A stretch of 64,000 nucleotides of DNA, taken from a virus (Duplodnaviria > Caudoviricetes). Shown here one piece after another: positions 1 to 64,000 of this stretch. The position numbers and the translations under genes are program-made. The notes beneath the pieces were generated by a model that made no database searches, was not told the origin of the DNA, and saw nothing but the letters and a program-made list of their open reading frames with translations. Location of the stretch: IMG/VR virus record IMGVR_UViG_3300020577_006811, positions 18,195-82,194 of that record; one strand, written 5' to 3'. Position 1 is the first letter of the stretch. Each line of letters starts with the position of its first letter.

Positions 1-1
1 C

Positions 2-478
2 CGCTGGCCCGACGAAACCTACGAGATGTGGCGACTGCGCACACAGGAGAAGTGGGGTCTGTGCGAATGGATCGCGCATTCGTGCAGGCGCTTCAGCGTC
101 AACGAACTTCTGATTGAGGCTAAGGCGACCGGCATCACAGTCGCTCAAGAGCTTCGGCGGCTGAATGGCAACGATGGCTGGGGCATTCAACTAAAGACTC
201 CGCAGGGCGACAAGGTCGCACGTGCCTATGCGGTGCAAAGCACGCTAAGCTCCGGGCTCGTATATGCGCCAGACAAAGCCTGGGCCGATCTTGTGCTTGA
301 GGAAACCAGTTCGTTTCCCAAACACCGCTATAAAGATTTGACCGATTCTACCTCAATGGCGTGGCTTCACGTCCGCGAGATGGGCATGTTGACTAGACCT
401 GAAGAACGGTTGCTTGCCGAGCAAATGGCCGCACAATACCGGCCGCAAACCGCCCCACTTTACCCAGGATCGCGATGA
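2..478 (+). CDS. terL: Terminase large subunit, C-terminal nuclease domain (5'-partial; frame open to window start)
   Basis: LLIEAKATG, PQGDKVARA, FPKHRYKDLTDSTSMA match the RNase H-like terminase C-terminus; lies upstream of portal. Confidence 0.9.
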   Translation, partial: RWPDETYEMWRLRTQEKWGLCEWIAHSCRRFSVNELLIEAKATGITVAQELRRLNGNDGWGIQLKTPQGDKVARAYAVQSTLSSGLVYAPDKAWADLVLEETSSFPKHRYKDLTDSTSMAWLHVREMGMLTRPEERLLAEQMAAQYRPQTAPLYPGSR

Positions 479-720
479 TGGACCCAGCCACCGCCTTGAA
501 GCAGGAAGCCGTTTGGATGGCACGCGGGCAAGCCACCCAAGAGGCATCGCAGCGTGCGCAGGCTTACCGTCCACGGCTTGGCATGCACCAGTACACGTGC
601 CCAAAGTGCTGGATTCTTCGCGCTCAAATGAGCCCCATGCGCTCTGTGCCCGGCACCAGCGAATACGACGTGCTGGTGTGCAACACCTGCGACGGCGATG
701 TCGTGATCCCCTTTGACTGA
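475..720 (+). CDS. Small zinc-ribbon hypothetical protein
   Basis: Overlaps terL stop (ATGA); CPKC and CNTC pairs. Confidence 0.6.
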   Translation: MMDPATALKQEAVWMARGQATQEASQRAQAYRPRLGMHQYTCPKCWILRAQMSPMRSVPGTSEYDVLVCNTCDGDVVIPFD

Positions 721-729
721 AGGAATGCC

Positions 730-957
730 ATGTTCACCCAACTGAACCCACCCCTCCCCGTCTTCGTCGTGGGGCGGGGCAAAGGCTCTGCAATCGCAGT
801 CATTGACTACGGCCAAGAGCACAACCTGATTTGGGTCACGGCCATTGACGCCACGGGCGAAATCTGGTGTGCACCGAACCCAAGTGTGCGAATGCAATCC
901 AACTGGACCATGGGGCGACAGCTTACGCCTCAACCGAGCGAGCCGACCAAGGCGTAG
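730..957 (+). CDS. Hypothetical phage protein
   Basis: AAGGAA SD upstream; 75 aa; in operon order. Confidence 0.7.
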   Translation: MFTQLNPPLPVFVVGRGKGSAIAVIDYGQEHNLIWVTAIDATGEIWCAPNPSVRMQSNWTMGRQLTPQPSEPTKA

Positions 958-959
958 AC

Positions 960-1115
960 ATGCAAGCCGTTGTCACATCCCAGTCGGAAATGCGCGCCGC
1001 GGTCAAGGAAGCCGCGCAGAAGGGCCTGCGCTGGACGCAGATCAGCACGCAAGGCCTGCCGTCCGGCACGATGCGGCTCACGTTTTACCCAGAAGCGCAG
1101 AGCATCAACGGTTGA
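960..1115 (+). CDS. Hypothetical protein (51 aa)
   Basis: ATG 2 nt after previous stop; MQAVVTSQSEMRAAVKE... Confidence 0.55.
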   Translation: MQAVVTSQSEMRAAVKEAAQKGLRWTQISTQGLPSGTMRLTFYPEAQSING

Positions 1116-1151
1116 CGCAGCGACAACGCTGTGCCATGCAAGGCCATGGAC
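1112..1151 (+). promoter_or_regulatory. Putative sigma70-type promoter of tRNA sub-cluster 1
   Basis: TTGACG-N17-CATGCA; 19-mer GCCATGCAAGGCCATGGAC recurs at 1600-1618. Confidence 0.5.
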
Positions 1152-1236
1152 CGATTGGCACTCATATCCGGCCTCTCCACGCGCTCGCGATACTTACGCT
1201 GAGCCCCCGCGCGTTTGCGCAACACTTCTCTTAAAC

Positions 1237-1312
1237 GTCACGGTACCCCAACGGTAGAGGGCCCGGCCTCAAACCCCGGTCAGTGTCCGTTCGAATCGGA
1301 CCCGTGACACCA
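1237..1312 (+). tRNA. tRNA-Leu(CAA), short variable loop
   Basis: Acceptor GTCACGG/CCGTGAC, T-loop TTCGAAT, loop CT-CAA-AC, encoded CCA. Confidence 0.85.
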
Positions 1313-1316
1313 TCAC

Positions 1317-1393
1317 ACTCGTCTGGCGGAATTGGTATACGCGGTGGGCTTAAACCCCACGTCATGATCCCGGTTCGAACCCGGGGACGAGTA
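1317..1393 (+). tRNA. tRNA-Leu(TAA), no encoded CCA
   Basis: ACTCGTC/GACGAGT acceptor, GTGGG-CTTAAAC-CCCAC anticodon arm, TTCGAAC T-loop. Confidence 0.9.
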
Positions 1394-1394
1394 C

Positions 1395-1484
1395 GGGAAG
1401 GGTTCCCCTCAGCGGTCTGTAAAACCGCCGGCTTTGAAAGAGAGGGGTGGCTGCCTAGAGGATCGTAACCTCCCCAACCCACCA
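1395..1484 (+). tRNA. tRNA-Tyr(GTA)-like gene with non-canonical fold, possibly degenerate
   Basis: Perfect anticodon arm GCGGT-CTGTAAA-ACCGC, A73 plus CCA; no D-arm, two A-A acceptor mismatches, T-loop ATCGTAA. Confidence 0.55.
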
Positions 1485-1487
1485 TTT

Positions 1488-1562
1488 CGGCCTGTGGTGT
1501 AACGGTCAGCACCCTCGGCTCATAACCGAGTTGTGTGGGTTCAAGTCCCACCGGGCCAACCA
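1488..1562 (+). tRNA. tRNA-Met(CAT), fMet-like
   Basis: Cloverleaf with CAT anticodon, C1:A72 mismatch, encoded CCA. Confidence 0.9.
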
Positions 1563-1578
1563 TCTAAGTAGATTGCCC

Positions 1579-1618
1579 TTGCAATGTCTCGCGCACCATG
1601 CCATGCAGGGCCATGGAC
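1579..1618 (+). promoter_or_regulatory. Putative promoter of tRNA sub-cluster 2
   Basis: TTGCAA-N17-CATGCA, same 19-mer as 1133-1151 with one mismatch. Confidence 0.5.
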
Positions 1619-1719
1619 ACGACGATCACAACACGACGACCGAGACGGCCACGGCGACCCGCCAGGTAACGTCCGCATTCCGTGTTGTGCGCATCGCGCG
1701 CAAATCCTCCATCATTATA

Positions 1720-1794
1720 GCTGGTTTAGCTCAGCGACAGAGCAGCGGTTTTGTAAACCGAAGGCCGTGGGTTCAAATCCTACAACCAGCACCA
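1720..1794 (+). tRNA. tRNA-Thr(TGT)
   Basis: GCTGGTT/AACCAGC acceptor, GCTC/GAGC D-stem, TGT anticodon, ACCA. Confidence 0.93.
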
Positions 1795-1798
1795 AACC

Positions 1799-1874
1799 GC
1801 GCACGTGGCCCAATGGATAAGGCGTCGGTCTACGGAACCGAAGATTGCAGGTTCAAGTCCTGCCGTGCGCTCCA
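1799..1874 (+). tRNA. tRNA-Arg(ACG)
   Basis: GCGCACG/CGTGCGC acceptor, TCGGT-CTACGGA-ACCGA, CCA. Confidence 0.93.
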
Positions 1875-1879
1875 CCTTT

Positions 1880-1958
1880 CAGCGCGTAGGGAAGTCTGGT
1901 CGTTCCCGCCTGCCTTGGAAGCAGGAAACCGCTGGTTCAAATCCAGCCGCGCTGACCA
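1880..1958 (+). tRNA. tRNA-Pro(TGG)
   Basis: CAGCGCG/CGCGCTG acceptor, CCTGC-CTTGGAA-GCAGG, ACCA. Confidence 0.93.
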
Positions 1959-1962
1959 CTTT

Positions 1963-2038
1963 GCACGCCTAGCTCAGCGGATAGAGCGCTGGTTTCCGAA
2001 ACCAGAGGACGCAGGTTCGACCCCTGCGGCGTGCTCCA
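1963..2038 (+). tRNA. tRNA-Arg(CCG)
   Basis: GCACGCC/GGCGTGC acceptor, CTGGT-TTCCGAA-ACCAG, CCA. Confidence 0.93.
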
Positions 2039-2044
2039 CAGACT

Positions 2045-2127
2045 GCGCAAGTAGCCGGTTCCGGCTTCTACCCGGTTATCCGTAATTGGAGCTGAAAATG
2101 AGGGTTCGAATCCTTCCTTGCGCGCCA
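2045..2127 (+). tRNA. tRNA-Arg(TCT)-like gene lacking a canonical D-arm
   Basis: Perfect acceptor GCGCAAG/CTTGCGC, T-arm GAGGG-TTCGAAT-CCTTC, GCCA end; 9-nt 5' linker and 24-nt post-anticodon segment. Confidence 0.65.
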
Positions 2128-2136
2128 AACAAAAAC

Positions 2137-2159
2137 GGCGGGGCCTTTCGGCACCCGCC
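2137..2159. terminator. Hairpin between the convergent tRNA clusters, probable terminator
   Basis: GGCGGG...TTTC...CCCGCC stem with an A-run on the left (U-run for the minus strand). Confidence 0.55.
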
Positions 2160-2252
2160 TGAGTTGGGATAGAGCTGAGCCCTGATCTCAGCGCACCCAC
2201 TCTAACCGCAGCGGCGTTGCACGCCTACAAGATCGCGGCGGTTCTCCACAGA

Positions 2253-2326
2253 TGGCAGCCCCTCCCCGAGTTGAACGGGGCCTTACGCAGTCAAAGTGCG
2301 TCGTCATACCGATAGACCAAGGGGCC
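2253..2326 (-). tRNA. tRNA-Gln(TTG)
   Basis: Reverse complement GGCCCCT...ACGCA-CTTTGAC-TGCGT...AGGGGCT G CCA; G73. Confidence 0.92.
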
Positions 2327-2328
2327 GC

Positions 2329-2402
2329 TGGACGAGCGCCGGGGAATTGAACCCCGTACCACCGATTTGCAGTCGGCTGCGTCACCGTCCCGCCCGCGCT
2401 CG
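2329..2402 (-). tRNA. tRNA-Cys(GCA)
   Basis: Reverse complement CGAGCGC...GCCGA-CTGCAAA-TCGGT...GCGCTCG T CCA; U73 fits Cys. Confidence 0.92.
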
Positions 2403-2455
2403 TTGCGTGCGCTATCTACACTGATCATGGTTCTTGTTTCAACCGCCGACCAGCG

Positions 2456-2484
2456 TTGACCCTCCCGCCAAATTGTGCCAGCCA
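2456..2484 (+). promoter_or_regulatory. Putative promoter upstream of the portal operon
   Basis: TTGACC-N17-CAGCCA preceded by GTGC, like the two tRNA promoters. Confidence 0.4.
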
Positions 2485-2522
2485 TCTTGGAACCGCGTCG
2501 CGTTCAACCCAAGAGGATGCCT

Positions 2523-2756
2523 ATGACGGACGAGACCACGCCTGACGCCGATGCCATGATGCTTTCCCCCCGCGACATCGCCAACGCCTTGAGCGGCGGC
2601 CTTGCGGACCTCACCACCTACGTTCGCACCAATCCAGCCCCCGATCCGCGCGCCATCATGGCCGAGATGGAACGGCTGGCCCTGAACTTCGTGCGCCGCC
2701 TGCCCGTGCCGCAGGCCCAGGCCGGTGACGTCCCCTCCGAGGCTCGCCCCAACTGA
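2523..2756 (+). CDS. Hypothetical protein
   Basis: AGAGGA SD before ATG 2523; 77 aa. Confidence 0.65.
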   Translation: MTDETTPDADAMMLSPRDIANALSGGLADLTTYVRTNPAPDPRAIMAEMERLALNFVRRLPVPQAQAGDVPSEARPN

Positions 2757-2929
2757 TGTTTCGGGTGGTCCATCTCCGCCCATTTATGCGTCCAGGGGAA
2801 GTCGTCACCGCTGACGGCCGAACCTGGACGATTGAGCATGTCGGTTTTCTTGACGGTCTGCGGCGTATCTTTGTATCTCGTGTAGAGAACGGCCGCGTCA
2901 TTGTTCAGTCCTGGCTGATTGCGAACTGA
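2756..2929 (+). CDS. Hypothetical protein (57 aa, below the ORF-track cutoff)
   Basis: TGATG overlap with previous stop; MFRVVHLRPFMRPGEVV...WLIAN. Confidence 0.55.
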   Translation: MFRVVHLRPFMRPGEVVTADGRTWTIEHVGFLDGLRRIFVSRVENGRVIVQSWLIAN

Positions 2930-2970
2930 ACAAGGGCGCCCGTGGCGTCCGAGCCACGAAAGACCGGCCC

Positions 2971-5553
2971 ATGGCCAAAAAGCCCGCCAAGTCCCGCTCC
3001 AAGAAAAAGATCCAGGAAATCCCGGCGTTCGAAGTCGGGGGCGCCATCATGGAGCCGGAAGGCGAGGCCGCGGCGCCGACGATGGATGCAGCCTTTGGCC
3101 CCGCCATCACCATCGTTAACGACGACGACAGCGTGACCATTGAGTTTGACACGGGCGAGGAAGAACTTCCCGACCCCGAGTTTGAAGACAACCTTGCAGA
3201 GCATATCGATCGCACGACGCTCGGGCGCATTGCCAGCGACCTGCTGGAGCAGATCGAACAGGACGACCGCGACCGCTCCGAGTGGCTGACCCAGCGCGCC
3301 GACGGCCTAGAACTGCTGGGCACGAAGGTGGAAAAGCCAGGCGGCGGCGCTGTGGGCACGTCGTCTACGGCGGTGCCGGGGCAATCCACCGTGCGCGACG
3401 GCATTCTCAACGAGGCCGTGATCCGCTTCCAGGCCAACGCCTTTGCCGAGCTTTGTCCCTCTGAAGGCCCGGTCAAGGTCATGAACTATTCCAGCGAAAC
3501 GCTGGACGACGACAAACTGGCTGAAGACCTTGAGAAAGACCTGAACTTTTATCTGACCGGAGCCGGCGGCTCGGCCACAGCGACCGAGTATTACCCCGAC
3601 ACCCGCAACATGCTGTGGTGGGTCGGGTATGCCTCTGGCATGTTCAAGAAGATCTACAACTGCCCGCTGCGAGGGCGCCCCGTTTCCGAAAGCGTGGACG
3701 GCTCCGATCTGATTGTGCCGTCCACAGCCACCAACCTGCACAACGCCCGCCGCATCACGCATCAGATGACTATGAGTCCGGTCATCATGAAGCGGATGCA
3801 GGTGCTGGGCGAATACCGCAACGTCGCCTTGCAGCAACCGAGCCCGCACAACAACGCCCTGGTTAACAGTGAAGCCGACATCGTCGGCATGAACCCGAAC
3901 CAGACGCGGCCCGAGGACCAGGACTTTACCGTCTACGAGTGCTACTGCGACCTGGACATCCCAGGCTTTGAGCACACCGACAAGAAGGGCGAGCCCACGG
4001 GGCTGCCCGTGCCCTACATCGTGGTGATCGACAAGGACTCGCAAGAGATCCTGAGTATCAAGCGCAACTGGGATAAGCCGAAAGAGGGCGAAGAGGCCAA
4101 GCTTCCCAAGGCCAAGATTCCCTTCGTGCTGTTCCCGTATGTCACCGGGCTTGGCTTCTACGGCCAAGGCCTGCTGCACCAGCTCGGCAACTACACCACC
4201 GCGCTTACCGCGATGCTGCGCGAGTGCATCGACGCGGGCATGTTTGCCTCGTTCCCGGGCTTCCTGTTTGCCAAGCCCATGGGGCGCCAGCTTCAAAACG
4301 AGTTCCGCGTGCCACCGGGCGGCGGCGCACCGATCGATGTCTCTGCCACCGGCAACGACATCACCAAAGCCGTTATGCCGCTGCCGTACAAGGACGTGTC
4401 GGCGGCCATGGTCGCGCTCATGTCGCAGACGCGGGAGCAAGCGGCCCGCTACGGCGGCATGGCCGAATCACCGACTGGAGAAGGCGTCATCAACGCGCCC
4501 GTGGGCAGCGTGCTGGCGGCCATCGACCAGGCCACCCGCATTGAAGGCGGCGTCCACAAGGCCCTATATGCGGCGCAGCGCGAAGAGTTCGAACTGCTGT
4601 TTTCCTTGTTCAAGGACAACCCCGAACCGCTGTGGGCCGGCAACCCACGCCCGGCCATGGGCGCCGATCCCGCCACGCGCATGCGCCGCTGGGAGCAGGC
4701 CACCAAGCATTGCAGCCTGACGCCTGCGTCAGACCCGAACGTGCCCTCGCACATGCATCGCTTGGCCAAAGCCAGCACGTACCTGCAGACGGCTCTGGCC
4801 GTCCCCGGCGTGTTTGACATGCGCCGCGTGCTGACCCGTTGGGCCGCCATGGTGCGCATTGACGACATTGAACAGGACTTCCTGCCCGAGCAACCGCCAA
4901 TGCAGCCGCCGCCGCTCAATCCGCTGCAGGTCGAGAAGCTGCGCATTGACGACAAGAATGCCGATACCCGCCGTCTTGACGTGGTTCTCAAGCACCAAGG
5001 CGCGACCGCCAAACTGCAATCGGATCAGGAGATTGCAGCCGCCAAGATGGCCGAAGGACAGGCAACGGCTTTGGATCAGGGCCAGATTGACCCGCTTCAG
5101 GCGCGTGCGCTTGACCTCAAACAGCAGCAGTTGGACCAGAACGCGCAGAAGCTGGCCGTTGACGCGCACCAGAAGCATGCCGAACTGAACAGCAAGGAGT
5201 CTATTGAAGCGCTGAAACTGGTCAACGCTGCCTTCGTGCACCCGGAGTCGCAGGGAGTAGCAAGCCAGGAGATGGCAAAGCTTCAAGACATCATCGCGCC
5301 AGCTGCCGACAACAACCACCGCCCCGCCGCCGCGCCGTTCGGGTTGTCGTCCATGGCAGCCGGCGGCCCCGTGCGCGACGAAGAGACAGTCATTGAACCG
5401 GACGAGATCATCGTCATCCGGCCTTACGAAGCCCCCTCTGAAGACGACATCGCGCAGGCCGTTGTGGAAGACGCCGCCTACAGGGCGCAGTTGGATCAAA
5501 TCCTGCACGATTATCTTCTTGGGCGTCGGCAGGAACGCGCCTATACCAATTGA
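2971..5553 (+). CDS. Portal protein
   Basis: 860 aa, first large gene after terL; acidic N-terminus, Gln-rich coiled-coil C-terminus as in podovirus/P22-like portals. Confidence 0.85.
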   Translation: MAKKPAKSRSKKKIQEIPAFEVGGAIMEPEGEAAAPTMDAAFGPAITIVNDDDSVTIEFDTGEEELPDPEFEDNLAEHIDRTTLGRIASDLLEQIEQDDRDRSEWLTQRADGLELLGTKVEKPGGGAVGTSSTAVPGQSTVRDGILNEAVIRFQANAFAELCPSEGPVKVMNYSSETLDDDKLAEDLEKDLNFYLTGAGGSATATEYYPDTRNMLWWVGYASGMFKKIYNCPLRGRPVSESVDGSDLIVPSTATNLHNARRITHQMTMSPVIMKRMQVLGEYRNVALQQPSPHNNALVNSEADIVGMNPNQTRPEDQDFTVYECYCDLDIPGFEHTDKKGEPTGLPVPYIVVIDKDSQEILSIKRNWDKPKEGEEAKLPKAKIPFVLFPYVTGLGFYGQGLLHQLGNYTTALTAMLRECIDAGMFASFPGFLFAKPMGRQLQNEFRVPPGGGAPIDVSATGNDITKAVMPLPYKDVSAAMVALMSQTREQAARYGGMAESPTGEGVINAPVGSVLAAIDQATRIEGGVHKALYAAQREEFELLFSLFKDNPEPLWAGNPRPAMGADPATRMRRWEQATKHCSLTPASDPNVPSHMHRLAKASTYLQTALAVPGVFDMRRVLTRWAAMVRIDDIEQDFLPEQPPMQPPPLNPLQVEKLRIDDKNADTRRLDVVLKHQGATAKLQSDQEIAAAKMAEGQATALDQGQIDPLQARALDLKQQQLDQNAQKLAVDAHQKHAELNSKESIEALKLVNAAFVHPESQGVASQEMAKLQDIIAPAADNNHRPAAAPFGLSSMAAGGPVRDEETVIEPDEIIVIRPYEAPSEDDIAQAVVEDAAYRAQLDQILHDYLLGRRQERAYTN

Positions 5554-5613
5554 CGTGCTGACTGTGCCGCGTATCTCAACTCAAACCAGAGGGCGCCACG
5601 CGGCGCGGTTCCC

Positions 5614-6051
5614 ATGAAGCTTCCCATGCGGTCCAAGATGGGCCAATCCCCTAAGCTCCGTCGCATCGGGGCCATGGGGTCCATGAAGATGGCCAAGAAA
5701 GCCGAGAACGCGCCGCGCAAGTACGCGAGCGGCGGTATCGTTGAGGCGGGCCCCGCCGTGGAGGGCGATGCGCCGAAGGCCCGTCTGGATAAACCCGGCC
5801 GCAGCAAGGGCAAGAAGGACGCCGGCAAGAAAGGCACCACGGTCAACATCGTAATTGCATCCGGCAGCAAACCCGCCGCACCTGACGCTATGCCGATGCC
5901 GCCCCCCGGCGCCGGCCCCATGCCGCCTCCGGCCCCCCCGCCCGGCATGCCGATGCGCGCCAGCGGTGGTCGCGTGCACGACGACAAGGCCCAAGACGAG
6001 GCGCTGTTCAACAAGATGATCAAGGCGCACGACGCGAAGAAGAAGTCCTAA
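5614..6051 (+). CDS. Small basic virion-type protein, AxGGxV-motif family paralogue 1
   Basis: YASGGIV, VEGDAPKARLDKPGR, RASGGRV; Lys/Pro rich. Confidence 0.75.
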   Translation: MKLPMRSKMGQSPKLRRIGAMGSMKMAKKAENAPRKYASGGIVEAGPAVEGDAPKARLDKPGRSKGKKDAGKKGTTVNIVIASGSKPAAPDAMPMPPPGAGPMPPPAPPPGMPMRASGGRVHDDKAQDEALFNKMIKAHDAKKKS

Positions 6052-6075
6052 CCCCAACCTGACGGAGACTGCCCC

Positions 6076-6186
6076 ATGTCCAAAGCCCCAAAGCCGCAGA
6101 AGTCCATCATGAAGATCAAGGCCGGCGCCGGTTCAGCGGTTGGCCGACTGCAGAAAGCCGCTGCGCAGGCCAAGAAGGGAAAGTGA
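6076..6186 (+). CDS. Very small basic protein (36 aa)
   Basis: GGAGA SD; MSKAPKPQKSIMKIKAGAGSAVGRLQKAAAQAKKGK. Confidence 0.65.
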   Translation: MSKAPKPQKSIMKIKAGAGSAVGRLQKAAAQAKKGK

Positions 6187-6189
6187 CGC

Positions 6190-6474
6190 ATGACGGCTAA
6201 GACCGCTGCGACTGCCCCCGCCCCTGTACAAGAACCGCCGGCTCGGGAAGCCTACATCCCGAGCCATCCTGTCCTAGCGCCAGACCCAGTTGCCGTTCAC
6301 CCGAAGGATCGCGACTGCTGCGGCAACTGTCCCGGCTGGAAGCAGGCGCACCCAAAGGCCCCATTTGGGCAGTGCCTTCCGGCCATCCGCTGGCTCGGCG
6401 CCCCCATGTACACCCCCGATCTTGCCGGGTGCACGCTGGATGAGGCAACCAAGGCCAAGGGCGCAACGCGCTAA
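6190..6474 (+). CDS. Cys-rich hypothetical protein
   Basis: CCGNCPGW...C...C; in operon. Confidence 0.65.
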   Translation: MTAKTAATAPAPVQEPPAREAYIPSHPVLAPDPVAVHPKDRDCCGNCPGWKQAHPKAPFGQCLPAIRWLGAPMYTPDLAGCTLDEATKAKGATR

Positions 6475-6479
6475 CCGCC

Positions 6480-6704
6480 ATGGCCGCACTCACCCTTGAT
6501 ACCGCCGCCCTGCGCCTGTTGGCCAAGAAGGTTGACACCCTCATTGAGATCAACCGGCACAACCTCGGTACGGGCAACGCTCTCGTCCCCGGTGACGCAA
6601 ATGCCACAGCGCTCAACTATAGTAGCGCTGTCGGCTACATTCGTGCGCTGCACGATATTCTCGGCATGTGCGAAGACGTAGAGGATGAACTTCGCAAGAT
6701 GTGA
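6480..6704 (+). CDS. Hypothetical protein preceding the GroES-like gene
   Basis: 74 aa, helical, in operon. Confidence 0.7.
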   Translation: MAALTLDTAALRLLAKKVDTLIEINRHNLGTGNALVPGDANATALNYSSAVGYIRALHDILGMCEDVEDELRKM

Positions 6705-6756
6705 CGACTGATTTGGCTTGTATTGCGTACCGTCCGAAACCTGAGGGTCCGCAACC

Positions 6757-7209
6757 ATGAGCACGCTTCTCAAGTCCCCCATTCTCAGCCGCATGAAGAT
6801 TGATCTTCAAAAGCTGGCAGAGCGGGACGGGAAAACATCATTCAAGGACTTGGTCTTCAAGAACATTGGCAAGCTGGACGACTTCGTCGTGCTTGGCGAT
6901 GACGTCTTGGTGGCGACCTACGTCAAGATGGGCCGCACCGCTGGCGGCATCATTCTCACCGACAAATCGGTGGACGAGGACCGCTGGCAGGGCAAGGTGG
7001 GCCTCGTTCTGAAGCTTGGCGAAAGCGCCTTCAAGTACGAAGGGGCCTACGAATACAAGGGCACCGTTCCCAAGGTTGGCGACTACGTCGTGTTCCACAC
7101 CAGCGACACGCGAGAGGTTGGCATCAATGGCCATTCTTGCCGCACGGTGTCTTCCAGCTTGGTCCGCATGATCCTTCCAGATGAAGCCGCCGCCGATTCG
7201 ATCTACTGA
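6757..7209 (+). CDS. GroES/Cpn10-like co-chaperonin
   Basis: VLGDDVLV, RTAGGIIL, GLVLKLG, KVGDYVVF match the Cpn10 fold. Confidence 0.8.
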   Translation: MSTLLKSPILSRMKIDLQKLAERDGKTSFKDLVFKNIGKLDDFVVLGDDVLVATYVKMGRTAGGIILTDKSVDEDRWQGKVGLVLKLGESAFKYEGAYEYKGTVPKVGDYVVFHTSDTREVGINGHSCRTVSSSLVRMILPDEAAADSIY

Positions 7210-7254
7210 CCGGGCCTGCGCTTCCTCTGACCTTCAACAACCACGGACACCGTC

Positions 7255-8424
7255 ATGATTGACAACACGCAACCCATCCCCGTTGACGACGACTTCAGCG
7301 ACCTTCTCGTGGAGATCGCCCCCGACAGTATGGAGATGGGGCAGGATGCCGACGGCATGCCAAAGGCGATGCCGGCCGAAGCCAAGGCCGCTCCTGTGGC
7401 CAAGGAGATGGTGGAGAAAGCCCCCCCGGTTCCCAAGCCCAAGTTCAGCGATGCCGATTACGAAGCGACGCAGGAAGCCCTGCGGCAGGCGCGCGAAGAG
7501 GCGGAAGCCTTGGCCCGTGACCGCACGCAGGAGCGTGAGGCACGGCTGAAGGCCGAACGGGACGCGCACAAACTGCACTACGCGGCGGTCAACGCGCATG
7601 CGCAGAAGGTGCAGGCGGAACTGGACCATGTGACCGACTCCATCAACCACTGGGAGACGACAGCCGAAGTGGCGCGGCGCAATCTGGCCTTGTCGCTGGA
7701 AGCGCAGAACGCCGAAGAAATCTCGAAGTGGACCAGCGCTATTGCCAAGGCGGAAACGTCAATCTCATCCCTCAAGAACGCACTGCCGACGCTGGAACAC
7801 GAACAGCGGCTGGCGGCCCGGGATGTTGACATCGCGTCACGCACGCCGCAGCCGGAAGCCAAGAAAGAAGACCCAGCACCTCCTAAGCAGCAGACCCCCG
7901 ACGACTGGATTGCCACGCAGCGCAAGGCGGTGGGCAGCAAGTTTGCGGATTGGCTGGACAACAACCGCGAGTTCGTCACCAACCGCAAGATGCATGAGAA
8001 GTTTCTGGCGTTCGCCAACAACTTCCAGGTCGTGGAGGAAATGCCCCTCAACAGCGACCAGTTCATTGAGGCCCTGAACGCCAAGTTCTTGGGCAAGCAA
8101 CCCAAGCCGGAGGCCGAGGCCGTGAACGAAGAGCCCGAGACCCACGAGGACGCAGAGGAAGCCCCGGCCGCAACACCGGCCAAGCGCACGACGGTGGCGG
8201 CTCCCGTAACGCGCGGTCGCCCCGCCCAGCCGTCGTCGTCGGCCAACAAGATCACGCTGACCCGGGAGCAGTATGGCATCGCCCCGGATCTCTACCCCTC
8301 GTACAACGACCTCTCCCCGGAAACGCGTGCCAAGTTCCCGGCCTGGTCGGAGAACGCCGCGCGCTATCAGTACAGCCAGGATCTGAAGCGCGCACAGGCC
8401 GACGGCAAGTTCAGCCGCGGCTAA
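7255..8424 (+). CDS. Capsid scaffolding protein (probable)
   Basis: Long coiled coil, acidic/Pro-rich linkers, position between portal and capsid genes. Confidence 0.7.
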   Translation: MIDNTQPIPVDDDFSDLLVEIAPDSMEMGQDADGMPKAMPAEAKAAPVAKEMVEKAPPVPKPKFSDADYEATQEALRQAREEAEALARDRTQEREARLKAERDAHKLHYAAVNAHAQKVQAELDHVTDSINHWETTAEVARRNLALSLEAQNAEEISKWTSAIAKAETSISSLKNALPTLEHEQRLAARDVDIASRTPQPEAKKEDPAPPKQQTPDDWIATQRKAVGSKFADWLDNNREFVTNRKMHEKFLAFANNFQVVEEMPLNSDQFIEALNAKFLGKQPKPEAEAVNEEPETHEDAEEAPAATPAKRTTVAAPVTRGRPAQPSSSANKITLTREQYGIAPDLYPSYNDLSPETRAKFPAWSENAARYQYSQDLKRAQADGKFSRG

Positions 8425-8472
8425 CCCCCTTTTCTGTTGCGTCCCCTCAGCCTCTCCTAGGAGACACTGCCC

Positions 8473-9105
8473 ATGGCCACCCGCACCGCCCGTCCTGCCG
8501 CCGCTGAGCCCGCCCGACAGGCCCCCGCCGCCCCGCCGCCCGACCGCGAACCCGCGCGCGCCGAAGCCCGCGAGGCCGTCAACACGGGACCCATCATCCC
8601 AGGCCGCGCCGTTGCCTACAACCGTGCCGGCATGCCGATCCAGCGTGCAGGCGCCGAAACCGGCGTGGACGAGTTCTTCATCCCGCCGCACCTGCCCCCC
8701 GCCGGCTGGTCCTGGGAATGGAAGCGCGAGAGCAACCGCGGCGAAACCGACCCCTTCTACATGAGCAAGCTCATGCAGGTCGGCTGGGAGCCCGTCATGT
8801 ACGAAAGCTACCCCGGCGTCTTCGCGCCCGTCTACGACGACCAAGGCAAGGAAATGAAGGGCCCCGTTCGCCGCAAGGGCCTGATGCTTATGGAGCGCTC
8901 GGCCGTTCTGACCGAGGAAGCGTTTCTGGACGAAAAGCGCCGCGCGGACGAACGGGTCGGCACCGCCAAGCACCAGTACAGCCGTCTGGATACCGGCGGC
9001 ACGTCCACAGTCGAGATTGACGACGCGGCCCGCCGGATGTCCGGCATCCGGACTACGCGCGAGGTTGTCGATTATCCGCCCGGTCAACGTCAGCGGATTG
9101 AATGA
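8473..9105 (+). CDS. Conserved head-morphogenesis hypothetical protein
   Basis: AGGAGA SD; WSWEWKR, GWEPV, GLMLMER core. Confidence 0.75.
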   Translation: MATRTARPAAAEPARQAPAAPPPDREPARAEAREAVNTGPIIPGRAVAYNRAGMPIQRAGAETGVDEFFIPPHLPPAGWSWEWKRESNRGETDPFYMSKLMQVGWEPVMYESYPGVFAPVYDDQGKEMKGPVRRKGLMLMERSAVLTEEAFLDEKRRADERVGTAKHQYSRLDTGGTSTVEIDDAARRMSGIRTTREVVDYPPGQRQRIE

Positions 9106-9142
9106 CCTGAGTGACGCGTGTGCGAGACGCGAAACGCAGAAA

Positions 9143-9166
9143 GGCGCTCTTCGGGGCGCCTTTTTT
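9143..9166 (+). terminator. Rho-independent terminator
   Basis: GGCGCTC-TTCG-GGGCGCC followed by TTTTTT. Confidence 0.9.
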
Positions 9167-9229
9167 GTTTTCCACGCCACACATTTTGGCTTGCTTGCCG
9201 GAAATTCAAAAAATGCGTGGTTAATTTTA

Positions 9230-9258
9230 TTGACGCTTGACACCTGCGCATGGATAAC
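9230..9258 (+). promoter_or_regulatory. Putative sigma70 promoter for the capsid operon
   Basis: TTGACG-N17-GATAAC in an AT-rich stretch after the terminator. Confidence 0.5.
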
Positions 9259-9264
9259 CATCCG

Positions 9265-9517
9265 CACAGTGTTCATTGGCGTACCCGAAACCGAACCATC
9301 TCCAACAACAGAGATGGGAGGGCGACCAATGCCCCGGGAAAGTAATCTCCCACCGGCCACGCCGGTTGAGTAAGGTGAAAGCCTAAGCGGAGACCAGCAG
9401 CCCACGCCCCCGACGTAAGTTGGGAGTGCGTCCGTTCCTGAAACGGCGCTGGTCTCTTTCCCGTTGCGGATGACGCAGCGGCCAGAGAAGCGCCTAAACA
9501 AATAGGTGCTTCCTCTC
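9265..9517 (+). ncRNA. Candidate structured RNA / long 5' leader of the capsid genes
   Basis: Multiple perfect helices with GNRA loops (see findings); no coding frame on +. Confidence 0.5.
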
Positions 9518-10168
9518 ATGGCAAATCAGTTCGCACCCTATGGTCTCCTGCCGATTCAGTCGGCAGTCGGCGCCGCCTCGAATTTCGAGATGGTGCAGGC
9601 GCAAATCGCCTACAACGATACGACGCCGATCTACCGCGGCGACCCGGTCAAGCTCCTCAGCACCGGCTACGTGTCACAGTGGAGCGCCGGCACTGCCGTG
9701 TCGCAACTCTACGGCATCTTCTGGGGTGTGCATTACCTGAGTTCGTCTCAGGGCAAGCTTGTCCCCAATAACTTCTGGCCCGGCGCCGACGTTGCCTCCA
9801 CAGCCCAGAACACCATCGTCGCCGATATCATCCCCTGCACCGGCAGCGCCCCGCCGCTCTTCCGCGTCCAGTCGGATGCCACGGGCGTTGCTTTCGCCGA
9901 CATCGGCCAGAACATTGACGTGGCCCTCGGCACCGGCAGCGCGCTCAGCGGCAAGTCGGGCGCCTACCTCAACACCAGCACGCTCAACACCACGGCCACG
10001 CTCCCCTTCCGCCTCGTCCAGCTCTACGGCGGTCTCCCCGGCGCAGGCGGCTTCATGGGCGCCCAGCCCAACGACGCGGGCAACCCCTACGGCGGCTCTG
10101 CAACCGGCGCCTACAACTGGGTCATCGTCCGCGCCAACGTCACGGGCGCTGGTGCAACCGGCATCTAA
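9518..10168 (+). CDS. Capsid-associated (decoration/minor capsid-type) protein
   Basis: 216 aa, Gly/Thr-rich, directly upstream of the MCP. Confidence 0.7.
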   Translation: MANQFAPYGLLPIQSAVGAASNFEMVQAQIAYNDTTPIYRGDPVKLLSTGYVSQWSAGTAVSQLYGIFWGVHYLSSSQGKLVPNNFWPGADVASTAQNTIVADIIPCTGSAPPLFRVQSDATGVAFADIGQNIDVALGTGSALSGKSGAYLNTSTLNTTATLPFRLVQLYGGLPGAGGFMGAQPNDAGNPYGGSATGAYNWVIVRANVTGAGATGI

Positions 10169-10218
10169 GGCCGAACACGTCTCTCTCAACGGCCGCTGAG
10201 CCAAAAGGAAACTGACAC

Positions 10219-11130
10219 ATGGCAGCTAATAGCGCACAAATTCGCAACCTCCTCCTCCCGGGCCTGTACAAGGTCGCGGGTCAGTACGAGCGTTACCCCA
10301 AGGAGTGGTCGCAGATCTTTACGACCGTCAAGAGCACCCTGCAGACCGAATCTGCCGTGCAGACCCGCATTCTGGGCCTCGCGCAGATGAAGGTGGAAGG
10401 CGGCGCAACGGCCTTTGACAACAACATGGGCCAGCGCTGGGTGTGGAACGCCACCGCCTTCGAAGTGGCGCTCGGCTACGCAATCACCCTGCGCGCCATT
10501 GAAGACAACCAGTACACCAAGGATTTCAACATGATGAACCTGAAGCTGATCGACAGCTTCAGCCAGTTCAAGGAAATCCAGGGTGCCAACATTCTCAACA
10601 ACGGTCAGACCTACGATCCGACCGTTGGCGGTGACGGCGTGGCTCTGTTCTCCACGGCGCATCCCTACGACCTCGGCACATGGGCCAACACGTTCTCCAC
10701 GCAGTTGGACCTCAACGAGTCGTCCCTGCTGCAGGCCTACGTGAATATCGGCTCCACGTTCGTGGACGAAGCCGGTCTGCGCGTGAACGCCAAGGCCACC
10801 AAGCTCATCGTCCCCCCAGCCCTTGAGCCCGTTGCCCTGCGTCTGATGCGCTCGGAAATGCGCCCCGGCACCAGCAACAACGACCCCAACGTCATCCCGA
10901 TGATGGAGGCCGGCACCGACAAGATGATGGTCTACCATTACCTCACGTCCAACTACGCGTGGTTCGTGAAAACCGACAAGGACGGCCTGCACTACTTCGA
11001 CCGCATCGCATTTGATGCGGACTCCTGGATCGACAACGTCACGGACAATATCCTACATAAAGGGAGAGAGCGCTACACATTTTCCTACCGCGATCCCCGA
11101 GCCATTTGGGGAAGTTTCCCTACATCCTAA
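10219..11130 (+). CDS. Major capsid protein (Mu gpT-like HK97 fold)
   Basis: 303 aa; LLLPGL, GDGVALFSTAHP, LIVPPAL, WFVKTD, YRDPRAIWGS; strongly biased codons. Confidence 0.88.
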   Translation: MAANSAQIRNLLLPGLYKVAGQYERYPKEWSQIFTTVKSTLQTESAVQTRILGLAQMKVEGGATAFDNNMGQRWVWNATAFEVALGYAITLRAIEDNQYTKDFNMMNLKLIDSFSQFKEIQGANILNNGQTYDPTVGGDGVALFSTAHPYDLGTWANTFSTQLDLNESSLLQAYVNIGSTFVDEAGLRVNAKATKLIVPPALEPVALRLMRSEMRPGTSNNDPNVIPMMEAGTDKMMVYHYLTSNYAWFVKTDKDGLHYFDRIAFDADSWIDNVTDNILHKGRERYTFSYRDPRAIWGSFPTS

Positions 11131-11138
11131 CAAAAATG

Positions 11139-11167
11139 GGGCTGAGAGCATGTACCGCTCTCAGCCC
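11139..11167. other. Perfect 11-bp hairpin after the MCP stop
   Basis: GGGCTGAGAGC-ATGTACC-GCTCTCAGCCC; no U-tract on +. Confidence 0.7.
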
Positions 11168-11297
11168 AATCCTCTAATATCGCAAACTGACCTGCTCACG
11201 GTAAATTAACAATTAAAGTCGAAGGAGGCCTTGTCCTGATATGGGTGCGGCTATACACATATCTCTGTCGGTAGACCGCCCATCGAAAGGAACGCCC

Positions 11298-12425
11298 ATG
11301 TCCCGTCACGCTGAGAACGTTTTGTCCACGGTCACGCAAGATCGCCTCATGCATCTTCTCGCCTACGACCCTGACACTGGATCACTGTCATGGCGCAACC
11401 CCTTGTCCCCCGCCGTCCGAGCTGGAGACGTGGCCGGAACGGTGTCCGGTAAAAACAACAAATATCGGTATGTATCCATTGATGGCAGTGTGTTTCTTGC
11501 GCATCGGCTTGCGTGGCTTATGGTTTATGGTGCTTGGCCAGGGGCCGAAATTAGTGCGCGAGACGGCAACCTTCTCAATTTAAGAATTGGAAATCTCTAC
11601 ATCCGCTCCAAGGCGGAAGTTATTGCGGCGCGCAAGACCCGCTCTAAGTCCGGCATTAAAGGCGTCTATCAACAACCTGGGGGCAAGTGGTCGGCTCAAA
11701 TTCGGCGCGACTACCAATTTGTGCATTTGGGCACGTTTGCGACTAAAGAAGAGGCTGGCAAAGCGGTGGCCGCCGCAAATGATCAACCACTTGATAAGTG
11801 GCCGCGCAAAGAAACGAATGACCTAGCGCGGCGCTCAACACGCAACAGCCTCTTGCATGGACTTTGGAAGAGAACCTTGCGCGACAACACCGTTGCTCCT
11901 GAATGGAACGCCTTTTCGGCTTTTGCCGCCGATGTAGGAGAAATGGCGTATCCGCACTGCAGGCTTGTCCCGCTGGATGGAAATGCAGTTCTTGGGCCCG
12001 AAAACTTCAGTGTTGAAGCCCGGGCGAAATTCGATCGCAAGACACCAGAAGGACGCCGCGCGTACTATTTGCACAAAAACAAAGTGCGCAAGCCGCAGAT
12101 GCGCGAACACCATCTTCAGCGAAAATTCGATCTTTCGCTTGAGGAGTACGCCGCCATGTCAAAGGCTCAGGGCGATGTATGCGCCATCTGCAGGCAGCCA
12201 GAAACGGCAACGCGCCTTGGCACGAAATTGCCCCTTGCCGTGGATCACTGCCACGGCAGCGGCGAAATTCGCGAACTGCTGTGCCGTGATTGTAACCACG
12301 TGCTTGGCAAGTTCAAAGACGATCCCTCGCGCTTCCGCGCGGCAGCCGACTACCTTGATCGGCATCGCGCGAAAGTTGATAGCGTTCCCGCGTCTTCTCC
12401 CGTCCCCCTAGAAAAGGAGCGCTAG
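11298..12425 (+). mobile_element. Free-standing homing endonuclease: HNH + AP2-like + C-terminal endonuclease VII domain
   Basis: LAHRLAWLMVYG (HNH_3), SGIKGVY...KWSAQI...HLGTF (AP2), CAIC...LAVDHCHGSGEIRELLCRDCN (EndoVII); lower GC; AAAGGA SD. Confidence 0.88.
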
Positions 12426-12432
12426 TCGCACC

Positions 12433-13389
12433 ATGACAGAAGTCGTTTACTCTGGCCCGCTCGTCACGGCTCCATCGAACCCGCTGGGCTCGACGGGCAC
12501 GGGCTCGGCCAACCAGAACCCTCAGTCGGCGCCGAATTTTTGGCTGCACGGTGATGCGCTGATCGATCCGCGGACGCCGTTTACCTATAAGCCCGGTAGC
12601 GGCAGCGGCCCGTCTGGCAATTCGATGGCGTCGCGGCCGGTGTACGGCTGGTACGGCATGGGGTGCCAGGTGATCAACGCGGTTCCGTCCACGATTTCGG
12701 CGGTGAACATTGCGGCGACGCAGGCTGCGGCGGCGACGATCACGCTGGTGTCGTCGTCGGGTGCTGGCATCACGGTGGGCGTGTCGATCACGAATGCGGT
12801 GACGGGCGCGACGGTGACGGGTCTGCTGGCGATTGACACGGCGATGGCGGGTCAGTCGTACGGGCAGGATGCGAAGTACAACGTCTGGGACCCGACGAAG
12901 GCGATCTCGCGCAATGTGCGCATTACGTCGGCTGCGGATGACAGCGGCAAGACGTTTACGGTGGTGGGGTACGATCTCTACGGCTACCCGATGTCGGAAG
13001 TGATCACGGGCTCGAATGCGAGCGTGGCTTCGGGGGTGAAGGCCTTCAAGTACATTGCGTCCGTGACGCCGTCCACGACGCCGGCCGGCAACGTATCGGT
13101 GGGCACGGGCGACGTGATCGGTCTGCCGCTGCGGTCGGATTACTTTGGCGACCTGCGCATTGTTTACAACAACGCGGTGATCACGGCCTCGACGGGGTAT
13201 ACGGCGGCGGATACGACGTCTCCGGCGACGACCACCACGGGCGACGTGCGTGGCACGTATGCGCTGCAGACGGCTTCGAACAACTCGCGGCGTCTGCAGG
13301 TGATCTTGATGCCGCCGGCTGCGAACTGCGCGACCGTTACTGGTTTGCTGGGCGTGGCGCAGAACCTGTCGTCCACGAACGGCAGTTAA
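12433..13389 (+). CDS. Structural protein (Thr/Ser/Gly-rich)
   Basis: 318 aa beta-rich composition, after the capsid gene. Confidence 0.7.
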   Translation: MTEVVYSGPLVTAPSNPLGSTGTGSANQNPQSAPNFWLHGDALIDPRTPFTYKPGSGSGPSGNSMASRPVYGWYGMGCQVINAVPSTISAVNIAATQAAAATITLVSSSGAGITVGVSITNAVTGATVTGLLAIDTAMAGQSYGQDAKYNVWDPTKAISRNVRITSAADDSGKTFTVVGYDLYGYPMSEVITGSNASVASGVKAFKYIASVTPSTTPAGNVSVGTGDVIGLPLRSDYFGDLRIVYNNAVITASTGYTAADTTSPATTTTGDVRGTYALQTASNNSRRLQVILMPPAANCATVTGLLGVAQNLSSTNGS

Positions 13390-13396
13390 GATTTCG

Positions 13397-13420
13397 CGGG
13401 GCGGTCTTCGGGCCGCCCCG
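13397..13420 (+). terminator. Probable terminator
   Basis: CGGGGCGGTC-TTCG-GGCCGCCCCG hairpin; weak U-tract. Confidence 0.7.
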
Positions 13421-13521
13421 TCTGCTTTCAAATTGCTGTCTGAAAAATTTCCTGTTTGTCCGTTTATGCGCTAAGCAAAACGTGTGCTCGCGTCTTCCTT
13501 ACAATTTGGCAGGAGAAGATC

Positions 13522-14046
13522 ATGGATCTTTCCAAGATGCGCGCGCGCACGAAGATGCGCACAGTTGCGGGGCATTCTATTGCTCGGCAGAACCGGACAT
13601 CGAAGGCTTTCACGAAGGCGGAGGCCGAGGCGAAGAACGCGCCGTATGCGGGCGAGTCTGGGATTGACGTTGAGGGCAACAAGCCGAAGCCGCGGCTGGA
13701 TCGTCCGGCGCGGGCGTCGGGCGGTCGGGTGTGCCGCGCGGACGGCGGCGTGACGCTGTCTGAGGACAGCAAGAAGATGGCCGCGAAGTTGCGCGAAGAC
13801 GCTTCTGACGATCAGAAGAGAGCTATCTTTAACGGCGGTGTCGCCGCCATGCTGGGCGGTTTGACAAAAGGCTCCAAGGTCGGCAAGGCGCTATTTGGTG
13901 CTAACGCGCTGATGGCCGGCACCGGGGCGCTTTCGGCTACGGGGAAAAGACTGGAAGCCAGAGAGATTGAACGTGGCCGCGCGGAAGAAGGCAAGGAAGA
14001 CCGCAAGCGCGGCGGCCGTGTCGCTCGGGACAAGGATTGCGACTGA
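13522..14046 (+). CDS. AxGGxV-motif family paralogue 2 with one RADGG...GKEDRKRGGRV cassette
   Basis: AGGAGA SD; VEGNKPKPRLDRPAR, RADGGVTLSEDSKK, glycine-rich hydrophobic segment. Confidence 0.8.
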   Translation: MDLSKMRARTKMRTVAGHSIARQNRTSKAFTKAEAEAKNAPYAGESGIDVEGNKPKPRLDRPARASGGRVCRADGGVTLSEDSKKMAAKLREDASDDQKRAIFNGGVAAMLGGLTKGSKVGKALFGANALMAGTGALSATGKRLEAREIERGRAEEGKEDRKRGGRVARDKDCD

Positions 14047-14228
14047 TGACTGGCAAGAACTGGATCAAGGCCGCGGTCGGCAAAAATCCGGGCGGCTTGC
14101 ACAAGTCTCTTGGCATTCCGGCTGGCGAGAAAATCTCGGCAAAGAAATTGGCCAAGGCAGAGCATTCGTCCAATCCGAAGGTGCGCCGCCAAGCGAACCT
14201 GGCCAAGACGTTGAAAGGGCTGAAGTGA
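14046..14228 (+). CDS. Small basic phage protein (60 aa)
   Basis: TGATG overlap; NWIKAAV...PGGLHKSLGIP...ANLAKTLK. Confidence 0.75.
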   Translation: MTGKNWIKAAVGKNPGGLHKSLGIPAGEKISAKKLAKAEHSSNPKVRRQANLAKTLKGLK

Positions 14229-14229
14229 T

Positions 14230-15228
14230 ATGAGCCGCCCCATCACAGTCACCGTCGGCGGCCTGGCCGCTGCGTCTGCAACCAAGCTCGGGTTGAGCCA
14301 GAAGGCTGCGATTGCGGGCACGAACTATCTGGTGCTCAACGGCGCGTCGGGCTCGTTCGTGGCCAACAGCGTATGCGCCTCGCAGACGCCGGGCGGCGCG
14401 GGCGCGCTGGTGCTCAACGGCACGCTGGCCAGCAGCGTCCAGACGGGAACCGCAATTGCCTACCTGCCGTCACTCTCCCGTATCTACATTACAGGTGGCT
14501 CCAACGAGAGCGGCAAGACGTTCACCGTGCTCGGCTACGTGTTCACGGCTGCGGGCGGGCCCGTGGCGGTGACGGAGACCATCACTGGGCCCAATGCGTC
14601 TACGGTCTCCAGCATCTACCAATACCAGCAGATCATCAGCATCACGGCCTCGGCCGGAACTGCGGGCGCGATTACCGTTGGCCACTACGGGACGGCCACG
14701 CAGGATTACGCCCGGCAGGTGATCATCACGTCGGCGGGCGACGATTCATCGAACACGTTTACGATCTCAGGTACGGATTGGGCCAACAACCCGATCAGTG
14801 AGAACCTGGCGGGCGCCAACGCGGGCGTGGCTACGTCCGTCCTGAGCTACAAGACCGTGACCAGCATTGCCAGCAGCGCGGCGGTCGCCTCTACGTTGAC
14901 CATTGGCACGAACACTGTGGCGTCGTCGGACTGGGTGCGGTTCGATGACTATTCGGCTGCTGCGCAGGTGGCGATCCAGGCCAGCGTGTCCGGAACCGTG
15001 AACTACACGATCCAGCAGACCATGGATGATCCAAACGATCCATCGCGGAATATCTACAACAATCCGGCTGGCGTGGTGTGGGTCAATCACCCTGATGCGG
15101 CATTTGTTGCGGCATCGGCGACAGCGCAAGGCAACTATGCCTACACCCCTATCTTCGCACGCGTGGTGATCAACAGTGGCACGGGTACGGTGCGGGCAAC
15201 TTTTAGGCAAGTTGGGACCTGGTCCTGA
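14230..15228 (+). CDS. Structural protein, beta-rich
   Basis: 332 aa; internal ITITGxNESGK/VIITSAGDDS repeats shared with 12433-13389. Confidence 0.7.
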   Translation: MSRPITVTVGGLAAASATKLGLSQKAAIAGTNYLVLNGASGSFVANSVCASQTPGGAGALVLNGTLASSVQTGTAIAYLPSLSRIYITGGSNESGKTFTVLGYVFTAAGGPVAVTETITGPNASTVSSIYQYQQIISITASAGTAGAITVGHYGTATQDYARQVIITSAGDDSSNTFTISGTDWANNPISENLAGANAGVATSVLSYKTVTSIASSAAVASTLTIGTNTVASSDWVRFDDYSAAAQVAIQASVSGTVNYTIQQTMDDPNDPSRNIYNNPAGVVWVNHPDAAFVAASATAQGNYAYTPIFARVVINSGTGTVRATFRQVGTWS

Positions 15229-15413
15229 TGGGTGGTCTCATTGACAGCAGCACGGGGCTCGCGTTTGGCGAAGGCTTGCAGTTCCAGACGCCCATTGGCG
15301 GCGCTGGGCTGACGATCCAAGTCAATACGCCGCCGCCCACGGGCTCTGTCATGATCACGGAAGCTACGGACAGAATGATCACCGAAACCGGTGACGTCAT
15401 GATAACGGAATGA
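15228..15413 (+). CDS. Small protein with three MITE repeats, putative fibre docking peptide
   Basis: MITEATDRMITETGDVMITE C-terminus. Confidence 0.65.
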   Translation: MGGLIDSSTGLAFGEGLQFQTPIGGAGLTIQVNTPPPTGSVMITEATDRMITETGDVMITE

Positions 15414-15419
15414 TCGCCC

Positions 15420-17726
15420 ATGGCTGACGTCAAATGGTCTGCATTTCCATCCGGCACAACGATTGCTGGTGTGGATATCGTTGTGGGGTTGCAGGGTGGC
15501 GCCAACGTCCAGTGGACCTGGAGCCAAGGGCTTACGTACATCGCGAGCGGCACCGCGACGCTGACCAACAAGACATTTGACACGGCCGGAACGGGAAATT
15601 CGTTTTCGATTGCCGGGGTCGCGGTCACGGCCAACACGGGCACGGGCGCCGTGGCACGCGCGACCTCTCCGACTTTTGTCACGCCGGCTCTGGGAACGCC
15701 TTCGTCTGCCACGCTGACCAATGCGACGGGGCTTCCCATTGGGACCGGCGTTTCAGGACTCGGCACGGGGGTCGCGACCGCTCTTGCTGTCAACGTTGGC
15801 AGCGCGGGTGCGTTTGTCACGTTCAACGGGGCGCTAGGAACGCCAGCCTCTGGCGTTGCAACAAACCTGACCGGACTTCCCCTTACAACGGGCGTTACCG
15901 GCGTTCTCCCGGTTGCCAACGGCGGCACGAATGCAAGCTCTGCCAGCATCACGGCCTTCAACAACATCACGGGTTACACGGCAGCTGGCGCGACTGGCGC
16001 CACGTCAACCAACCTCGTATTCTCAACGTCGCCCACGCTGGTCACGCCTGTCCTTGGGGCCGCCACCGGCACATCGTTGTCTGTGACAGGCGCTCTGACC
16101 GCCTACAGTGGCACGGCTATTCCTGCCGGTGGCACGACGGGTTCAGGCATTAAGTTCTCATCCACGAGCAACTACGGTATTTTCTTTGGCTCTGGCGCCC
16201 CGACGCTGTCGGCGGCGCAGGGGTCTATCTATCTGCGCTCAGACGGTACGTCCTCGACCACCATCTATGCCAACACGGATGGATCTACGACGTGGGCGGC
16301 TGCTGGCGGTGGTGGAACTCCGGGCGGCTCCTCTGGTCAGGTCCAGTACAATAATGCTGGGGCGTTTGGTGGAGCGGCGGGCTTCACGTTCAACGGAACG
16401 GCGACACTGACGCTGGGAGTCGCTGCGACGTCAACCGGCTCGCTGGTGCTTTCCAACGCAACGTCTGGAGCAGCAACACTTACCTCTGACGCGGCGAACA
16501 CGCTCGCCCTGCGTAACTCGACAAACGCGCAGACGTTCAACGTCTACAACACCTACACCGACGCCTCGAACTACGAGCGCGCCTTCCTTGGGTGGTTCTC
16601 GAACGACTTCTATATCTCGACGCAGAAGTCTGGAACCGGCGGCGGCCGCGCCATCGTGTTTCAAACAAACAACACGTCGCGCTGGTTTATCGAGGCAACG
16701 AGTGGCAATTTCCTTGCTGTCTCTGACAACACGATTGACATCGGTTCGTCGGGCACGAACCGCCCGCGCACGGGCTACTTCGGCACGTCCGTTGTGGCGC
16801 CGGCTTTCATCGGCTCGACGTCGATGTCGGCGCCGTACATCACCTTGACGCAGGGCACGATCACGGCCGACGCGCCGCAGCTCAATGGTTCGGTGACGTG
16901 GAACAACTCCGGCGTCACGTTCACCGGCTGGAAGCTCAACGTCACGGATACAGCCTCTGCCTCTGCCTCCCTGCTGATGGACCTGCAGGTGGGGGGAACG
17001 AGTCAGTTTAAGGTGAATAAAGCGGGTGTTGGCACGTTGATTGGGGTGCTCACATCGGGTGGCATCGTAACGACAGGATCTTCCGCCGTCGCCGCAGGCG
17101 GGAATGTCTTTGTTGGCGCAAGCGACAACACCAAATCGATACTCTTCGGCACTGCCACCGACGTCATCCTCGCCCGCGACGCGGCGAACACGCTCGCCCT
17201 GCGTAACTCGACAAACGCGCAGACGTTCAACGTCTACAACACCTACACCGACGCCTCGAACTACGAGGTCGGCATTTTCTCGTGGTCGTCTAATGTTCTG
17301 ACCATCGGTGCGCGCAAAGCTGGGACGGGATTGCAACGCGGAATCAAAATTGAAGGCAACACAGCGGATACCTTAAATTATGGGGTCACAAATGCCGGTT
17401 CATGGACATTTGCCTACAATAGCGGGTTTTCGTTCGTCATCGACGGCAACAGCGGAATGTACACATGGGGAACAACGTCTTCTTTCCCCGCGCTCAAGCG
17501 CGATGGTGTAGGCATCCGCGCTCGTCTTGCAAATGACGGTGCTGATACTTGGTTCAAGGTGCTGCGCACTGTTGTTGCCAGCCTTCCTTCCGCCGCCACC
17601 GCAGGCGCTGGCGCCATGGCTATCGTTTCTGATGCTACCGCGCCCGTGAAGGGCACAGCAGTGACGGGCGGTGGCTCAGTGCAGACGCTGGTCATCTCCG
17701 ATGGTACCAACTGGCTTGCAGGCTAA
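15420..17726 (+). CDS. Tail fibre / receptor-binding protein 1
   Basis: 768 aa G/T/S/A-rich, GVLPVANGGT repeat, followed by a DUF4376 gene. Confidence 0.8.
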   Translation: MADVKWSAFPSGTTIAGVDIVVGLQGGANVQWTWSQGLTYIASGTATLTNKTFDTAGTGNSFSIAGVAVTANTGTGAVARATSPTFVTPALGTPSSATLTNATGLPIGTGVSGLGTGVATALAVNVGSAGAFVTFNGALGTPASGVATNLTGLPLTTGVTGVLPVANGGTNASSASITAFNNITGYTAAGATGATSTNLVFSTSPTLVTPVLGAATGTSLSVTGALTAYSGTAIPAGGTTGSGIKFSSTSNYGIFFGSGAPTLSAAQGSIYLRSDGTSSTTIYANTDGSTTWAAAGGGGTPGGSSGQVQYNNAGAFGGAAGFTFNGTATLTLGVAATSTGSLVLSNATSGAATLTSDAANTLALRNSTNAQTFNVYNTYTDASNYERAFLGWFSNDFYISTQKSGTGGGRAIVFQTNNTSRWFIEATSGNFLAVSDNTIDIGSSGTNRPRTGYFGTSVVAPAFIGSTSMSAPYITLTQGTITADAPQLNGSVTWNNSGVTFTGWKLNVTDTASASASLLMDLQVGGTSQFKVNKAGVGTLIGVLTSGGIVTTGSSAVAAGGNVFVGASDNTKSILFGTATDVILARDAANTLALRNSTNAQTFNVYNTYTDASNYEVGIFSWSSNVLTIGARKAGTGLQRGIKIEGNTADTLNYGVTNAGSWTFAYNSGFSFVIDGNSGMYTWGTTSSFPALKRDGVGIRARLANDGADTWFKVLRTVVASLPSAATAGAGAMAIVSDATAPVKGTAVTGGGSVQTLVISDGTNWLAG
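16488..17267 (+). repeat. Exact 90-bp direct repeat (16488-16577 and 17178-17267)
   Basis: Identical DNA encoding DAANTLALRNSTNAQTFNVYNTYTDASNYE. Confidence 0.95.
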
Positions 17727-17729
17727 CCC

Positions 17730-18395
17730 ATGAACTATGCTATCTCCCTTTCTGGTCAATCCTATACCCTGTCTACACCAGACGACGCTCAGATTGCAGC
17801 GATTGCTGCATGCAGGGCGCGCGTGAATGCTGCAATGCCTCAGACGGTCAAGGACGGCGATAACGACATCCCGAACCCGGAACTGTTGGCAGATTACAAT
17901 GCCTTCCTGCAGCGTGCTTTCGAAGCGTGGGCGACCACCAATCCGGGGTTCACTGCGGAGGAAGTGGAAGCTACAAAGGTTCGCGCCTTCGCCTCTTACG
18001 CAGGCCAGAACCCTCCTGAACAGATCGTTGAGGATGTCCCGCTCACGGGCGATGCCCTGAAGGCGGCCCTCAAAGCCTACGCCGCAAGCAAGCGCTACAC
18101 CGTCGAAACAGGCGGCATGACCGTCAACGGCATGGCCATTCCTACGGATCGCATCACGCAGAGCAAGCTCTCTGGTGCGGTGCTGGCCTTCCAAGCTGGC
18201 GCCCTTACCGGCTCCATTGATTGGAAGACCTCTTCGGGCTGGGTCTCTCTCGATCAAGCCTCCGTCACGGCTCTGGCCTCCGCCGTCGCCATGCACGTCC
18301 AAGCCGCCTTCTCCGTCGAAAAATCCGTCTCTGACGCCATTGATGCAGAGACCATCACAACCATTGATCAGATCAACGCAGCAGCGTGGGCTTAA
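17730..18395 (+). CDS. Tail fibre assembly protein, DUF4376-like
   Basis: LKAYAASKRYTVETGG...TDRITQSKL...IDWKT...HVQAAF. Confidence 0.8.
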   Translation: MNYAISLSGQSYTLSTPDDAQIAAIAACRARVNAAMPQTVKDGDNDIPNPELLADYNAFLQRAFEAWATTNPGFTAEEVEATKVRAFASYAGQNPPEQIVEDVPLTGDALKAALKAYAASKRYTVETGGMTVNGMAIPTDRITQSKLSGAVLAFQAGALTGSIDWKTSSGWVSLDQASVTALASAVAMHVQAAFSVEKSVSDAIDAETITTIDQINAAAWA

Positions 18396-18404
18396 GGACG
18401 CGGG

Positions 18405-19112
18405 ATGACCACGACGAGCACGTACACATTTTCGCAATCTGCCGCCTCCGGATTGACGCTGGTGGCGTTCAGCCGGATCGGGTTGCGCCGGACGGAACTG
18501 ACGGTGCAGCATCTGCAGGACGCGGCGGTTGAGGCGAATCTGCTGCAGGTCAGCATTGCTGGAAATCAGCCCAACCTGTGGTCGTCAGAGATCTACGACA
18601 TCACTCTCGTGGAGGGGCAGGTGGAATATGACCTGCCCGCGCGAATGATCGCAGTCCAAGATATCTACCTGACAACCACCCCAACTGGAGGCACGTCGCA
18701 GACGTCAACCGACCGCGTGCTCGGGGCACTCTCGCTGTTCGAATACGATTCCCAGGCCAACAAACTGCAGCAGGCCCCCCCGACGTCCTACGTCGTGTTC
18801 AAGACCTTGCAGCCGACCATCAAGTTCTGGCAGGTGCCCGACGGCAACGCCACCTACGTGGCGCACGTCCGCATGCTGACCCAGATCCAGGACGCCAGCC
18901 AGCGCAACGGAACGACGCTGGATCTGCCCTACATCTACCTTGATACCTACGTCGCGGGGCTTGCCTACCGTATGGCGCGCATCTACGCCCCCGACAAGGA
19001 AATGATGCGCAAGCAGGACTACATGGAAGCGCTGGCGATCTCGCAGAACACGGACACGCAGGACTCGGTTGGTCTCTACATCCAGCCGGATTTCAGCGTC
19101 TACAATAATTAA
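18405..19112 (+). CDS. Head-tail adaptor/connector-type protein
   Basis: AFSRIG...NQPNLW...YDLPA; LAYRMA...Y helix; structural context. Confidence 0.65.
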   Translation: MTTTSTYTFSQSAASGLTLVAFSRIGLRRTELTVQHLQDAAVEANLLQVSIAGNQPNLWSSEIYDITLVEGQVEYDLPARMIAVQDIYLTTTPTGGTSQTSTDRVLGALSLFEYDSQANKLQQAPPTSYVVFKTLQPTIKFWQVPDGNATYVAHVRMLTQIQDASQRNGTTLDLPYIYLDTYVAGLAYRMARIYAPDKEMMRKQDYMEALAISQNTDTQDSVGLYIQPDFSVYNN

Positions 19113-19134
19113 CTGACTTAATAAATGGTGACCT

Positions 19135-19860
19135 GTGACCTACCGCCCATACCCAAAGTATGCCAGCCGCGACCCACACGCGGGCCCATTGACGACGTGC
19201 TCGACCTGCGGGTTTTTGTGGAACGGCACCAGCATGGGCTTCCAGTACGATTTCCGCGGCGGCAGCACGCCTATCAACACCCAGCTATTACGTTGCCCGA
19301 GGTGTTTTGACTCGATTTCATACCAACAAAAGCTTCTGATCATCCCGCCCGATCCGCCGACGTTCTACAACGTGCGCCCGGAAAATTACACCGTGGATGA
19401 AACCAATTGGCTGACCACGACTGACGGCCAAGAGATCATCACGACCGAGAGCAACGAGCCGATCATCACCAACTTCCCGAATCCGGGAGACGCTGGCAAT
19501 GCGTCGGTCTTGACGTGTCGGATCTCTGCGCCAGGCGGCAGCGTTGCGGTGGCGTACCTTGATCTGTTCCTTGGCGCGCCCTCGCAAGGGGGCGTATCGG
19601 TGCTGCAAAGCATCACTGGCTCAGCAACGCGGACAAACATCGCGAGCGCGTTGACGACGTCGAGCGGCGTGGCTACCAATCCTGATTACATCGTCCTCAC
19701 ATCAGCGTCGGCCGCGCAGACCAACGTGACATACGTTGGCATCTATGACGCCGCAACGCACGGCACGCTGCTGATGGAAGGCGCCGTAGGTGCGTCCCCG
19801 TCCATCGGCCTCGGCAATCCGGTTCAGTTTAATCAGCTGGGGCTTTCCATCACTCTCTAG
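19135..19860 (+). CDS. Structural hypothetical protein with N-terminal CxxC pairs (GTG start)
   Basis: CSTC, CPRC, PPDP, LTTTDGQEIITTE. Confidence 0.65.
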   Translation: MTYRPYPKYASRDPHAGPLTTCSTCGFLWNGTSMGFQYDFRGGSTPINTQLLRCPRCFDSISYQQKLLIIPPDPPTFYNVRPENYTVDETNWLTTTDGQEIITTESNEPIITNFPNPGDAGNASVLTCRISAPGGSVAVAYLDLFLGAPSQGGVSVLQSITGSATRTNIASALTTSSGVATNPDYIVLTSASAAQTNVTYVGIYDAATHGTLLMEGAVGASPSIGLGNPVQFNQLGLSITL

Positions 19861-19871
19861 GAAGCCACCCT

Positions 19872-20123
19872 ATGACGGATCACGAGAAGCAAATTAAGAA
19901 GCTCAACGACATGCTGCAGGCTGCGATCAACCAACGCAACGCCTCGCAGAACGAGTGCGTGCAATTGGGGGCTCATTTGCAGGAAGCCGCCCGTGAGATT
20001 GAGCGGCTGGCCGCCGAAGTGAGCGCGCTCACAGAAAAGTTGGCCAGTGACGCCGCTGATGATAAACCAGATTTGAGCACGCCCAAGGCGAATGGGCATG
20101 CAGAGGAGATGTCCGCCGCGTAA
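19872..20123 (+). CDS. Small coiled-coil protein
   Basis: 83 aa heptad pattern; AGGAAG SD. Confidence 0.65.
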   Translation: MTDHEKQIKKLNDMLQAAINQRNASQNECVQLGAHLQEAAREIERLAAEVSALTEKLASDAADDKPDLSTPKANGHAEEMSAA

Positions 20124-20153
20124 AGACAAATTGCCTTCGCGCGTGGAGACGTC

Positions 20154-23100
20154 ATGGCTAACATCAATGTTGGCAATCTGCCTGTTGCTATCAGTGTCAC
20201 AGGGGACGACTATATTCCCTTGGACCAGGGCGGCGTCACGAAGCGCGCGAAGGCCTCTCTTATCGCAGGTACAGCCACGGGGTTTGTGCCAACTACCCGC
20301 CGGATAGATGCGGGTGTCGGACTGAGCGGCGGTGGTACGCTCGCTACCGACGTGACGATCAATTTCGACCCCAGCGTTCTGTTCGCTGCCACCACGCAGG
20401 CCGCCGCTGACCAGTACGTTATCCAGCAGGCCGCGACGAGCCTTCCTAAGACTATTACGTTCGCCAATTCGATGAAGGCCATCGGCACGCTGACAGCGTC
20501 TCCGGCATTGGATTTGACGGCCGACAAATTTGTTGTTCTGCGGGCGGCTGATGGCCTGACGTATTCGGCGACCGCGTCTCAGATCTCGCTGGCGGCGGGC
20601 AACGTGCCAGCAGGCGGCACCACAGGTCAGGTGCTCGCCAAGAATTCGAGCACGAACTACGACACGGCGTGGATCAACAACTCCATCACGCTGGATGCGC
20701 TCTCCATCGCTGCCAACCCGACAGGCGGCGCCACGACCTCAACGTCGGTTACTCTCGGCGCGACGCTTGCGTTTTCTGGCAGCAGTTTGCGAACGGCGGC
20801 CGCGACAGGCGATGTCACATGGTCGGCCAACAGCTTCGCGACCACGATTGCAGCCAACGCCGTCACCAACGCCAAATTCAGGCAGAGCGTGGCCGTGTCT
20901 GTGGTCGGCAACGCCACCAATGCGACGGCCGACGTCGCAGACATCGCTGGCACCGCCAACCAGATACTGCGGGTCGATGGGGCAGGTACAGGGCTGGCAT
21001 TCGGGTCGATTGACCTTGCGCAGACGGCGACAGTCGGCACCTCCATCCTGCCCGTCCCGAATGGAGGCACGGGCGTCGCAACCACCACGGCCTACGCGCT
21101 TCTGGCAGGCGGCACGACCTCCACGGGCTCGTTACAGAGCCTCGCGGGTGTCGGCACAAGCGGCCAAGTGCTGGTCTCCAATGGGGCGGGCAATCTGCCA
21201 ACGTGGCAGACGGCGACGGCCGCCATCGGGCAGGCCCTGACCAGGGTTGACGATACCAATGTGACCCTGACGTTGGGAGGATCCCCCACGACGGCGCTAC
21301 TGTCCGCCACCTCTCTGACCCTTGGCTGGACAGGCCAACTTGCGCTCACGCGTGGTGGCACGGCGGCGTCCCTGACCGCTTCGGACGGCGGCATTGTGTA
21401 TTCGACGGCCACCGCGATGGCCATCCTATCCGGCACGGCGACGGCGGGGCAGATCATCCGCTCTGGATCTAGCACCGCGCCCTCGTGGTCAACCAGCACC
21501 TACCCTGCGACCAGCGCCGCAGGCACTATCCTCGCCTCCGGGACAGACAACACCATTACCGCCACCGCGACCCCAACGCTTGGCGTCGCAGGCACGACGC
21601 TTGGCACGCTAGCCTTTGCGGGCAACACGTCTGGCGTCGTGACGATCACCCCGCAGGCCGCGGCCGGCACGCCGACCCTCACATTCCCCAATGCGTCAGG
21701 CACGTTTGCAGTCAGCGCGACGGCCCCGATCACGCTCAACACCACCACGGGCGCCATTGGCATCACCTCGGCGGCGCTCACCAAGGTCGATGACACCAAC
21801 GTCACGCTGACCCTCGGCGGCACGCCCGGCTCGGCGCTGCTCGCGGCTACGTCTCTGACCTTGGGATGGACGGGTCAGCTGGCCCTCACCCGAGGCGGCA
21901 CGGCAGCGTCCCTCACCGCCTCGAATGGCGGCATTGTGTATTCGACGGCCACCGCGATGGCCATTTTGTCAGGAACAGCAACGGCCAATCAGATCCTGAT
22001 GTCGGGGTCGTCGGCTGCACCCGCGTGGTCGACGGCCACTTATCCCGCCACGACCACCATCAATCAGCTGCTTTATTCGTCGTCGGCTAACACCATCGCG
22101 GGGCTGGCGACCGCCAATGGCGGCATCCTCAACGCCAACAGCAGCGGCGTGCCGTCTATCACGACAAGCCCGACGCTCGGCGTTCAACAAACGACCCGCG
22201 GGCAATTGATCTTGGCCAATACGGCGGCGGGCGCCTTCCCAGCGACACTTCAGTCGTCCAATTTGGCGACTGCGGCGACGACGCTGACGCTGCCGCCGGA
22301 TGCGGGCACCAGCGGCTACGTGCTGTCCACGGACGGCGCTGGCGTTCTGACGTGGGTTGCCGTCGGCGGCACGGGCACCGTCACCAGCCTGACGCCGGGA
22401 AGCGGCCTCACATCGACCATCACGGGAGCGCCCCCCGGAAGCGCCATCACAACAACCGGGACGCTGTCCAGCACGCAGGTCGTCAACGCGCAGACCGGCA
22501 CCACGTACACGGTACTCGACAGCGACCGCGCCGGTCTGGTGACCTTCAGCAACGCTTCGTCGATCGCCGTGACGCTGCCGCAGGCTGGGGCCGCCAGTGC
22601 CTTCCAGGCTGGCTGGTTTGTGACATTCCGCAATATCGGCGCTGGCGTCGTCACCATCACGCCGACAACCTCGACAATTGGTGGCAACGCCACTCTGGTT
22701 TTGACCAAGGGCCAATCCGCCTGCGTCACGTCAGATGGCACAAATTATCAAGTTAGCGCACGAACGCCTCTTGTGACGCAGGCGCAGTGCCGATTGGATT
22801 ATGTCAGCACCACGCAGATCCAACTCAATCGCTACAACGGCCAGTACCTGTTCATCAACGGCCAGAATGAGGTCATCCCGGCGACAGGCCCGACATTGGC
22901 CAATACGGGTCTGACGGCGGCGACGCTCTACTACATCTACGCCTACATGAGTTCGGGCACGATGACGTTGGAAGCGAGCGCGACGGCGCCTACCAGCGAC
23001 GCCACATTTGGCATCAAGATCAAGACTGGCGACGCGACACGTTCGCTCGTCGGCATGGTCTACATGGACGCCGGCACGCCTGGGACTTTTGCGGATAGCG

Positions 23101-23531
23101 CGACTGCGCGGTGGGTGATTTCATACTACAATCGGGTCAGTGCGGCTCTGACCGTCAACTCTGGCGGTCTTCTCACTGTCAGCAGCAGCCCGTGGGTTGA
23201 AATCAGTTCAACCTTACGCACGGCGTTCCTCCACTGGGCGGATGAAACCATTTCGTGCGCAACGACGGTTATGATCTACCACGCTTCCGCCAACGTCGCA
23301 GTTTACGCGCGCATTGGTTTTGGTGTTGCAGTCGGCACCTACGCAACCGGAAATGCTTGTGCCTTTTTTGGCGTGTCTGCCGCTTCGAATTACTACAGCG
23401 ACGTATCAACGGGAGGATATTATGCCCCGCAAGCGGGCCTCAACACCGCAACACTGCAGGGCGGTAGAGACAGCGGCACAGGAAACTATGCTAGCGGCTA
23501 CACAGGTTACACGCTCATGATCGTGAAATGA
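20154..23531 (+). CDS. Tail fibre protein 2
   Basis: 1125 aa, T/A/G/S-rich, VDDTNVTLTLGG repeats, followed by an assembly-type gene. Confidence 0.82.
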   Translation: MANINVGNLPVAISVTGDDYIPLDQGGVTKRAKASLIAGTATGFVPTTRRIDAGVGLSGGGTLATDVTINFDPSVLFAATTQAAADQYVIQQAATSLPKTITFANSMKAIGTLTASPALDLTADKFVVLRAADGLTYSATASQISLAAGNVPAGGTTGQVLAKNSSTNYDTAWINNSITLDALSIAANPTGGATTSTSVTLGATLAFSGSSLRTAAATGDVTWSANSFATTIAANAVTNAKFRQSVAVSVVGNATNATADVADIAGTANQILRVDGAGTGLAFGSIDLAQTATVGTSILPVPNGGTGVATTTAYALLAGGTTSTGSLQSLAGVGTSGQVLVSNGAGNLPTWQTATAAIGQALTRVDDTNVTLTLGGSPTTALLSATSLTLGWTGQLALTRGGTAASLTASDGGIVYSTATAMAILSGTATAGQIIRSGSSTAPSWSTSTYPATSAAGTILASGTDNTITATATPTLGVAGTTLGTLAFAGNTSGVVTITPQAAAGTPTLTFPNASGTFAVSATAPITLNTTTGAIGITSAALTKVDDTNVTLTLGGTPGSALLAATSLTLGWTGQLALTRGGTAASLTASNGGIVYSTATAMAILSGTATANQILMSGSSAAPAWSTATYPATTTINQLLYSSSANTIAGLATANGGILNANSSGVPSITTSPTLGVQQTTRGQLILANTAAGAFPATLQSSNLATAATTLTLPPDAGTSGYVLSTDGAGVLTWVAVGGTGTVTSLTPGSGLTSTITGAPPGSAITTTGTLSSTQVVNAQTGTTYTVLDSDRAGLVTFSNASSIAVTLPQAGAASAFQAGWFVTFRNIGAGVVTITPTTSTIGGNATLVLTKGQSACVTSDGTNYQVSARTPLVTQAQCRLDYVSTTQIQLNRYNGQYLFINGQNEVIPATGPTLANTGLTAATLYYIYAYMSSGTMTLEASATAPTSDATFGIKIKTGDATRSLVGMVYMDAGTPGTFADSATARWVISYYNRVSAALTVNSGGLLTVSSSPWVEISSTLRTAFLHWADETISCATTVMIYHASANVAVYARIGFGVAVGTYATGNACAFFGVSAASNYYSDVSTGGYYAPQAGLNTATLQGGRDSGTGNYASGYTGYTLMIVK
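21234..21995 (+). repeat. Imperfect ~222-bp tandem module (21234-21455 and 21774-21995)
   Basis: 74-aa unit ALT(R/K)VDDTNVTLTLGG...GTATA(G/N)QI duplicated at 540-bp offset. Confidence 0.9.
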
Positions 23532-24010
23532 CCATGCCCCCGGTTTCTCATCTTATCCCAGCGCAAGTGACAGAAGCGGTGGGCGCGGTGGCGCCCATCA
23601 CAGGCATGGCCTTTGGCGATCTCGACGACAAGAGCACATGGGCATGCAGTTTTAAGGACGAGGCGACGGACGCACAGAGGCTGGCGGCACAAGCCGTGAT
23701 CGACGCCTACGTGCCAAAAGCCCCCGTGCCGGACGTAATCAGCGACCGCCAATTCTTCCAGCAACTCGCTGTGCTCGGCATCATCACCACGGATGAGGCG
23801 CTGGCGGCGGTCGGCCCCGGCGACATCCCGGCGGCGCTCGATGCGCTCATTGCGCAACTGCCGCCCGACAAGCAGTTTGCAGCCCGCATGCTGCTCTCAG
23901 GGGCAACGCAGTTCGACCGCAAGCATCCGCTGGTTGCTGTCTTCGCCTCGGCATTCGAATGGAATGCCGACCAAATCGATGCCTTCTGGACTGCGGCTTC
24001 GGCGCTTTAA
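23528..24010 (+). CDS. Tail fibre assembly-type protein
   Basis: PDVISDRQFFQQLA...ATQFDRKHPLV...IDAFWTAA; overlaps fibre stop. Confidence 0.75.
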   Translation: MTMPPVSHLIPAQVTEAVGAVAPITGMAFGDLDDKSTWACSFKDEATDAQRLAAQAVIDAYVPKAPVPDVISDRQFFQQLAVLGIITTDEALAAVGPGDIPAALDALIAQLPPDKQFAARMLLSGATQFDRKHPLVAVFASAFEWNADQIDAFWTAASAL

Positions 24011-24067
24011 TTTGTGCTCAGATGAAGCGTTTGCGTCTCGTGCTCGTCCCAATCGAGATCCAGATCC

Positions 24068-24829
24068 ATGCCAATCATCTTTTCCAGCGACTTTCTGTCT
24101 GGCGAACCGCGCCCTCTCGCGCTCTACAACCAAAACCCCGTTTACGTCGAGATGGCGCCGCGCGCCGTCAATAATGTGCAGACGGCGGCCTCCGCTGGCG
24201 GCCCCGGGGTAGCGTGGTGGCCCGATGGGAACCACACGACGCCCGGGCTCGCAGGCTGGCTGAACCTTGTGTCTGTCTGGTATGCGACCAGTATGGTCGA
24301 CCCGCTGGGCCGCGTGGGCAACATCCCGGCCGCAGACCTGCGCGACGCCGTCGTTCGGTTGCGCTGCCGCGCCGTCGCGGGCCCTGGCTATCAATACGGG
24401 TTCTACTTGCCGCGATCGACGCGCCTTGGCTGGTGGATCCAAACCTACGATCCCGCCGCCTGCAATGGCCTTGGAGGCTACGCGAACTGGTTTCAGACCC
24501 GCAACCTGATTTGCGAACAGATGGGTGTGAACAGGCCGTATGTTCGCAACGGCAACGACGCTGTCATCATGGCCTCGAAGGGGTGGGTCGACTGCGTGAT
24601 CCCGCTCTCGACGGACCCGGGCGATTGGATGGCGATGGGGTGCAATCCCGGCAAGGCGACAACGTACGGCAACTCAAGCATCGGCTACGCACTGAAGACG
24701 TGGTCGCACGACATGGGTATCATTGCAGTGACAGGTGAGCATGGGGCAAGTTACCCAGCCTACACTTACCCGCTTGGCTTTGGTGGCGGTGAGTTTCACA
24801 TCGACAGCATCTCGATAGAGACGCCATAA
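24068..24829 (+). CDS. Hypothetical protein (Trp/Gly/Tyr-rich, 253 aa)
   Basis: Normal phage codon usage; no family recognised. Confidence 0.6.
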   Translation: MPIIFSSDFLSGEPRPLALYNQNPVYVEMAPRAVNNVQTAASAGGPGVAWWPDGNHTTPGLAGWLNLVSVWYATSMVDPLGRVGNIPAADLRDAVVRLRCRAVAGPGYQYGFYLPRSTRLGWWIQTYDPAACNGLGGYANWFQTRNLICEQMGVNRPYVRNGNDAVIMASKGWVDCVIPLSTDPGDWMAMGCNPGKATTYGNSSIGYALKTWSHDMGIIAVTGEHGASYPAYTYPLGFGGGEFHIDSISIETP

Positions 24830-24870
24830 CCAACAACACGCGCAATTCATCAGCCGAAAGGCCATGCAGC

Positions 24871-25599
24871 ATGAACTACACCGACATCACGACCGAGTGG
24901 TCGAACATCACCATGATCCCGCTGACTGACGCGGACTTCGTTGCAAATTTGCCTTCCACAATTGCGTATGCGGAGGGCCGCATCACCCGCGATCTTGATT
25001 TGATGGCGGCAAATGTCCGCGACGACACCGGCAGCACCGTAGCTGGATCAAGAAACTTCAATCTGCCGACGACTTACGGCACGTTTCTTATCGTGACCGG
25101 GATCAATATCATTACGCCTGCCTCTGTCGCGCCGGACAGCGGCACGCGCAACGCACTCACCTACGTATCGCGTGACGTTCTCGATTACACCTACGGCAGC
25201 AGCACCAGCAGCGGGGTGCCTACGCAATTTGCGTACATTACGCAGGATACGCAGTCTGGAGGCCAATCCCAGATCATCTTTGGCCCTTGGCCCGACGCCA
25301 CGTACCGCGTCGAGGTTATCGGAAAAATTCAACCGGAGGCGCTGTCGGCGAGCAACCCCAACACGTGGCTTAGCGACAATCTGCCAGAACTCTATTTGGC
25401 CGCGGGCATGGTTTGGCTGTCGGGCTACATGCGCAACTACGGCGCCGCCGCGGACGACCCCAACATGCCTGGAAGCTGGGAAGCACGCTACAAAGAGCTT
25501 CTGGCGTCTGCTTCGGTTTACCAAGCCAGGGCACGATTTGGGGGTGCCTCGTGGACACCACATCAAGTTGAGCCGACTGCTGTCCCGCAGCGTGGGTGA
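24871..25599 (+). CDS. Head-tail adaptor protein
   Basis: IAYAEGRITRDL, GVPTQFA, GPWPDATY, TWLSDNLPELYL. Confidence 0.75.
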   Translation: MNYTDITTEWSNITMIPLTDADFVANLPSTIAYAEGRITRDLDLMAANVRDDTGSTVAGSRNFNLPTTYGTFLIVTGINIITPASVAPDSGTRNALTYVSRDVLDYTYGSSTSSGVPTQFAYITQDTQSGGQSQIIFGPWPDATYRVEVIGKIQPEALSASNPNTWLSDNLPELYLAAGMVWLSGYMRNYGAAADDPNMPGSWEARYKELLASASVYQARARFGGASWTPHQVEPTAVPQRG

Positions 25600-25679
25600 T
25601 TTGTGTTGATGCCCGCCGCGCGAATAGTTATCCACTGAGGGTGTGTACCGCGTACCTTTAAGCTAGAGGAGCGCGTGTC

Positions 25680-26498
25680 ATTCCATTTACGACCAATCGT
25701 CTCTACAGCGTCCAGGCGACCGGCACCAACGCCGGCACGTGGGGCGCGGGCACGAGCGACTCGCTCAACGAAGGCGTTATGCAGATCATGGATGCCAACA
25801 TGGGTGGCATCACGGCTCTGTCCTTAACGAACGTGAATGTGTCCTTGACACAAACGCAGGCCAACAATGGCATGCTGCGTCTGACGGGGGCATTGACCGG
25901 CAGCGTCATCATCAGCCCAACTGCGGGCGTCACGATGAGCGGCTTTTATTACTTTGAAAACTTGACCACAAACTCTTCATTCAGTGTCACGTTCAGCAAC
26001 GCCGGCGGCGCGGTGATCTTGCCACAAGGTCGGCGAGGCACGATGTGGGTCGATACCACCTACGGACCACGGGTCATTTCCAGCGTCGGCTCCGCACAAA
26101 CAGACATTATTCCCGCAGGCTCCGTCGTCACGTTTTACAACAGCGCTGCGCCGACGGGATACACGGTCGTCGCGCTCAGCGATTACGGACTTCAGGTGGT
26201 GCAAAGTGGCGGCGGCTCAACATTTGGGTCCGTCGCGTATTCGACGCTTTTTGCGACGACGTCAGTCGGCTCAACGACGCTGACGGAAGCGCAAATCCCA
26301 AGCCACTCGCATGCCCTGCAAGGTTTCAGCGTCCCGACTTACGATGGCTTTTACAGTGTCAGTGGCGGCAGTCTGCAGGTGGCTGCCAGCATTGGCTTCA
26401 TTTCTACGACCAGCAACACGGGCGGCGGATCGGGGCACACCCACGCGCTCGACATGCGCGTGCGGACGGCAAAAGTCATTCTAGCGACCCGCAATTAA
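25680..26498 (+). CDS. Short fibre/tail-associated protein; likely start is ATT at 25680
   Basis: AGAGGAG SD 8 nt upstream of in-frame ATT; C-terminal collar-like GSTTLTEAQIPSHSH...GHTH. Confidence 0.7.
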   Translation: MPFTTNRLYSVQATGTNAGTWGAGTSDSLNEGVMQIMDANMGGITALSLTNVNVSLTQTQANNGMLRLTGALTGSVIISPTAGVTMSGFYYFENLTTNSSFSVTFSNAGGAVILPQGRRGTMWVDTTYGPRVISSVGSAQTDIIPAGSVVTFYNSAAPTGYTVVALSDYGLQVVQSGGGSTFGSVAYSTLFATTSVGSTTLTEAQIPSHSHALQGFSVPTYDGFYSVSGGSLQVAASIGFISTTSNTGGGSGHTHALDMRVRTAKVILATRN

Positions 26499-26502
26499 AA
26501 AC

Positions 26503-26880
26503 ATGCTCCCAGACAAAACCACAAAATGTCATCGGACTGGGTTTCAGGAGACGTGCTTCAAGTGCGTCACCGAGCACAATTGCCGTCTTTGGAAACGCGT
26601 CACGCTAGAGCACCACCCAGAGACGGGAGCCCCGGGCGTCGATCATTACGATTGCGTCGATAGTCTGCAGGATCTTTACCTAAAAGACATGTTGCGGCGT
26701 CAGGTGCAGACGACGGCGACGATCGATAGCCTGCGCCGCGAGGTTCAGAACGCCAACGACGCCGGAATGGCCAACGCACTGATGGGTATCAACCAGCAAA
26801 TTCGGGCTCTCAGCAATCAGGCTGCGGCACCTGCGCTGCCGCCTGCCGCCGACGACGACGTTAAGATGCTGGAGAATTGA
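26503..26880 (+). CDS. Cys-rich tail-region hypothetical protein
   Basis: CHRTG..C..C...C..W...HPETG...DC pattern. Confidence 0.75.
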   Translation: MLPDKTTKCHRTGFQETCFKCVTEHNCRLWKRVTLEHHPETGAPGVDHYDCVDSLQDLYLKDMLRRQVQTTATIDSLRREVQNANDAGMANALMGINQQIRALSNQAAAPALPPAADDDVKMLEN

Positions 26881-26881
26881 G

Positions 26882-29173
26882 ATGGCGTGGAGCACCATCG
26901 TAATCAAACCCGGCGTCAACACCGAGGTCACGAGCACGCTCAACCAAGCTGGCATCTCGTCGTCGGCATTGATCCGGTTTAAAAACGCGCTGGCGCAGAA
27001 ACTTGGTGGCTGGGAGAAGCTCTACGCGTTCGCGGTCGGCGGCATCCCTCGGGCGCTGCAAGCGTGGCAGGATTTTAACGAGATAGACCGCCTTGCGGTC
27101 GGCACGACAACGACCCTTGGCGTCATCGCGGACGGTGAGTTCACGCAAATCACCCCCCAGATTTACCAAACAGACGGCGGCCCCAACCTTTCCACAACCT
27201 CTGGGTCATCGCTTGTTGCCATTACAGACATCAACGTCACGAACCCAACCACAGACGACACGGTCGAATTCAAGACGCCGGTTTCTATCGGCGGTCTCAT
27301 TCTTTCGGGTGCGTATCCCATTGATCTGGTCACAAGCACCAACGCCTTCCGCATTGACGCCAGCGCTAACGGGGTCGCCACAAGCACGCAGGCAAACGCC
27401 GCCATCACAGGCATTACGAATGCAAACCCCGCGGTTGTCACGACAAGCGCCGCGCATGGCTTCACCTCAAATCAGCTGATCTACATTTACAATGTCGGCG
27501 GCATGACGGAGGTCAACGGGCGCCTGTTTGCCATCACCGTGGTGACACCAACGACCTTCTCGTTGCAGGGCACGAATTCGTCTGCCTACACCACCTACAC
27601 ATCGGGGGGCGTCGCGAGCCCGGCCTCAGTGCCAAGGTTTGCGACGTCGTCTGGCAGCAACGTGGTGACGGTGACTTTTCAAGCGCATGGGCTGTCGGTG
27701 GGCGGGAAAATCAATTTCCCAATCGAAACGACAGTGGGCGGCGTCACCATTTTAGGCACGTACGCGGCCACCACCATCGTCAGCACCAATGCCTTCACCA
27801 TCGCTGTTGATCAATTGGCGACGGCATCAGCGACAGCCATGATGAACGACGGCGACGTCGAGCTGCTCTACTATATTTCTCTTGGTCCGCAGCCAACATC
27901 AGTTGGTTACAGCATCGGAACCTACGGGTCTGGAGGCTACAGTACGGGCTCCGTCGGGTCTGCGCAGACTGGGACGCCCATCACGGCAACAGACTGGACC
28001 CTCGATAACTGGGGTGCGACGCTGCTGGCCTGCCCAGCAGGCGGCGGCATCTACGAATGGACGCCGGACACCGGCTTTCAAAATGCGAAGCTTCTCTCTG
28101 CGGCGCCTCTTAACAATGGTGGGATCTTGATTGCGCAGCCCGCGCAAATTCTGATCGCGTGGGGCGCAAGCTCTCCGCAGGAGATTGGCGTTGACGCCGA
28201 CCCACTTACTTATACGTGGTCAGATCAGCTCGACTACGCCTACTGGACACCAGGGGCCGTCAACCCCGCCACAAACCTCCTCTCTCAGGCTGGATCGAAC
28301 CGCATTCCGACTGGTTCTAAGATTGTCGCAGGGCTCACCGTATCGCAGCAGGTCTTGCTGTGGACCGACTTGGATTTGTGGGCGATCAACTACATCGGGC
28401 AGCCCGAGACAGGGCTTATTTTTGGACAGAATAAGATCGGCGGCGCCTGCGGCACGGTTAGCGCCCACGCTGTGGGGCAGCTCGGCAGTACGGTTGCGTG
28501 GATGGGGCGCTCAAATTTTTTCCAATTGAGCGGCAACGGCGTCGTGCCGATCCCCTGTTCTGTGTGGGACGTCGTCTTCCAAGACCTCGACACCAACAAC
28601 CTCGACAAGATCCGCTGCTGTCCCAACACGCCGTTCAACGAAATGATGTGGGAGTTCCCCAGCGCCTCTGGGGGCACCGGCGAAAACGACACTTACGTCA
28701 AATGGAACATTGTTGAGAACACCTGGGATTTTGGCCCACTGGCGCGCTCAGCGTGGGTTGATCAGTCGGTGCTCGGCATGCCCATAGGGGCGACCCCCAG
28801 CGGCATCATTTATCAACACGAAGTGGGGGAGAACGCTGACGGGCAGCCCCTCATGTGGAGCTTCACGACAGGCTACTTCCAGCTTGGTGAGGGCGAAGAC
28901 TTTCAGGTTGTGGACTTGATTGTGCCAGATTTTAAGTATGGCACGTATGAGGGAAGCCAGGGCGCTATTGTGCAGATGATGGTGTACGCCACAAATTTCC
29001 CCGGCGAGACGCCGCGCGAGTTCGGGCCCTACCAATTCAACTCAAGCTCAACCCAGCAGAATGTGCGCATCCGCGCGCGGCAGATGTCGTTCAAATTTTT
29101 TGGCGAAGACCTGAACAGCTTCGTACGCCTTGGCCGCGTCCGCATTCGCGTTGCACCCGACGGCAGGAGGTAA
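26882..29173 (+). CDS. Tail nozzle / DNA stabilisation protein (P22 gp10-like) with an FCCH-like insert
   Basis: KPGVN, DNWGATLLAC, WSDQLD, GSKIV, LLWTD beta-propeller motifs; ITNANPAVVTTSAAHGF insert. Confidence 0.8.
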   Translation: MAWSTIVIKPGVNTEVTSTLNQAGISSSALIRFKNALAQKLGGWEKLYAFAVGGIPRALQAWQDFNEIDRLAVGTTTTLGVIADGEFTQITPQIYQTDGGPNLSTTSGSSLVAITDINVTNPTTDDTVEFKTPVSIGGLILSGAYPIDLVTSTNAFRIDASANGVATSTQANAAITGITNANPAVVTTSAAHGFTSNQLIYIYNVGGMTEVNGRLFAITVVTPTTFSLQGTNSSAYTTYTSGGVASPASVPRFATSSGSNVVTVTFQAHGLSVGGKINFPIETTVGGVTILGTYAATTIVSTNAFTIAVDQLATASATAMMNDGDVELLYYISLGPQPTSVGYSIGTYGSGGYSTGSVGSAQTGTPITATDWTLDNWGATLLACPAGGGIYEWTPDTGFQNAKLLSAAPLNNGGILIAQPAQILIAWGASSPQEIGVDADPLTYTWSDQLDYAYWTPGAVNPATNLLSQAGSNRIPTGSKIVAGLTVSQQVLLWTDLDLWAINYIGQPETGLIFGQNKIGGACGTVSAHAVGQLGSTVAWMGRSNFFQLSGNGVVPIPCSVWDVVFQDLDTNNLDKIRCCPNTPFNEMMWEFPSASGGTGENDTYVKWNIVENTWDFGPLARSAWVDQSVLGMPIGATPSGIIYQHEVGENADGQPLMWSFTTGYFQLGEGEDFQVVDLIVPDFKYGTYEGSQGAIVQMMVYATNFPGETPREFGPYQFNSSSTQQNVRIRARQMSFKFFGEDLNSFVRLGRVRIRVAPDGRR

Positions 29174-29177
29174 GGCC

Positions 29178-29522
29178 ATGGAAAATTTTCCGCGCGTGGA
29201 TACCAATGTCATTGCCAACCAGTTGGCGCTCAGCAATCAGCTGATGTCGAAGCTGGTGGGGATTTTCTCCAACCTGTTTCCGCGCTCCACGGGCACGTTC
29301 ACCTTGTCTGCAGCTTCCAGCAAGGTCGTGACGGACGTCAACGTGGCAACGACCAGCATCATCACGTTGATGCCGACGAACGCGGCAGCAGCAACTTTGA
29401 TGGGGTCAAACAAAGCGCTCTACGTCACAACGGCTGCTGGTTCCTTTACGGTCACAACGGCCTCTGGCGCCGCTGCCGCAGGCACTGAGGCGTTTTCCTA
29501 CGCGGTCAATACGCCGGTCTGA
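29178..29522 (+). CDS. Small tail-associated protein
   Basis: AGGAGG upstream; 114 aa. Confidence 0.7.
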   Translation: MENFPRVDTNVIANQLALSNQLMSKLVGIFSNLFPRSTGTFTLSAASSKVVTDVNVATTSIITLMPTNAAAATLMGSNKALYVTTAAGSFTVTTASGAAAAGTEAFSYAVNTPV

Positions 29523-29613
29523 ACGCGCATATTTTTTTCAAGACACTCTGCCGTGACCTGTGTATTTCTTGGGTTGCCTGTGCTGCGTCCAAAATTCAAA
29601 CCCGAGACGCCGC

Positions 29614-32600
29614 ATGGCTCACCCGCTTGCCACCGCTCTTGCCCGCGCCGAACAGCAGACCGAGACGTCGCTGACCGACAAGGCACGCGAGGAGGGCAGT
29701 TACCGCAAAGGCAAACTGACCTGGAATGACATCCCTATCGCGATTGAGAACCCGAAAGGGTCCATTCGCACGGGCGTCGGCCGCGATGGCAAGCGCTGGT
29801 TCTGCGAGATGCCTGCCGCCTATGGCGAGGTGCGCAGGAGCGAAGGCCAGGACGGCGACCCGGTGGACGTCTACGTGGGGCCCGCGCACGGTAGCAAGCG
29901 CGTCTGGGTTATTGACCAGGTGGATGCCGATACGGGACGCAGTGACGAACACAAGTGTTTGCTTGCTTTCCCGAACAAGGACGCGGCGCTGAAGGCCTAC
30001 GAGGCGTCGTTTTCCGACGGGAAAGCTAAACAGCGCATTGGCGCTGTGACGGAACTCTCGGTCGCGGAGTTCCGCGATTTCCTGAAAAACGGGGACACCA
30101 CTAAGCCCATGTCTCAGCAGAAAAAGTCCGACAAGGCATTGGAAGTCGCGCAGCGCTACACCAAGGGCTACGCCTACGGTGGCCGTGTGGGATACGCCGA
30201 AGGCGGCCCGGCTGGCGAGATCGCATCAGAGATGACCCGCGATCTGCGCCGGGACCGGCAGCGGCGGGCGCTCGCAGGGCGCGAACTGACGCCCGATGAG
30301 GAGGCTGCCTACGCCGACTACGTGGCGCGGTTGCCCGAGCGGCGCGAAATGAAGGCCCGCGAACTGGACGGCTTTACGTCGGGTATCGGCGACCTGCTGA
30401 CGCCGGGCGAAACGCTGCCGATGATGGACGCGCGGACGCGTCGCCAGATTGCGGCTCGGTCGCTTGCTGGGCGAGATCTGACCTACGACCAGATGCGCGA
30501 GTTGGCAGATCAGGAGGCGGTCAACGAGGAGCGCAGCGCGCGACTGGGCGTGCCCTTGGGCATTGCTGCAACGGAACTGACGGGCGTGCCATCCATCATG
30601 CGCGGCGGCAGCAACGTCGTGCGCGGCATTGAAGAGCGCGATCCGGCCCGCATTGCGGGTGGTGCTTTGGAAGGCGTCATCGGGGCGGCTCCGCTGGGAA
30701 TGGTGGCTCGGCCCGTGGCCGCAGCCTTGAAGCCGCTGACTGGATCGGTGCCGCGGTTTACGGCGACCAGCATGGGCGCGTCTGGCTTGACGTCCTACGC
30801 GGACGACGCCAAGGCGGCCGAACGCAACGTGGCGACGCGCATTGCGAGCGACCCGGAAGTGAAGGCCATTATTGACAAGCGGACAGCGGCGCTGGCTGAG
30901 ATCCAGCGGGTGCAGGAAGACCTGATTGCGAAGAACCCCGCCATCCAAGCTTTGGAGGCAAAGCGGGCGCAGCAGCAGCTCCTGCGCAAGGCGACAAACG
31001 ATAAGTATGCCAAGGCGGGCCCCGAGACGCAGAAGCAGGCGCTGGCGCCGTTTGACGAAGAGATCAAACGCATCAATGGCCAGATCCAGGAAATCAGCGA
31101 CGGCGCGTTAAAGCCTTATAAGGACGAAGTGACCCGGCTGACGGCGGCTCTTGGCACTGCCGAAGATCGCGCGCGCGCGGCCTACATGGATGAAGCTACG
31201 TTCCGCGAAAAGTACCCCGGCGTGCCGATGGCGCTGATGGCTGGCGGTCTAGGTGTGGCTGGCGCGCTCCCGTTGATGAAGGCGGGGCTGGGCCGGGTCA
31301 CGGACAGTTGGAAGCGCAAGTCTATTGAGGACGCGACGACCAAGACGGAGAACGCGTTCGCGGGCGGTCTGTCAGATGCGGAGACGGCCATCGCGCAGCA
31401 GCGGTTGCAGCGGCATTTGGATCGCTGGGACGCTGACCATGGGAAGATTGCAGGTGGCTGGAATTTTCTCGCCAATACCGGCAAAGGGGCGCTGTTGGGC
31501 GCCGAGGCGTCGCAGTTGCCGGAGCAATTGGATTACCTGACCAACGCGCCGGGGCACCCCGCACGCGAGGCGGCCGTCAAGCAATTGCAAAACCCAGAGT
31601 ATTGGAAGGAGCGTTGGGGCCCGGCGCTACTTGGCGCTGGCAGCGCCATCATGGGGCACACGGCGGCGCACATGATCCCGCAGAACCGGGAGTTTCTGGT
31701 GCCGGCGCGAGAAGTGGCGTCACGCGGGGCCGAGCCGTCGCGGGTGGACGCGCTGTTGGCGAAGTTGCACGGGCGGAGCAAGCCCGAGGGCCCGACCGAG
31801 GACGCCATCAAGCAGGTGCAGCGGTATCGGTCTGCTGTTGGGCCTTCCGGTGCGCGTGAAGACGCCAAGATGCTCGAAGGGCTGCTTGATACGCCTCCGG
31901 GCTCAGGCGCTCCTTTGCCACGGCCCACTTCTCCTGAATTGACAGCGTTGCCCAGTCCGTCGGTAATCCCGCCGTCTGCACAGGCTCCAAGTCCGTCGCG
32001 GTCGCCCGAAGCGCTTTCCAATCTGGAGTCTGCGGCATCCAAGGCCTCTGATGTGATCAAGCAGTCCAAGCGTAGCGCGGATATGCGGCCTTGGGAAGGC
32101 GCTCCACCCAAGGGGGTTAAACTGCCCAAGGGAACTCTGTGGGACGCGAACATGGGGCGGACTCGGCGCGAGGACGGCACGTTGGGGCCGGCTCCTCGGT
32201 ACAGTGCGCCTCGAAAAAAGGATAACCCGCAAAGCTTACCCAAGTCTGAACAGGGGGAAGGCAAGGCGTCGGGCGGGATTGTCGGGCGAGTTTTCGACGT
32301 CGTGCGCCGGTATGCTGGTGGCGGCCGAGTGGTCCCGCATGGGTTGATGGCGGGGGACACCCCAGGTCGTTCCGACAAATTGCCGGTGCAAGTCCCAAAT
32401 GGCGCCTATGTACTGCCCGCAGACTTTGTCTCAGGCCTTGGCGAGGGCAATACCATGGCCGGCTCAAAGCGGTTCAAGGAAATGTCGCCGCCCCCTGCTC
32501 CTGGGTTTGCGCGAGGCGGCCACGTTGAAATCATGATCAGCGACGGCGAAGAGGTGGTGCACCCCGACGTCGTCGCGGCATGGGGTGGCGGCGATTTAGA

Positions 32601-32691
32601 TAGAGGGCACAAGGTTCTTGACCAAATGGTGAGGCAAGGTAGATCAGAGACGATCCGTAAATTAGCGTCCCTTCCACCGCCCGCGAAATAG
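29614..32691 (+). CDS. Large putative ejection protein with N-terminal InPase (polyvalent-protein pyrophosphatase-like) domain
   Basis: YRKGK...IENPKGSIRTG...YG...GQDGDPVDVYVGP...DEHKCLLAF; five AxGGx motifs; C-terminal GRSDKLPV...SDGE domain. Confidence 0.8.
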   Translation: MAHPLATALARAEQQTETSLTDKAREEGSYRKGKLTWNDIPIAIENPKGSIRTGVGRDGKRWFCEMPAAYGEVRRSEGQDGDPVDVYVGPAHGSKRVWVIDQVDADTGRSDEHKCLLAFPNKDAALKAYEASFSDGKAKQRIGAVTELSVAEFRDFLKNGDTTKPMSQQKKSDKALEVAQRYTKGYAYGGRVGYAEGGPAGEIASEMTRDLRRDRQRRALAGRELTPDEEAAYADYVARLPERREMKARELDGFTSGIGDLLTPGETLPMMDARTRRQIAARSLAGRDLTYDQMRELADQEAVNEERSARLGVPLGIAATELTGVPSIMRGGSNVVRGIEERDPARIAGGALEGVIGAAPLGMVARPVAAALKPLTGSVPRFTATSMGASGLTSYADDAKAAERNVATRIASDPEVKAIIDKRTAALAEIQRVQEDLIAKNPAIQALEAKRAQQQLLRKATNDKYAKAGPETQKQALAPFDEEIKRINGQIQEISDGALKPYKDEVTRLTAALGTAEDRARAAYMDEATFREKYPGVPMALMAGGLGVAGALPLMKAGLGRVTDSWKRKSIEDATTKTENAFAGGLSDAETAIAQQRLQRHLDRWDADHGKIAGGWNFLANTGKGALLGAEASQLPEQLDYLTNAPGHPAREAAVKQLQNPEYWKERWGPALLGAGSAIMGHTAAHMIPQNREFLVPAREVASRGAEPSRVDALLAKLHGRSKPEGPTEDAIKQVQRYRSAVGPSGAREDAKMLEGLLDTPPGSGAPLPRPTSPELTALPSPSVIPPSAQAPSPSRSPEALSNLESAASKASDVIKQSKRSADMRPWEGAPPKGVKLPKGTLWDANMGRTRREDGTLGPAPRYSAPRKKDNPQSLPKSEQGEGKASGGIVGRVFDVVRRYAGGGRVVPHGLMAGDTPGRSDKLPVQVPNGAYVLPADFVSGLGEGNTMAGSKRFKEMSPPPAPGFARGGHVEIMISDGEEVVHPDVVAAWGGGDLDRGHKVLDQMVRQGRSETIRKLASLPPPAK

Positions 32692-32699
32692 GACGCCAC

Positions 32700-33215
32700 A
32701 TGCTTGCCTACACCGACTTGAAGGTGCGCCCTGCCGACCCTCGCGATGAAGAGGATCTGGTGGATATGTGCCGCCTGCTGCACCAGGAGAGTGGCATCCG
32801 GGATGGGCAGAACGCGCCCTTTCCGTTCGATGAATGCAAGGTGCGCGCGATGGTGCAGCAGGTGACCACGCCGCAGCGCAACGATCCTGCGGCCGGCCAT
32901 TCGTTCTGCGGCATCATTGGACCCTACGGCGACATTCAGGCCTCCATCTATCTGACCCGCTCCGAGCCTTGGTATTCGTCGCAGCCGTTCCTGCAGGAGG
33001 TCTGGAACTTCGTGCATCCAGACCACCGCAAGGGTCCCCACGCCAAGGCGTTGATCGCTTTCTCCAAGGTGATGGCGCAGTGCTGGGAGCAGACCTTGGT
33101 GGCTGGCGTGATGTCCACGCAGCGGGTGGAGGCCAAAAAACGCTTCTACGCCCGTGAGTACCAGGTTGAGCCGTTCGGCGCCTTCTTCGTCTACAACCAT
33201 CCGCAGGGGGCCTGA
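32700..33215 (+). CDS. GNAT-fold acetyltransferase-like protein
   Basis: VRPADPRD start, FVHPDHRKG...ALI motif A. Confidence 0.75.
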   Translation: MLAYTDLKVRPADPRDEEDLVDMCRLLHQESGIRDGQNAPFPFDECKVRAMVQQVTTPQRNDPAAGHSFCGIIGPYGDIQASIYLTRSEPWYSSQPFLQEVWNFVHPDHRKGPHAKALIAFSKVMAQCWEQTLVAGVMSTQRVEAKKRFYAREYQVEPFGAFFVYNHPQGA

Positions 33216-33220
33216 CCGCC

Positions 33221-35047
33221 ATGGGCTTCATTTCCGATCTGTTCGCGCCAAAGACCTCGCAGCAGGCACAACAGCAGGGCACGTCCACCACCAGCAACAA
33301 TGCCTGGGGTGCGGTCCAGCCGTACATGAACCAGTACCTGCAACAGTTCTCGGCCGGGAACATTGCGGGCGCGCAGACTCCGGTCACGCCGTATCAATAC
33401 GCAGCTGCCGACAGTCAGATGGGCACGGCGGCCAATCTGACGCCTGCGTATGCCGCGGCTGGCGATGTGGCGTCTGGCGGTATCAACCCCGCAAAGATCA
33501 GCGGGTACATGTCGCCCTACATCTCCAATGTGGTGGACGCGACGCGGGCTCAATTTGCGAACAACAATGCGCGTACGTTGGCAGGCCAGCAGGCCTCCAC
33601 CGCAAAAGCGGGCGCTCTGACAGGGACGCAGCGCGCGGTCGGCCGTGCCATCTCCGAAGGACAATTGGCGGCGGCTCAAGACCCAGTCATTGCCAGCCTT
33701 TACAACCAAGGCTACGGGCAGGCGGCCAATCTCGCGCAGGCAGATACGAACGCTCGGCTGGCAGGCGCTAGCACATTAGGGAGTCTTACAGGCGCACAGA
33801 CAAGCGCCAATTCGGCCTTGGCCGCCATGGGTAACCAAATCTGGAACAATCAGTACCAGAACACGCTGACGCCTTTCAATCTGACCACGCAAGGTGCCGC
33901 TGGGTTGACCCCACTCACCAACGCCGCTGGCACCGCTACAAGTTCTAGCGGGTCGTCAACGGGGACGACCACACAAGCCCCAGGCGCCATCCAAAGTCTG
34001 ATGGGGCTCGCGGGGCTTGGATTGTCCGGTTACGACTACGGGGTTGGCAAGGGCTGGTTTGCGGACGGTGGTCGCGTGGGCTACGCAGAGGGTGGCTCCG
34101 TGATCAAGCCCTTTGAGGGCGCCAGCGAGCCGTTCCACGCCAAGATGGAAAAGGCTTTCCACACAATCCAGCGGCTCAAGGAATACGCCAAGGGCGGTCC
34201 CGTGTCGTCGCGCTATGCCGATGGGGGCGCCATCGGGCCTTGGGAAACCACAGTTGAGCGCGCCCCCGCGGAGCCAACGCCAGAGGCACAGTTCGGCAAG
34301 CGGCTTGAATCCATCGGCACGGCCATGACGCCTTATCGTGCGTCTGGTGACGATGTCGGCGGCGTCGGCAGCCTGACGCGGTTCATGGAGGGCGTGCGCA
34401 GCGCCAATATCCCGCGCTATGCGGGCGGCGGCTTTATTGATCCAAAAGACAACGATCCGGCCATTACGCCGTATGGGGCCGAGCCAAGCGCACCCCCGTC
34501 CTACCTCGGGCGCGGCACGCAGCCTCCTTCTTCCTCAGTCCAGCCGAGAGAACCGATGAGCACGGTGCGGCCGATGTCACCGGAAGCTCAGTTCGCGTCG
34601 GTTTTGCTGTCCGGAAGCCCGATTGCTGGCAGCGGACAGGCGATGCGCGATCTGCAACAGCAGCGCATTCAGGAAGAAGAAAACAAGCGCAACAATGCCC
34701 TGGCGCAAGCGCGGTACGCGCTGGAGGCGGCGCGCAACCCGCATCTGATTGAGCAATTGAAGGCGCACAGCATCGGTGGCCAGAAGGAACTGAAGTCGTA
34801 CGAATACACGATGCAGAAGGATCTGGAAGCCATCAAGAGCCTGCGCGAAATCGAGAAGGGCATTGATGATGCGGTCATGTATGGCGTCATCACCCCGGAT
34901 GAAGCCAACATGCGGCGACAGGCGGCGCGTGACCAGTACCAGCAGAACCGCGGCCTGATCCAGGGCGTCAAGACGCCACCGAAGGCCATGCCGACATCGC
35001 CTCCGGGCGCGGTGCGGGAGTGGGTGCCGGGCAAAGGCTTGCAGTAA
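33221..35047 (+). CDS. DNA ejection (pilot) protein
   Basis: Gln/Ala/Gly-rich, YMSPYISNVV, GALTGTQRAV; five AxGGx motifs. Confidence 0.75.
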   Translation: MGFISDLFAPKTSQQAQQQGTSTTSNNAWGAVQPYMNQYLQQFSAGNIAGAQTPVTPYQYAAADSQMGTAANLTPAYAAAGDVASGGINPAKISGYMSPYISNVVDATRAQFANNNARTLAGQQASTAKAGALTGTQRAVGRAISEGQLAAAQDPVIASLYNQGYGQAANLAQADTNARLAGASTLGSLTGAQTSANSALAAMGNQIWNNQYQNTLTPFNLTTQGAAGLTPLTNAAGTATSSSGSSTGTTTQAPGAIQSLMGLAGLGLSGYDYGVGKGWFADGGRVGYAEGGSVIKPFEGASEPFHAKMEKAFHTIQRLKEYAKGGPVSSRYADGGAIGPWETTVERAPAEPTPEAQFGKRLESIGTAMTPYRASGDDVGGVGSLTRFMEGVRSANIPRYAGGGFIDPKDNDPAITPYGAEPSAPPSYLGRGTQPPSSSVQPREPMSTVRPMSPEAQFASVLLSGSPIAGSGQAMRDLQQQRIQEEENKRNNALAQARYALEAARNPHLIEQLKAHSIGGQKELKSYEYTMQKDLEAIKSLREIEKGIDDAVMYGVITPDEANMRRQAARDQYQQNRGLIQGVKTPPKAMPTSPPGAVREWVPGKGLQ

Positions 35048-35059
35048 GGAGACGACGCT

Positions 35060-36151
35060 ATGGGCATTACGGTTCGCGATCCGGACGGCGGCACGCACAC
35101 GTTCCCGGACGGCACGCCCGACAGCGTGATCAATGCGGAGATGGAGCGTCGCTGGTCGTCTCGCGGACAACCGCAGGCGCCCCAGCCAAAGCCGCTGACC
35201 ACGCCGGACAAGCTCCCGCCCGGCGCTAATCCGGGAACGATCTCGGCCAAGCCCGGATCTGTTCTGGAGGCCGACATGGTGCCGTTGTCGGCCGATGCAC
35301 AGCGCGGCCTGCGCATGATTGCCGGTGGGGGCGCCACGAACAACCGTGCCATGGAGCAGGCGGGTCGGCTGCTGGTCGATAAAGACCCGACGTACCAGGC
35401 GCGCACGGCACAGGTGAAAGCCATCGGCGACGCTGCGGGCAAGCGACAGGCCGCACGACTGGCCGGCGAGAACATCTTTGGCAGTTTCGCCAAGCTTCTG
35501 CACACCTTCAACGAGGCGGACGACGACGCCCTGGAGGGCGCAATCGGTCCATACGCAGCCAGCCCCTATATGGGGAAAATGCCCTTAGTCGGAGGCATGA
35601 CGCCACCACAGGCGGCGGCAGCTTACGGTGATCATTGGGCAAATCCGTTGAGTTGGATGTCAGGCGCAAAGGACGCCGATAAATCCTGGAACCTGCAGAA
35701 CCTGTTCTCGCATGACGTCCATGGCATCACGAATGCACTGGTGTCGGCGGCGGGCAGCGGCGTGAAGATGTCTGACGCGCGGCAGGAAATGTTTGATTCC
35801 GCCATGCGCGACTTCATGAAGTCTACCAACCGCAAGGATGCGCGCAAGATCCTCGACCACGCCATGGGCATCATCGCCAATGACTTCCACATCACGCCGC
35901 AAGAATCCAAAATGCTTCTGGAAAACAATCTGAAGCGGATAAAGGCCGAAGCCCGCGAAAAACAGGAGGCCCTGACCCTGCGCGCGGCAGAAGTGCCTCC
36001 GGATGCCGTCCAATTGCTGTTGCAGAACGCGAAGAACAAGAAATATCGGACCGACTTCAACAAGACGTTCAACGACGGCGAGGAAGGGCTTGCGGAAATC
36101 TTGATCAAGAGCGCGGACGCCCGTACCAAGAAAAAGCAACCTCAGGAATAA
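35060..36151 (+). CDS. DNA ejection protein
   Basis: ITVRDPDGGTHTFPDGTPD N-terminus; AGGAG SD; context. Confidence 0.7.
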   Translation: MGITVRDPDGGTHTFPDGTPDSVINAEMERRWSSRGQPQAPQPKPLTTPDKLPPGANPGTISAKPGSVLEADMVPLSADAQRGLRMIAGGGATNNRAMEQAGRLLVDKDPTYQARTAQVKAIGDAAGKRQAARLAGENIFGSFAKLLHTFNEADDDALEGAIGPYAASPYMGKMPLVGGMTPPQAAAAYGDHWANPLSWMSGAKDADKSWNLQNLFSHDVHGITNALVSAAGSGVKMSDARQEMFDSAMRDFMKSTNRKDARKILDHAMGIIANDFHITPQESKMLLENNLKRIKAEAREKQEALTLRAAEVPPDAVQLLLQNAKNKKYRTDFNKTFNDGEEGLAEILIKSADARTKKKQPQE

Positions 36152-36160
36152 AGGCGCCCC

Positions 36161-38539
36161 ATGGCGGACGATAACAATCCCTTCGCGCGCTTCGTGGCCA
36201 AGAAGCCCGAAGAGGACAACCCGTTCGCCCAGTTCGCGCGGCCTAAGCCGGAGACGCCTGCTGAGGCCGACACCGGGAATGTCGGCGCGTATGCGCGCGC
36301 GTTACCTACGGACGGGGCGGCATCCAGCCACGCCGATGGCAAGGACAACCGGTCGTGGACGCAGTGGGCGCGCGACAGCGTCATGGGGCGCCATGACCCC
36401 GTGTACCACGGCATCCCCACGTTTGACGAGGCCATGCAGGAGGAGAACAAAGGCAACTTCTTTGCCTCTCCGGAGATCCGGCGCATCCGCACAGGTGCCA
36501 TGACGGCGGGTGACGACGCGATCTACGGCGACATCATGAAAGCGGCCATCGGCGACCGGTTCATTCGGAAGGAGACCGACGCCAATGGCTACGATGTCAT
36601 CGTCTACCACGGTAAAGACGGCACCGAAAAGAAGGCGTACGTGAACCGGCCGGGTCTTGACGCCGAGGATGTCAGCCGTGGGTTGGCAAGCGCTATTCCT
36701 TACGGGCTGGCTGGACTGGCTGCCGCGTATACTGGGGGCACCGCGCCCTTGATCGCACGTGGCGTCGTGCAGGGCCTCAGCCAAGCCGGAACCAGCATCG
36801 GCATGGACATGCTGTCTAAGCCTCTTGGTTCGGAGCAGGGGGTGGACAAAACCCGTGCTGGGATCATGGGCGCCATGGGGGTCGCGGGCGAACTTGCAGC
36901 CCCCGCCGTCGCTGCGGCTTGGCGCAATCTGGTAACGGTGCCGGGGCTGTTTGATGCGGCCGTTGGACGTTTGACTCCGAAAGGGTATCAGGTCGCGATT
37001 GATATCGGACTTGACCCTAACACCTTCACCAAAGATATGGCGAAAGCCTTCGCCAAGGAATACGCCATCACGGGCGATGCGGCGGCAGCTGGGCGGCAGG
37101 TGGCTGCGTCCGACCTTGGGATTGTTTCTACCGTGGGACAGCGGTCCAAAAATCCGCTGGAACTGCTGGAAGAGATGTCCATGCGCAAGGGCCTAAAGGG
37201 TACCGCCGCACAGGAGGAGATGAAGCGATTTGACGACTTGCAGGCGCAGCAATTAACGCGCGCCGCTATGGGCGATGCAGAGAACGCGGGCGCCGGCAAT
37301 CTGCCGAACAGCAAAGGCATTGCAGCAGCACTCAACCCGTCGCGTGATCTGAAAGACGTCGTCCCCGCCGAACTCGGCACAGACATCAAGGAAGGCGTGA
37401 AGGCCGCTCAGCGGGCTGCGCGCGACGCCGAAAACCAGGCATGGCAGGGACTGCACAACGTTACCGCGCACCCCGACGCCATGAAGTTGCTGCCGCAAGC
37501 CATTGGCACTGAGTTGGGCGACCGCGCCGTGGATCAGACCGTGACGCCTGCGGCTTACAACATGGCGAAGATGCTGCAAGGCTACATGAGTGGCGACGCC
37601 ATGAAGCAGCCGTTTGAGGTGTTGGGCCAGACAGCGGCGACGCCAACGGTTGACGGTATGCGGCGGCGCTTGCTGGCCGGCATGGGCGGCGCGGCGACGC
37701 CTGAGGATCGCGCAGTGGCAGGAAAGATCTACGACGGGTTCAACAATTGGATCAAGGAAGCGGCGGACGCTCAGTTGCTGGCTGGGCACCCGGACGCCGC
37801 CGTGGCCTTGCGCAGCGCGCGCGAGATCAGCCGCGAGGTCAAGGATCTGTTCCAGCCCCGGGACCGATCCGGCACCACGGCCGCAGGCCGGATTATTGAC
37901 CGCGTTCTGTCCAAAGAAGATACCCCCGAAGGCGTCGTGCGCGCGCTGGTGGGCACGCCAAGTTCCGATCTGAAGACTGGAACGGTTGACGCGCTGAGCC
38001 GGATGAAGAAGGCCTTGGACACCTACGGTGGGCCGGAGGGCGTCAACACATGGAACGACATCCGCAGCGCTTACTATATGCGTATGGTGACGGAGCCGAC
38101 TGGGAAGTTATTGTCACCGCAGAAGATGCTGACGTCCATTGAGAAGGCCTTCGGCAAGCAGAAATCGGCGCTGGATGTTCTGTTCACGAAAGACGAACTC
38201 GGCCAGATGAAGAAGCTTCAGAAGTCGCTGGAGCAGATCACGTACAAGGACCCGAACCCGTCAGGCTCCGGTTACGCCATCGCTCAGTTCGTCAAGGACG
38301 CGATGGGCAAGTTGCTCTCTGTTGTCGAAATGGTTCCTGGCGGTGGCTACGCTACCGCTCCGTTGCGGGTCGCTGGCCACATCACGAGTACAGCGCGCAA
38401 GGAAATGGCTGGCGCCAAGGCAGCCGCAGCAGCCACCAGTCAAGTGGCGCCGCGCACGCCGCCGCCTGCACTCGGGCCGCAGGCGTCGCTTCTAGCGCAG
38501 CAGTATTTGCGGATGCGCGAGCCCGAGCGCCGCGACTAA
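36161..38539 (+). CDS. Large DNA ejection protein
   Basis: NPFARF/NPFAQF N-terminus, Ala/Gly-rich hydrophobic segments, long helical C-terminus. Confidence 0.75.
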   Translation: MADDNNPFARFVAKKPEEDNPFAQFARPKPETPAEADTGNVGAYARALPTDGAASSHADGKDNRSWTQWARDSVMGRHDPVYHGIPTFDEAMQEENKGNFFASPEIRRIRTGAMTAGDDAIYGDIMKAAIGDRFIRKETDANGYDVIVYHGKDGTEKKAYVNRPGLDAEDVSRGLASAIPYGLAGLAAAYTGGTAPLIARGVVQGLSQAGTSIGMDMLSKPLGSEQGVDKTRAGIMGAMGVAGELAAPAVAAAWRNLVTVPGLFDAAVGRLTPKGYQVAIDIGLDPNTFTKDMAKAFAKEYAITGDAAAAGRQVAASDLGIVSTVGQRSKNPLELLEEMSMRKGLKGTAAQEEMKRFDDLQAQQLTRAAMGDAENAGAGNLPNSKGIAAALNPSRDLKDVVPAELGTDIKEGVKAAQRAARDAENQAWQGLHNVTAHPDAMKLLPQAIGTELGDRAVDQTVTPAAYNMAKMLQGYMSGDAMKQPFEVLGQTAATPTVDGMRRRLLAGMGGAATPEDRAVAGKIYDGFNNWIKEAADAQLLAGHPDAAVALRSAREISREVKDLFQPRDRSGTTAAGRIIDRVLSKEDTPEGVVRALVGTPSSDLKTGTVDALSRMKKALDTYGGPEGVNTWNDIRSAYYMRMVTEPTGKLLSPQKMLTSIEKAFGKQKSALDVLFTKDELGQMKKLQKSLEQITYKDPNPSGSGYAIAQFVKDAMGKLLSVVEMVPGGGYATAPLRVAGHITSTARKEMAGAKAAAAATSQVAPRTPPPALGPQASLLAQQYLRMREPERRD

Positions 38540-38868
38540 CGCAGTCCCAGCCACAATAGCACCGCGGCGCCTCCCACCACCATAAATGGGACGGCGCCGT
38601 CTTTTATTTCGTCGGGCGGCAGGCGCTGCCAGGCGGTGCGCACGCTGTTGTAGGTCGCCCAGATGAAGAACGGCGGCAGGGCGACGTTGAAGCAGAACGC
38701 GGTCCATGCGGCGGAGTGGTCGGGGAGCGCGGCGCCAAGGTAGCCCCAGGCCACGGCCTGCAGCAGACCGTAGCAGCAGGCGTGCACGATGAGGAGCCGG
38801 CCGGGCCGGTTGCGGGCGTCGGCAAGGTAGTCTCTAGCTTGAGCTAAGGCGGTTCCCAGCGTCCCCAT
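38536..38868 (-). CDS. Small membrane protein (~3 TM), convergent with the ejection genes
   Basis: Hydrophobic segments; stops overlap at 38536-38539. Confidence 0.6.
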   Translation of the reverse strand: MGTLGTALAQARDYLADARNRPGRLLIVHACCYGLLQAVAWGYLGAALPDHSAAWTAFCFNVALPPFFIWATYNSVRTAWQRLPPDEIKDGAVPFMVVGGAAVLLWLGLR

Positions 38869-39112
38869 CAGGGGTGGCTAGGCTGATTTGCGTGGTCCGG
38901 ACAGGGCAGCGAACGGCTTATCCACGGCCGTTGGCCTCTCAAAGAAGCCAAAATCGCGCAAGATGCCCACTTTGGGTCGGGGGCGTCTATTGATCCTTAG
39001 GTGAGCGGTTGCCGGCACAATCCTTGCCGTGCGGGCTTTGGTCCAAGGCGTGGCTAGTCTATGAGCGCTGTCCTATGTTCCGTTTGCCTAAAGATTGGTC
39101 CAAGGCCGCATC

Positions 39113-39580
39113 TCAGGCAGCTTGCTCAACGAGATCGGTTGCTGGGCCAACACTTGGCCTTTGCCGGCGCCCGATATGGCGCCAACGAGCCGCCTTTGCT
39201 GCCTTCAGAGATATGCCCATTTCGCGCGCAATCCCTTCGTCATTCCCGTGCTTTGCGTCGGCCGCCTTAAGCTTGGCGATGCGCTCGGCGTCCCAGGTGC
39301 GCCAGCCGCGCTTGCTGAACCTTGGCAGCGGGGCTTTCTGGTCTGTGGCCTCAAACGCTCGGGCCATCGCTTTCGCGACAGCCACACGGTGAAGCGGCGA
39401 AAGGGCCGCATAATTTTCAGCGTATTTCGGGCTGGCCAGGAAATCCCGGAACGTCTTCATGTTCCCAAACTTCGCGATGTGCGCGAATTTCTTGAGCAGG
39501 AAGCTGTTTGCCTTATAGGGCGAGATGTAGCGAATGCTCATGGTCTCCGGCGATAATTTTTTATTTGGTGCTGGCATCAT
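39113..39580 (-). CDS. Hypothetical protein with C-terminal HTH-like segment
   Basis: GAGGAG SD; NDEGIAREMGISLKAAKAARWR. Confidence 0.6.
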   Translation of the reverse strand: MMPAPNKKLSPETMSIRYISPYKANSFLLKKFAHIAKFGNMKTFRDFLASPKYAENYAALSPLHRVAVAKAMARAFEATDQKAPLPRFSKRGWRTWDAERIAKLKAADAKHGNDEGIAREMGISLKAAKAARWRHIGRRQRPSVGPATDLVEQAA

Positions 39581-39681
39581 GGTCGGCTTACTCCTCACGC
39601 TACATCCGTTCGCTGCGTTCCCCAAAATTAAAATCCCACGCTGAAGGCGCCGTCAAGGCGACAGTAGCAGGAGCGCATTGC

Positions 39682-40794
39682 ATGCCGATCATCATGAAGC
39701 CTGACGTGCTGGACTTATCTTCTTGGAACAACGTTGAGGACTGGTTCGCCGTCAAGAATTCCGGCATCAAGGGGATCATTCACAAGGCGTCAGAGGGTGT
39801 CGGCTTCGTGGACCGCACCTACGCCAAGCGCAAAGCCGACGTTGAGCGCGCGGGGATGCTCTGGGGCTCGTACCATTTCCTGAACCGGGCACCCGCCGAC
39901 CAGCAAGCGAAGCACTACATCAAGGCGTCGCTGTGGACGCCGGGCGCCAACATGCTGCTATGTTGCGACTGGGAGCCGTACGGCGCCAACACCGCGTCAC
40001 TGGCTCAAGCCAAGGAATTCCTGCGCATCGTCTACGAGGAGACGGGGCAGCGCCCGGTGCTCTATTCCGGCAACCTCGTCAAGGAACAAGGCCGCGGAGA
40101 TCCGTTCCTGTGCCAGCACCGACTTTGGCTGGCGCAATACACACAAGGGCGCCCGCAACTCCCTAGGGGGTGGTCGCAGTATTGGATGTGGCAGTACGCG
40201 GGGGACGGTATCTTTGGCACGGGCACCATCCCAGGCATTTCCACTAAGGGCATTGACTGCAACACGTTTGGCGGCGTTGACCTCGCTGCCGAATGGGCTG
40301 GACGCTTGCAAGACCGGCGCAACGCGCCGACGCCAGAGCCGAGCGAAAGCCCGTACATTGAGCCCGTAGATCCTGCGGAAATGGCGTCTGGCGCACCTGC
40401 GGCTGGTGGCGCCGGGCCAACAACTGAGCCCGTTTCGCTGACCTCACGCATCGTGACCGCAAGCACGACGGCCGCAGCCATCAATGAGCTTAGCGATCAG
40501 GGATCAAGACTTGGCAATCTGTTTCGTACCGTCAAGCAGCGCTTTTGGAAGGCGGTAGCCACCACGGGGGCTGTGGGCGGTGCCGCTGGCGGCGTGGTCA
40601 AGACCGATCAGGGCAACGCCGCCACCATTGCGGACTGGGCGCAGGCGCACCCTATCGCTTTTGGCTGCATCATCGGCGGCGGCATCGGTCTACTGGTCGG
40701 CGGTATCCTGCTCTACTTCGTGGTCAAACGCGGCGAACGCTGGTTGGCAACGGCCTACAACGCCGGCCGCTACGAGCCGCGCAAGGAGGCTTGA
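39682..40794 (+). CDS. Endolysin, GH25 muramidase with C-terminal hydrophobic segments
   Basis: DLSSWN, HKASEG, GSYHF, CDWE, LWLAQY, WQY, IDCNTF; AGGAG SD. Confidence 0.92.
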   Translation: MPIIMKPDVLDLSSWNNVEDWFAVKNSGIKGIIHKASEGVGFVDRTYAKRKADVERAGMLWGSYHFLNRAPADQQAKHYIKASLWTPGANMLLCCDWEPYGANTASLAQAKEFLRIVYEETGQRPVLYSGNLVKEQGRGDPFLCQHRLWLAQYTQGRPQLPRGWSQYWMWQYAGDGIFGTGTIPGISTKGIDCNTFGGVDLAAEWAGRLQDRRNAPTPEPSESPYIEPVDPAEMASGAPAAGGAGPTTEPVSLTSRIVTASTTAAAINELSDQGSRLGNLFRTVKQRFWKAVATTGAVGGAAGGVVKTDQGNAATIADWAQAHPIAFGCIIGGGIGLLVGGILLYFVVKRGERWLATAYNAGRYEPRKEA

Positions 40795-40797
40795 GCC

Positions 40798-41109
40798 ATG
40801 ATCCCGATTGGTTTCGACGTCGCCATGGTGCTGCGATTTATTGCCGGGCTCGGCATTGCGGCAGCCGTCTGGTGGGTTGCTGACGCCATTGGCGACGCGC
40901 GTGAAGCGAAAATCTACGCTCGCATTGATCGTGCGATCGAAAGCACAAACGCAGAAATTGACAAGCGCCTGACGCTTGATGAAAGAGTAGCGGCAGTCGC
41001 TGAAGCGGCCCGCGCGAAAGCGCTGTCCGATGCGTTGCGTCTCCCCTCGGTTGCTGTTGCGTGCCCCGCCAACAAAGCTCAGGCCGAAGCCCTGAGCGCA
41101 ATCAAGTAG
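40798..41109 (+). CDS. Inner-membrane spanin (Rz-like)
   Basis: N-terminal TM followed by coiled coil, after the endolysin. Confidence 0.7.
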   Translation: MIPIGFDVAMVLRFIAGLGIAAAVWWVADAIGDAREAKIYARIDRAIESTNAEIDKRLTLDERVAAVAEAARAKALSDALRLPSVAVACPANKAQAEALSAIK

Positions 41110-41116
41110 GCGCCTT

Positions 41117-41374
41117 ATGCGGAAATTCGCTCCCCTTGTCTGCCTCGCTCTCGGCGCTTGCGGCACCGCGCAGGCCGTGCCGACTGTGCCAGGCAAGATC
41201 ACGCCGCCGTCGCGCGAACTGATGAAGCCGCCGGCCGACCTGCCGAAGCTGACCGAAGGCGACAGCATTTACGATCATGCGGCCATGTGCCGGGCCGAGT
41301 ACGGGCGCGTTTCCAGCCAAGTCACAGGGCTCCAATCGTGGTCCACCATCGTCACTCGCCGGAAAGGAAACTGA
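41117..41374 (+). CDS. Outer-membrane spanin lipoprotein (Rz1-like)
   Basis: Lipobox LGAC, Pro-rich mature part. Confidence 0.8.
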   Translation: MRKFAPLVCLALGACGTAQAVPTVPGKITPPSRELMKPPADLPKLTEGDSIYDHAAMCRAEYGRVSSQVTGLQSWSTIVTRRKGN

Positions 41375-41377
41375 CCC

Positions 41378-42076
41378 ATGGCCGCGAAGTCTAAACTGAT
41401 GCTGATGAGCAAGATCAAGGCGAAGAAGAAGCCTGAGCACAAGGCGGCCGTTGAAGGCGACGCGCCTCGCCAGAGACTGGACCGTCCGGGCCGGATGCGG
41501 ATGCGTCGCGCGGATGGCGGGGTGACGATCAGCGAGGATAGCAAAAAGGAAGTCGAGCGTCTGCGTGATCATGGAGACAAGAACGCCATGATTGCAGCCG
41601 GCAAAGGCGCCACTGCGGGTTTTTTGATTAACAGACTTGGCCAAGCTATGGGTGGTTCAAAGCCCGCGTCCCGGGCTGTCGGGACAGCCGCTGGATTGTT
41701 AGGGATGGGCGCGGACGAACGTACAAAAAAAGCGGCCGACGCATTTCGCGAATCCAACCGCATTGAACGCGGCGAGGCCGAGCCCGGCAAGGAAGACCGT
41801 GCCGCCGGAGGTCGCGTCAAGCGCGCAGATGGGGGCATCGTTGAAGATTACATCAAGCCCGGACTTCCGACTGCGGTGCCCGCTGCTATCCAATCGCTTG
41901 CCCGTCGTTACCTGCCATCGCGCCGCGACCCGGAGATGGAGGCGAAACTTAAAGACGCGGCCTCTAACGCGGCGACGGGAGCAGGTGGCGCCCTTATGAA
42001 AGCGGGTCTCCGGCCGTCTGGCAAGGCGGTTGACGGCAAGGAAGATCGCAAGCGCGGTGGGAGGGTTTGCAAATGA
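41378..42076 (+). CDS. AxGGxV-motif family paralogue 3 with two cassettes
   Basis: VEGDAPRQRLDRPGR; RADGG...GKEDRAAGGRVK then RADGG...GKEDRKRGGRV. Confidence 0.8.
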   Translation: MAAKSKLMLMSKIKAKKKPEHKAAVEGDAPRQRLDRPGRMRMRRADGGVTISEDSKKEVERLRDHGDKNAMIAAGKGATAGFLINRLGQAMGGSKPASRAVGTAAGLLGMGADERTKKAADAFRESNRIERGEAEPGKEDRAAGGRVKRADGGIVEDYIKPGLPTAVPAAIQSLARRYLPSRRDPEMEAKLKDAASNAATGAGGALMKAGLRPSGKAVDGKEDRKRGGRVCK

Positions 42077-42231
42077 AACACCACGCCCGCCGCCGTTGGG
42101 ACGAAAGCAAGCACGTGATGATCGGGTCGGCTATCACCATTGCCGTCATCTTCGGTCTCGTATTTGGCGTCGGCTACGGTGTGCGGCCGCCAGACCCGGT
42201 TCTGGTGGCACCGCAAGCGTTGGGGAAATGA
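42073..42231 (+). CDS. Small single-TM protein (52 aa)
   Basis: ATGA overlap; IGSAITIAVIFGLVFGVGYG. Confidence 0.6.
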   Translation: MKHHARRRWDESKHVMIGSAITIAVIFGLVFGVGYGVRPPDPVLVAPQALGK

Positions 42232-42233
42232 CC

Positions 42234-42407
42234 ATGTCCGACGTCGTCTCTATCGCCAATTATAGCCGCCCATCGGCCACACCCCGTGATGCAGCGCAGA
42301 ACGGCGTGATTAAAAATTTCACGCAGGCGTTGAATATCTGTACGATATGCTCGTCTTCATCGCATCGTGCGTCGAAGTGCCCCCAACGCGTGAAGGACAT
42401 GGATTAA
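42234..42407 (+). CDS. Small protein with CCHC zinc knuckle
   Basis: CTICSSSSHRASKC = CX2CX4HX4C. Confidence 0.6.
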   Translation: MSDVVSIANYSRPSATPRDAAQNGVIKNFTQALNICTICSSSSHRASKCPQRVKDMD

Positions 42408-42431
42408 CGCGAGCTTCAAAAATGGCAGACG

Positions 42432-42842
42432 ATGTACGAACCGAACTGGCCCGGGCGGCACGAAAATTCTCCTACGTTGGGGCTGGCCCGGCTGGAAGGG
42501 AAATTAGATTCGCAGACGCAAATCCTGCTGCACCTGGTCCGTTTGAACGAGACAGCTATTACGGCCTCGCGGACCTCTACGCCAGCCGGCAACCGGACAT
42601 CTGGCCCACGCCGCTCACGGCCGCTCCCGCCCAGGCCACTCACGCCGCCGCAGGGCCATACGGACGAGAGCCTGCTTATGACCGTGCTTCGCCATTTCGC
42701 ACCGAAGGCATTGATGTGGGCGGCTGGCCGCCTGTTCAGCCTAGCGCTGCAGTTCCTGCTGCCGACGCTGGTTCTGGCCTGGGCGCTGACACAGAAGGGA
42801 CTTGGTACGGTCTGGCAACTGCTGCTGGGAGCGCTGTCATGA
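42432..42842 (+). CDS. Membrane protein, holin/antiholin candidate
   Basis: Soluble N-terminus, hydrophobic C-terminal helices; near lysis genes. Confidence 0.5.
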   Translation: MYEPNWPGRHENSPTLGLARLEGKLDSQTQILLHLVRLNETAITASRTSTPAGNRTSGPRRSRPLPPRPLTPPQGHTDESLLMTVLRHFAPKALMWAAGRLFSLALQFLLPTLVLAWALTQKGLGTVWQLLLGALS

Positions 42843-42937
42843 TCGCGGCAGGATGGCGGCTGATCAAGAAGCACAAAGTGGCCGCGACCCTGTGGTGCCT
42901 TGCGCTTATTGCGCTGATGCTGCCGCATCCGTACTGA
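42839..42937 (+). CDS. Tiny TM peptide (32 aa)
   Basis: ATGA overlap; basic N-terminus then hydrophobic stretch. Confidence 0.45.
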   Translation: MIAAGWRLIKKHKVAATLWCLALIALMLPHPY

Positions 42938-43150
42938 GTGCGCTCAACAGTTCAACAAGAAATGGCGGCGCGTGTTCCCACGGCCGCCATCTTTATTTCC
43001 AGTGCGTCATTCAACGACGCCCGCATGACGCTCTCGGCGCTGATCGCCGACCCGCCGCAACACGCGTAGATGAAATGCCCCCTGCGCTCCGCGTGCTGCG
43101 ATTATGTCACGACGTTTGGATCAACGCCGAAGAACGAGCCGGGGTAGACG

Positions 43151-43456
43151 TCAAATCAGTGCGGGCTCCTCTTCGTCCTGCCGCGCGAGGTAGTCGCCCA
43201 TCGGGGTGTCGTCCAACATGCCCAAACCATGAAGGTAGGTACTTAAAACTGCCTCTTCTTCCTCCCGCTCTGTCTTGGACTTCTTCCGAAGTGCAATCAC
43301 CTTCCTGAGAATCTTTGCGTCAAAGCCAAGATTTTTACCTTCGGCGTACTTGTCGCGGATGTCGGCGGCGATGGCCTTGTGCTCCTCGGAAAGACGCTCA
43401 ATCTGTTCAACGAGCTGCCGCAATTGTTTTTGCGCTGAAACCTGCAATGTCGTCAT
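43151..43456 (-). CDS. gapR: GapR-like (DUF2312) DNA-binding protein
   Basis: [15 protein letters not shown]...[25 protein letters not shown]...EEEAVL.TY..LGM. Confidence 0.9.
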
Positions 43457-43522
43457 GTTCGCTCTCCTGTCGCTTCCGCCGACACGTCCGATGCAACGTG
43501 TCGGCGTTTTGCCAGATTGCCG

Positions 43523-44203
43523 TCAGAACTTGAAGTTGATGGCACCCTTGATGGTGTCCACGCGCACGTCACTGGTGTTGGTGTACTGGAAGCCAATCGG
43601 CGCGTCGGTGATGCTGGTCTGCAGCGCGTCCTTGCTGCCGAAATCCATGCGGGTCCAGTCCACGCGCAGGCTCCAGCCGTTGCCAAGCGCCTGTTCAAGG
43701 CCTGCGCCGTAGACAAAGCCGGACATGGCACTGGAGCGGGTGGTCTCGTACCCAGGCTTGGTGGTGGTCTGGCCAGCGGTGGCGCCCCAGTAGGCGTAGC
43801 CGCCCTTGCCATAGATCATGGTGCGATCCAGGGCGATGCCAAGGCGGCCGACGGCCATGCCGTACCAGCCGCCCGTGAGATCCAGGTCTTGATGGTAGAT
43901 GGGGTTAGACGACGGCACGAGACCGGTGCCGGTCAGCTTCATGTAGCCGCCTTCAATCTCCGCGCCCAGCACCAGCATGCCGAACTGCTGATTGACGCCA
44001 AGCTGTGCGCCGCCCGTAAACCCTTTGGGGCTGTAGTCGAAGGGGCCTGGGGGCACGCCGCCGTTGGTGTCCGTGGTGGACACGTCTCCCATGCCGTAGC
44101 CGGCGTTGAGGCCCCAGTAGAAGCCCGACCAGTTGTAGGTCTGGGCCGATGCGGTGGTGGCTGATGCAAGCAGCAGGGCTGCGACAAGTGCAAAACGCTT
44201 CAT
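43523..44203 (-). CDS. Outer-membrane beta-barrel, Omp25/RopB-like (copy 1)
   Basis: Signal peptide; YNWSGFYWGLNAGYG, GGAQLG, GRLG, YGAGLE, C-terminal NFKF. Confidence 0.9.
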   Translation of the reverse strand: MKRFALVAALLLASATTASAQTYNWSGFYWGLNAGYGMGDVSTTDTNGGVPPGPFDYSPKGFTGGAQLGVNQQFGMLVLGAEIEGGYMKLTGTGLVPSSNPIYHQDLDLTGGWYGMAVGRLGIALDRTMIYGKGGYAYWGATAGQTTTKPGYETTRSSAMSGFVYGAGLEQALGNGWSLRVDWTRMDFGSKDALQTSITDAPIGFQYTNTSDVRVDTIKGAINFKF

Positions 44204-44247
44204 GCTCTCTCTCCGTGTGTTGCTTTCCAATTTCCAATTTTTCAAGC

Positions 44248-44922
44248 TTAGTCCTTTTTCAGCAAGCGACGCCAGATCCTTGGTTTCCGTGGCGCGTCAG
44301 GGTCGCGCGGTTCGGTCAGGCGCACGTCATAACCGCGATTTTCCAGTTGCCGAATGGCGGCCTCGGTGGCCGGGTCGCCCGTGTCGGCGACCTCTTGCTT
44401 GGAGCGGCATGGGATGGCGTCAATGCTGCACTGGTGGAGTTCACGACCACCGAAGTCAGCCATCTTTTCTGAGGCGCGATTGCCCGTTGCGGAACGCCAG
44501 CACTCAAAGATTGCGGCCTCGCCGTTGGCGACATCCATGTATCGGCCACCGATGCGAGCGCGCACGATCTCGGCCCATGCCGCCTGCGCCTGCTCTTTAG
44601 CCTTGTCCTTGTCAAAGGCTTCAATGCCGATGGCGCTGATCTTGCCCGTGTGGCAGCGCGGGCCTTGCGCGGTGTCCTCGCGACGCACATAGCCGTACAC
44701 CTGCGGCGTATAGTATGGGCGAGGCGCGTGATAGTGCGGCTCTACGCGACGGTAGGGGCCCCAATCGTACTCGCAGGAGCGGGCGCCAGTGAACGTGTTG
44801 GTGTAACAGCGCTTGCCGATGGCGCGACGGACCCAGCGGCCGTCCTCAGAATAATCGAAAGCCGGCTGCGCGCTAGCCGGCGCCGCGGCGATCAGTGCCG
44901 CCAGAAGAATGAACTTTCGCAT
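44248..44922 (-). CDS. Secreted/periplasmic Cys-containing protein
   Basis: Signal peptide MRKFILLAALIAAAPASAQ; several Cys. Confidence 0.7.
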   Translation of the reverse strand: MRKFILLAALIAAAPASAQPAFDYSEDGRWVRRAIGKRCYTNTFTGARSCEYDWGPYRRVEPHYHAPRPYYTPQVYGYVRREDTAQGPRCHTGKISAIGIEAFDKDKAKEQAQAAWAEIVRARIGGRYMDVANGEAAIFECWRSATGNRASEKMADFGGRELHQCSIDAIPCRSKQEVADTGDPATEAAIRQLENRGYDVRLTEPRDPDAPRKPRIWRRLLKKD

Positions 44923-45073
44923 TGTGCCCCTCTTTCGCCTCCACAGCGGCCAGCATGCGGGCCGCCTCGTACTTCCCCAAGTAGCGCCCGCCCTGGTCTA
45001 CCAAATGTGCAGCGGCCTCGTCACCGACCCGCACCGGCTTTTTCTGAACCGGGTCCAGAACCCATTTAGCCAT
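44873..45073 (-). CDS. Hypothetical protein
   Basis: 66 aa, in the leftward operon. Confidence 0.45.
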   Translation of the reverse strand: MAKWVLDPVQKKPVRVGDEAAAHLVDQGGRYLGKYEAARMLAAVEAKEGHNAKVHSSGGTDRRGAG

Positions 45074-45085
45074 TACACGCTCCCG

Positions 45086-45751
45086 TCAACGATTATTGCG
45101 TATCCTACGCTGTTGCGCGAGGGCCTTCAGCGTGTTTTCCAAGGTTACCTTGTCGTCGTTGGAGCGCAAGTTTCCTTTTTGCCCGAGCGCGCGTTGCCGG
45201 GATAAGAATTGCGCGGCGGCCTGCAAGGTGCGAAACATTCCGCCGTAGCCGGCCCAGCGCTGGGCCTCCACGGATCGGCCTGGCAGCATCAGGGCGCCGC
45301 TGTCTTCCAGACGCATGGGCGTACCGTCGGCGCGCTGACAGACTTGCAGCACGAACCACTCTATGTCGCGCATGAAGTCGGCGTGCCATTCGGCGCGCAT
45401 TTTTTCCAGAAGCACCTTGGCGTCGCGAATCTCGTCTTGAAGGTCGTCGCGCTTGCGGCCCTTGGGGGCGGCGTCAAAGGTCTGCGTGACCTTCGGGGTC
45501 GCTTCGGCCAGAAGAAACAGCCGCACCAGTTCGCGGGCGGCTTCTTCCAGTTCGGCGGGGATTTGGTTGCGGTAGCGATCCAGCGGCGCGGCGGTCTTGC
45601 GCGCGGCGACGGGGGCTACTGCTTTGCGTTTTGAAGTGGCTGCGGAAATCTGCGCCTGCAGCGCGTGGCGTCGGTCGGGCGCCAAAAGGTCTTCAAGGTC
45701 GATCTGGTCGGGGTGAGAAGATACCGCTTTGTTGGGATCGCGGGCAGCCAC
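45086..45751 (-). CDS. Hypothetical protein, possible transcriptional regulator
   Basis: 221 aa helical; no confident family. Confidence 0.6.
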   Translation of the reverse strand: MAARDPNKAVSSHPDQIDLEDLLAPDRRHALQAQISAATSKRKAVAPVAARKTAAPLDRYRNQIPAELEEAARELVRLFLLAEATPKVTQTFDAAPKGRKRDDLQDEIRDAKVLLEKMRAEWHADFMRDIEWFVLQVCQRADGTPMRLEDSGALMLPGRSVEAQRWAGYGGMFRTLQAAAQFLSRQRALGQKGNLRSNDDKVTLENTLKALAQQRRIRNNR

Positions 45752-45835
45752 AGCATCAACCTCTTGGGTGTTTGCGGCGCCCCCAGGAGCGAGTTGGGGG
45801 CGCCGCGGCTCTCGGAAGGGGCAAGCTGCCGAGAG

Positions 45836-46534
45836 CTATTTGAGAGGAGCGCCGGAGGCCGGGATGGTCGGACCACCGAACGACAGGCTGGCGCGCAGCG
45901 TGACTTCCAGCGCTTCAGGCTTCATCACCAGCCCCGTGGTATTGATATCCGCAGCGTCAAACTTGGTGATGGCGGCCTGAGCGCCAATCTTCAGGTTGTT
46001 GGCAAGGGCGTAATCGGCGCCTGCGCCATAGACAATGCCCTTGAGCGTCGGCATGGACGTTGTTGCCAAACCCGACAAGCTGGTTTCCTGCTGTTTGTAG
46101 CCCAGCAGCACGTAAGGCGAGACCTTACCAGCGGCAAGACCGAGGCGACCACCGATAGACCACGCATCGCCAAGACGTGCCGTCGCGGAACCGCCCGGCG
46201 TAGAGAGCTTGGCGTCAACCTTGCTCCAATCGTAGGCGGCCCAGGCGCCGATGAACCAGGGGCTGCCGGGGAAGAAGACGTCTACGCCCCCATGGACGCC
46301 CCCCAGAAGGCCTTTGGAACCGATGCCGTCAAGTGCGAGGCCTGGGATGATGGTCGGGGCAGAGAGTTCGGTGGTGGCGATGCTGTATCCAGCGTGGAGT
46401 CCGGCGTAGGTGCTGACCGTCTGCGCGCGCGCCTTGGTGGTGGTGGCCGCAAGCGCCAGCGAAACCAGGGCGGCAAGGACAAGGGTACCAAGAACGGCAA
46501 AAGGCGATTTCGAGTCTTGCTTCTGGGTCGTCAT
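45836..46534 (-). CDS. Outer-membrane beta-barrel, Omp25/RopB-like (copy 2)
   Basis: Signal peptide; YAGLHAGY, GGRLG, PYVLLGY, YGAGADY; GGAG SD. Confidence 0.85.
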   Translation of the reverse strand: MTTQKQDSKSPFAVLGTLVLAALVSLALAATTTKARAQTVSTYAGLHAGYSIATTELSAPTIIPGLALDGIGSKGLLGGVHGGVDVFFPGSPWFIGAWAAYDWSKVDAKLSTPGGSATARLGDAWSIGGRLGLAAGKVSPYVLLGYKQQETSLSGLATTSMPTLKGIVYGAGADYALANNLKIGAQAAITKFDAADINTTGLVMKPEALEVTLRASLSFGGPTIPASGAPLK

Positions 46535-46704
46535 AGGTGGGTGTGCTCCGCGTTGAGTTGGGAAGTGCCCAAGGTTCGACGCGGGCAACACAAGGTTGTA
46601 TGCGGCAATAGCCGACGCACCCATAGCACGAAATTTAAGCACGGCCATAGCGTGGCGTTTCAATCCACAACCGCAAAATTGCGCCTCGTGTGGCCTGCGC
46701 GCAT

Positions 46705-47352
46705 CTATTGCGCGATGCGCTTGTTGCGTGCGGCTTTTTGATCTTGCGCTCTGATCAAGTCGCGAACGACATCGGAACGGCTAGGAAATCCGTCAGCATC
46801 TTTGCGCAGTTGATCCAGCACCGCAAGATCATGTGGTGTGAGGCGGATGTTGATTTGCTTCTCTGCTACGCATCTGTTTTCTTGAGTCAATCGTTCCGTG
46901 CGTCGTTGAGCGGCAAGCTGCTGTCTGCCTTCCTGCTCAAGCCTGTAGGCTTCCATTGCCACCCGAGATCTCTGGCTAAGAGGGACGCTTTCAATATTCT
47001 TGCGCCTGATATCTGCATTAGAACACGATGACTTAACGCCTTTAGCTAAGGCGTCTCTCATGTTGTCGCTGTGAGTCCCGATCCAAAGATGGTTTGGATT
47101 GACACAAGACGTCACGTCGCAAGAATGACAAACGAACAAACCTTCCGGAATTTCTCTATTATTTGCAAGAACCCAAGACAACCTGTGCGCAACAAAAGAC
47201 ACACCTCGTGTAGAAAACGAACCGTACGAACGCGCGTTACCAAATAGCCAACAGCTGTCTGGCTCGGCGACATTTACGTTACTCCAAAATTCGAGGACTT
47301 CGCTTTCTGTAAGAAGTCCGTGTATTCTTCGGGTTGAGCGACCAAGCGTCAT
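46705..47352 (-). mobile_element. HNH endonuclease fused to a C-terminal ribbon-helix-helix domain
   Basis: FWSNV...CW...AHRLSW...VCHSCD...CVNPNHL..GTHSDNM; INIRLT...SRSDVVRDLI; AT-rich. Confidence 0.8.
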
Positions 47353-47403
47353 CCACGTAAATCCTGTATTCCCACAGCCAAGCAGCGCTCAGGCAAAGCC
47401 CTA

Positions 47404-47607
47404 TCAATCAATCTTCTTGGCCTCAATGCCGGCCGCAAGGATCTCGCGGATTACCGCAGAGCGGTCGGGCGCGTCGGCGCGCGCACCACGGTAGGCGTCA
47501 ATTCTTTTGATGATTCCCGGCGGCACACGCACGTGAATCAGCACGAACTTGTCTTCGTCAAGCTTTGGCGGACGCCCCATGGACGACTTTCTCTTCGTGG
47601 CTCGCAT
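47404..47607 (-). CDS. Ribbon-helix-helix (Arc/CopG-like) regulator
   Basis: GRPP...IHVRVP...IDAYR...DRSAVIREIL. Confidence 0.8.
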   Translation of the reverse strand: MRATKRKSSMGRPPKLDEDKFVLIHVRVPPGIIKRIDAYRGARADAPDRSAVIREILAAGIEAKKID

Positions 47608-47664
47608 GGTTTTTTATACCAGTGGCGCCCCAATGCACGCAAGGGCACAAAAATGATTTAATAG

Positions 47665-47673
47665 TTATCCACA
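47665..47673 (+). promoter_or_regulatory. Perfect DnaA box
   Basis: TTATCCACA in a divergent intergenic region. Confidence 0.65.
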
Positions 47674-47699
47674 CCCATCGGGGCAGTTGCAAAGGTCCG

Positions 47700-47741
47700 T
47701 TGACTTTTCCGAACACACAAAGTAGTTAAGAAACCGTTAAC
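47700..47741 (+). promoter_or_regulatory. Sigma70-type promoter overlapped by a CtrA box
   Basis: TTGACT-N17-TAGTTA; TTAA-GAAACCG-TTAAC at 47726-47741. Confidence 0.65.
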
Positions 47742-47759
47742 GCAGCGACGGAGAGGCCA

Positions 47760-48017
47760 ATGTCTAACGTAACCCAGATCCGCGGCAACAAGGCAGTCGA
47801 GATTATCCGGGCCATGGTGCGGGACTGGCAGAATTCTGGGCTGACGGCCCAGGATATGCTGGACGAGGCATGCGAGCGGGCGTTGCGGGAAGGCATCGTT
47901 ACCCAGGCCGACTTGAAGGCGTGGGCTGACGAGGAAGCAGACAAGGCACGAGAGCAGCGGCGGCAGGAGCGGTGGAGCGAAACCTACCCATTCCAGCCGA
48001 TCCCCCCTTGGAGGTGA
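47760..48017 (+). CDS. Hypothetical protein
   Basis: GGAGAGG SD; 85 aa. Confidence 0.7.
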   Translation: MSNVTQIRGNKAVEIIRAMVRDWQNSGLTAQDMLDEACERALREGIVTQADLKAWADEEADKAREQRRQERWSETYPFQPIPPWR

Positions 48018-48147
48018 ACATGCACGCGTGGTCTCGCGGCGATACCGCCGAAGCGTTTGCGGCCCGCATTCGCGGGTTCTGAGTTCTGTCAGTAGCGTTG
48101 GTTGCGTTGAGTGGTGCTTGCGTACAAACGGAAGGGGCAAGCTTCCA

Positions 48148-48300
48148 ATGACGACCATCTATTTCATCGCAATCGCAATCCTTATCGGCGTTGGCGTGCT
48201 GTGCGCCATGGCCTTCATTGTGATGGTGATCGAGGCCATCTCGGAGTGGCGCGACGAACGCCGCGAGAAGCAGCAAATAATAGCCTCAATCAGCGCATAA
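48148..48300 (+). CDS. Small single-TM protein
   Basis: IYFIAIAILIGVGVLCAMAFIVMVI then charged tail. Confidence 0.6.
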   Translation: MTTIYFIAIAILIGVGVLCAMAFIVMVIEAISEWRDERREKQQIIASISA

Positions 48301-48313
48301 GGAGGGAGCCACC

Positions 48314-48472
48314 ATGTCAGTAGCGGGAGTTACCCTTATGCAAGTCCGAGTGAGTCAGAACGGCCTTGAAGTGCGTGATGCGCTGAGCGGCCAGTGGCGG
48401 GCGCCGAGTGTTTTCGAGTTTGACGGCGCCCTTGGCGACGCCGTGCGCGAGCAGCGCAGGCGCGCGGGCTGA
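48314..48472 (+). CDS. Hypothetical protein (52 aa)
   Basis: GGAGGG SD; MSVAGVTLMQVRV... Confidence 0.55.
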   Translation: MSVAGVTLMQVRVSQNGLEVRDALSGQWRAPSVFEFDGALGDAVREQRRRAG

Positions 48473-48497
48473 GCGGGCCCGTTGAATTGCCGGCTGT

Positions 48498-48758
48498 GTG
48501 CTCATGCGCCAGCCGGCCCCACCCTTCGTATTGCGTCCCCGTGTTGCGTCAGAGGAGTTTTGCGTCGTGGTTCCAAAGCGTCTTGATTGGAATGCCGTTC
48601 GGCTGCGTTTAGGCCAGTTTCCGCATCTGCCGTTCCGGATTGTCAATTTCCGCGGCAAGCAGATGCTGGGAAAGGGCACGGCCATCGTGGCGACGACGCC
48701 CTATGCGGCGCTCGCCTGTATCGATGCGTACCAGTTGGAGTTGCGTTCGGTGGCGTAA
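48498..48758 (+). CDS. Hypothetical protein
   Basis: 86 aa, in operon. Confidence 0.5.
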   Translation: MLMRQPAPPFVLRPRVASEEFCVVVPKRLDWNAVRLRLGQFPHLPFRIVNFRGKQMLGKGTAIVATTPYAALACIDAYQLELRSVA

Positions 48759-48825
48759 CGAGTCGGTAACCAGTTGCGTGGTAGCGTAAGGCGTCACGCT
48801 CGCAAAGGTCTCGCGTTCGAGTGGC

Positions 48826-48864
48826 GGCCGGTGAAGGGGACAAGACCTTCACCGGCCCTCTTTT
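48826..48864 (+). terminator. Probable terminator
   Basis: GGCCGGTGAAGG-N8-CCTTCACCGGCC followed by CTCTTTT. Confidence 0.75.
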
Positions 48865-48900
48865 GTGTCCAACCCATCCGATCAAAGAAAGGAAGTCCAC

Positions 48901-50043
48901 ATGACTTGGCTTAGCACAAGACGTTCACTCGGGGCAATCGTTCTCGGGGGCGCCCTCTTCGTTGGCGCCATCTGCATTCTGTTCTGGCGGTTCATTGCCG
49001 CCTGGAGTTTGCAAGGGTTCAGTCAGTTCCAGCTCTACACCCTCATGTCGCTGGGGATCGCGTACGCGTCGGGACACTTCATGGTCAGTTCGGCCAAAAA
49101 GACCGTTGCCGGCGTCTTGTTCCCTATTGGCTTTGCGTGTCTCTTCGCCGTGGCCACCTGGGTCTGCGTCAGCCTGTCGGGCGCCAGCACCTCGGAGAGC
49201 TTCGCGATGAACGAAAGTTCCGCGCTGGCTGAAAACGCCAAGATCGAACGCCACAAGGCTAAGATCGCGGAAGCCAACGCCGAGCGCGCCCGAGCCAAAG
49301 AGGCTCTGGACGCTGCGGAGACCACTGCGGCGCTGCGGGATGCCGAAGCGGCTACGGAATGCGCCTCGGGCGTCAAACTTCGGTGCGAGGGGCGCCGCTC
49401 AACGGCGGCGGCGGCCAAGGCCGAAGTGGAACGCAAGCAGATCCAGTCACGCCAGGCCGACAACGACTACTGGGTGTTGCTGGCCGAACTGGATCGGTTC
49501 TCCATGCCGAAGGTCGCCAACGTTCAGTTGCGTCAGGTGGCGAAGGCAATTGCGTTTGCCGGCTATGACGAGAACCGCGTTCTGGAAGGGCTGTTGCTGT
49601 ACCTGCCGTATGCGTTTGCGCTTCTCACCGAGGCCGGCAGCATCCTGTCGTTTGCGTATGGGTTCGGGGCGCGAACCAACGTCATAGTTGTGACGCCGGC
49701 CAACCTTGCTGGCGTTGTGAAGGAAATGGGTCAAGCCGCCCAAGCCGCAGCAACAGATCTTGCGCGTTCCGTTGCTTTCTTGCCGTCGGCTGCGTCCATG
49801 GAAAGCAAGCCATCCCAGCCGCGGAAACTGGAAATCGTCCGGAAAGCCAGAACCTCGGACGAACAGCACGTGCTGGACGCCTTGGACAAGGCCGGGCGCC
49901 CACTAAGCTGCGAGGAACTGGCCGAAGCGATGTCGGTGTCACCGTCGGAAAGCACCAAGCGCCGGCAGGTGTGTGAAGCCAGCGGGGTCGTCAAGACCCA
50001 GCGCGTCGGCAAGTACCTGATGGTGTCGCCAGCCGTCGCCTAA
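48901..50043 (+). CDS. Membrane protein: TM bundle + coiled coil + TM + C-terminal winged HTH
   Basis: AAGGAAG SD; VLDAL...PLSCEELAEAMSVS.SE..KR wHTH. Confidence 0.75.
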   Translation: MTWLSTRRSLGAIVLGGALFVGAICILFWRFIAAWSLQGFSQFQLYTLMSLGIAYASGHFMVSSAKKTVAGVLFPIGFACLFAVATWVCVSLSGASTSESFAMNESSALAENAKIERHKAKIAEANAERARAKEALDAAETTAALRDAEAATECASGVKLRCEGRRSTAAAAKAEVERKQIQSRQADNDYWVLLAELDRFSMPKVANVQLRQVAKAIAFAGYDENRVLEGLLLYLPYAFALLTEAGSILSFAYGFGARTNVIVVTPANLAGVVKEMGQAAQAAATDLARSVAFLPSAASMESKPSQPRKLEIVRKARTSDEQHVLDALDKAGRPLSCEELAEAMSVSPSESTKRRQVCEASGVVKTQRVGKYLMVSPAVA

Positions 50044-50052
50044 ATTGGCGGG

Positions 50053-50346
50053 TTATGCGTCGGGCCCTCGCGGGGAACTGCGGGGGCCTTTTGCTTTCCA
50101 TTTGAAGCAGGCTGCGTCACCCGGCTTGATCTCCGGCCTTGGCATCTGGGCCCAACGCTTGCGCATCAGGCCGCAGCGGGTGGTGGTGCGCGTCAGGTGC
50201 AAGGTGACGAAGTGCGCGCACGTCTTGCAGACTTGGTCGGCAGGGCCGCTGCCGGGATTCCAGGCGTGCCCTGAGGGTTTGGGTTTCGGCTTGGGAACGG
50301 GCGGCACCTGCCCAAACAAGTCCCTCACGGCTGGTTGCTCAGCCAT
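50053..50346 (-). CDS. Cys-rich hypothetical protein
   Basis: CKTCAH...RCGL...AACFKW. Confidence 0.65.
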   Translation of the reverse strand: MAEQPAVRDLFGQVPPVPKPKPKPSGHAWNPGSGPADQVCKTCAHFVTLHLTRTTTRCGLMRKRWAQMPRPEIKPGDAACFKWKAKGPRSSPRGPDA

Positions 50347-50467
50347 ATCAGCATGATCGCTGCTCCCGTGGCCACGCCGACCGTGAACACGATCATGTTG
50401 GCCAGTAGGAAGCCGAAGCGGCGCACAATCAGTGTCATTTTTTTATCGTCATGACCATCCTCGGAGG

Positions 50468-51127
50468 CTACGCCTTGTTATCAGATTTGTAGAGGCCTTT
50501 TCCGCACGTTGGCGCAAGAACGGGCACTGTCATAGCATTGTCCACGCTCCAACCAGCCAGGATACGGGCATTTATTCGCTGCCATGGATGGCCCGTTATT
50601 TCGGCCCATTCCGCTAATGTTTTAATTGTTCCGTTCCACTCAACTAATCTGTTGTTACCACGATTCCTTGATTGCTCTTTCTTCGTTGCCCACCGACAAT
50701 TGTCAGGACTATACGGCCCGTCGTTATCTATGCGATCTAGAGAATGTTGAGGTGTTGGCCTAGGCCCCATGTCGCTTAAAAAAGCAAAGAAATCGTTCCA
50801 CCTCTCGCACACTGTTATGCCGCGTTCTCCATACCTTTTGAGACGTGGGTTCGCACACCGTCCTTTCATTGCATTCCACGCAACGTATTCGGGAGATGGG
50901 TTCTTAGATGCTCCGTGTTTGATTTTTGAGCATCCACAACTCTTCACCAGAAGATTGTCCCCATACGCAATATCACGCAAGCATCTAAAGACCTTGATTA
51001 CACCGCAATCGCAACGGCATTTGATTGACTCTGCCAGCCCCCTTGTTTTTTCAAGGGTGACCAGTCTCCCAAACCGAGTCCCTACTGGCAAATCTCTATG
51101 TTTTCCCTTGATTTTCTTGACGCTCAT
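50468..51127 (-). mobile_element. HNH-type homing endonuclease
   Basis: RFGRLV, CRCDCG, KSCGC, YGERGITVCERW, SLDRIDNDGPYSPDNCRWAT; AT-rich. Confidence 0.88.
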
Positions 51128-51128
51128 G

Positions 51129-51374
51129 TTAGTTCGCCGTCTTGGATCCAAATGTTGCGTGACATTCCATAGAAGCGCTTAACGCCTCCCACTCCCGAAT
51201 CGCCGCCTGGATGTCGTTCAGTTTCTTAAGACAAATCTCCACTGTTATTTCTTCATCATCGTCGTCGTACGTGCAATTTTCTGGCGCACACAACCTCATC
51301 ATGGTTTGTGTCCAGCCGTCTCTAAGAATGTAAAGATCAAATATCCCTATCACCAATTCTCTCTGGTGGGTCAT
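51129..51374 (-). CDS. Hypothetical protein in the AT-rich insert
   Basis: 81 aa, acidic. Confidence 0.4.
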   Translation of the reverse strand: MTHQRELVIGIFDLYILRDGWTQTMMRLCAPENCTYDDDDEEITVEICLKKLNDIQAAIREWEALSASMECHATFGSKTAN

Positions 51375-51820
51375 GCGGCATCATCCATATGTTCTTTGAG
51401 AACCCAAACACGTTGCGGCCTGCCACGTGATCCAGTGGGGCGCCACTCGCCGGTCTGCACCCATCCCGTCACAAACACGGCTCCCATGATGCGGCGCTCC
51501 GCGATTTGCAAGCGCTTGTGCATGACGGGGTCGTCGCGTTCAAGGGCCGTGATCACGTCGGCGGAAGTGATACCACCAGAACGCTCCCGCGCAATCTTGT
51601 GAGCAACCTCCCGAAGCTTTTTAACTAGTTCTTTGTTTTTCTCTTCCAACAGAGGCAGCACTTCCTCACGGAACACGTCAGTTGTTTGCGTCACGGTTTC
51701 TTTCTCCGGTTCTACGATCTTTTCAACGATGATGACCTTGCGTGGCTTCGGCATGAACACCGCGAGGAAGGTGCCGGCGGCCAGAGCCGCCAGCGCCCAC
51801 CAATACTCAGGCGGCGGCAT
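51371..51820 (-). CDS. Hypothetical protein with N-terminal TM
   Basis: WWALAALAAGTFLAVF. Confidence 0.65.
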   Translation of the reverse strand: MPPPEYWWALAALAAGTFLAVFMPKPRKVIIVEKIVEPEKETVTQTTDVFREEVLPLLEEKNKELVKKLREVAHKIARERSGGITSADVITALERDDPVMHKRLQIAERRIMGAVFVTGWVQTGEWRPTGSRGRPQRVWVLKEHMDDAA

Positions 51821-52266
51821 CAGGTTTCCAACCCCACCATGCGCATCAGCCGCAGGTTGGCGGCCTCTGTGCGCGCCCAGATGCGGCGGCGCGACCAGGC
51901 CATCCAGATCCCCCAGCGGTGCTCCGGCTGCGGGTTGCGAATGGCGCGCTGAAACGCCTTCTCAGGCATGTGATGCTTCGCGACGTTACACGGAGCGCAG
52001 GCCGCCGAAACATTTTCCGAGCTGGTCATGCCGCCGTTTTTCTTCGCCACCCGATGATCCGCTGTCGCTTGCCGCAATGTGATGGGCTCGGCGCAGTACT
52101 TACATCGTCGGCTCTGCGCGCGCCAAGCGTCGGCGCGGTGGATCTTGAGCCAGAAGCGCTCCTGCCGGAGCGGTGCGGAAAGACCTTCGGGGTGTTGTGC
52201 TGCGATCACCTTGTTGCGGCGCGTGCCCATGGGAAGCCTGATGGCTTGGGGTTGAGGAGAACGCAC
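51820..52266 (-). CDS. HNH endonuclease (NinG-like position)
   Basis: CKYC...TADHRVAKKNGG...ACAPCNVAK. Confidence 0.8.
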   Translation of the reverse strand: MRSPQPQAIRLPMGTRRNKVIAAQHPEGLSAPLRQERFWLKIHRADAWRAQSRRCKYCAEPITLRQATADHRVAKKNGGMTSSENVSAACAPCNVAKHHMPEKAFQRAIRNPQPEHRWGIWMAWSRRRIWARTEAANLRLMRMVGLET

Positions 52267-52268
52267 TA

Positions 52269-52484
52269 CTATCGGAGGCGTAACAATCCCTCAGTTGGCA
52301 TGAGCGTGTCCAGATCCGCGTGCAAAGCCTGCACAGAAACTGCGGGCCTGTGGAAAGTAAAATCGGCGTAGCAGGCTGCGGTGCAGAAGTGCGCATGCAT
52401 TCCATGGGCATCGTTCACGACGACGCGGCGCTCGCCAAGCTTGGTGCTGCACTGACGGCAGTGGGTCGGTTGACGTTTGCTCAC
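52269..52484 (-). CDS. Small zinc-finger protein (GTG start)
   Basis: CRQC...FCTAAC; GTGA overlap with upstream gene. Confidence 0.5.
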   Translation of the reverse strand: MSKRQPTHCRQCSTKLGERRVVVNDAHGMHAHFCTAACYADFTFHRPAVSVQALHADLDTLMPTEGLLRLR

Positions 52485-52717
52485 GCCGCCCTCCGAACGC
52501 CGATGGCCGCCAGTTCCTTGTCCGACAGCGTGGCGGTGGCGTTCTGAAAGCTCTGCTCCAGAAAATGATACCGCCGTCGCGCCTGATGCAACGCGCTCTT
52601 GCAAGCGCGCTGTTCCGTCCACGTGCCAGACCCCGCGACCGTCTCCAGGTCCTCAATAGCCGCCGCCAGAGTAGCCCGCTCCTGCGCCAATTCCAGAATA
52701 TGATCCCTCATCCCCAT
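52481..52717 (-). CDS. Hypothetical coiled-coil protein
   Basis: 78 aa; follows the helicase-loader-like gene. Confidence 0.6.
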   Translation of the reverse strand: MGMRDHILELAQERATLAAAIEDLETVAGSGTWTEQRACKSALHQARRRYHFLEQSFQNATATLSDKELAAIGVRRAA

Positions 52718-52721
52718 ACAG

Positions 52722-53288
52722 TCAGTCCTTCTTCTGCCGCACGATGAGATCCCGCAGTTCGCGCGAGACCGCAAACTCACGGGCGATGGAGCTTTCCCGC
52801 AAGCGCTGTTCCCAAGCAGGCTTCGTGCTCGCATTCCAATCAATCTTCGCGTTCGTGGACTTCATGGCTTCCGCGGCACGTTCCTTGTCGCGTTGCTTCC
52901 AGCCTTCCAGCAAATCCTTGACCATGGTGTCTACCGCAGCCTTGGCGTCCTTAGTTGGTTTGGCGGGAGGCGCCAACCGCTGTTGATTTGCCGGTGCGCT
53001 GAGGGCTGCGCGATTATCCCGCTCCTCCGCGACAGCGCGCACCACTTCGCGGCATTCACCGATGGTCGGCCAGAATGGCTTGGTGTTGCGATCGATGATC
53101 CGGCTTACGGCGGCGTCCAACAGGTCCGGATCAACGGCCGACAACGAGCGCGCGTATTCGGCGTTGAACAGATCTACATTTCCAGCAGGGGGAGGGCCGT
53201 ACAACTGGGAAAATCGATAGAGAAGTTTTCTGACGTGCGTTGGGATAGCCGGCCGCCCCGGACCATTAGCTTCGTACTCGTTAGTCAT
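52722..53288 (-). CDS. Helicase loader/inhibitor-like replication protein (G39P-like)
   Basis: Y...L...D..LL..AV..II.....FWPTIGECR; follows the initiator. Confidence 0.65.
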   Translation of the reverse strand: MTNEYEANGPGRPAIPTHVRKLLYRFSQLYGPPPAGNVDLFNAEYARSLSAVDPDLLDAAVSRIIDRNTKPFWPTIGECREVVRAVAEERDNRAALSAPANQQRLAPPAKPTKDAKAAVDTMVKDLLEGWKQRDKERAAEAMKSTNAKIDWNASTKPAWEQRLRESSIAREFAVSRELRDLIVRQKKD

Positions 53289-54223
53289 GACCAGTTCCTC
53301 AAAAGACTATCTTGGTATTCGCGGGTTTCATCGTTGCGTCGTTCGCGTGCAGTCTTGTATTGCGCTGTGTTCGCTGGCAGTTTGTTGTTGCTTCGTTGCG
53401 CATGATCTCCACACTTCATGGCAAATACTTTCCATGGGTTTGTGTAATTCTTCCTGCTATTCTTTGCTATCCGCATGTCAAGGAACGCCATGCGAACAAC
53501 TTCTTCTCCAAAGTCGGCCAATACTTCTTTCAAGTTCTTTGAAGCTGTTTCGTAGTCGGGGGCAAACGGTGAAATCCACTCTGCAAGGGTTTTTATCGCC
53601 TCTGCATGGTCCAAACCTAAGCTAGCCCGCTCGCGCGGTCTAACCTCTACGCTAGCAGGTAGACTCTTCCTTCTTTCTTCTTCTGTATCTGTATCTGACT
53701 CTAAAGACGCGCGCGCGTACGGCGCCTGCGGCGGCAGCCGGTCATTGATTTCAATGACGTTTTTTTTCACTAACTCTTGTTCAACTCCAGTTGAACGCGG
53801 TTTATTAGGCCGTTCATCGGCAGTTAGTTCGGAGTTAGTCAGACGTTCCGCGCGCATTTCCTTCGACTTCCGCCGCTCCGCAAGTTCTTCATCGGCGCGT
53901 TGGTTGCTCAGGCAACCGTCTGCCGTAACGTAAAGCTTGCCGGCGTTCAGAAGCGCGGCGCGAACGCGGTTCCATGTGCGGGTAGACACGTGCAGTTCGT
54001 GCGCAATGGAGTCGCTCTTGTCGGGGAGTGGCCGCCCAAGAATGAAGATCATGTCCACAATGTCGCTGTAGGCGCCGCGTTCTTCCAAGGTTAGAGCGCG
54101 CGTCCCATCATGGAAATCCCGAGGGTACCTCTTGTACCAAGCATCTTCTTGTTGAGTATTTCTCTGCCGTTGCTTTCCGGGCTTGCTTTGCGCAGCAGGT
54201 TGCTGTACCGACTTTGCGTTCAC
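53285..54223 (-). CDS. Replication initiator, DUF1376/YdaU family (likely GTG start 54223)
   Basis: WYKRYPRDF..GT..LTLEERGAY..I.D; LSNQRADEEL; GGAG SD. Confidence 0.85.
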   Translation of the reverse strand: MNAKSVQQPAAQSKPGKQRQRNTQQEDAWYKRYPRDFHDGTRALTLEERGAYSDIVDMIFILGRPLPDKSDSIAHELHVSTRTWNRVRAALLNAGKLYVTADGCLSNQRADEELAERRKSKEMRAERLTNSELTADERPNKPRSTGVEQELVKKNVIEINDRLPPQAPYARASLESDTDTEEERRKSLPASVEVRPRERASLGLDHAEAIKTLAEWISPFAPDYETASKNLKEVLADFGEEVVRMAFLDMRIAKNSRKNYTNPWKVFAMKCGDHAQRSNNKLPANTAQYKTARERRNDETREYQDSLLRNWS

Positions 54224-54414
54224 GGTGCTTCTCCGTTGGTCAAACGCTTGGCACTGACGCAAACTTCTAGGCCCTCGGGAGTGACAGCTCCGCGAGGGCC
54301 TTAGTTTTAGGACGGGTTTCTTGCTGTCGGCAACTGAGGCTTTTGCTTTCCGCCGCAGAAACTCACGCATTCCACAAGGTAGGATGCGGTGGGTGGCGCC
54401 AATGCCACATAGAG

Positions 54415-54687
54415 TCAGAGCGGCCGGAACGTCTTGCTCGCGTCATCGAACACGAACGCCTGGATCTTGTAGGGCACGGGCTTGACGACCTCCAGCGCCC
54501 GCGCGCGGTTGCGCAGTCGCCGGATGTGCCCCTGCGCCTCCAATGCCTTCAGCAACTTATGCGCATGGCTCTTGCTGCGAAGGCCGAGGGCGGCAATGAT
54601 GTCGGTGAAACTGGGGGCAACGCCGCCGCTGTCGTCCAGATACTCCTGAATGAACAGCAGACACCGCCTCTGGCGTTCCGTCAGCAT
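54415..54687 (-). CDS. Stand-alone LexA N-terminal DNA-binding domain
   Basis: LTERQ...FIQEY....GVAPSF.DI...LGLRSKSHAH..L.ALE..GHIRR..NRARALEV; no S24 domain. Confidence 0.85.
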   Translation of the reverse strand: MLTERQRRCLLFIQEYLDDSGGVAPSFTDIIAALGLRSKSHAHKLLKALEAQGHIRRLRNRARALEVVKPVPYKIQAFVFDDASKTFRPL

Positions 54688-54688
54688 T

Positions 54689-54847
54689 CTACCCCCGCTT
54701 GAACAGCGCCTCGGCCTCTATTCTGGCGCCACGGGGCTTGGCGTCAAGGCGCTTGCTGCGGATCATCTGCCGGACGGGACGGTAACGCACGGCTTTCGTG
54801 CGGTTGCAGAAGTAGCGCTGCGTAACCACGGGGCCTTTTCTGGTCAT
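54689..54847 (-). CDS. Small basic hypothetical protein
   Basis: ATGA overlap; 52 aa. Confidence 0.5.
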   Translation of the reverse strand: MTRKGPVVTQRYFCNRTKAVRYRPVRQMIRSKRLDAKPRGARIEAEALFKRG

Positions 54848-55131
54848 GCGCGGGCTCCCGTGCGCGCCTCGCTGCAGGCTTTGGCCCAGGCTGCACGCGT
54901 TTCGGGGGTCGCCTGAGCCCATCGTGCACGCTGGGCCACACTCATGCGACGGATAGCGCGCATAGCCTTCTCTGGCGTTAATGGTGCCTTCACGCCCGCG
55001 CGGTTGCAGGCGCCAGCCACCTGGTTGCGGTTGAGGCGCAGTTCGCTCGCGGCCTCCCCGAACGTAAACCCAGCCTGGACCAACAGGATGGCTTGCACGA
55101 GGTCGTCGCGCATAGGGCGCTTGTTAGCCAT
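54844..55131 (-). CDS. HTH protein, weakly GcrA-N-terminus-like
   Basis: GFTFGEAASELRLNRNQVAGACNR. Confidence 0.55.
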   Translation of the reverse strand: MANKRPMRDDLVQAILLVQAGFTFGEAASELRLNRNQVAGACNRAGVKAPLTPEKAMRAIRRMSVAQRARWAQATPETRAAWAKACSEARTGARA

Positions 55132-56575
55132 TGGCCGCCTCCCCCTTGAACAGCGGGTAGACGTTCTGCGGCTGTGGCGCGGTCGCTTCCGGCTCCGAAG
55201 GTGGTAGCGTCGTGTCCGGGATGATGCCGCGCTTCATCAGCACGCCCGACAGCACCGGGATAGACACCTTCTTGATGGTCCACACCGCACCGCGGCTGCC
55301 GTCGTCGCGGGTCGCGTTCGGGTCCTTCTTGACGAACCGCGGCCCAGTCTGCTCCAGCCGGTTCTTGACGATGCGCATCGCAGCGTGCGGCGTGCGGTTA
55401 TCTTGGATCACGTATACGCTGTACAGGCTGTCGATCTGGTCGGGTGTAAAATCCCCGGTGTAATTGTTGGCCACCAGCCACGCGAGGAAACGGTAACCTA
55501 ATACCTCATCTTTGTCGGCCGGGCGCTTGTCGCAAGGTTTGTCCGGCATGCCGATGGCCAACAGCAGTTCCTTGGCTTCGTCCGAAACTGGAGGCGCGAT
55601 CAGTCCGGACACGGGGCGCGCGGGCGCTGGCGTGGTCGCAGAAGCGGGCTGAGGAGGTTCCTGCTCAATCATCAGGCGCGGCGGGTCCGCAGTCAGAGCG
55701 GTGGCCGGAGCCTCGGAAGTAACCAACGCGGTTGCGGCCTTGGCCTTAGTCGCCGCCATTTTTTGCGCGGCGCGCATAGGGGTCATGCTGAGATAGAAGC
55801 CAACCGAGGCGATCATTAAGATTGCGGACGCGAAAACGGCCGAGATAGCGCCCGAGACGGTCGTGACATCAACGCCAAGTGCCTTCGCGTAAAGATTGGC
55901 CTGCGCGTCGGCGCCCTCCGCGATCACCGTCACATGGTTGGCGACGGCGGCATCGCTCTTGGCGGTCAGCGCGGCAATCTTATCCTCAAGGCCTTTGTAC
56001 TCAATAGCGTCACCAAGCTTTGCGCGCAGTTCTGTCAGCTTCGCGCAGAAAACCTTCGCGGGCGACGTCCACTGGTTGGCGCACTGGCTAGTCTGGGCGT
56101 AAAGGATGTTGCCTTCCTGACCCTTGACCTGCGCCGATAGATTGTCAACGGACTCCTTGGGCTTGGAGCGCCATTCAAGATCTTTGCGCGCCCGCTCAAG
56201 ATCCTTGCGCGTGTCTTGGAAGGACGTTGCTGCGCCCATCTTGTTCGACATCGCGCTAAGGCGAGAGCCTGCGATATGCCCAACCGCTGCGTTCGCGGAG
56301 ACGCCGATCAGAAAAAGCCAAACCAAGAGAAGGAAGGCAGCCGAGCCAATCGCCTTGGCTTTCCATGCTGACATGAACAGAAAAGGCATGATGGCAAGGA
56401 ATACTTCAAAGGCGACGCCAATAACGGCGAAAACTACACCGTCGATGTGGGACTGTCCCAATCTATAGCCGAAGGCTCCGTTGAAGAACCCACTGGCCGC
56501 CAGCATCACGGTTGAACAAAAAAAGCCGATCCCCATGATCGTTTTCTGACCGGCGTCTGATTTGATGTCGTGCAC
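55124..56575 (-). CDS. Membrane protein: 3-4 TM + coiled coil + TM + C-terminal domain
   Basis: Hydrophobic N-terminus, heptads, second TM near aa 245-265. Confidence 0.75.
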   Translation of the reverse strand: MHDIKSDAGQKTIMGIGFFCSTVMLAASGFFNGAFGYRLGQSHIDGVVFAVIGVAFEVFLAIMPFLFMSAWKAKAIGSAAFLLLVWLFLIGVSANAAVGHIAGSRLSAMSNKMGAATSFQDTRKDLERARKDLEWRSKPKESVDNLSAQVKGQEGNILYAQTSQCANQWTSPAKVFCAKLTELRAKLGDAIEYKGLEDKIAALTAKSDAAVANHVTVIAEGADAQANLYAKALGVDVTTVSGAISAVFASAILMIASVGFYLSMTPMRAAQKMAATKAKAATALVTSEAPATALTADPPRLMIEQEPPQPASATTPAPARPVSGLIAPPVSDEAKELLLAIGMPDKPCDKRPADKDEVLGYRFLAWLVANNYTGDFTPDQIDSLYSVYVIQDNRTPHAAMRIVKNRLEQTGPRFVKKDPNATRDDGSRGAVWTIKKVSIPVLSGVLMKRGIIPDTTLPPSEPEATAPQPQNVYPLFKGEAANG

Positions 56576-56618
56576 TGTGTCTTCCCTTCCTGATCAGGTA
56601 TCCGCGCGCTATCGGCGG

Positions 56619-56876
56619 TCAGTCGTCCAGCAGCGGGTCGTGATAATGATGCGGGCGCCCGTCGCTACGGAAGCTGCGGTGGGTGGCGTCGATGGCGGCG
56701 TGCACGGGGCGCGCTTTGCGGTCGGCCTCGATCTGGGCGATCATGGCCCGCAGACCGGCTTCAATGGCGGCTACTGACGGGACGTTGACGGCCGGTTTGG
56801 AGGCACTGGCGTACAAAAAGCCGGGGAACATAGCAAACATAGCGGCGTCAACGAGATCATCTGCAACGGAAGCCAT
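56619..56876 (-). CDS. Hypothetical protein
   Basis: AGGAGA SD; 85 aa. Confidence 0.6.
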   Translation of the reverse strand: MASVADDLVDAAMFAMFPGFLYASASKPAVNVPSVAAIEAGLRAMIAQIEADRKARPVHAAIDATHRSFRSDGRPHHYHDPLLDD

Positions 56877-57026
56877 GGGTTTCTCCTGTGTGCTCAGCGG
56901 TACGGCAGGGACCGCGCAGCGGGCGAGCACAACGGAGGAGAAGGCCGGTGCATCAGCGGAAACGCGCGCGGCCCCAGCGGTACGGCCGGGGACTTGGTTA
57001 CGCGGGACGCTTACGCAAAAGAACGG

Positions 57027-57299
57027 TCAGACGTTCGCAAATTCTGCCCGCGCCGGGCTGCGGCTAGGGCGCGGCTTATTCTTCTTTTCGTAATCTTCGA
57101 TGAAATTGAGCAGTTTGTCCAACGTGTCAGGGCGCGGCTGCCAGTTTGGCTTGTCCAGATTGCGCAGGAAATTCTTGCTCATCTGCACGGCTTTGGCAAG
57201 CTGGGTGCGGCTCATGTCTGTGGTGGCCAAGAATTTACGAATTCTGGCAACGCCCTGTGCAACGGTGTCTTTCATCGTGGTGTTCATATCGGGATGCAT
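57027..57299 (-). CDS. Cro-like HTH regulator
   Basis: SRTQLAKAVQMSKNFLRNL...WQPRPDTLDKL; beside the divergent intergenic region. Confidence 0.8.
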   Translation of the reverse strand: MHPDMNTTMKDTVAQGVARIRKFLATTDMSRTQLAKAVQMSKNFLRNLDKPNWQPRPDTLDKLLNFIEDYEKKNKPRPSRSPARAEFANV

Positions 57300-57537
57300 C
57301 GCACACCAGCGTGTCCGGCGTCAAGGCGGCGCGGTTTTCGAAAATTTTTCTCTTAGGCTTTTTCGCGCGTTGTGCACAAATCCACACGGTAACGCCTGCG
57401 CAGGGGTTGACCCGCGAACACTCTAGTGGGATTAATATCCGCACCGCTGGGGCTTGTGCAGACCAACCCGCAACCCTCCAGTCCGGCCCGGTCGCGCAGG
57501 TGCCCAGCGGCGTAGTGTCAAGTAAGAGGCGTGCAGC
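57300..57537. promoter_or_regulatory. Divergent early control region
   Basis: Transcription diverges here; TTGACC-N17-GATTAA and A/T tracts. Confidence 0.5.
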
Positions 57538-57858
57538 ATGGACGTTGAGAAGATAGCCGACGCGCTAACGGCGCTCATTAATTCTTCCCCTTATTCTCCA
57601 CGCAAAGACGAGATTGTGGACGTCCTCAAGGCGGCGATGGTGCCGGCCGCGGACGGTCCAAAGATCCTTGTGTCCGGGTGCGCGTTGGGCGCCAACATTG
57701 TGGTTGTAGAAGACAGTCGTATTCAGGTCAACGGCTGGCACGTCGGGGTCCGGCAGGGGCACACCGCAGACGCGGACGAAGTGGTGCTGTCTATCTTAGA
57801 CTTCTTGCGCGAGGCAATCCTGAGCAAGCGGGCGAAGCCAGCGGGTATTTTGCATTGA
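57538..57858 (+). CDS. Hypothetical protein
   Basis: INSSPYSPRKDEI; GAGG SD. Confidence 0.65.
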   Translation: MDVEKIADALTALINSSPYSPRKDEIVDVLKAAMVPAADGPKILVSGCALGANIVVVEDSRIQVNGWHVGVRQGHTADADEVVLSILDFLREAILSKRAKPAGILH

Positions 57859-57865
57859 GGGGTGA

Positions 57866-58141
57866 ATGATGGCGGGCGAGTTGGAACGCGAGATCGTGCA
57901 ACGTCTGCGGCAGGACTACACCGTGCCGGAGATCGTTGACGAACTGGAGTGTCACGAGTCAACAGTGCGGCGCGTCATGTGGCAAGAGAAGCGCAAAGCG
58001 CTTCCCATCGCGGCGCGACAAAGCAGCAAAGCCGACCGCGACGTTGCGTTTATCCGCCGCGGTATTGAGCGCCGACGGCGCGAGATCCAAATGCTGGAAC
58101 AGAACCTGCTGCATATTACGTCCGGCAACGCAACGAAGTAG
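57866..58141 (+). CDS. HTH protein
   Basis: YTVPEIVDELECHESTVRRV. Confidence 0.7.
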   Translation: MMAGELEREIVQRLRQDYTVPEIVDELECHESTVRRVMWQEKRKALPIAARQSSKADRDVAFIRRGIERRRREIQMLEQNLLHITSGNATK

Positions 58142-58249
58142 GGATCACTGGGCGCTGGCTGCGCGGGGGCAGCTCAATGAGGTGCGCCGAGTGCCAGGGC
58201 GGTGGGGTTGCGGGCCTCACCGCCCGCTTTATTTACGAAAGGACGAAGA

Positions 58250-59182
58250 ATGTCTGAGATTCATGCAGATTTCCCAGTCGCTGGGTACTACAAGATGCGA
58301 GCCTTCAAGGGTGGCCCCTATCAGCCCGTTGTAATTTGGGAACACGAAGGGAAGCTTGTTGCACGCGTCGGGGCGGAGATGCGCGAGCCGACAGACATCT
58401 GGACGTACTGTGCCAAAAATAAGGTCAGCAAGGACGACGCAAAGTTTGCGTTTGATCATGGCCGTTGGCCGAACGAAGCGCCGCCGCCTGCGTTGGGCGA
58501 CAACCAGCCGCCGTCGGACGACCCGTTCGAAGCGTTGACGCGCGAGATTGATGCCGAAGAGGCTCGGGTCAATGCCTGGGTGGCAGAACCACACGAAGGG
58601 GCTGCCAAGGCCGAGCTTGCTTCGAACTGGCTGGCGGCTTTACGCAAGCTGGAGTCGCGCACGGTTGACGCGTTTGACGCCGAAAAGGCGCCCGTCCTTG
58701 CGGAAAGCAAGCGGATAGACAGCAAGTGGCGCGATCTGAAGGCCCGTGCGCTGGCCATCAAGAAACTGATGGACGATTGCTATCAAGGGATCGGCCGCCG
58801 AGAAAAGGCGCGGCTACAGGAGATTGCCGACCGCAAGGCCAAGGCGGAGGCCGAAGAGCGAAAAAAGCAGTGGGAACTGGATCAGATCCGGCGAATGGAG
58901 TTGGCGGCCGAGCACAACATTCCCATAGTGCCCGAGCCTGAACCAGAGATCGTCCCTGTGGTGGCGCCTGTGAAAGTGGCGTTCGGGGGCGCCGCAGGCG
59001 GCCCCAAGATCGCGGTGCGCAAGATCCCGCCGCAGCCCGTCATTGAGGATTGGATGAAGTGCGCAGCATTCTACGCGAGCCACCAGAAGTTGCGAGATGT
59101 GCTGACCAAACTGGTGGCACACGACGTGCGCGATGGCCGGTTGGACTTGCCAGGTGTGAAGATCATCCCAGGAGAGAAATGA
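58250..59182 (+). CDS. Recombination-associated coiled-coil protein (Gp157/Gam-like position)
   Basis: AAAGGA SD; ends LPGVKII; directly upstream of RecT. Confidence 0.65.
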   Translation: MSEIHADFPVAGYYKMRAFKGGPYQPVVIWEHEGKLVARVGAEMREPTDIWTYCAKNKVSKDDAKFAFDHGRWPNEAPPPALGDNQPPSDDPFEALTREIDAEEARVNAWVAEPHEGAAKAELASNWLAALRKLESRTVDAFDAEKAPVLAESKRIDSKWRDLKARALAIKKLMDDCYQGIGRREKARLQEIADRKAKAEAEERKKQWELDQIRRMELAAEHNIPIVPEPEPEIVPVVAPVKVAFGGAAGGPKIAVRKIPPQPVIEDWMKCAAFYASHQKLRDVLTKLVAHDVRDGRLDLPGVKIIPGEK

Positions 59183-60096
59183 TGCTGAGCGATAAGACAG
59201 CGGTTACGGGACGCGCGGTGTCAAAGCTTCAAGCCGGGGCTCCTATTGCCGCAATTGTTCCTCAGACAATTGAGGAAGTCTTTCGGCTTGCGGAACTCGT
59301 GTATCAGTCGGGCCTAGCCCCTTATCAGTTGAAGAGTCCGCAGGCCGTGACAGTGGTTTTCCTCAAAGGCCTTGAGATCGGCCTTCCGCCAATGGCGGCT
59401 TTGGAGTCAATCGGTGTTATTAATGGCCGCGCCTGTCTGTACGGCGATGGCATTCCGGCTCTGCTATGGTCACACGGTTTTAAGATCAGAGAGACGTACA
59501 AGAACGCAGACAAGCTTGACGCTTGCATTGCACGTTGTGAAATCACGCGCCCGGATGGCGAGATGTATGAGTTTGAGTATTCCGCGCAGGACGCCAAAGA
59601 CAATGGTCTGTGGGATACGCGGGAGAAGATTGACGGCAAGCCCAATAAGTCACCTTGGTTTGTATACAAAAAACGCATGATTAGAATGCGTTGCCGCGGA
59701 TGGCTGGCGCGTGACTGTGCGGCGGATGTGTTGAAAGGCATTCCGATCTACGAGGAGCAAGCCGACATTGAACTTGGCCGCCAAGAGTATCGGGAAGTGA
59801 ACGCGCCGTTGCCCGTCCCCGACATCCCTGATGAGCCCGCGGCCGACATTAATCAGGACCAACTCCCCCTGGAAATGAACCAGGACGCGCCCGAGCCGTT
59901 GCCGAACCCCAAGGCCTACCTTGCGCATCTTGAAGAAGAAATGTCGGTGGCGACCACGGCGGATGTTTTGTCGGAGATATGGGAGTCACACACGCAAGCG
60001 TCGGATGGGCGCCTGAGCCGGGAGCATCAAGAGGCTGCTGAGGCGCTTCATGAGAAGCATGAGAAGCGGCTTTCGAAAAACAAGAAGGGCGCCTAA
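59179..60096 (+). CDS. recT: RecT-family ssDNA annealing recombinase
   Basis: GLEIGLPPMAAL..I.VINGR..LYGD; AK..GLW; W..Y.KRM..MR.R.W..RD..ADVLKG. Confidence 0.85.
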   Translation: MMLSDKTAVTGRAVSKLQAGAPIAAIVPQTIEEVFRLAELVYQSGLAPYQLKSPQAVTVVFLKGLEIGLPPMAALESIGVINGRACLYGDGIPALLWSHGFKIRETYKNADKLDACIARCEITRPDGEMYEFEYSAQDAKDNGLWDTREKIDGKPNKSPWFVYKKRMIRMRCRGWLARDCAADVLKGIPIYEEQADIELGRQEYREVNAPLPVPDIPDEPAADINQDQLPLEMNQDAPEPLPNPKAYLAHLEEEMSVATTADVLSEIWESHTQASDGRLSREHQEAAEALHEKHEKRLSKNKKGA

Positions 60097-60155
60097 TGGC
60101 GCCCTGTCTGTGCTCTTTGACATTGTAACGCTTCCCCTCCCTTCAGGGATGGGCC

Positions 60156-60449
60156 TCAACTGTTGGCTTCTGCGCGCTTCATGCGGCGCATCATTTTGTC
60201 CGTCTCTTCCTCGTCCATTTCCTCGCCCTTGCGGGCAGCGGCCATGAAGCCGGAGAAGGTGATTACGAAGTTCACGTCGGGGCGATGGGCGCCCGTCTGG
60301 ATCTCTTCGGCATAACCCTTTGCGACCAGTGCGCGGCCGACCTTCACGCCGTCGCCGTCGCCCGCAGCGTAGAAGTTGCGATAGCCTACGCGCTTGTTCG
60401 TAAGGCCGAGAGCGTGGCGGATGAAGTGACGTTCTTCTGTGGTCAGCAT
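60156..60449 (-). CDS. Cassette-array hypothetical protein (wHTH-like)
   Basis: ATG directly after junction motif; 97 aa. Confidence 0.75.
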   Translation of the reverse strand: MLTTEERHFIRHALGLTNKRVGYRNFYAAGDGDGVKVGRALVAKGYAEEIQTGAHRPDVNFVITFSGFMAAARKGEEMDEEETDKMMRRMKRAEANS

Positions 60450-60463
60450 CGGTCGGGCCTTCC

Positions 60464-60682
60464 TTATCGGTTCAGAGCTTGGTCGATTTCGTATTGAAAA
60501 GATCGACCTTCTGCGGTCGTTTCCCAGGTCGATACGGCATCCGCTCGGCGGAGCAGTTCGCGAAGCTTCTCGATCTCGTCGGCCGCCTTGTGCGCAACCC
60601 GACACTGGCACTTGGCGTGTTCCGGCGTAAACGGCTCGCGGTCGCATCCAATATCGCGTAGGCGTTCAACGATGTCGTCCAT
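60464..60682 (-). CDS. Cassette-array hypothetical protein
   Basis: Motif-flanked; 72 aa. Confidence 0.75.
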   Translation of the reverse strand: MDDIVERLRDIGCDREPFTPEHAKCQCRVAHKAADEIEKLRELLRRADAVSTWETTAEGRSFQYEIDQALNR

Positions 60683-60691
60683 GGCGGGCCT

Positions 60692-60910
60692 CTACTGTTG
60701 ATCCTGAGATAGTGCGGCGTCACCTGCTGGAGTAGCCACGTACTTGTCTCCAATGCGATGCACAAGTCCACGCGCCTCAAGCTGATCCAGATTGCGCCAC
60801 CATGCGCTGCGCGGGCGGCGCCGGTAGGCGGGCGGGAAGTCGCCTTTGCCGATGCCATCAACCTGCTCGCTGGCGAACTTCAGAACTAAGCGCTGGTGCT
60901 CGGTCAGCAT
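60692..60910 (-). CDS. Cassette-array wHTH-like protein
   Basis: LDQLEARGLV...YVATPAG; motif-flanked. Confidence 0.75.
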   Translation of the reverse strand: MLTEHQRLVLKFASEQVDGIGKGDFPPAYRRRPRSAWWRNLDQLEARGLVHRIGDKYVATPAGDAALSQDQQ

Positions 60911-60921
60911 GCGGGCTTCAC

Positions 60922-61101
60922 TTATCGGTTGCGGCCAGAGGCCATCTGTACTCGGATGCGGCTCATCAATGCGTCGCTCAAAGGCCCACCGTTCTTCGCC
61001 ACGTCGTACACGTCTCGAAGTAGCTCACGAAGCCCTTCGATAACGATATCCTGTGATGCCAGCTTGTCTTTGTCGGTAGCTATTAAATCTTTCAGTGCCA
61101 T
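60922..61101 (-). CDS. Cassette-array small helical protein
   Basis: Motif-flanked; 59 aa. Confidence 0.7.
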   Translation of the reverse strand: MALKDLIATDKDKLASQDIVIEGLRELLRDVYDVAKNGGPLSDALMSRIRVQMASGRNR

Positions 61102-61109
61102 GGCGGGCC

Positions 61110-61316
61110 TCAACTGTTGGTTACGGGTGCGAAGTGCGCCAGCACAATTTCAAGCGCCTGCCGAGACACGCCGACCTCGCAGCCGTCCATGTCCAATTGG
61201 CGCTGGCATGCGCGCAGATTTTCGACCGCCTCGTGCAAGTCGTGTTCTGCGACCTGGGCAAAGTAGTCGTCCTGTTCGCGCTGCTGTTCCAAGTAGGCTT
61301 CGTGTTCGCGGCTCAT
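61110..61316 (-). CDS. Cassette-array small acidic helical protein
   Basis: Motif-flanked; MSREHEAYLEQQ... Confidence 0.7.
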   Translation of the reverse strand: MSREHEAYLEQQREQDDYFAQVAEHDLHEAVENLRACQRQLDMDGCEVGVSRQALEIVLAHFAPVTNS

Positions 61317-61329
61317 CGGCGGGGCTTTC

Positions 61330-61548
61330 TTATCGGTTGTCGTCAACGTCGACTTGGCCCACGCAATGAGGGCAATCGACCACCTCGGGGCAGAGGCCGC
61401 AATCGCAGCGGTCCTCGCACGAAAACTGAAGCACGCGGCCATGGTCGCAGTCGCACTGGTCGCGCAGCTCCATCGCCTGCTCTTCCTCTGCCGTCATGTA
61501 GTACGGATCAGGGTTCGGGTATCCACCGGGCAGGAAGTGTGTCGGCAT
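61330..61548 (-). CDS. Cassette-array Cys-rich acidic protein
   Basis: CDC, C.D.CDCG.C...DCPHC; motif-flanked. Confidence 0.7.
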   Translation of the reverse strand: MPTHFLPGGYPNPDPYYMTAEEEQAMELRDQCDCDHGRVLQFSCEDRCDCGLCPEVVDCPHCVGQVDVDDNR

Positions 61549-61564
61549 CGGTCGGGCCTTTCCT

Positions 61565-61789
61565 TTAGCCCTTACGCAATGGCTTCTGCGGTGCCGTGTA
61601 GGCGGCCACCATCTTGTCAAAGACGGCCTTCGGGATCTCAATGCGCTGAATGCGCTCCTCGCCGACCGGCTGCTCAGACAGCCACACATGATGGCCGTCG
61701 CAGAACAGGCCAAAATCACCAAAATGCCAGTTGTCGCGCTCTAGTGCGATCACGTCTTTCTCGGACTTCGCGGCGTGCATAGACTTCAT
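61565..61789 (-). CDS. Cassette-array hypothetical protein
   Basis: Motif-flanked; 74 aa. Confidence 0.75.
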   Translation of the reverse strand: MKSMHAAKSEKDVIALERDNWHFGDFGLFCDGHHVWLSEQPVGEERIQRIEIPKAVFDKMVAAYTAPQKPLRKG

Positions 61790-61804
61790 GGCTTCGGGGC
61801 TTTC

Positions 61805-62119
61805 TTATCGTTTCTTCGAACGCAAAAGCACGTCGATCTCGCACGCTATCCGAAGGGCTTCCGGGTGGAGCGTCGGCGCAGCGTCCGAAAGCCCCGTCAT
61901 GTAGTCGAGCGACACCCCGAATGCACGGGCAAGCCGCACCGCCGTGTCGACTGTCGGGTTGCGAGCGCGCCCGCTTTCCAGCTCCCAGATGTGAGACTTG
62001 GACAGGCCGGCTCGGTCGGCAACGGCCTGCAAACTCAGATCATGTTTCTCGCGCAGATCGGCGCACCGCTTCGCGATGGACGCAGCAACGTCTTCCGCTG
62101 TGGCGCTGCCGATGGTCAC
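61805..62119 (-). CDS. XRE-family HTH protein (GTG start)
   Basis: LSLQAVADRAGLSKSHIWELESG...NPTVDT..RLA.AFGVSLDY; GTGA overlap with the Acb2-like gene. Confidence 0.85.
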   Translation of the reverse strand: MTIGSATAEDVAASIAKRCADLREKHDLSLQAVADRAGLSKSHIWELESGRARNPTVDTAVRLARAFGVSLDYMTGLSDAAPTLHPEALRIACEIDVLLRSKKR

Positions 62120-62406
62120 GGCGTGTCGTCCGGGAGCTTGATGCGCGCCGGCTGGAAGATTGCGCGGATGGCCCACATGGCGCCTTGCTGAATGTTGGTT
62201 TTCGCCAACGCCAGAGCACGGCCATCGAACTGCGCGCGCCGATCCGCTTCTGGTTTTGAGGCATCGTCCGGCCTGCGAATGCCTGCGATCTTGTCGAGCC
62301 AGCGCAAGTACCGCTCTTCCAGTTCCTTGCCCTCGTTTGCAAGGTCAACATTCGATTGCGACTGCGCAGAGTATCCGGCAACTGGCATGGGCGAGTGTGT
62401 GGTCAT
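62116..62406 (-). CDS. acb2: Acb2-like anti-CBASS cyclic-nucleotide sponge
   Basis: GY..S....DL.N..KEL...R.LA.AKT.IQ.G.M..IRAI.QP matches the Acb2/T4 Vs.4 pattern. Confidence 0.75.
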   Translation of the reverse strand: MTTHSPMPVAGYSAQSQSNVDLANEGKELEERYLRWLDKIAGIRRPDDASKPEADRRAQFDGRALALAKTNIQQGAMWAIRAIFQPARIKLPDDTP

Positions 62407-62416
62407 CGGTCGGGGC

Positions 62417-62713
62417 TCACTTTTCGTTCTTGCGGATGGCGCGAACCGTGCGCTCCGCTACGTTGTCAGAACCGCATTGACCATAGACGATCTGGCAGCA
62501 TCGCTCGCGCTCTGCCTCGACAGCTTCCGCGATCATCTCAGCCATCATGTTCACGTATGCGGGGGCATGGTCCGCAGAGCTGATGCGCAGAAGGAAATCG
62601 TTGGCGCGCTGCTTCGGCGTCCAGCCGCGGCGCTGCTCCTTTGCCATGTCCAGCAACTCCCCGTATGCGTCTGACATCTCTGTGCCGTTGGCGTCTGCGA
62701 AGTAGCGGCTCAT
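62417..62713 (-). CDS. Cassette-array hypothetical protein
   Basis: Motif-flanked; 98 aa. Confidence 0.7.
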   Translation of the reverse strand: MSRYFADANGTEMSDAYGELLDMAKEQRRGWTPKQRANDFLLRISSADHAPAYVNMMAEMIAEAVEAERERCCQIVYGQCGSDNVAERTVRAIRKNEK

Positions 62714-62744
62714 GGCTTCGGGGGCTTTCCTATCGATCACATGA

Positions 62745-63080
62745 TCACATGAAGGCGGGGGAGTTGCCGTCAAATTCTGGCTCGCAGGCGACGGGAGCAC
62801 GCGGCACAGAGCTGATGCCGGTCGAACCGTCATACTCGCGAATGAAGAAAACGCGGCTTGCGGTCCACGCGTACATTGGGAAGCAGTCTGCGCCCCCGTA
62901 TCCGTTGTCATATTCCGCATCAAGCTTCGCTAGGCCGTCTTGGCGGGACAGAATTATGTTCTCGTCAGCGAAAGCCTTGTCGCCATAGGTCCTATCGTCG
63001 TGCTTGCCGACGACGATAGCTTCAATCGGCTCTCCGAACTTCTGCTCCACCGCGATCAGCCACTCTTTGATGTTCGCCAT
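62745..63080 (-). CDS. Cassette-array hypothetical protein
   Basis: Motif at start; YDNGYGGADC...YAWT..RVFF..EYDG. Confidence 0.75.
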   Translation of the reverse strand: MANIKEWLIAVEQKFGEPIEAIVVGKHDDRTYGDKAFADENIILSRQDGLAKLDAEYDNGYGGADCFPMYAWTASRVFFIREYDGSTGISSVPRAPVACEPEFDGNSPAFM

Positions 63081-63096
63081 CGGTCGGGCCTTTCCT

Positions 63097-63465
63097 TTAG
63101 GGGTCGATCTGGTACGTCTCGGAGCCGTCTTTGTGGGACTGATGGCCCCAATGACTGGACGGTCGGTGCTGCTCTTTCGTGGCCGTCACCTTGCCGCCAG
63201 CAGCACGAAGGATCGCGTTGCGCTCGTTTATCAAACGCGTGAACATGTCCTCGTTGAGGGCGACGGCTTTGCGCACGGCTTCGTCAAATTTGATCCGCTG
63301 CTCCATACCGTCGAGCGCCGCACTGATCTGGTCCAGCCGTTTGACGTTGCAGGGGTGGCACCAGTTGCCCCACGCCGATTTCGCGCACTTCTCTCCGCAG
63401 CCGTAGCACTTCACGGTTTTGCGCCCGTGGTAGCTGGGATGCTGCGGGTCTTGATAGGCGATCAT
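63097..63465 (-). CDS. Cassette-array zinc-finger + coiled-coil protein
   Basis: CYGC...WCHPC; motif-flanked. Confidence 0.75.
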   Translation of the reverse strand: MIAYQDPQHPSYHGRKTVKCYGCGEKCAKSAWGNWCHPCNVKRLDQISAALDGMEQRIKFDEAVRKAVALNEDMFTRLINERNAILRAAGGKVTATKEQHRPSSHWGHQSHKDGSETYQIDP

Positions 63466-63486
63466 CGGTCGGGCCTTTCCTGTCGG

Positions 63487-63690
63487 TTAATGCGCGTGCC
63501 TGAGCCTGCGCTGCCAAATGTCCTCGACCGCATCCCTGCGGCGGTCGTGAGCGATCTCACGCCCATCAAGCGTAATGACGTTCCACTTGCGTGCAGAGAC
63601 GCGCTCCAAACTGGCCACCAACGACCCTTGGAAATAGTAGTGCCAGACGTTGCAGGAGCCGTCTGGCGCTGGTGATGGTTCGATTTCCAT
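63487..63690 (-). CDS. Cassette-array hypothetical protein
   Basis: Motif-flanked; 67 aa. Confidence 0.7.
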   Translation of the reverse strand: MEIEPSPAPDGSCNVWHYYFQGSLVASLERVSARKWNVITLDGREIAHDRRRDAVEDIWQRRLRHAH

Positions 63691-63711
63691 ACTCGGGCCT
63701 TCCTTGTCGTT

Positions 63712-63873
63712 TTACGTAGGTACCTTTGGGCGCTCAACTTCCGTGCCGTCCGCGAGGATGACGATGCGTCGGCAGTTCGGGCAGCCGTCGATCTGATTTT
63801 GCACGGCCTCGTCACCCTCAAATGGACACGTAGGCGGACCCTGACAGACAATCACTTCGGCCTCGTCGTCCAT
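63712..63873 (-). CDS. Small Cys-containing protein at the head of the array
   Basis: GGAGAGG SD; CQGPPTC...CPNC; 3' end abuts the junction motif. Confidence 0.65.
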   Translation of the reverse strand: MDDEAEVIVCQGPPTCPFEGDEAVQNQIDGCPNCRRIVILADGTEVERPKVPT

Positions 63874-64000
63874 TGCGTCAGCCTCTCCGTGACGTGTGCA
63901 ATGCAAGGCGGCCCTCGACGCCAGGAACAAGACCCTCGTTCAGCATCGCTGCTGCCTTGCCTTCGTCTCGGTTCATGACGGCAAGCAGCACGAGAGTGAC

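What the first reader, a model, noticed from the sequence alone, without database searches (positions are those of the whole stretch)
2045..2127. Second D-armless tRNA (Arg TCT) with the same rearranged architecture
Seen: intact 7-bp acceptor, canonical T-arm and GCCA end, which argues against a decaying pseudogene. The 5' linker is 9 nt and the post-anticodon segment is 24 nt. That segment holds a D-loop-like TAATTGG in a TCC/GGA hairpin, then GCTG that can pair with the 5' TAGC. The Tyr-like gene shows the same layout. Inference: a class of phage tRNAs with the D-stem/loop supplied from the 3' side of the anticodon arm, possibly evading host tRNA-targeting defences or acting as decoys.
Basis: partly seen in the sequence, partly recalled or inferred. 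Interest (0 to 1): 0.72.

Follow-up and report, generated by a model that had tools for sequence, protein, structure and literature searches.

The report
Rewired non-cloverleaf phage arginine tRNA
This 83-base phage gene is very probably a working arginine tRNA (anticodon UCU) whose anticodon arm sits inside the D-arm instead of after it; more than a hundred phage sequences share this non-cloverleaf wiring, and I found no paper that describes it.

Summary
The sequence facts hold at 2045-2127: a 7-bp acceptor stem, a normal T arm, an encoded GCCA end, and an anticodon loop reading UCU with U33 and A37.

It is not D-armless. In 114 distinct relatives, nearly all from phage contigs, covariation supports:
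- a 2-bp D-stem, G2054-C2092 and C2055-G2091;
- a long hairpin that starts directly after that stem (2056-2082) and carries the anticodon;
- an 8-nt D-loop-like bulge (2083-2090) lying between the hairpin and the 3' strand of the D-stem.

The D-loop A at 2085 and the last connector base, U2099, covary like the classic 15:48 tertiary pair (A/U 108, G/C 8, G/G 7, no other combination).

Almost all members carry arginine anticodons and the four bacterial ArgRS identity elements. They lie in tRNA clusters on the same strand, follow their neighbours in whether CCA is encoded, and tend to fill an arginine anticodon the cluster otherwise lacks.

ARAGORN misses most members. Rfam's tRNA model finds about half, at marginal scores.

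This scan has already flagged the same class on other DNA several times. I found no paper describing it. Charging, decoding and the reason for the rewiring are untested, and the defence-evasion idea remains speculation.

The parts
2045..2051 (+). Acceptor stem, 5' strand
   Evidence: Seven pairs with 2117-2123. All seven alignment columns covary in 114 relatives, 98.4% paired.
2052..2053 (+). U8- and A9-like bases, invariant in the family
   Evidence: U and A in 114 of 114. They could pair with G2094 and U2093, but none of the four ever varies, so pairing is neither shown nor excluded.
2054..2055 (+). D-stem 5' strand (10- and 11-like)
   Evidence: G2054-C2092 column: GC 74, AU 35, UA 3, CG 1, GU 1, none unpaired. 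C2055-G2091 column: CG 74, UA 20, AU 9, UG 3, GC 1, 7 unpaired. The 5' side was left free in every pattern scan.
2056..2058 (+). Base of the long hairpin, 5' strand
   Evidence: C2056-G2082 is invariant. G2057-C2081 column: GC 86, AU 16, CG 9, UA 2, GU 1, none unpaired. G2058-C2080 column: paired in 74 of 114.
2059..2064 (+). Anticodon stem, 5' strand
   Evidence: Pairs with 2072-2077. The four inner G-C pairs fall in columns that covary strongly. The two outer positions are U-U in this copy, in columns that are unpaired in 25 and 16 of 114 members.
2065..2071 (+). Anticodon loop, with anticodon UCU at 2067-2069
   Evidence: Family counts: U33 113 of 114, C35 113 of 114, position 36 U 81 or G 33, A37 110 of 114. 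Anticodons: UCU 74, ACG 19, UCG 10, CCU 4, CCG 1, UGU 1.
2072..2077 (+). Anticodon stem, 3' strand
   Evidence: See 2059-2064. RNAalifold predicts the same stem on its own.
2078..2079 (+). Two-base bulge on the 3' strand of the hairpin
   Evidence: The first base is A in 111 of 114 members; the second varies.
2080..2082 (+). Base of the long hairpin, 3' strand
Evidence: Pairs with 2058-2056.
2083..2090 (+). D-loop-like bulge (14-, 15-, 18-, 19- and 20-like bases)
   Evidence: U2083, A2084, A2085, G2088, G2089 and A2090 are invariant within the 114, though partly fixed by the search patterns. The A2085 column covaries with the U2099 column like the 15:48 pair.
2091..2092 (+). D-stem 3' strand (24- and 25-like)
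   Evidence: Covaries with 2055 and 2054.
2093..2099 (+). Seven-base connector to the T arm; U2099 is 48-like
   Evidence: A scan for variants at U2093 found no family member. When the 15-like base is G, the 48-like base is C or G, never U.
2100..2116 (+). T arm
   Evidence: Five pairs, 99.3% paired in the family, four columns with double changes. The T-loop consensus is kept.
2117..2123 (+). Acceptor stem, 3' strand
2124..2127 (+). Discriminator G and encoded CCA
   Evidence: Family discriminator: G 44, A 38, U 32, C 0. CCA is encoded in 62 of 114 and tracks the habit of neighbouring tRNAs.
2137..2159 (+). Stable hairpin 9 nt after the CCA end; possible end of the plus-strand tRNA operon
   Evidence: -20.1 kcal/mol, z -3.4, no shuffle folds as well. 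There is no U tract, and the simple terminator scan did not list it. Function inferred only.

Best explanation
Window 2045-2127 (+) encodes a functional elongator tRNA-Arg(UCU) that reads AGA and probably AGG. It belongs to a large phage-borne family with a rewired core.

Shown by comparison:
- The acceptor stem and T arm are standard.
- After U8 and A9, two D-stem pairs form between 2054-2055 and 2091-2092.
- The 5' strand then runs straight into a long hairpin, 2056-2082. This is three pairs, a two-base bulge, then a six-position stem, and it carries a normal seven-base anticodon loop.
- The D-loop bases sit as an eight-base bulge (2083-2090) between the hairpin and the 3' strand of the D-stem.
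- A seven-base connector replaces position 26, the anticodon arm and the variable loop.
- A 15:48-like tertiary pair covaries.

Inferred:
- The D-stem and hairpin stack into one arm about as long as the usual D-stem plus anticodon stem. The bulged GG reaches the T loop, giving an L shape.
- The RNA is cut out of the cluster transcript by RNase P and the 3' processing enzymes, like its neighbours.
- It is charged by the host ArgRS, through the A20-like A2090, C2068 (35), U2069 (36) and G2124 (73).
- It is used by the ribosome.

Why the core is rewired is unknown. The most likely reason is resistance to an enzyme that recognises ordinary tRNA-Arg.
For: 1. Family size. 114 distinct members (146 instances) came from IMG/VR pattern scans, GenBank phages and a few bacterial contigs.
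2. Secondary structure. The model is 96.1% paired. Its covariation score is 0.87, against 0.22 for shuffles and 0.10-0.16 for slid controls. RNAalifold predicts the same consensus independently.
3. D-stem. The pair combinations are compensatory, although only the 3' strand was constrained in the scans.
4. Tertiary pair. The 15-like and 48-like bases occur as A/U 108, G/C 8, G/G 7, and in no other combination.
5. Identity. 108 of the 109 anticodons read are arginine anticodons. U33, C35, U/G36 and A37 are near-invariant. The discriminator is never C. The A after GG is invariant. This matches the bacterial ArgRS set of A20, C35, U/G36 and A/G/U73 (PMC9976931).
6. Context. The median distance to the next ordinary tRNA is 56 nt, and 686 of 689 neighbouring tRNAs lie on the same strand.
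7. 3' end. Members that encode CCA have neighbours that do so 95% of the time. Members that do not have neighbours that do so 21% of the time.
8. Complementarity. A same-anticodon ordinary tRNA-Arg lies in the cluster for 8 of 42 members, against 14.7 expected from shuffling (fraction of shuffles at or below 8: 0.002).
9. This window. The cluster holds ordinary tRNA-Arg(ACG) and tRNA-Arg(CCG) but no other UCU. The gene starts 6 nt after its neighbour. The phage uses AGA 74 times and AGG 65 times in a rough ORF set. The family model scores this copy 93.8 bits, and it is the only copy in the 82-kb record.
Against: - No expression, processing, charging or decoding data exist for any member.
- Nearest-neighbour folding does not favour the model. 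For this copy it gives -24.7 kcal/mol against -29.4 for an alternative fold. Only 12 of 114 members have the model as their minimum-energy fold.
- This copy has two U-U oppositions at the outer end of the anticodon stem.
- U8, A9, U2093 and G2094 never vary, so their pairing is untested.
- Much of the D-loop and connector invariance was imposed by my search patterns.
- The three-dimensional arrangement is inferred only. The D-stem would have to sit with reversed strand polarity relative to a normal tRNA.
- The sequences are related, so cell counts overstate the number of independent events.
Confidence: 0.7

Rival explanations
1. It is a tRNA-like decoy or sponge. The RNA is made and folds as described, but it is not used in translation. 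It would bind or be cut by a host tRNA-Arg-directed nuclease or another tRNA-binding factor, sparing the real tRNAs.
For: A real anticodon loop and a tRNA-like shape would also suit a decoy. Phage tRNAs are documented counter-measures to tRNA nucleases (PMC10264068, PMC11464382 and PMC11555353, listed; PMC12445682). Paundecimvirus Pseudomonas phages carry a member as their only tRNA-like gene within the 3-kb stretches examined.
Against: A pure decoy has no need for the full ArgRS identity set, including a discriminator that is never C. It has no need for an anticodon that complements the ordinary arginine anticodons of the cluster. Nor does it need a 3' end that follows the CCA habit of its neighbours. 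The documented cases work by supplying resistant, functional tRNAs, not sponges.
Confidence: 0.12
2. It is a tRNA-shaped RNA with another job, for example a source of regulatory fragments, a primer, a processing signal in the operon, or a substrate of a phage enzyme.
For: The unusual core and the poor agreement with thermodynamic folding leave room for a non-translational role.
Against: The restriction to arginine (and, in sister groups, isoleucine) anticodons, U33 and A37, and the identity elements are what a decoding tRNA needs. No linked protein gene stood out near this copy.
Confidence: 0.1
3. It folds as ViennaRNA predicts for this copy: an ordinary-order cloverleaf with a 5-bp, 4-nt-loop D-like hairpin (2053-2066) and a second arm at 2073-2094 that has no proper anticodon loop. 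It would then be a non-decoding tRNA-like RNA, or resemble tRNA-Sec.
For: This fold is the minimum-energy structure of this copy, at -29.4 kcal/mol. The Rfam tRNA-Sec model gives a weak 23-bit match.
Against: The helices specific to that fold are only 59-68% paired across 114 relatives. The tRNA-Sec score is far below its 47-bit threshold, and there is no UCA anticodon.
Confidence: 0.03
4. It is a decaying or scrambled tRNA pseudogene.
For: ARAGORN does not call it. It is not annotated in GenBank relatives.
Against: There are more than 100 distinct relatives with compensatory changes in every helix. The functional bases are invariant, and the acceptor stem, T arm and CCA end are intact.
Confidence: 0.02

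Closest known systems
Ordinary class I bacterial and phage tRNA-Arg (Rfam RF00005), for example this cluster's own tRNA-Arg(ACG) at 1799-1874 and tRNA-Arg(CCG) at 1963-2038
   Same: A 7-bp acceptor stem, U8 and A9, the 10-25 and 11-24 pairs, the D-loop bases (A14, R15, G18, G19, A20-like), a 15:48-type covarying pair, a seven-base anticodon loop with U33 and A37, the T arm, the discriminator and the CCA end. The ArgRS identity elements are all present. Ordinary arginine tRNAs are the best non-member hits of the family model, at 37 and 33 bits.
   Different: The order along the chain differs. The anticodon hairpin lies between the 5' strand of the D-stem and the D-loop, not after the D-arm. The D-stem keeps only two classic pairs and continues into the hairpin. 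The D-loop is a bulge, not a hairpin loop. A seven-base connector replaces position 26 and the variable loop. The result is a three-way junction rather than a four-way junction.
D-armless mitochondrial tRNAs, for example metazoan mt-tRNA-Ser(AGY) and nematode or mite minimal tRNAs (PMC2797822, PMC4394434, listed)
   Same: There is no D hairpin before the anticodon arm, the anticodon helix is extended, and the overall design is a three-way junction.
   Different: Those tRNAs have lost the D-stem and the G18-G19 elbow contacts, and they need adapted synthetases and factors. This RNA keeps the D-stem pairs, the GG motif, the 15:48-like pair and a standard T loop. It is found in phages of bacteria.
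Unusual bacterial cloverleaves such as tRNA-Sec (Rfam RF01852), and allo-tRNAs with 8/4 or 9/3 acceptor/T geometry (from my own knowledge)
   Same: They are non-standard tRNAs that ordinary gene finders handle poorly. There is a weak 23-bit match to the tRNA-Sec model.
   Different: Those keep the normal order of arms and change helix lengths. Here the helix lengths of the acceptor stem and T arm are standard (7/5) and the order of elements is changed.
Circularly permuted and split tRNA genes of Cyanidioschyzon and archaea (mentioned in PMC8450103)
   Same: The gene order of tRNA parts departs from the cloverleaf order.
   Different: Those genes are processed into ordinary cloverleaf tRNAs. 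Here both acceptor strands are in normal order, bases 22-23 are missing, and no simple cut-and-join would yield a cloverleaf.
Phage tRNAs that resist tRNA-targeting defences: T5 tRNA-Lys against PARIS, phage tRNA-Tyr against retron-Eco7, phage tRNA-Thr against P2-OLD (PMC11464382, PMC11555353, PMC12445682)
   Same: They are phage-encoded tRNAs in clusters whose sequences or stems differ from the host's. This is a plausible selective setting.
   Different: Those are ordinary cloverleaves with local changes in the anticodon loop or stem. No nuclease or defence system is known to be linked to this rewired class.

Membership tests
Rewired phage tRNA-Arg family (model R1, built here from 114 sequences) | Full-length match to the family covariance model | tested here: met
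   93.8 bits, E about 4e-22, model positions 1-83. Ordinary tRNAs score 37 bits or less. This copy was in the training alignment, so the match is partly by construction. Phage relatives score 66-98 bits.
Rewired phage tRNA-Arg family (model R1) | Two D-stem pairs formed by the bases after U8 and A9 and the two bases after the GGA motif | tested here: met
   G2054-C2092 and C2055-G2091. The family columns covary.
Rewired phage tRNA-Arg family (model R1) | Anticodon hairpin nested inside the D-stem, closed by an invariant C-G pair plus two covarying pairs, with a two-base 3' bulge | tested here: met
   C2056-G2082, G2057-C2081, G2058-C2080, and the bulge at 2078-2079.
Rewired phage tRNA-Arg family (model R1) | D-loop-like bulge and seven-base connector with a covarying 15:48-like pair | tested here: met
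   A2085 with U2099, the commonest combination (108 of 123).
Rewired phage tRNA-Arg family (model R1) | Arginine anticodon in a seven-base loop with U33 and A37 | tested here: met
   UCU at 2067-2069, U2066, A2070.
Canonical cloverleaf tRNA (Rfam RF00005) | Score at or above the 29-bit gathering threshold | tested here: inconclusive
   Not reported when the 64-kb window was scanned at the gathering threshold. It scores 32.5 bits when 101 bases are searched alone, with the middle misaligned. Ten of 20 relatives reach 29-44 bits.
Canonical cloverleaf tRNA (Rfam RF00005) | D hairpin (10-13 paired with 22-25, closing the D-loop) placed before the anticodon arm | tested here: not met
   No conserved hairpin lies between the acceptor stem and the anticodon stem. 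The candidate hairpin at 2053-2066 is 61% paired in the family. The D-loop motif lies after the anticodon arm.
Canonical cloverleaf tRNA (Rfam RF00005) | Acceptor stem, T arm and anticodon arm | tested here: met
Canonical cloverleaf tRNA (ARAGORN) | Called by ARAGORN with the correct anticodon | tested here: not met
   Not called in the window. Only 11 of 114 relatives overlap a call, most with a wrong anticodon.
Substrates of bacterial ArgRS (identity set in PMC9976931, Table 1) | A20, C35, U or G36, and A, G or U73 | tested here: met
   A2090 follows GG, and C2068, U2069 and G2124 are present. The family counts agree. That A2090 occupies the spatial place of A20 is inferred. Charging itself cannot be tested with these tools.
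D-armless (mitochondrial-type) tRNA | D-arm replaced by a short connector, with no D-stem pairs and no G18-G19 motif | tested here: not met
   D-stem pairs covary and the GG motif is invariant.
tRNA-Sec (Rfam RF01852) | Gathering score of 47 bits and a UCA anticodon | tested here: not met
   23 bits. The anticodon is UCU.
Same family as the Tyr-like gene at 1395-1484 | Match to one common model or layout | tested here: not met
   There is no R1 match at 1395-1484. The Tyr-like gene has an 8-bp acceptor stem and a differently placed enclosing helix.

The most novel reading that the evidence does not exclude
Bacterial viruses maintain a widespread class of translationally active tRNAs that are not cloverleaves. 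The core was rewired because it lets the phage's arginine tRNAs (and, in sister groups, isoleucine tRNAs) escape enzymes that destroy or disable ordinary tRNA. These could be host anticodon nucleases or the phage's own attack on host tRNA. The rewired tRNAs would still be charged by the host synthetase and accepted by EF-Tu and the ribosome.
Probability: 0.2. Interest if true: 0.9.

Novelty: new variant of a known kind. Interest (0 to 1): 0.78.

Why it matters
The cloverleaf with its four-way junction is treated as universal for tRNAs used by bacterial ribosomes. The known exceptions are reduced mitochondrial tRNAs that need co-evolved partners.

A common phage tRNA family that keeps every functional element but threads the chain differently would have several consequences:
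- It would show that RNase P, ArgRS, EF-Tu and the ribosome tolerate a different core topology.
- It would give a natural test case for what the tRNA core must provide.
- It would mean phage tRNA censuses and codon-usage studies are systematically missing arginine tRNAs.
- It would offer new scaffolds for orthogonal tRNA engineering.
- If the rewiring is a counter-defence, it would add a structural route to the known sequence-level escape of phage tRNAs from tRNA nucleases.

Tried and rejected
- **Terminase relatives.** Relatives found through the neighbouring terminase (44 loci, at most 59% identity) carry no comparable cluster next to the terminase gene, so they gave no homologue.
- **ViennaRNA minimum-energy fold of this copy.** Rejected, because its specific helices are not conserved.
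Rejected.
- **tRNA-Sec and other Rfam families.** Only sub-threshold noise.
- **Variants at U2093, and A15-like with a non-U 48-like base.** Only chance matches turned up, so those bases are effectively invariant.
- **Bacterial genomes.** Of 120 pattern matches returned, only 6 are true members.
- **Promoter and terminator consensus scan around the cluster.** Nothing found.
- **Literature.** Seven full-text searches found no description of the class. I also searched within three papers for specific points; these are used elsewhere in the report. Subscription-only and older papers are not covered.
- **Intron or permuted-gene reading.** Rejected. The middle section is only 4-7 nt longer than normal, and no cut-and-join restores a cloverleaf.

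Full report
**1. What is at 2045-2127**

The window comes from an 82-kb IMG/VR virus record. A tRNA cluster lies between the large terminase gene and the portal gene. ARAGORN calls nine ordinary tRNAs at 1237-2402 but nothing at 2045-2127.

Read directly, the stretch has:
- a perfect 7-bp acceptor stem, 2045-2051 with 2117-2123;
- a standard T arm, 2100-2116;
- discriminator G2124 and an encoded CCA end;
- a seven-base loop at 2065-2071 with U33, anticodon UCU and A37, closed by four G-C pairs.

It starts 6 nt after tRNA-Arg(CCG). That matches the 4-6 nt spacing of the other genes in the cluster.

Rfam's tRNA model did not report it when the whole window was scanned at the gathering threshold. 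Searched alone, the stretch scores 32.5 bits against a 29-bit threshold, with the acceptor stem, the first D-stem bases and the T arm aligned and the middle misaligned.

**2. Relatives**

A BLAST search of GenBank phages found unannotated relatives:
- Pseudomonas phages PA11, TC6, FBPa8 and Ty (Zobellviridae);
- T5-like Vibrio phages, where the anticodon is ACG;
- Microbacterium phage Pumpernickel.

Pattern scans of IMG/VR were built on the conserved motif between the anticodon arm and the T arm. They left the 5' half free, and together with one scan of bacterial genome contigs they gave 114 distinct sequences in 146 instances. In the bacterial collection only 6 of the 120 matches returned are true members. 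The class is therefore mainly viral.

**3. Secondary structure**

I tested three structures on the 114-sequence alignment.

*My model:*
- acceptor stem;
- a D-stem between the bases after U8 and A9 and the bases after the GGA motif;
- a hairpin that begins directly after the D-stem 5' strand, with three pairs, a two-base 3' bulge and a six-position stem;
- T arm.

It is 96.1% paired. Its covariation score is 0.87, against 0.22 for shuffles and 0.10-0.16 when partners are slid by 1-3 columns. RNAalifold predicts the same consensus without being told, less two weak pairs.

The D-stem evidence is strong.

| Pair in this copy | Pair types in the family column |
|---|---|
| G2054-C2092 | GC 74, AU 35, UA 3, CG 1, GU 1, none unpaired |
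| C2055-G2091 | CG 74, UA 20, AU 9, UG 3, GC 1, 7 unpaired |
| G2057-C2081 (hairpin base) | GC 86, AU 16, CG 9, UA 2, GU 1, none unpaired |

The scans selected variants on the 3' strand only, so the matching changes on the 5' strand are real compensation.

The Pumpernickel copy lacks both strands of the 2-bp D-stem at once.

U2052, A2053, U2093 and G2094 never vary. A scan for variants at U2093 found only chance matches. Their pairing is therefore neither supported nor refuted.

*The helices specific to the ViennaRNA fold of this copy* are 59-68% paired.

One point counts against my model. Nearest-neighbour energies do not favour it. This copy gives -24.7 kcal/mol for the model against -29.4 for the alternative, and the model is the minimum-energy fold for only 12 of 114 members.

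**4. A tertiary pair**

Extra members found with the family model hinted that the second A of the D-loop-like motif changes together with the last base of the connector. Two scans tested this, each fixing one of the two bases and leaving the other free or varied.

| 15-like base | 48-like base | Members |
|---|---|---|
| A | U | 108 |
| G | C | 8 |
| G | G | 7 |
| A | not U | 0 |
| G | U or A | 0 |

This is the pattern of the 15:48 Levitt pair of ordinary tRNAs; G15:G48 is a known variant. It places A2085 as 15-like and U2099 as 48-like. It also argues that the elbow of the molecule is built as in a normal tRNA.

**5. Evidence that it is a working arginine tRNA**

- Anticodons in the family are UCU 74, ACG 19, UCG 10, CCU 4, CCG 1 and UGU 1.
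- U33 is present in 113 of 114, C35 in 113 of 114, position 36 is U or G only, and A37 is present in 110 of 114. The discriminator is G, A or U and never C. The A after GG is invariant.
- These are exactly the bacterial arginine identity elements: A20, C35, U/G36 and A/G/U73 (PMC9976931, Table 1 and the arginine section).
- 99 of the 114 members have another tRNA in the fetched locus, at a median distance of 56 nt. 686 of 689 neighbouring tRNAs are on the same strand.
- Members that encode CCA sit among neighbours that encode it (mean 0.95). Members that do not sit among neighbours that mostly do not (0.21).
- The rewired anticodon duplicates an ordinary arginine anticodon of its own cluster in 8 of 42 cases, against 14.7 expected (fraction of shuffles at or below 8: 0.002).
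- In this window the ordinary arginine tRNAs read with ACG and CCG, so the rewired gene supplies the only UCU. A rough ORF set uses AGA 74 times and AGG 65 times, together 13% of arginine codons.
- The family model finds exactly one member in the whole 82-kb record.
- A stable hairpin at 2137-2159 follows the gene, ahead of two convergent minus-strand tRNAs.

**6. Detection and annotation**

ARAGORN overlaps only 11 of 114 members, mostly with a wrong anticodon. Rfam's tRNA model at its gathering threshold reports 10 of 20 members tested, at 29-44 bits, against 45-71 bits for most of their ordinary neighbours.

So the statement that gene finders miss the class holds for ARAGORN but only half holds for Infernal-based tools. 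I could not run tRNAscan-SE.

In GenBank the Pumpernickel copy lies between annotated tRNAs but is not itself annotated. The PA11 copy overlaps the end of an annotated HNH endonuclease gene.

**7.

The linker lengths are right if only the four G-C pairs are counted as the anticodon stem.

The Tyr-like gene at 1395-1484 does not match the family model. Its one relative among my loci (L083 8945-9020) shows:
- an 8-bp acceptor stem;
- a helix between the 5' linker and a strand 3' of the anticodon arm;
- a crossing variable-arm pairing.

The idea is related but the layout is different. This window's copy also has two A-A oppositions in its acceptor stem.

**8. How it most likely works**

Shown: the secondary structure above and the 15:48-like pair.

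Inferred:
- The two D-stem pairs, the three pairs at the hairpin base, the often G-U pair at the top of the anticodon stem and the five inner anticodon-stem pairs stack into one arm of about eleven layers. The usual D-stem plus anticodon stem gives about ten.
- The 5' strand of this arm runs continuously from the acceptor stem to the anticodon. The D-loop is a bulge in the returning strand, and its GG reaches the T loop.
- The junction is three-way, closed by U8 and A9 on one side and the seven-base connector on the other.
- The D-stem therefore lies with strand polarity opposite to a normal tRNA. This is the least certain part of the model.
- Processing, arginylation through A2090, C2068, U2069 and G2124, and ribosome use are all inferred.

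The reason for the rewiring is open. Phage tRNAs that resist tRNA nucleases are well documented (PMC10264068, PMC11464382, PMC11555353, PMC12445682). That makes escape from an enzyme that recognises ordinary tRNA-Arg the leading guess, but nothing here tests it.

**9. Comparison with what is known, and novelty**

It works like an ordinary class I tRNA-Arg and carries all of its parts. It fails the defining cloverleaf feature of a D hairpin ahead of the anticodon arm.

It is also none of the following:
- a D-armless mitochondrial-type tRNA;
- tRNA-Sec;
- an allo-tRNA with altered acceptor/T geometry;
- a permuted gene that matures into a cloverleaf.

The family model also picks up sister genes with isoleucine anticodons (UAU, GAU), one with CUU, and arginine versions with an added hairpin.

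Seven full-text searches found no description of the class, and the tRNAscan-SE 2.0 paper does not mention phage at all. Subscription-only and old papers are not covered by these searches.

Earlier notes of this scan describe the same class on other genomes many times. One later check reports that part of a sister claim fell, without saying which part. I therefore tested each claim myself and do not repeat the blanket statement about gene finders.

**10. Limits**

- The conserved D-loop and connector motifs were used to find members, so their invariance within the 114 is partly circular.
- Members that diverge there, such as the Pumpernickel copy and the 48-64-bit hits, are under-sampled.
- The sequences are related, so counts are not independent events.
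- No experimental data exist.

Noticed in passing
window 1395-1484: A Tyr-like (GUA) tRNA-shaped gene that ARAGORN and Rfam do not call. It has an 8-bp acceptor stem with two A-A oppositions in this copy. A helix between 1405-1410 and 1443-1448 encloses the anticodon arm, and 1430-1432 may pair with 1453-1455 across it. A relative at L083 8945-9020 has a perfect 8-bp acceptor stem and compensatory changes. It is not a member of the arginine family model.
   Followed up: partly
window 2137-2159: A stable G+C-rich hairpin (-20.1 kcal/mol, z -3.4) lies 9 nt after the CCA end, between the plus-strand tRNA genes and the convergent minus-strand tRNA-Gln and tRNA-Cys. It has no U tract. It may be a terminator or a processing site.
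   Followed up: partly
window 1563-1719: A 157-nt gap inside the otherwise tightly packed tRNA cluster, between tRNA-Met and tRNA-Thr, has no tRNA or Rfam match.
   Followed up: no
L002 15742-18672 (runs into window 1-478): The large terminase ORF is 976 aa. Terminase profiles match mainly residues 451-950, and residues 88-152 weakly match profiles that are not terminase-related. This may be an insertion such as an intein.
   Followed up: no
window 6757-7209: An ORF matches a phage GroES-like co-chaperonin family (phrog_3188, E 1e-10), just downstream of the portal gene.
   Followed up: no
L047 1502-1584, L048 1502-1584, L049 1496-1578: In Paundecimvirus Pseudomonas phages (PA11, FBPa8, Ty) a rewired tRNA-Arg(UCU) is the only tRNA-like gene found in the 3-kb stretches examined. 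In PA11 and Ty it lies at the 3' end of, and partly overlaps, an annotated gene: the HNH endonuclease in PA11 and a hypothetical protein in Ty.
   Followed up: partly
L050 1483-1563: The Microbacterium phage Pumpernickel copy lacks both strands of the 2-bp D-stem at once. It is left unannotated between annotated tRNA genes.
   Followed up: partly
L068 923-1007, L082 1802-1886, L063 9649-9731, L144 743-826, L066 3891-3971, L134 692-775, L135 11000-11080: Sister genes with the same rewired layout carry isoleucine anticodons (UAU or GAU), and one carries CUU. They score 48-64 bits with the arginine family model.
   Followed up: partly
L087 1949-2042, L071 915-1008: These rewired tRNA-Arg(ACG) variants are 94 nt long and carry an extra hairpin in the connector before the T arm.
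   Followed up: no
L146 2352-2434: This one family member has the loop CCUGUAA, meaning C at position 33 and a UGU anticodon. It is the only non-arginine anticodon among the 109 read.
   Followed up: no
L052 3917-3999 and 5499-5581; L078 2309-2391 and 3156-3237; L057 (three copies); L135 (several): Some phage contigs carry two or more rewired arginine tRNA genes with different anticodons.
   Followed up: partly

Follow-up and report, generated by a model that had tools for sequence, protein, structure and literature searches.

The DNA analysed here, a window of 64,000 nucleotides, comes from an uncultured wastewater/river phage whose host is probably a wastewater bacterium of the Hyphomicrobiales. 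Three of its late genes encode small, very basic products that belong to one unannotated modular family, and all three open reading frames (ORFs) named in a preliminary description (5614-6051, 13522-14046 and 41378-42076) are present on the plus strand. Their modules, together with a short ORF behind the second gene, are as follows.

5614..6051, plus strand: P0001, 145 aa, pI 10.4, the post-portal member, without a cassette
5758-5802 (residues 49-63), plus strand: P0001 header, followed by KKGTTVNIVI and then a Pro-rich stretch
5953-5976 (residues 114-121), plus strand: P0001 junction MRASGGRV, followed by the tail HDDKAQD..KMIKAHD
13522..14046, plus strand: P0002, 174 aa, pI 10.1, with AGGAG 7 nt ahead of the ATG
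13669-13713 (residues 50-64), plus strand: P0002 header
13735-13749, plus strand: opener within the P0002 tandem junction RASGGRV-CRADGG
13762-13971 (residues 81-150), plus strand: predicted P0002 helical hairpin
13990-14022, plus strand: P0002 closer GKEDRKRGGRV
14037..14228, plus strand: 63-aa ORF overlapping the end of P0002
41378..42076, plus strand: P0003, 232 aa, pI 10.3, with its header at 41450-41494
41507-41521 and 41786-41818, plus strand: opener and closer of P0003 cassette 1
41822-41836 and 42035-42067, plus strand: opener and closer of P0003 cassette 2 (atypical)

Pairwise alignment bears out the proposed paralogy of the genes at 13522 and 41378 (42% identity over 151 residues, E 3e-21), and the second half of P0003 also aligns to P0002 (E 2e-6). 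The gene at 5614, which had been assigned to the same family, shares with these two its header, VEGDAPxxRLDxPGR (E 1e-6 and 3e-6), and nothing else; as described, a Pro-rich stretch takes the place of the cassette. The one cassette of P0002 and the two of P0003 have the RADGG openers and GKEDRxxGGRV closers that had been reported. The DNA of the closers is shared as well, since the 14-base sequence GGCAAGGAAGAYCG occurs in exactly three copies (at 13990, 41786 and 42035, against 0.08 expected), which are the closers of all three cassettes. Two further strings, VT(L/I)SEDSKK and IERGxAExGKEDR, are common to P0002 and P0003 cassette 1; they do not extend to P0003 cassette 2, which retains just its RADGG opener and GKEDRKRGGRV closer. 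The interior of that cassette had no match to the cassette HMM, and a dedicated homologue search found zero relatives for it. Contigs of four sequencing runs over 40700-42400, a region spanned by one contig only, showed no cassette-number polymorphism in the third gene (copy 3). The three genes are best explained as ancient paralogues within one family of strongly basic late proteins of podophages with SU10-type portals.

Spread and module make-up of the family

Among 1.84 billion proteins the family has 90 representatives, all of them from podophages of alphaproteobacterial type whose portal is SU10-type. Members are 119-300 aa long and all basic (median pI 10.5), with N-terminal regions of 40-75 residues. 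Their modules follow a common order: a position-specific N-terminus, the header VEGxxxRxRLDRPxR, a Pro-rich module, a cassette of about 100 residues and small C-terminal modules. Cassette length is near-constant (92-121 aa), and the claim of conserved borders around variable middles is borne out across the family; close relatives may have identical borders, yet middles that are unalignable. According to the cassette HMM, 100 of the 107 cassette-bearing proteins have one cassette, seven have two and none has more.

The preliminary description had suggested examining whether cassette number and content vary, and both do differ between phages (P0001 versus P0115; P0003 versus P0004 and P0005). 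In a phage that is 98% identical, a whole cassette is inserted in the counterpart of gene 5614, between two repeats coding for RA(S/K)GGRV. More generally, shuffling, fusion and splitting of modules occur exactly at a [basic/aromatic]-A-x-G-G-x-V junction. The module of the 63-aa ORF at 14037..14228, for instance, is found as an in-frame fusion behind the cassette in four relatives (P0018, P0037, P0044 and P0052). This ORF was considered as a DUF3008 protein and is left without that name because Pfam gave no match.

Searches of public resources agree with the earlier statement that no description of the system was known. P0001-P0003 matched no Pfam family at E<=1 and had zero matches in PHROGs and NCBIfam, and the family gave a single chance match (E 1.4) against PDB profiles. 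No match was found by tblastn of P0003 and P0112, a large late protein described below, against 50,697 phage records; IMG/VR yielded one further locus only, and the ESM Atlas only unnamed viral clusters with scores <0.9. A literature word search with the motif strings returned nothing relevant.

The junction peptide and the late proteins that carry it

Each of the three genes occupies a position that synteny conserves in relatives. Position A lies directly after the SU10-type portal (the window and loci L001, L002, L008, L014 and L016), position B between proteins of about 318 and 335 aa upstream of the SU10 adaptor (L009, L013 and L016), and position C after the endolysin and spanins (L010). 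Two of the three conserved positions belong to head and neck modules. In the window, the junction peptide also marks the following larger genes.

2971-5553, plus strand: portal gene (SU10-type portal in relatives)
5353..5373, plus strand: junction-type motif MAAGGPV in the portal C-terminal extension
29560..32691, plus strand: P0113, 1043 aa, N-terminal InPase domain (polyvalent/virion-protein type) and four junction motifs
33221..35047, plus strand: P0112, 608 aa, in the ejection-protein slot, without a family match

The strict junction motif was observed 15 times against 0.31 expected, with a maximum of 3 in 2000 shuffles. It is confined to six of the 42 late proteins, namely the portal (in its C-terminal tail), P0001-P0003 and the two large ejection-slot proteins, and the same restriction holds in eight related loci. 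Junctions often occur as tandem pairs, such as GGRV-x-RADGG, located exactly between modules. In P0112 five of them cluster in residues 279-405. The C-terminal domain of P0113 is common to P0087, a 1638-aa lysozyme-headed protein of a related phage that occupies the slot of P0113 and has a cassette fused inside it. Annotations of InPase-domain homologues name virion structural or minor head proteins. The post-portal slot of the nearest deposited phage encodes a GNAT+M15+ART-PolyVal protein (P0111) and InPase polyvalent proteins, with the junction motif between domains. The giant DarB-like protein of Ochrobactrum phage POI1126 has the InPase domain in common but lacks the motif, which is therefore specific to this lineage and not general to polyvalent proteins. 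A resemblance of the junction to the GroES mobile loop (AGGIVL; TAGGIIL in the phage's own Cpn10) was considered and dropped, as the GG is mostly followed by R, K, S or P and then V, not by a hydrophobic tripeptide.

Since the junction peptide also occurs on the inner C-terminal tail of the portal and on large ejection/polyvalent-type proteins, we infer that the small proteins are loaded into the capsid with them. This is guilt by association, and it points indirectly to capsid-associated proteins. We tentatively favour the reading that P0001-P0003 and their relatives are small capsid-loaded, probably ejected proteins, a reading whose probability we judge close to, though below, even. The small proteins would enter the capsid along with the large ejection/polyvalent-type proteins and exit at infection, and the junction peptide would be the tag they share for docking or processing.

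The preliminary description had instead proposed a polyprotein system releasing membrane-active peptides at GG sites. In its broader form, the family would consist of precursors cut at the GG junctions, in the manner of the capsid-targeting sequences of T4 or of maturation at GG sites in adenovirus, freeing variable membrane-active or bacteriocin-like peptides. Junctions that are disordered in the predicted models, lie exactly between modules and are often tandem would suit such cutting, as would modules seen both fused and as separate genes and middles that differ among close relatives; proteolytic processing has also been proposed for polyvalent proteins (PMC5512222). The polyprotein idea is weak, however, because nearly all cassette-bearing proteins have a single cassette and none has more than two. 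Many members end 2-4 residues past GGRV, where a cut would free nothing useful, and the unit freed elsewhere would be a charged hairpin of about 100 residues, not a short peptide. There is also no double-glycine leader consensus, and the suggested likeness to bacteriocins and glycine zippers found no family match.

The head, tail and ejection genes that were scanned yielded no protease domain, and several late proteins matched nothing at all. These scans took in 30 of the 42 late ORFs: 23 were compared with Pfam (the three family genes and two sets of 10), the portal, Cpn10 and major-capsid ORFs with PHROGs only, and four small lysis-unit ORFs with NCBIfam only, so that the remaining twelve late ORFs, which are small or unmatched, and the phage's early region upstream of the window lay outside them. 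A 210-aa head-module protein was considered as a prohead protease and rejected, as neither a His nor a Cys is invariant across five orthologues. Release at GG is thus unsupported among the ORFs scanned, and we regard the cleaved-precursor explanation as quite improbable.

The predicted cassette hairpin and the copy in the lysis unit

AlphaFold2 models, which are of moderate confidence (mean pLDDT 69 and 61), predict a helical hairpin (H81-114/H119-150, pLDDT 75-84) with junctions at pLDDT <50. The cassette is thus predicted to be a long antiparallel alpha-helical hairpin set between disordered junctions. The best explanation of its conservation pattern is that the two borders form the conserved charged stem of the hairpin, and that the "variable middle" would be its fast-evolving, Gly/Ala-rich and mildly hydrophobic tip. 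With the P0002 model as query, Foldseek returned no match at E<=0.001 from either PDB or BFVD. The best matches, EsxB/WXG100 and YaxA, are generic soluble helical hairpins at E>=0.2 and were taken as uninformative.

The best 19-residue Kyte-Doolittle window of the tip has a median of 1.05, and a value of 1.6 is reached in one of 70 cassettes. The other 69 are less hydrophobic than classical membrane helices, and the hydrophobic moment of the tip is low. The proposal of membrane-active peptides is accordingly not supported, the tips falling under the classical transmembrane threshold. Modest tip hydrophobicity counts against capsid-loaded, ejected proteins as well. If the small proteins are ejected, the tip may touch the host envelope, or it may pack in a helical bundle that helps form a conduit for DNA and cargo.

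These properties would also suit assembly or structural accessories that are not ejected, such as a scaffold-like helper, a portal or neck cement or a DNA-condensing basic protein. The Gly/Ala-rich hairpin would then let helices pack against each other, and the junction would dock the protein to the portal or to the scaffold, for which the gene at 7255-8424 is a candidate. The very basic pI throughout the family, the position-specific N-termini beside portal and neck genes, the modest hydrophobicity and low moment of the tip, and the generic soluble hairpins among the best fold matches are in keeping with this explanation. It does not account for a copy among the lysis genes, for the cassette fused after the lysozyme domain of an ejection-slot protein or for the quick turnover of hairpin tips between near-identical phages, and we consider it rather unlikely.

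Copy 3 (P0003) is located in a separate lysis unit that lies behind a terminator-like site, where the lysis genes at 39508..41374 precede it.

39508-40794, plus strand: GH25 endolysin with a C-terminal hydrophobic anchor
40798-41109, plus strand: i-spanin-like protein
41117-41374, plus strand: lipobox o-spanin-like protein
42067..42231, plus strand: single-TM protein, 54 aa, overlapping the P0003 stop

Gene 41378 does follow the spanins directly, as had been noted, starting 4 nt past the stop of the o-spanin-like ORF. The orthologue P0014 has the same neighbours, with the o-spanin before it and, after it, a conserved TM protein of 53-54 aa whose start overlaps the P0014 stop. This placement fits a lysis role at least equally well, and counts against the reading as capsid cargo. 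The family could accordingly be one of lysis or membrane-timing proteins, in which the hairpin would be a membrane element of two segments whose charged ends are cytoplasmic (holin, antiholin or depolariser), and the head and neck copies would be morons of the same activity. Two hydrophobic segments and basic termini are compatible with such a function. The tips of 69 of the 70 cassettes are nevertheless too weakly hydrophobic for TM helices, the N-terminal regions are 40-75 residues long, no holin family was matched by P0001-P0003 in Pfam, PHROGs or NCBIfam, and of the three conserved positions just one falls outside the head and neck modules. In relatives the small TM protein is kept after the spanins whether or not a cassette gene stands between. 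One cassette is fused within the 1638-aa virion-type protein, and in that phage the spanin is directly followed by the small TM protein, which indicates that the cassette is dispensable at the post-spanin site. A lysis function for the family therefore appears distinctly unlikely.

Returning to capsid-loaded proteins, an extended version, which we consider unlikely, would make the AxGGxV junction a lineage-wide "loading code". The modules it brackets, whether enzyme domains or hairpins, would dock to portal or scaffold, be packed and delivered, and perhaps be cut at GG; the junction DNA repeats would act as recombination sites that swap fast-evolving, envelope-active hairpins among head, neck and lysis loci. 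How short-tailed phages select capsid proteins for ejection is poorly understood beyond T4, T7 and P22. The family supplies a short, conserved and statistically unmistakable peptide that is common to the portal tail, small basic proteins and large polyvalent/ejection-type proteins. Together with natural cassette insertions at the junction between near-identical phages, this makes the hypothesis of a packaging tag or processing site directly testable. If the tag works, it would offer a handle to load chosen proteins into phage particles, and if the hairpins are envelope-active, they would add a new class to the small factors that phages use for entry or lysis.

Comparison with known systems

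Class II holins and double-glycine-leader bacteriocins resemble the family in having two Gly-rich hydrophobic segments, charged ends and GG near the borders. Class II holins have two TM helices of classical hydrophobicity in 65-95 aa and a short N-terminus, whereas the family falls short of the hydrophobicity and exceeds the length. The bacteriocins have an N-terminal leader ending in GG, while the GG motifs of the family are internal or C-terminal and follow basic residues. No bacteriocin family was matched at E<=1 except for a sole marginal hit to Geo26A (E 0.098, cut-off 40 bits), no C39 peptidase/ABC exporter was found in the late ORFs scanned (a set without the early region), and P0001-P0003 matched no glycine-zipper family (Pfam Gly-zipper, Rick_17kDa_Anti) at E<=1.

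In T4, the targeting sequence of internal proteins is cut by gp21, and adenovirus protease sites are of the hydrophobic-x-G-G type. Like the junction, these are short linear motifs placed at module borders of otherwise unrelated capsid-interior proteins. They have a protease, whereas none was found for the junction motif in the scanned ORFs. Unlike them, the junction also occurs at extreme C-termini and in tandem pairs, and it fits a docking tag equally well as a cut site.

The head of SU10 contains five ejection proteins, gp20-24 (PMC9509320), and other short-tailed phages have internal proteins such as T7 gp14/15/16 and the crAss001 cargo proteins C1/C2 (PMC10172136). The virus type (SU10-type portal and adaptor) and the late genes match those of the cassette family. 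Ejection proteins, small to large, are carried inside the head, and for some of them insertion of hydrophobic helices into the host envelope has been proposed. They differ from the family in that SU10 gp20-24 are defined by their presence in the virion and loss on genome release (PMC9509320), while the family consists of putative cargo proteins and has a copy in the lysis unit. No sequence, profile or fold match to characterised ejection proteins was found in PHROGs, PDB profiles or Foldseek searches of PDB and BFVD.

Polyvalent proteins of phages and conjugative elements (Iyer, Burroughs, Anand, de Souza and Aravind, 2017; PMC5512222) carry at least two distinct effector or enzymatic domains, whereas P0001-P0003 have none in Pfam, PHROGs or NCBIfam, and only one or two cassettes where these are present. 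Such domains are confined to neighbours and fusion partners: InPase in P0113, GNAT+M15+ART-PolyVal in P0111 and lysozyme in P0087. The words "glycine" and "transmembrane" are absent from the text of PMC5512222, and the AxGGxV junction and hairpin cassette thus appear to be undescribed there. The likeness lies in the post-portal gene position and the modular shuffling. Position-A members stand beside the portal, as polyvalent genes stand beside portal or MuF genes in phages with portal-terminase packaging, a correspondence of genomic position only. Junction motifs and one fusion link the family to InPase, ART-PolyVal, M15 and lysozyme proteins, and capsid loading and delivery have been proposed for polyvalent proteins, as we propose here for the cassette family.

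Late region and the three family genes

The window is a section of an 82-kb IMG/VR virus record, and a single plus-strand late region spans its bases 1 to ~43,000. The ORFs of the three small basic proteins P0001, P0002 and P0003 (copies 1 to 3) were confirmed to be real.

Features of the late region (window coordinates, strand, description)
2971-5553, +, portal (PHROG portal; SU10-type in relatives)
5614-6051, +, P0001, directly 3' of the portal gene
6757-7209, +, Cpn10/GroES-like gene (PHROG co-chaperonin, E 1e-10)
late region, +, scaffold-like gene
10219-11130, +, major capsid gene
13522-14046, +, P0002, with an AGGAG Shine-Dalgarno 7 nt upstream of the ATG
18405-19112, +, SU10-type adaptor
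late region, +, Gp80-like fibre protein
late region, +, large tail and ejection-slot genes
29560-32691, +, P0113 (1043 aa), InPase domain at the N-terminus, junction motif
33221-35047, +, P0112 (608 aa), junction motif
late region, +, lysis unit
41378-42076, +, P0003, starting 4 nt past a lipobox o-spanin-like ORF

The paralogue family observed in the preliminary description is confirmed. P0002 and P0003 share 42% identity over 151 residues (E 3e-21), beyond chance, and the C-terminal half of P0003 aligns to P0002 a second time (E 2e-6). The header (a VEGxxxRxRLDRPxR-type stretch) does extend to P0001, but this protein has nothing else in common with the other two. The cassettes are units of ~100 residues running from an RADGG-type opener to a GKEDRxxGGRV-type closer, and the 14-base DNA string noted at the closers occurs three times, once in each, versus 0.08 expected. 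The second cassette of P0003 keeps its opener and closer, but its interior fails the cassette HMM and is without relatives. Copy 3 does adjoin the spanin genes, as had been described. A GC-rich hairpin between P0002 and the preceding gene was seen by eye only and was not flagged by the scanner.

Some neighboring genes also recur among the related phage loci. The Cpn10/GroES-like gene of the head module, which encodes a mobile-loop-like sequence (TAGGIIL), keeps its place in all of them. A 394-aa HNH/AP2-type homing-endonuclease-like gene (11241-12425) sits as an insertion behind the major capsid gene, ahead of the structural gene that follows; HNH_3, Endonuclease_7 or AP2 genes occupy the same place in L008, L009, and L014, and the terminase of L008 and L014 contains an intein. 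On the minus strand, a 240-aa ORF (43523-44245) with a signal peptide resembles an outer-membrane beta-barrel protein, and similarly sized PF13505 (OMP_b-brl) genes occur in L001, L002, and L010. This ORF appears to encode a porin-like moron carried by the phage.

Conservation, structure, and shuffling of the cassette

Word-indexed search identified 29 relatives, and a profile search run exhaustively over 1.84 billion representatives identified 90, nearly all from metagenome assemblies and one from a Hyphomicrobiaceae MAG. The small basic proteins have no matching family in Pfam, PHROG, NCBIfam or PDB. Every family member is basic (median pI 10.5, minimum 9.9). In the alignments, GG is invariant in both the opener (ADGG) and the closer (EDR..GG), and the borders (ISEDSKxEA..LR and EAxRIExGxAxPGxEDRKxGGRV) are strongly conserved; the middle is conserved in composition alone, and cassette length is near-constant (92-121 residues).

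These proteins had been interpreted as polyprotein precursors, cut at GG to release variable membrane-active, bacteriocin-like peptides. This interpretation is only partly supported. Single cassettes predominate (100 of 107 cassette-bearing proteins have one, seven have two and none has more), many of the proteins stop just past GGRV, and we identified no protease among the scanned ORFs and no bacteriocin signature, all of which weakens the cleavage and bacteriocin model.

The AlphaFold2 model of the P0002 cassette (62-sequence alignment) consists of two long antiparallel helices (residues 81-114 and 119-150, pLDDT 75-84), with a charged stem made by pairing of the conserved borders, a Gly/Ala-rich tip, and disordered junctions (pLDDT below 50). 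In the P0003 model, cassette 1 is like that of P0002, and cassette 2 is merely two shorter helices. Fold searches returned generic hairpins only. The tips are mildly hydrophobic, with a low hydrophobic moment and a median best 19-residue Kyte-Doolittle window of 1.05; only one of 70 reaches 1.6. They are no classical transmembrane helices. Membrane association of the tip or helix-bundle packing is possible.

Modules linked by [basic/aromatic]-A-x-G-G-x-[VI] are found in fused and in split form and in different orders. A cassette may accompany the Pro-rich module or be missing from it, and the cassette itself occurs with or without a 63-aa module, which in the window has an ORF of its own (14037-14228). 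P0037 has, behind a cassette, the HDDKAQD...KMIK module that is also present in P0001. P0115 comes from a phage with a 98%-identical orthologue of P0001; in it, an additional cassette lies exactly between MRASGGRV and HDDKAQ, flanked by imperfect direct DNA repeats coding RA(S/K)GGRV. P0004 is a version of P0003 with one cassette; P0005 matches P0004 in header and tail but not in its middle, which is unalignable.

Conserved gene positions and the lysis unit

The three gene positions are not the result of recent scatter, as each recurs in related phages, with an N-terminal region distinct for each position. Position A is the slot behind the SU10-type portal: P0025 and P0028, found there, are P0001-like proteins fused to a cassette, P0011 precedes the P0001-like P0120, and P0008 and P0025 form a tandem pair. 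P0018, P0029, and a gene in L013 occupy position B, which lies upstream of the adaptor and is bordered by proteins of ~318 and ~335 aa. The window's flanking pair (12433-13389, 318 aa; 14230-15228, 332 aa) has no family match and is conserved, as a pair, on either side of the position-B gene of L009, L013, L014, and L016. Position C follows the genes for endolysin, i-spanin, and o-spanin; it is the place of P0014, and the next gene encodes a 53-aa TM protein with a homologue in the window (a 54-aa ORF).

A role of copy 3 in lysis is also conceivable: its placement within a separate lysis unit is conserved, and its translation is coupled to that of a small, conserved TM protein. Single-TM proteins of this kind follow the spanins in three phages (window 42067-42231; L010 8465-8626; L012 ~18092-18244), with a conserved N-terminus, RRW(P/D)E..H, 50% identity (E 1e-12), and no family assignment; they are candidate holin-like components. 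The endolysin (39508-40794) is a GH25 enzyme (Pfam E 4e-31) extended at its C-terminus by a long stretch whose last segment, strongly hydrophobic and rich in Gly, makes an unusual membrane anchor at that end; in L010 its place is taken by a GH19 enzyme.

The phage is present in wastewater and river metagenomes from about ten studies. In a 31.9-kb contig of another study, P0003 has both cassettes and is unchanged, and the o-spanin is likewise without differences. All 31 positions that differ from the window fall within the i-spanin-like gene, in its N-terminal part (40744-40968), and this confinement suggests mosaic replacement.

Junction peptide and a capsid-cargo reading

Across the 42 late proteins there are 15 occurrences of the motif [YFWRKMH]A.GG.[VI], versus 0.31 expected (maximum 3 in 2000 shuffles). 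The strict motif is restricted to six of them: the portal, in its C-terminal extension, P0001, P0002, P0003, P0113, and P0112. Pfam assigns the InPase family of P0113 to polyvalent proteins, and relatives in PHROG and GenBank carry annotations as minor head, virion structural or DarB-like antirestriction proteins. Eight related loci likewise show the motif only in small proteins behind the portal, cassette proteins, and large proteins of the ejection slot. The closest deposited phage, with a 45% identical portal, encodes polyvalent proteins (GNAT+M15+ART-PolyVal; InPase) in the portal-GroES interval, with the motif at the C-terminus and between domains.

The 1638-aa P0087, a hit of the family search in the syntenic slot of P0113, joins an N-terminal phage lysozyme domain to a cassette and a long body; in its phage the small TM protein directly follows the spanin, with no cassette gene in between. 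These two otherwise different giants share a C-terminal domain (~165 aa, 32197-32691, in P0113; residues ~1500-1638 in P0087) with an internal repeat (G.YVLPADFVS..G.GNT / ISDGE.V..P..V...GGGD) and no family match. It could be the capsid-anchoring part of both.

Three indirect lines of evidence lead us to favor the reading that these are small capsid-loaded, probably ejected, proteins: the slot behind the portal, the cassette fused into a giant of the ejection slot, and the restriction of the junction peptide, beyond the family, to the tail of the portal and large proteins of cargo type. The hairpin tip would then act on the envelope or pack into a helical assembly, and the junction peptide may be a docking or processing tag. 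SU10 carries five ejection proteins inside its head (PMC9509320), the cargo proteins of crAss001 are portal-docked with a predicted membrane helix (PMC10172136), and head packaging, perhaps with processing, has been proposed for polyvalent proteins (PMC5512222). Neither the family nor its junction peptide appears to have been described, but both fit the known theme of modular capsid-delivered phage proteins.

Follow-up and report, generated by a model that had tools for sequence, protein, structure and literature searches.

A repeated stop/Shine-Dalgarno/start joint with an apparent role in both translation and gene swapping in an early-gene array of an uncultured phage

At one end of the genome of an uncultured river/wastewater phage, 15 small genes (14 complete and one cut) follow each other on the minus strand from 64000 to 60156 of the window, the 64,000-nucleotide stretch analysed here; they are tiny genes of the early-operon type, chained by one short stop/Shine-Dalgarno (SD)/start sequence. 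Since the breaks of reordered arrays fall in this joint, it appears to serve both as a translation signal and as a site of gene swapping. We consider it quite probable that the array reflects micro-homology cassette shuffling at the stop/SD/core/start joints of an early operon.

The joint module consists, in order, of the last codons of one gene, its stop, a purine-rich SD, a (G/C)CCC(G) core, a spacer of 3-8 nt and the ATG of the next gene. It takes up 15-27 nt per cassette boundary and recurs in direct orientation about every 250 bp, at 12 of the 14 joints and at the end of the last gene (G14), which bears out the description in the earlier note of a small-gene array with one junction sequence; the C-termini (NR for G9, G11 and G13, KR for G7, NS for G10 and G14, QQ for G12) and the sub-variants that it listed all lie where it had placed them. 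The same 23-mer is present at 63100-63078 and 61568-61546, sites of the CAACAGTWGAGGCCC type at 61119-61105, 60700-60686 and 60165-60151, and sites of the GAAAGCCCC(C)GAAGCCATG type at 62729-62711 and 61804-61787. One 15-mer, shared by the ends of G10 and G14 and the end of G12, is used in two reading frames (NS-TGA vs QQ-TAG), which is conservation at the nucleotide level. An 18-mer, allowing up to 3 mismatches, is observed 4 times where 0.15 occurrences are expected, and a loose motif (purine run, [GC]CCC, 2-7 nt, and an ATG that starts an ORF of 40 aa or more) has 12 matches in the 3.5-kb array against 14, mostly not real starts, in the other 78 kb (both strands); the module is thus specific to the array. 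The direct-repeat families of the region all lie within joints. No local inverted repeats, dyad symmetry or attC-like hairpins were found at the joints, in agreement with the earlier note, and neither were promoters or terminators.

The head of the array is outside our view because the 82,194-base record stops within the array and cuts G0 (>64000-63878); this is the 3' part of a 78-aa gene whose full-length form is found in contig L127 (2021-2257). At 9 of 9 loci a close variant of G0 is followed by G1 (63712-63873, 53 aa, Cys-rich), and a diverged relative in L139, as well as a partial one in L137, has the gene f25 next instead of G1; G0+G1 is a two-gene cassette, and its inner joint, a 4-nt gap, does not carry the module. 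Motif-type joints then connect G1 to G2 (63688-63714 from stop to ATG; breakpoints 63693 and 63703), G2 to G3 (63463-63489; breakpoints 63463-63488), G3 to G4 (63078-63099; part of the recombinant joint 62403>63078), G4 to G5 (62711-62747, a long form; a joint 62411>62721 was seen) and G5 to G6 (62404-62419, a short form). The genes themselves are G2 (63487-63690, 67 aa), G3 (63097-63465, 122 aa, with CxxC pairs and 19-nt perfect direct repeats on both sides), G4 (62745-63080, 111 aa, with a weak and uninformative match to a PHROG of unknown function), G5 (62417-62713, 98 aa, missing from L141 and from one contig of run X7) and G6 (62116-62406, 96 aa). The GTG start of G7 (61805-62119, 104 aa) overlaps the G6 stop (GTGA), the second joint that is free of the module.

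Further down, the motif-type joints G7|G8 (61787-61807; homology ends at 61796), G8|G9 (61546-61567; breakpoints 61559-61568) and G9|G10 (61314-61332; homology ends 61311-61329) flank G8 (61565-61789, 74 aa) and G9 (61330-61548, 72 aa, Cys-rich), the most widespread cassette. G10 (61110-61316, 68 aa) ends in a short form (61099-61112) in which the motif extends into its last codons (homology ends 61096-61105); G11 (60922-61101, 59 aa) is joined to G12 (60692-60910, 72 aa) by a degenerate form (60908-60924), and G12 to G13 (60464-60682, 72 aa) by a short form (60680-60694) that holds the 15-mer of G10 in the other frame. The motif-type joint G13|G14 (60447-60466) precedes the last gene of the operon, G14 (60156-60449, 97 aa), whose end carries a half-joint of left half and core only (60151-60165), and an intrinsic terminator (60086-60105, an 8-bp stem with 7 G-C pairs and a T run) closes the operon. 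No family was found for G2, G3, G5, G8, G10, G11 and G13, and the winged-helix-like match of G12 (PF25213) is weak, at 25 bits below its cut-off of 35. In all, array genes other than G6 and G7 had no assignable function in Pfam, PHROGs and Atlas (Pfam only for G13 and G14).

The comparison set for reassortment consisted of metagenome contigs only (short-read assemblies, with no isolate or long read). Identical G3, G9 and G1 proteins occur there in many gene neighbourhoods from independent metagenomes: for identical G3 there are 4 different partners upstream and at least 3 downstream (4 with G6 in L140 and at joint 62403>63078), and the identical G9 protein, found in 63 blocks of the searched collection, sits on several unrelated backbones, where its partners number 6 upstream and 5 downstream, the same numbers as for G10. 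Gene order is equally variable, with G9 before G10 in the window vs the reverse in L134, and G3 after G2 in the window vs before G0 in L127. In the unrelated 18.5-kb contig L136, the only part in common with the window is the 240-nt G9 cassette, from core to core (61559-61320), at 100% nucleotide identity; judged from such comparisons, single cassettes are transferred between unrelated backbones. Relative to the window, L133 has 93% identity in G10, 82% in G0-G1 and 99.6% in G9, unequal values which indicate separate histories of the cassettes. L137 is 99% identical to the window along 3.5 kb on the RecT side and yet is without G11-G14; at the break lies a 16-nt repeat common to the half-joint 60151-60165, which forms the right end of this deletion or insertion, and 61120-61105. 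Across independent contigs we found 7 recombinant joints relative to the window, with at least 11 of their 14 ends within motif joints; the joint 62403>63078, with 11 letters in common, was recovered in three studies, the order f4-G0-G1-f6-f7-G9 in five runs, and the L133 gene order in two NCBI assemblies. The two joints lacking the motif (G0|G1 and G6|G7) provide an internal control, as it is their genes that remain together in close relatives. Exchange also takes place outside the motif: at 63891, 13 nt before the G0 stop, and at the G6|G7 overlap, where in L132 a 99% identical G7 is paired with an unrelated 68-aa gene. The shuffling proposed in the earlier note thus stood up to its own refutation test, in that gene order differs among relatives and the motif is where the breakpoints lie.

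The position of the crossovers can be narrowed down further. Internal ends of homology lie at -30 to +5 of a start codon in 185 of 212 cases, a zone that makes up 12% of positions; the other ends mostly fall directly after a last annotated stop. The left half of a joint (stop+SD) is identical when the upstream gene is the same in 26 of 30 comparisons (control, 1/41), and the right half (spacer+ATG) when the downstream gene is the same in 22 of 41 (control, 1/30). As stop+SD goes with the upstream gene and spacer+ATG with the downstream one, the crossovers map to the core, and a cassette therefore extends from spacer+ATG to stop+SD and carries the SD for whichever gene lands behind it. This overturns the earlier idea that each gene arrives with its own translation signal. 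The recombinant joints are seamless and free of gene remnants, each being an exact chimera of two known half-joints; joints of f4 do differ left of the core, and the crossover position is thus not fixed.

As to the cargo, G6 matches the Acb2_Tad1_hairpin family (PF24729; E 5e-16, 59 bits vs a cut-off of 27), in line with the Acb2-like cassette noticed earlier, and is by its sequence a candidate sponge for cyclic-nucleotide immune signals; G7, with an XRE-type HTH domain (HTH_3, E 2.5e-14), is a putative Aca-like partner. The anti-defence or host-takeover cargo anticipated in the earlier note is in this way recognisable only in G6 with its HTH partner, one of the 15 genes; the other cassettes may have such a role. 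The RecT-like single-strand annealing protein gene (59182-60096, plus strand; 304 aa as called on L135; phrog_561 E 1e-14, phrog_4171 E 2e-13) does adjoin the array, as had been claimed, on the opposite strand and convergent with it across the terminator at 60105-60086. The window copy has no Pfam match, and a syntenic contig has a 301-aa gene with PF03837 in the same position. The neighbours of related arrays vary with the backbone, being RecT-like or Rad52-like genes in some cases and lysis or tail genes in other cases.

We suggest that the array represents the distal portion of an early phage operon and would comprise about 11 single-gene cassettes and two fixed pairs (G0+G1 and G6+G7). Judging by its position, the module most likely serves in the mRNA to restart translation at the next gene; being directly repeated and common to other phages of the same habitats, it would also act as a micro-homology patch, of 6-19 nt between the joints of the window itself, at which cassettes could be deleted, inserted, permuted and exchanged between genomes. 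The exchange most likely proceeds through annealing by a single-strand annealing protein of the phage (RecT-like in the window, Rad52-like on another backbone) or through template switching in replication, with the caveat that, for RecT or Red-type annealing to be efficient, 6-19 nt of homology is short. Breakpoints between genes are also what selection for intact genes would leave, and nearly all intergenic space here is motif; a translational or RNA-binding function could be the main cause of the joint's conservation.

This last thought leads to a reading that we regard as possible but rather doubtful, namely that the joint is kept uniform as an mRNA operator for one regulator, a translational repressor or processing enzyme that would switch off all early cassettes together, with recombination as a side effect; the start-associated sequences (SAS) of mycobacteriophages may act likewise. 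The confinement of the motif to one co-regulated early operon fits this, as do similar joints before small genes of arrays (L040, L301, L302, L384) that come from soil and other metagenomes and are otherwise unrelated, and the conserved positions beside the SD that cannot pair with 16S rRNA, as argued for SAS (PMC3203893); however, no candidate regulator was identified, and the conserved last codons of the upstream genes are left unexplained. An operator function is compatible with micro-homology shuffling and does not exclude it.

It is unlikely that the joint is no more than a strong, coupled ribosome-binding site, with random illegitimate recombination and selection for breaks between genes doing the rest. 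The module does lie where such a site is expected, with a purine run 8-9 nt from the start that can pair with a CCUUUCU-type 16S tail and ATG at all 12 starts, GAAAGG or AGGAG with C-rich spacers is found at other genes of the phage too, and there are the few breakpoints outside the motif. Yet the recombinant joints are remnant-free and exact chimeras of known half-joints, conservation exceeds what an SD needs (core, spacer and last 2-3 codons, in two frames), the motif is missing from other gene starts of the same genome, and cassettes at 99-100% nucleotide identity in many contexts require frequent events.

A dedicated site-specific system of integron-like logic, cutting the CCC(G) core with an enzyme encoded at the missing array head, seems quite improbable to us. 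The crossovers do map to a short core common to nearly all joints, and at the array head of four other backbones stands a conserved ~193-aa protein with a predicted resolvase fold; its model (pLDDT 84) is matched along the full length by small serine recombinases (catalytic domain vs gamma-delta resolvase: VIA Z 14.4, rmsd 2.5 over 114 residues; Foldseek E 6.5e-5); true invertase or resolvase genes also lie close to the array heads of L144 and a GCA_020051655.1 contig. But in structural register this protein has an invariant His at the position of the Ser nucleophile (resolvase S10) and no conserved Ser or Thr in that segment, and it could equally well be a resolvase-derived repressor of the early promoter; the joint has no dyad symmetry or hairpin, the crossover position varies, and the 82-kb record (82% complete) has no integrase or resolvase, neither a PF00239 or PF00589 gene nor a homologue of the 193-aa protein. 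The earlier label of an integrase-free array thus holds for this record and has to be qualified for its relatives. Finally, that the variant orders are chimeric assemblies at the repeated joint is hardly credible: all comparison sequences are short-read contigs, but the longest stretch common to two joints (23-27 nt) is shorter than the k of the assemblers (31 for Logan contigs), and the same orders recur in independent runs and studies.

Micro-homology shuffling at such joints has several known counterparts. One is the promoter-early stem-loop (PeSL) cassette, known from the hyperplastic regions of T4-type phages (Arbiol et al. 2010, PMC2839356; Comeau et al. 2014, PMC4122927), where a short regulatory sequence is also directly repeated between small non-essential early genes, and insertions, deletions and replacements between close relatives also break in the repeat. 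A PeSL combines a sigma-70 promoter and a terminator hairpin, making each gene its own transcription unit, whereas the window joints lack both and form a much shorter (15-27 nt) translational stop/SD/start repeat within one operon; mini-circles, too, belong to the PeSL side. The SAS of Cluster K mycobacteriophages (Pope et al. 2011, PMC3203893) are likewise asymmetric and all point one way; they lie a few nt before the starts, mostly ATG, of non-structural genes from unrelated families and contain an SD with conserved flanks that end in CCC, sometimes together with the upstream gene's stop; their consensus GGGATAGGAGCCC resembles the window form GATAGGAAAGCCCC at 62734-62721, and 13 nt are too few to judge common descent. 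SAS differ in being scattered over half a genome in 11-19 copies, about half with an extra 17-bp inverted repeat, rather than chained at nearly every joint, in having a host of another phylum, and in that no role in gene exchange is reported for them (PMC3203893).

The short conserved boundary (linker) sequences of lambdoid phages (summarised in PMC3029335) similarly allow homologous recombination at module boundaries with no site-specific enzyme, but are few and separate multi-gene modules, whereas in the window nearly every single gene is bounded and the site of crossover can be narrowed to a core of a few nt. Integron cassette arrays share the single direction, the small promoterless cassettes behind one upstream promoter and the varying order between relatives; in contrast to them, the window has no IntI-type integrase or attC hairpins, gaps of only 8-30 nt, and a cassette boundary between SD and start codon. 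Relaxed recombination by phage Rad52-like/Red recombinases is treated as a source of mosaicism by Martinsohn et al. (2008, PMC2327257), and a phage annealing protein next to a variable region is a plausible agent here as well; their study concerns diverged homologous genes of hundreds of bp, as against ~20-nt joints between unrelated genes. By analogy with PeSL, boundary sequences and SAS, we suggest that the window array may be a further form of linker-mediated modular shuffling in phages.

The IMG/VR viral record (82,194 bases; class linear, completeness 82%) ends in a small-gene array (60156-64000, minus strand), which therefore also closes the window, the last 64 kb of the record. The array comprises 14 complete genes of 53-122 aa (G1-G14) and, truncated by the record end, the 3' portion of G0, a gene of 78 aa. 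The conserved junction sequence described in the earlier note is confirmed: a common module is found at 12 of the 14 gene-gene joints, and again at the end of G14. It consists, in order, of the last codons and stop of the upstream gene, a purine run (a possible Shine-Dalgarno sequence, SD), a (G/C)CCC(G) core that we presume cannot pair with 16S rRNA, and a spacer that places the core 3-8 nt from the ATG. The fullest form, GGAAAGGCCCGACCGATG, is present in 3 exact copies and one with two changes, against 0.15 expected; a looser form has 12 copies in the 3.5-kb array versus 14, mostly spurious, in the other 78 kb (both strands). Its occurrence is array-specific; other genes of the phage have similar SDs with different spacers. 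The left halves and the right halves of the joints each fall into a few types, which recur at non-adjacent positions, as had also been reported for the sub-variants.

All copies of the module lie on the minus strand, and the stop-to-start gaps at motif joints measure 8-31 nt. One 15-mer is read in two frames, terminating G10 and G14 as N-S-stop and G12 as Q-Q-stop, which places the conservation at the level of DNA or RNA rather than protein. Similarity between the G8-G9 and G5-G6 joints (61536-61548 and 62394-62406, minus strand) runs on through the initial 4-5 codons of G9 and G6, two unrelated genes, so that a patch of homology can extend into N-terminal coding sequence. We found neither local inverted repeats nor terminators at the joints; the only strong intrinsic terminator (60105-60086, minus strand) follows the last gene and closes the operon. 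No promoter-like sites were found on the array strand between 59000 and 64000, where a single site lies on the other strand and shuffled sequences give 1.4. The idea of a Chi-like hotspot was dropped, as outside the array the core hexamers favor neither strand (34 vs 41).

In an all-against-all BLASTP comparison each of the 14 complete genes forms a separate family, in agreement with the view that the array genes are mutually unrelated. G6 carries an Acb2/Tad1 hairpin domain (PF24729, E 5.4e-16, 59 bits with a cut-off of 27, profile positions 1-58 of 58), and G7, an HTH protein of the XRE type, starts at a GTG that overlaps the stop codon of G6. The Acb2-like cassette of the earlier note is thus borne out and has an HTH partner; a general anti-defence role for the array is not, since no function is assigned by Pfam, PHROGs or the protein Atlas to the cassettes other than G6 and G7, with weak, uninformative matches only for G4 and G12. 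The adjacent gene is RecT-like: beyond the terminator, a plus-strand gene (59182-60096) matches the PHROG RecT-like families with E values of 1e-14 and 2e-13, has no Pfam match at E 0.01 or better, and is represented at the equivalent position of a syntenic contig by a 301-aa gene with PF03837.

Contigs nearly identical to this stretch come from riverine metagenomes, a possible source of the record, and parts of it were found in wastewater, freshwater and other metagenomes (11 studies). No RNA sequencing run was found to contain it. Among phage GenBank records there was a single weak match of 250 nt, and no cultured relative was found there. Array-internal ends of homology were counted from pairwise matches of at least 90% identity and at least 100 nt. 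Of these, 185 of 212 lie within -30 to +5 of a start codon, a zone that makes up 12% of array positions, and since the 212 ends are non-independent events a binomial P is indicative only; most of the remaining ends directly follow the stop codon of a gene that is the last one annotated. Seven new joints were obtained by placing on the window contigs of four sequencing runs from four other studies, and at least 11 of their 14 ends fall within motif joints. Written as the window positions that are joined, they are 62403>63078, which connects G3 to G6 through 11 shared letters and was seen in three studies; 62411>62721, which connects G4 to G6; 61561>63703, 61568>62410, 61568>63891 and 62426>63693; and the backward joint 63476>61099 (run X5), which connects G10 to G3. 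Leading from the end of G10 to the start of G3, this last joint would fit a G3-G10 circle formed by excision or a tandem duplication, and another phage with that gene order could equally account for it. Both sets of breakpoints fall predominantly at the joints, where shuffling at the motif would place them. Between the window's own joints, the identical stretch corresponding to the observed recombinants is 6-19 nt long, and G3 is flanked by perfect repeats of 19 nt (63481-63463 and 63096-63078).

Chimeric assembly could in principle produce such joints; Logan contigs use a k of 31, and this argues against it because the longest stretch common to two joints is only 23-27 nt. The variant orders moreover recur in independent runs and studies, and in two NCBI assemblies.

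The two halves of the joint follow different genes. The stop and SD half is constant for a given upstream gene whatever comes next in 26 of 30 comparisons (control 1/41), while the spacer and ATG half is constant for a given downstream gene whatever comes before in 22 of 41 (control 1/30), the latter being an undercount owing to the CCC/CCCC register. This constancy of the half-joints places the crossovers mostly within or beside the core. A cassette carries the SD of its downstream neighbor and not its own. The proposal that each gene arrives with its own translation signal has to be given up, as the stop and SD half stays with the upstream gene.

The neighborhoods of individual cassettes were surveyed by exact-protein look-up in public assemblies, and 21 loci were clustered into families. 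Identical G3 has four different genes before it and at least three after it, with G6 as a fourth (locus L140 and the 62403>63078 joint). Identical G9 was found in 63 blocks of the collection with otherwise differing backbones, which carry lysozyme and a 6,099-aa protein, Rad52 and ParA, ribonucleotide reductase, or tail-fibre genes. Over the 21 loci, G9 and G10 each have 6 upstream and 5 downstream partners. Their order is G9 then G10 in the window, but G10 then G9 in contig L134; G3 lies behind G2 in the window and ahead of G0 in L127. The only stretch common to L136 and the phage measures 240 nt (window 61559-61320, 100% identity) and represents precisely a single cassette that begins and ends in a core. 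Three cassettes are common to L133 and the window at 93%, 82% and 99.6% identity, which points to separate histories of the three. L137 has the window backbone (99% over 3.5 kb, on the RecT side) without G11-G14, and it breaks within a repeat of 16 nt that is found at both ends. Gene content therefore does vary between motifs, as had been anticipated, with identical G3 and G9 in many neighborhoods and in permuted orders.

Several other features of these related loci were observed. On the ribonucleotide-reductase backbone, near G10 and G9, long gaps between small genes (L134:5700-9780) contain T-loop-like GGTTCGA(A/T)TCC strings, a pattern that suggests a candidate tRNA gene cluster. A recurrent cassette of related arrays encodes a 68-73-aa protein with a match to the RF-1 (peptidyl-tRNA hydrolase) domain PF00472 (L139:3023-3229, L144:5084-5290, L145:35-256 and L146:1083-1304), which is odd for an early gene of a phage. 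The genes that open related arrays have a second conserved start context of the type ACGGGAGAYG...CATG, distinct from the CCC-core joint (L127:910-946, L129:244-280, L129:514-550 and L130:542-578). A module of 77 and 133 aa that occurs twice in L139 was considered as a duplication and rejected, the copies having no sequence similarity.

The two joints without the motif are links inside two-gene cassettes, G0+G1 and G6+G7. A close variant of G0 has G1 next at 9 of 9 loci, and G6 is always followed by G7; the exchanges that did occur at motif-less joints are older. In L132 (1630-2147, plus strand; compared with window 61805-62406, minus strand), a 99% identical G7 is overlapped, with the same 4-nt overlap, by an unrelated 68-aa gene in place of G6. 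The arrangement resembles an Aca-type regulator common to different anti-defence genes, with the 68-aa protein as a candidate for one. A diverged relative of G0 (L137:149-268 and L139:3777-3896) retains the G0 body, switches its tail at 63891, 13 nt before the G0 stop, and is followed by a 133-aa DUF7694 gene rather than by G1; this breakpoint lies within coding sequence, away from the motif. From the exchanges at the G6-G7 overlap and at 63891 we conclude that exchange takes place mainly, but not exclusively, at the motif.

Among described systems, the closest is the promoter-early stem-loop (PeSL) of T4-type phages (PMC2839356), where a repeated regulatory sequence also lies between small early genes, and where relatives also gain, lose and replace genes with breaks in the repeat. 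PeSL is however a promoter-terminator unit, whereas the array joints, tested for both, have neither a sigma-70-like promoter nor a stem-loop terminator. Closest in form and position, and resembling the joint in sequence too, are the start-associated sequences (SAS) of Cluster K mycobacteriophages, which have been proposed to act in translation restart or common regulation (PMC3203893). Both are asymmetric, one-orientation motifs a few nt upstream of the start codon, with an SD and positions unable to pair with 16S rRNA; but SAS are scattered and not linked to a role in exchange, while the array joints are chained. The 13-bp SAS consensus GGGATAGGAGCCC was not found in the joints with up to 2 deviations, the nearest form (62734-62721) having, by reading, a longer purine run, and the phage had no match to a Cluster K relative among phage GenBank records. 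Lambdoid boundary sequences have the principle in common with the array joints but are sparse (PMC3029335), and integrons share the array logic only, as the array has no IntI (in the 82%-complete record) and no attC palindromes after its ORFs. We regard the array joint as a variant of linker-mediated modular shuffling.

An exact 18-mer of the joint was found in one other IMG/VR contig, L005, at two joints, and DNA comparison of L005 with the window gave no match. A 14-mer gave mostly single chance matches in IMG/VR, and a 17-mer gave single matches only in species genomes, many of them in Rhodobacterales and Sphingomonadales, and no arrays. In JGI metagenomes the 17-mer retrieved a few more arrays with the same type of joint and different genes (L040, L301, L302, L314, L384). 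Chains of small genes with a AAGGCCCGACCGATG-type joint are seen in other viral and metagenome contigs (L040:6200-8100, L301, L302, L314 and L005:4000-4170, all minus strand; L384:3600-4650, plus strand). The joint type may thus extend beyond this phage group.

The exchange seen in the data takes place at a short direct repeat and is seamless and guided by homology. As its probable route we favor either template switching at the repeats or the action of a single-strand annealing protein of the phage: the record yielded no recombinase, dyad symmetry is lacking in the joint, and crossover positions are not strictly fixed. An annealing protein is attractive because a gene for one is adjacent here (RecT-like) and present on another backbone (Rad52-like). 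The same lack of symmetry and of a fixed crossover position speaks against a site-specific system that would act on the joints via a recombinase of the array head, which is missing from the record. The claim that integrase and attC-like palindromes are absent holds for the 82-kb record, in which no tyrosine or serine recombinase gene and no match to PF00589 were found (at 82% completeness and without the array head). In favor of a site-specific system, related arrays on four other backbones are headed by a conserved ~193-aa protein without Pfam or PHROG family (L133:699-1280, L127:277-864, L132:566-1141 and L139:1800-2390, minus strand; L387:8001-8603, plus strand), which was not found in the 82-kb record. 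While an earlier model from 4 sequences was unusable (pLDDT 59), the AlphaFold model (pLDDT 84) has the full layout of a small serine recombinase, with resolvase catalytic fold, E-helix and C-terminal HTH; it matches gamma-delta resolvase (2gm5_D) with Z 14.4 and rmsd 2.5 over 114 residues, and aligns over its full length to 1gdt and 1zr2. In the register of 8..135 to 2..127, R14 (resolvase R8) is kept, but an invariant H16 takes the place of S10, the Ser nucleophile of resolvase. Nor is there a match to PF00239 even at E 10; hhalign against an invertase covered 18 residues only at 2% probability, and a sequence search of the PDB returned nothing. On the strength of the model, the protein may be an unusual enzyme or a regulator derived from a resolvase; the simpler reading is that such a regulator represses the early promoter. 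We consider it very improbable that a dedicated cassette platform of the phage has its crossover point in the CCC(G) core, a platform in which the 193-aa His-for-Ser protein or a partner would bind or cut the joints for integron-like capture and transfer of single anti-defence genes between unrelated phages without attC.

Annealing or template switching at the repeats is in keeping with the part of the earlier proposal that survives, integrase-free shuffling at the joint. The uniformity of the joints could stem from a role in translation restart or common regulation, as proposed for SAS, or from the spread of any joint that makes its cassette exchangeable; probably both causes apply and reinforce each other.

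Whether phage mosaicism arises by recombination at shared linkers, or by random illegitimate joining followed by selection, is an old dispute, in which linkers have proved elusive at most boundaries. Here the linker is explicit and present at nearly every gene boundary, and it is active in present-day populations: samples from rivers, wastewater and freshwater contain cassettes of 99-100% identity that occur in many orders and on backbones unrelated to each other. In none of the known systems has a design rule been described by which the SD goes with the upstream cassette. The array offers a natural system for measuring directly what a joint of 15-27 nt contributes to gene exchange and to translation. 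The joint could also serve as bait for pools of small early genes, which are candidates for new anti-defence functions; at least one such gene is a predicted immune-signal sponge of the Acb2 type with an Aca-like regulator.
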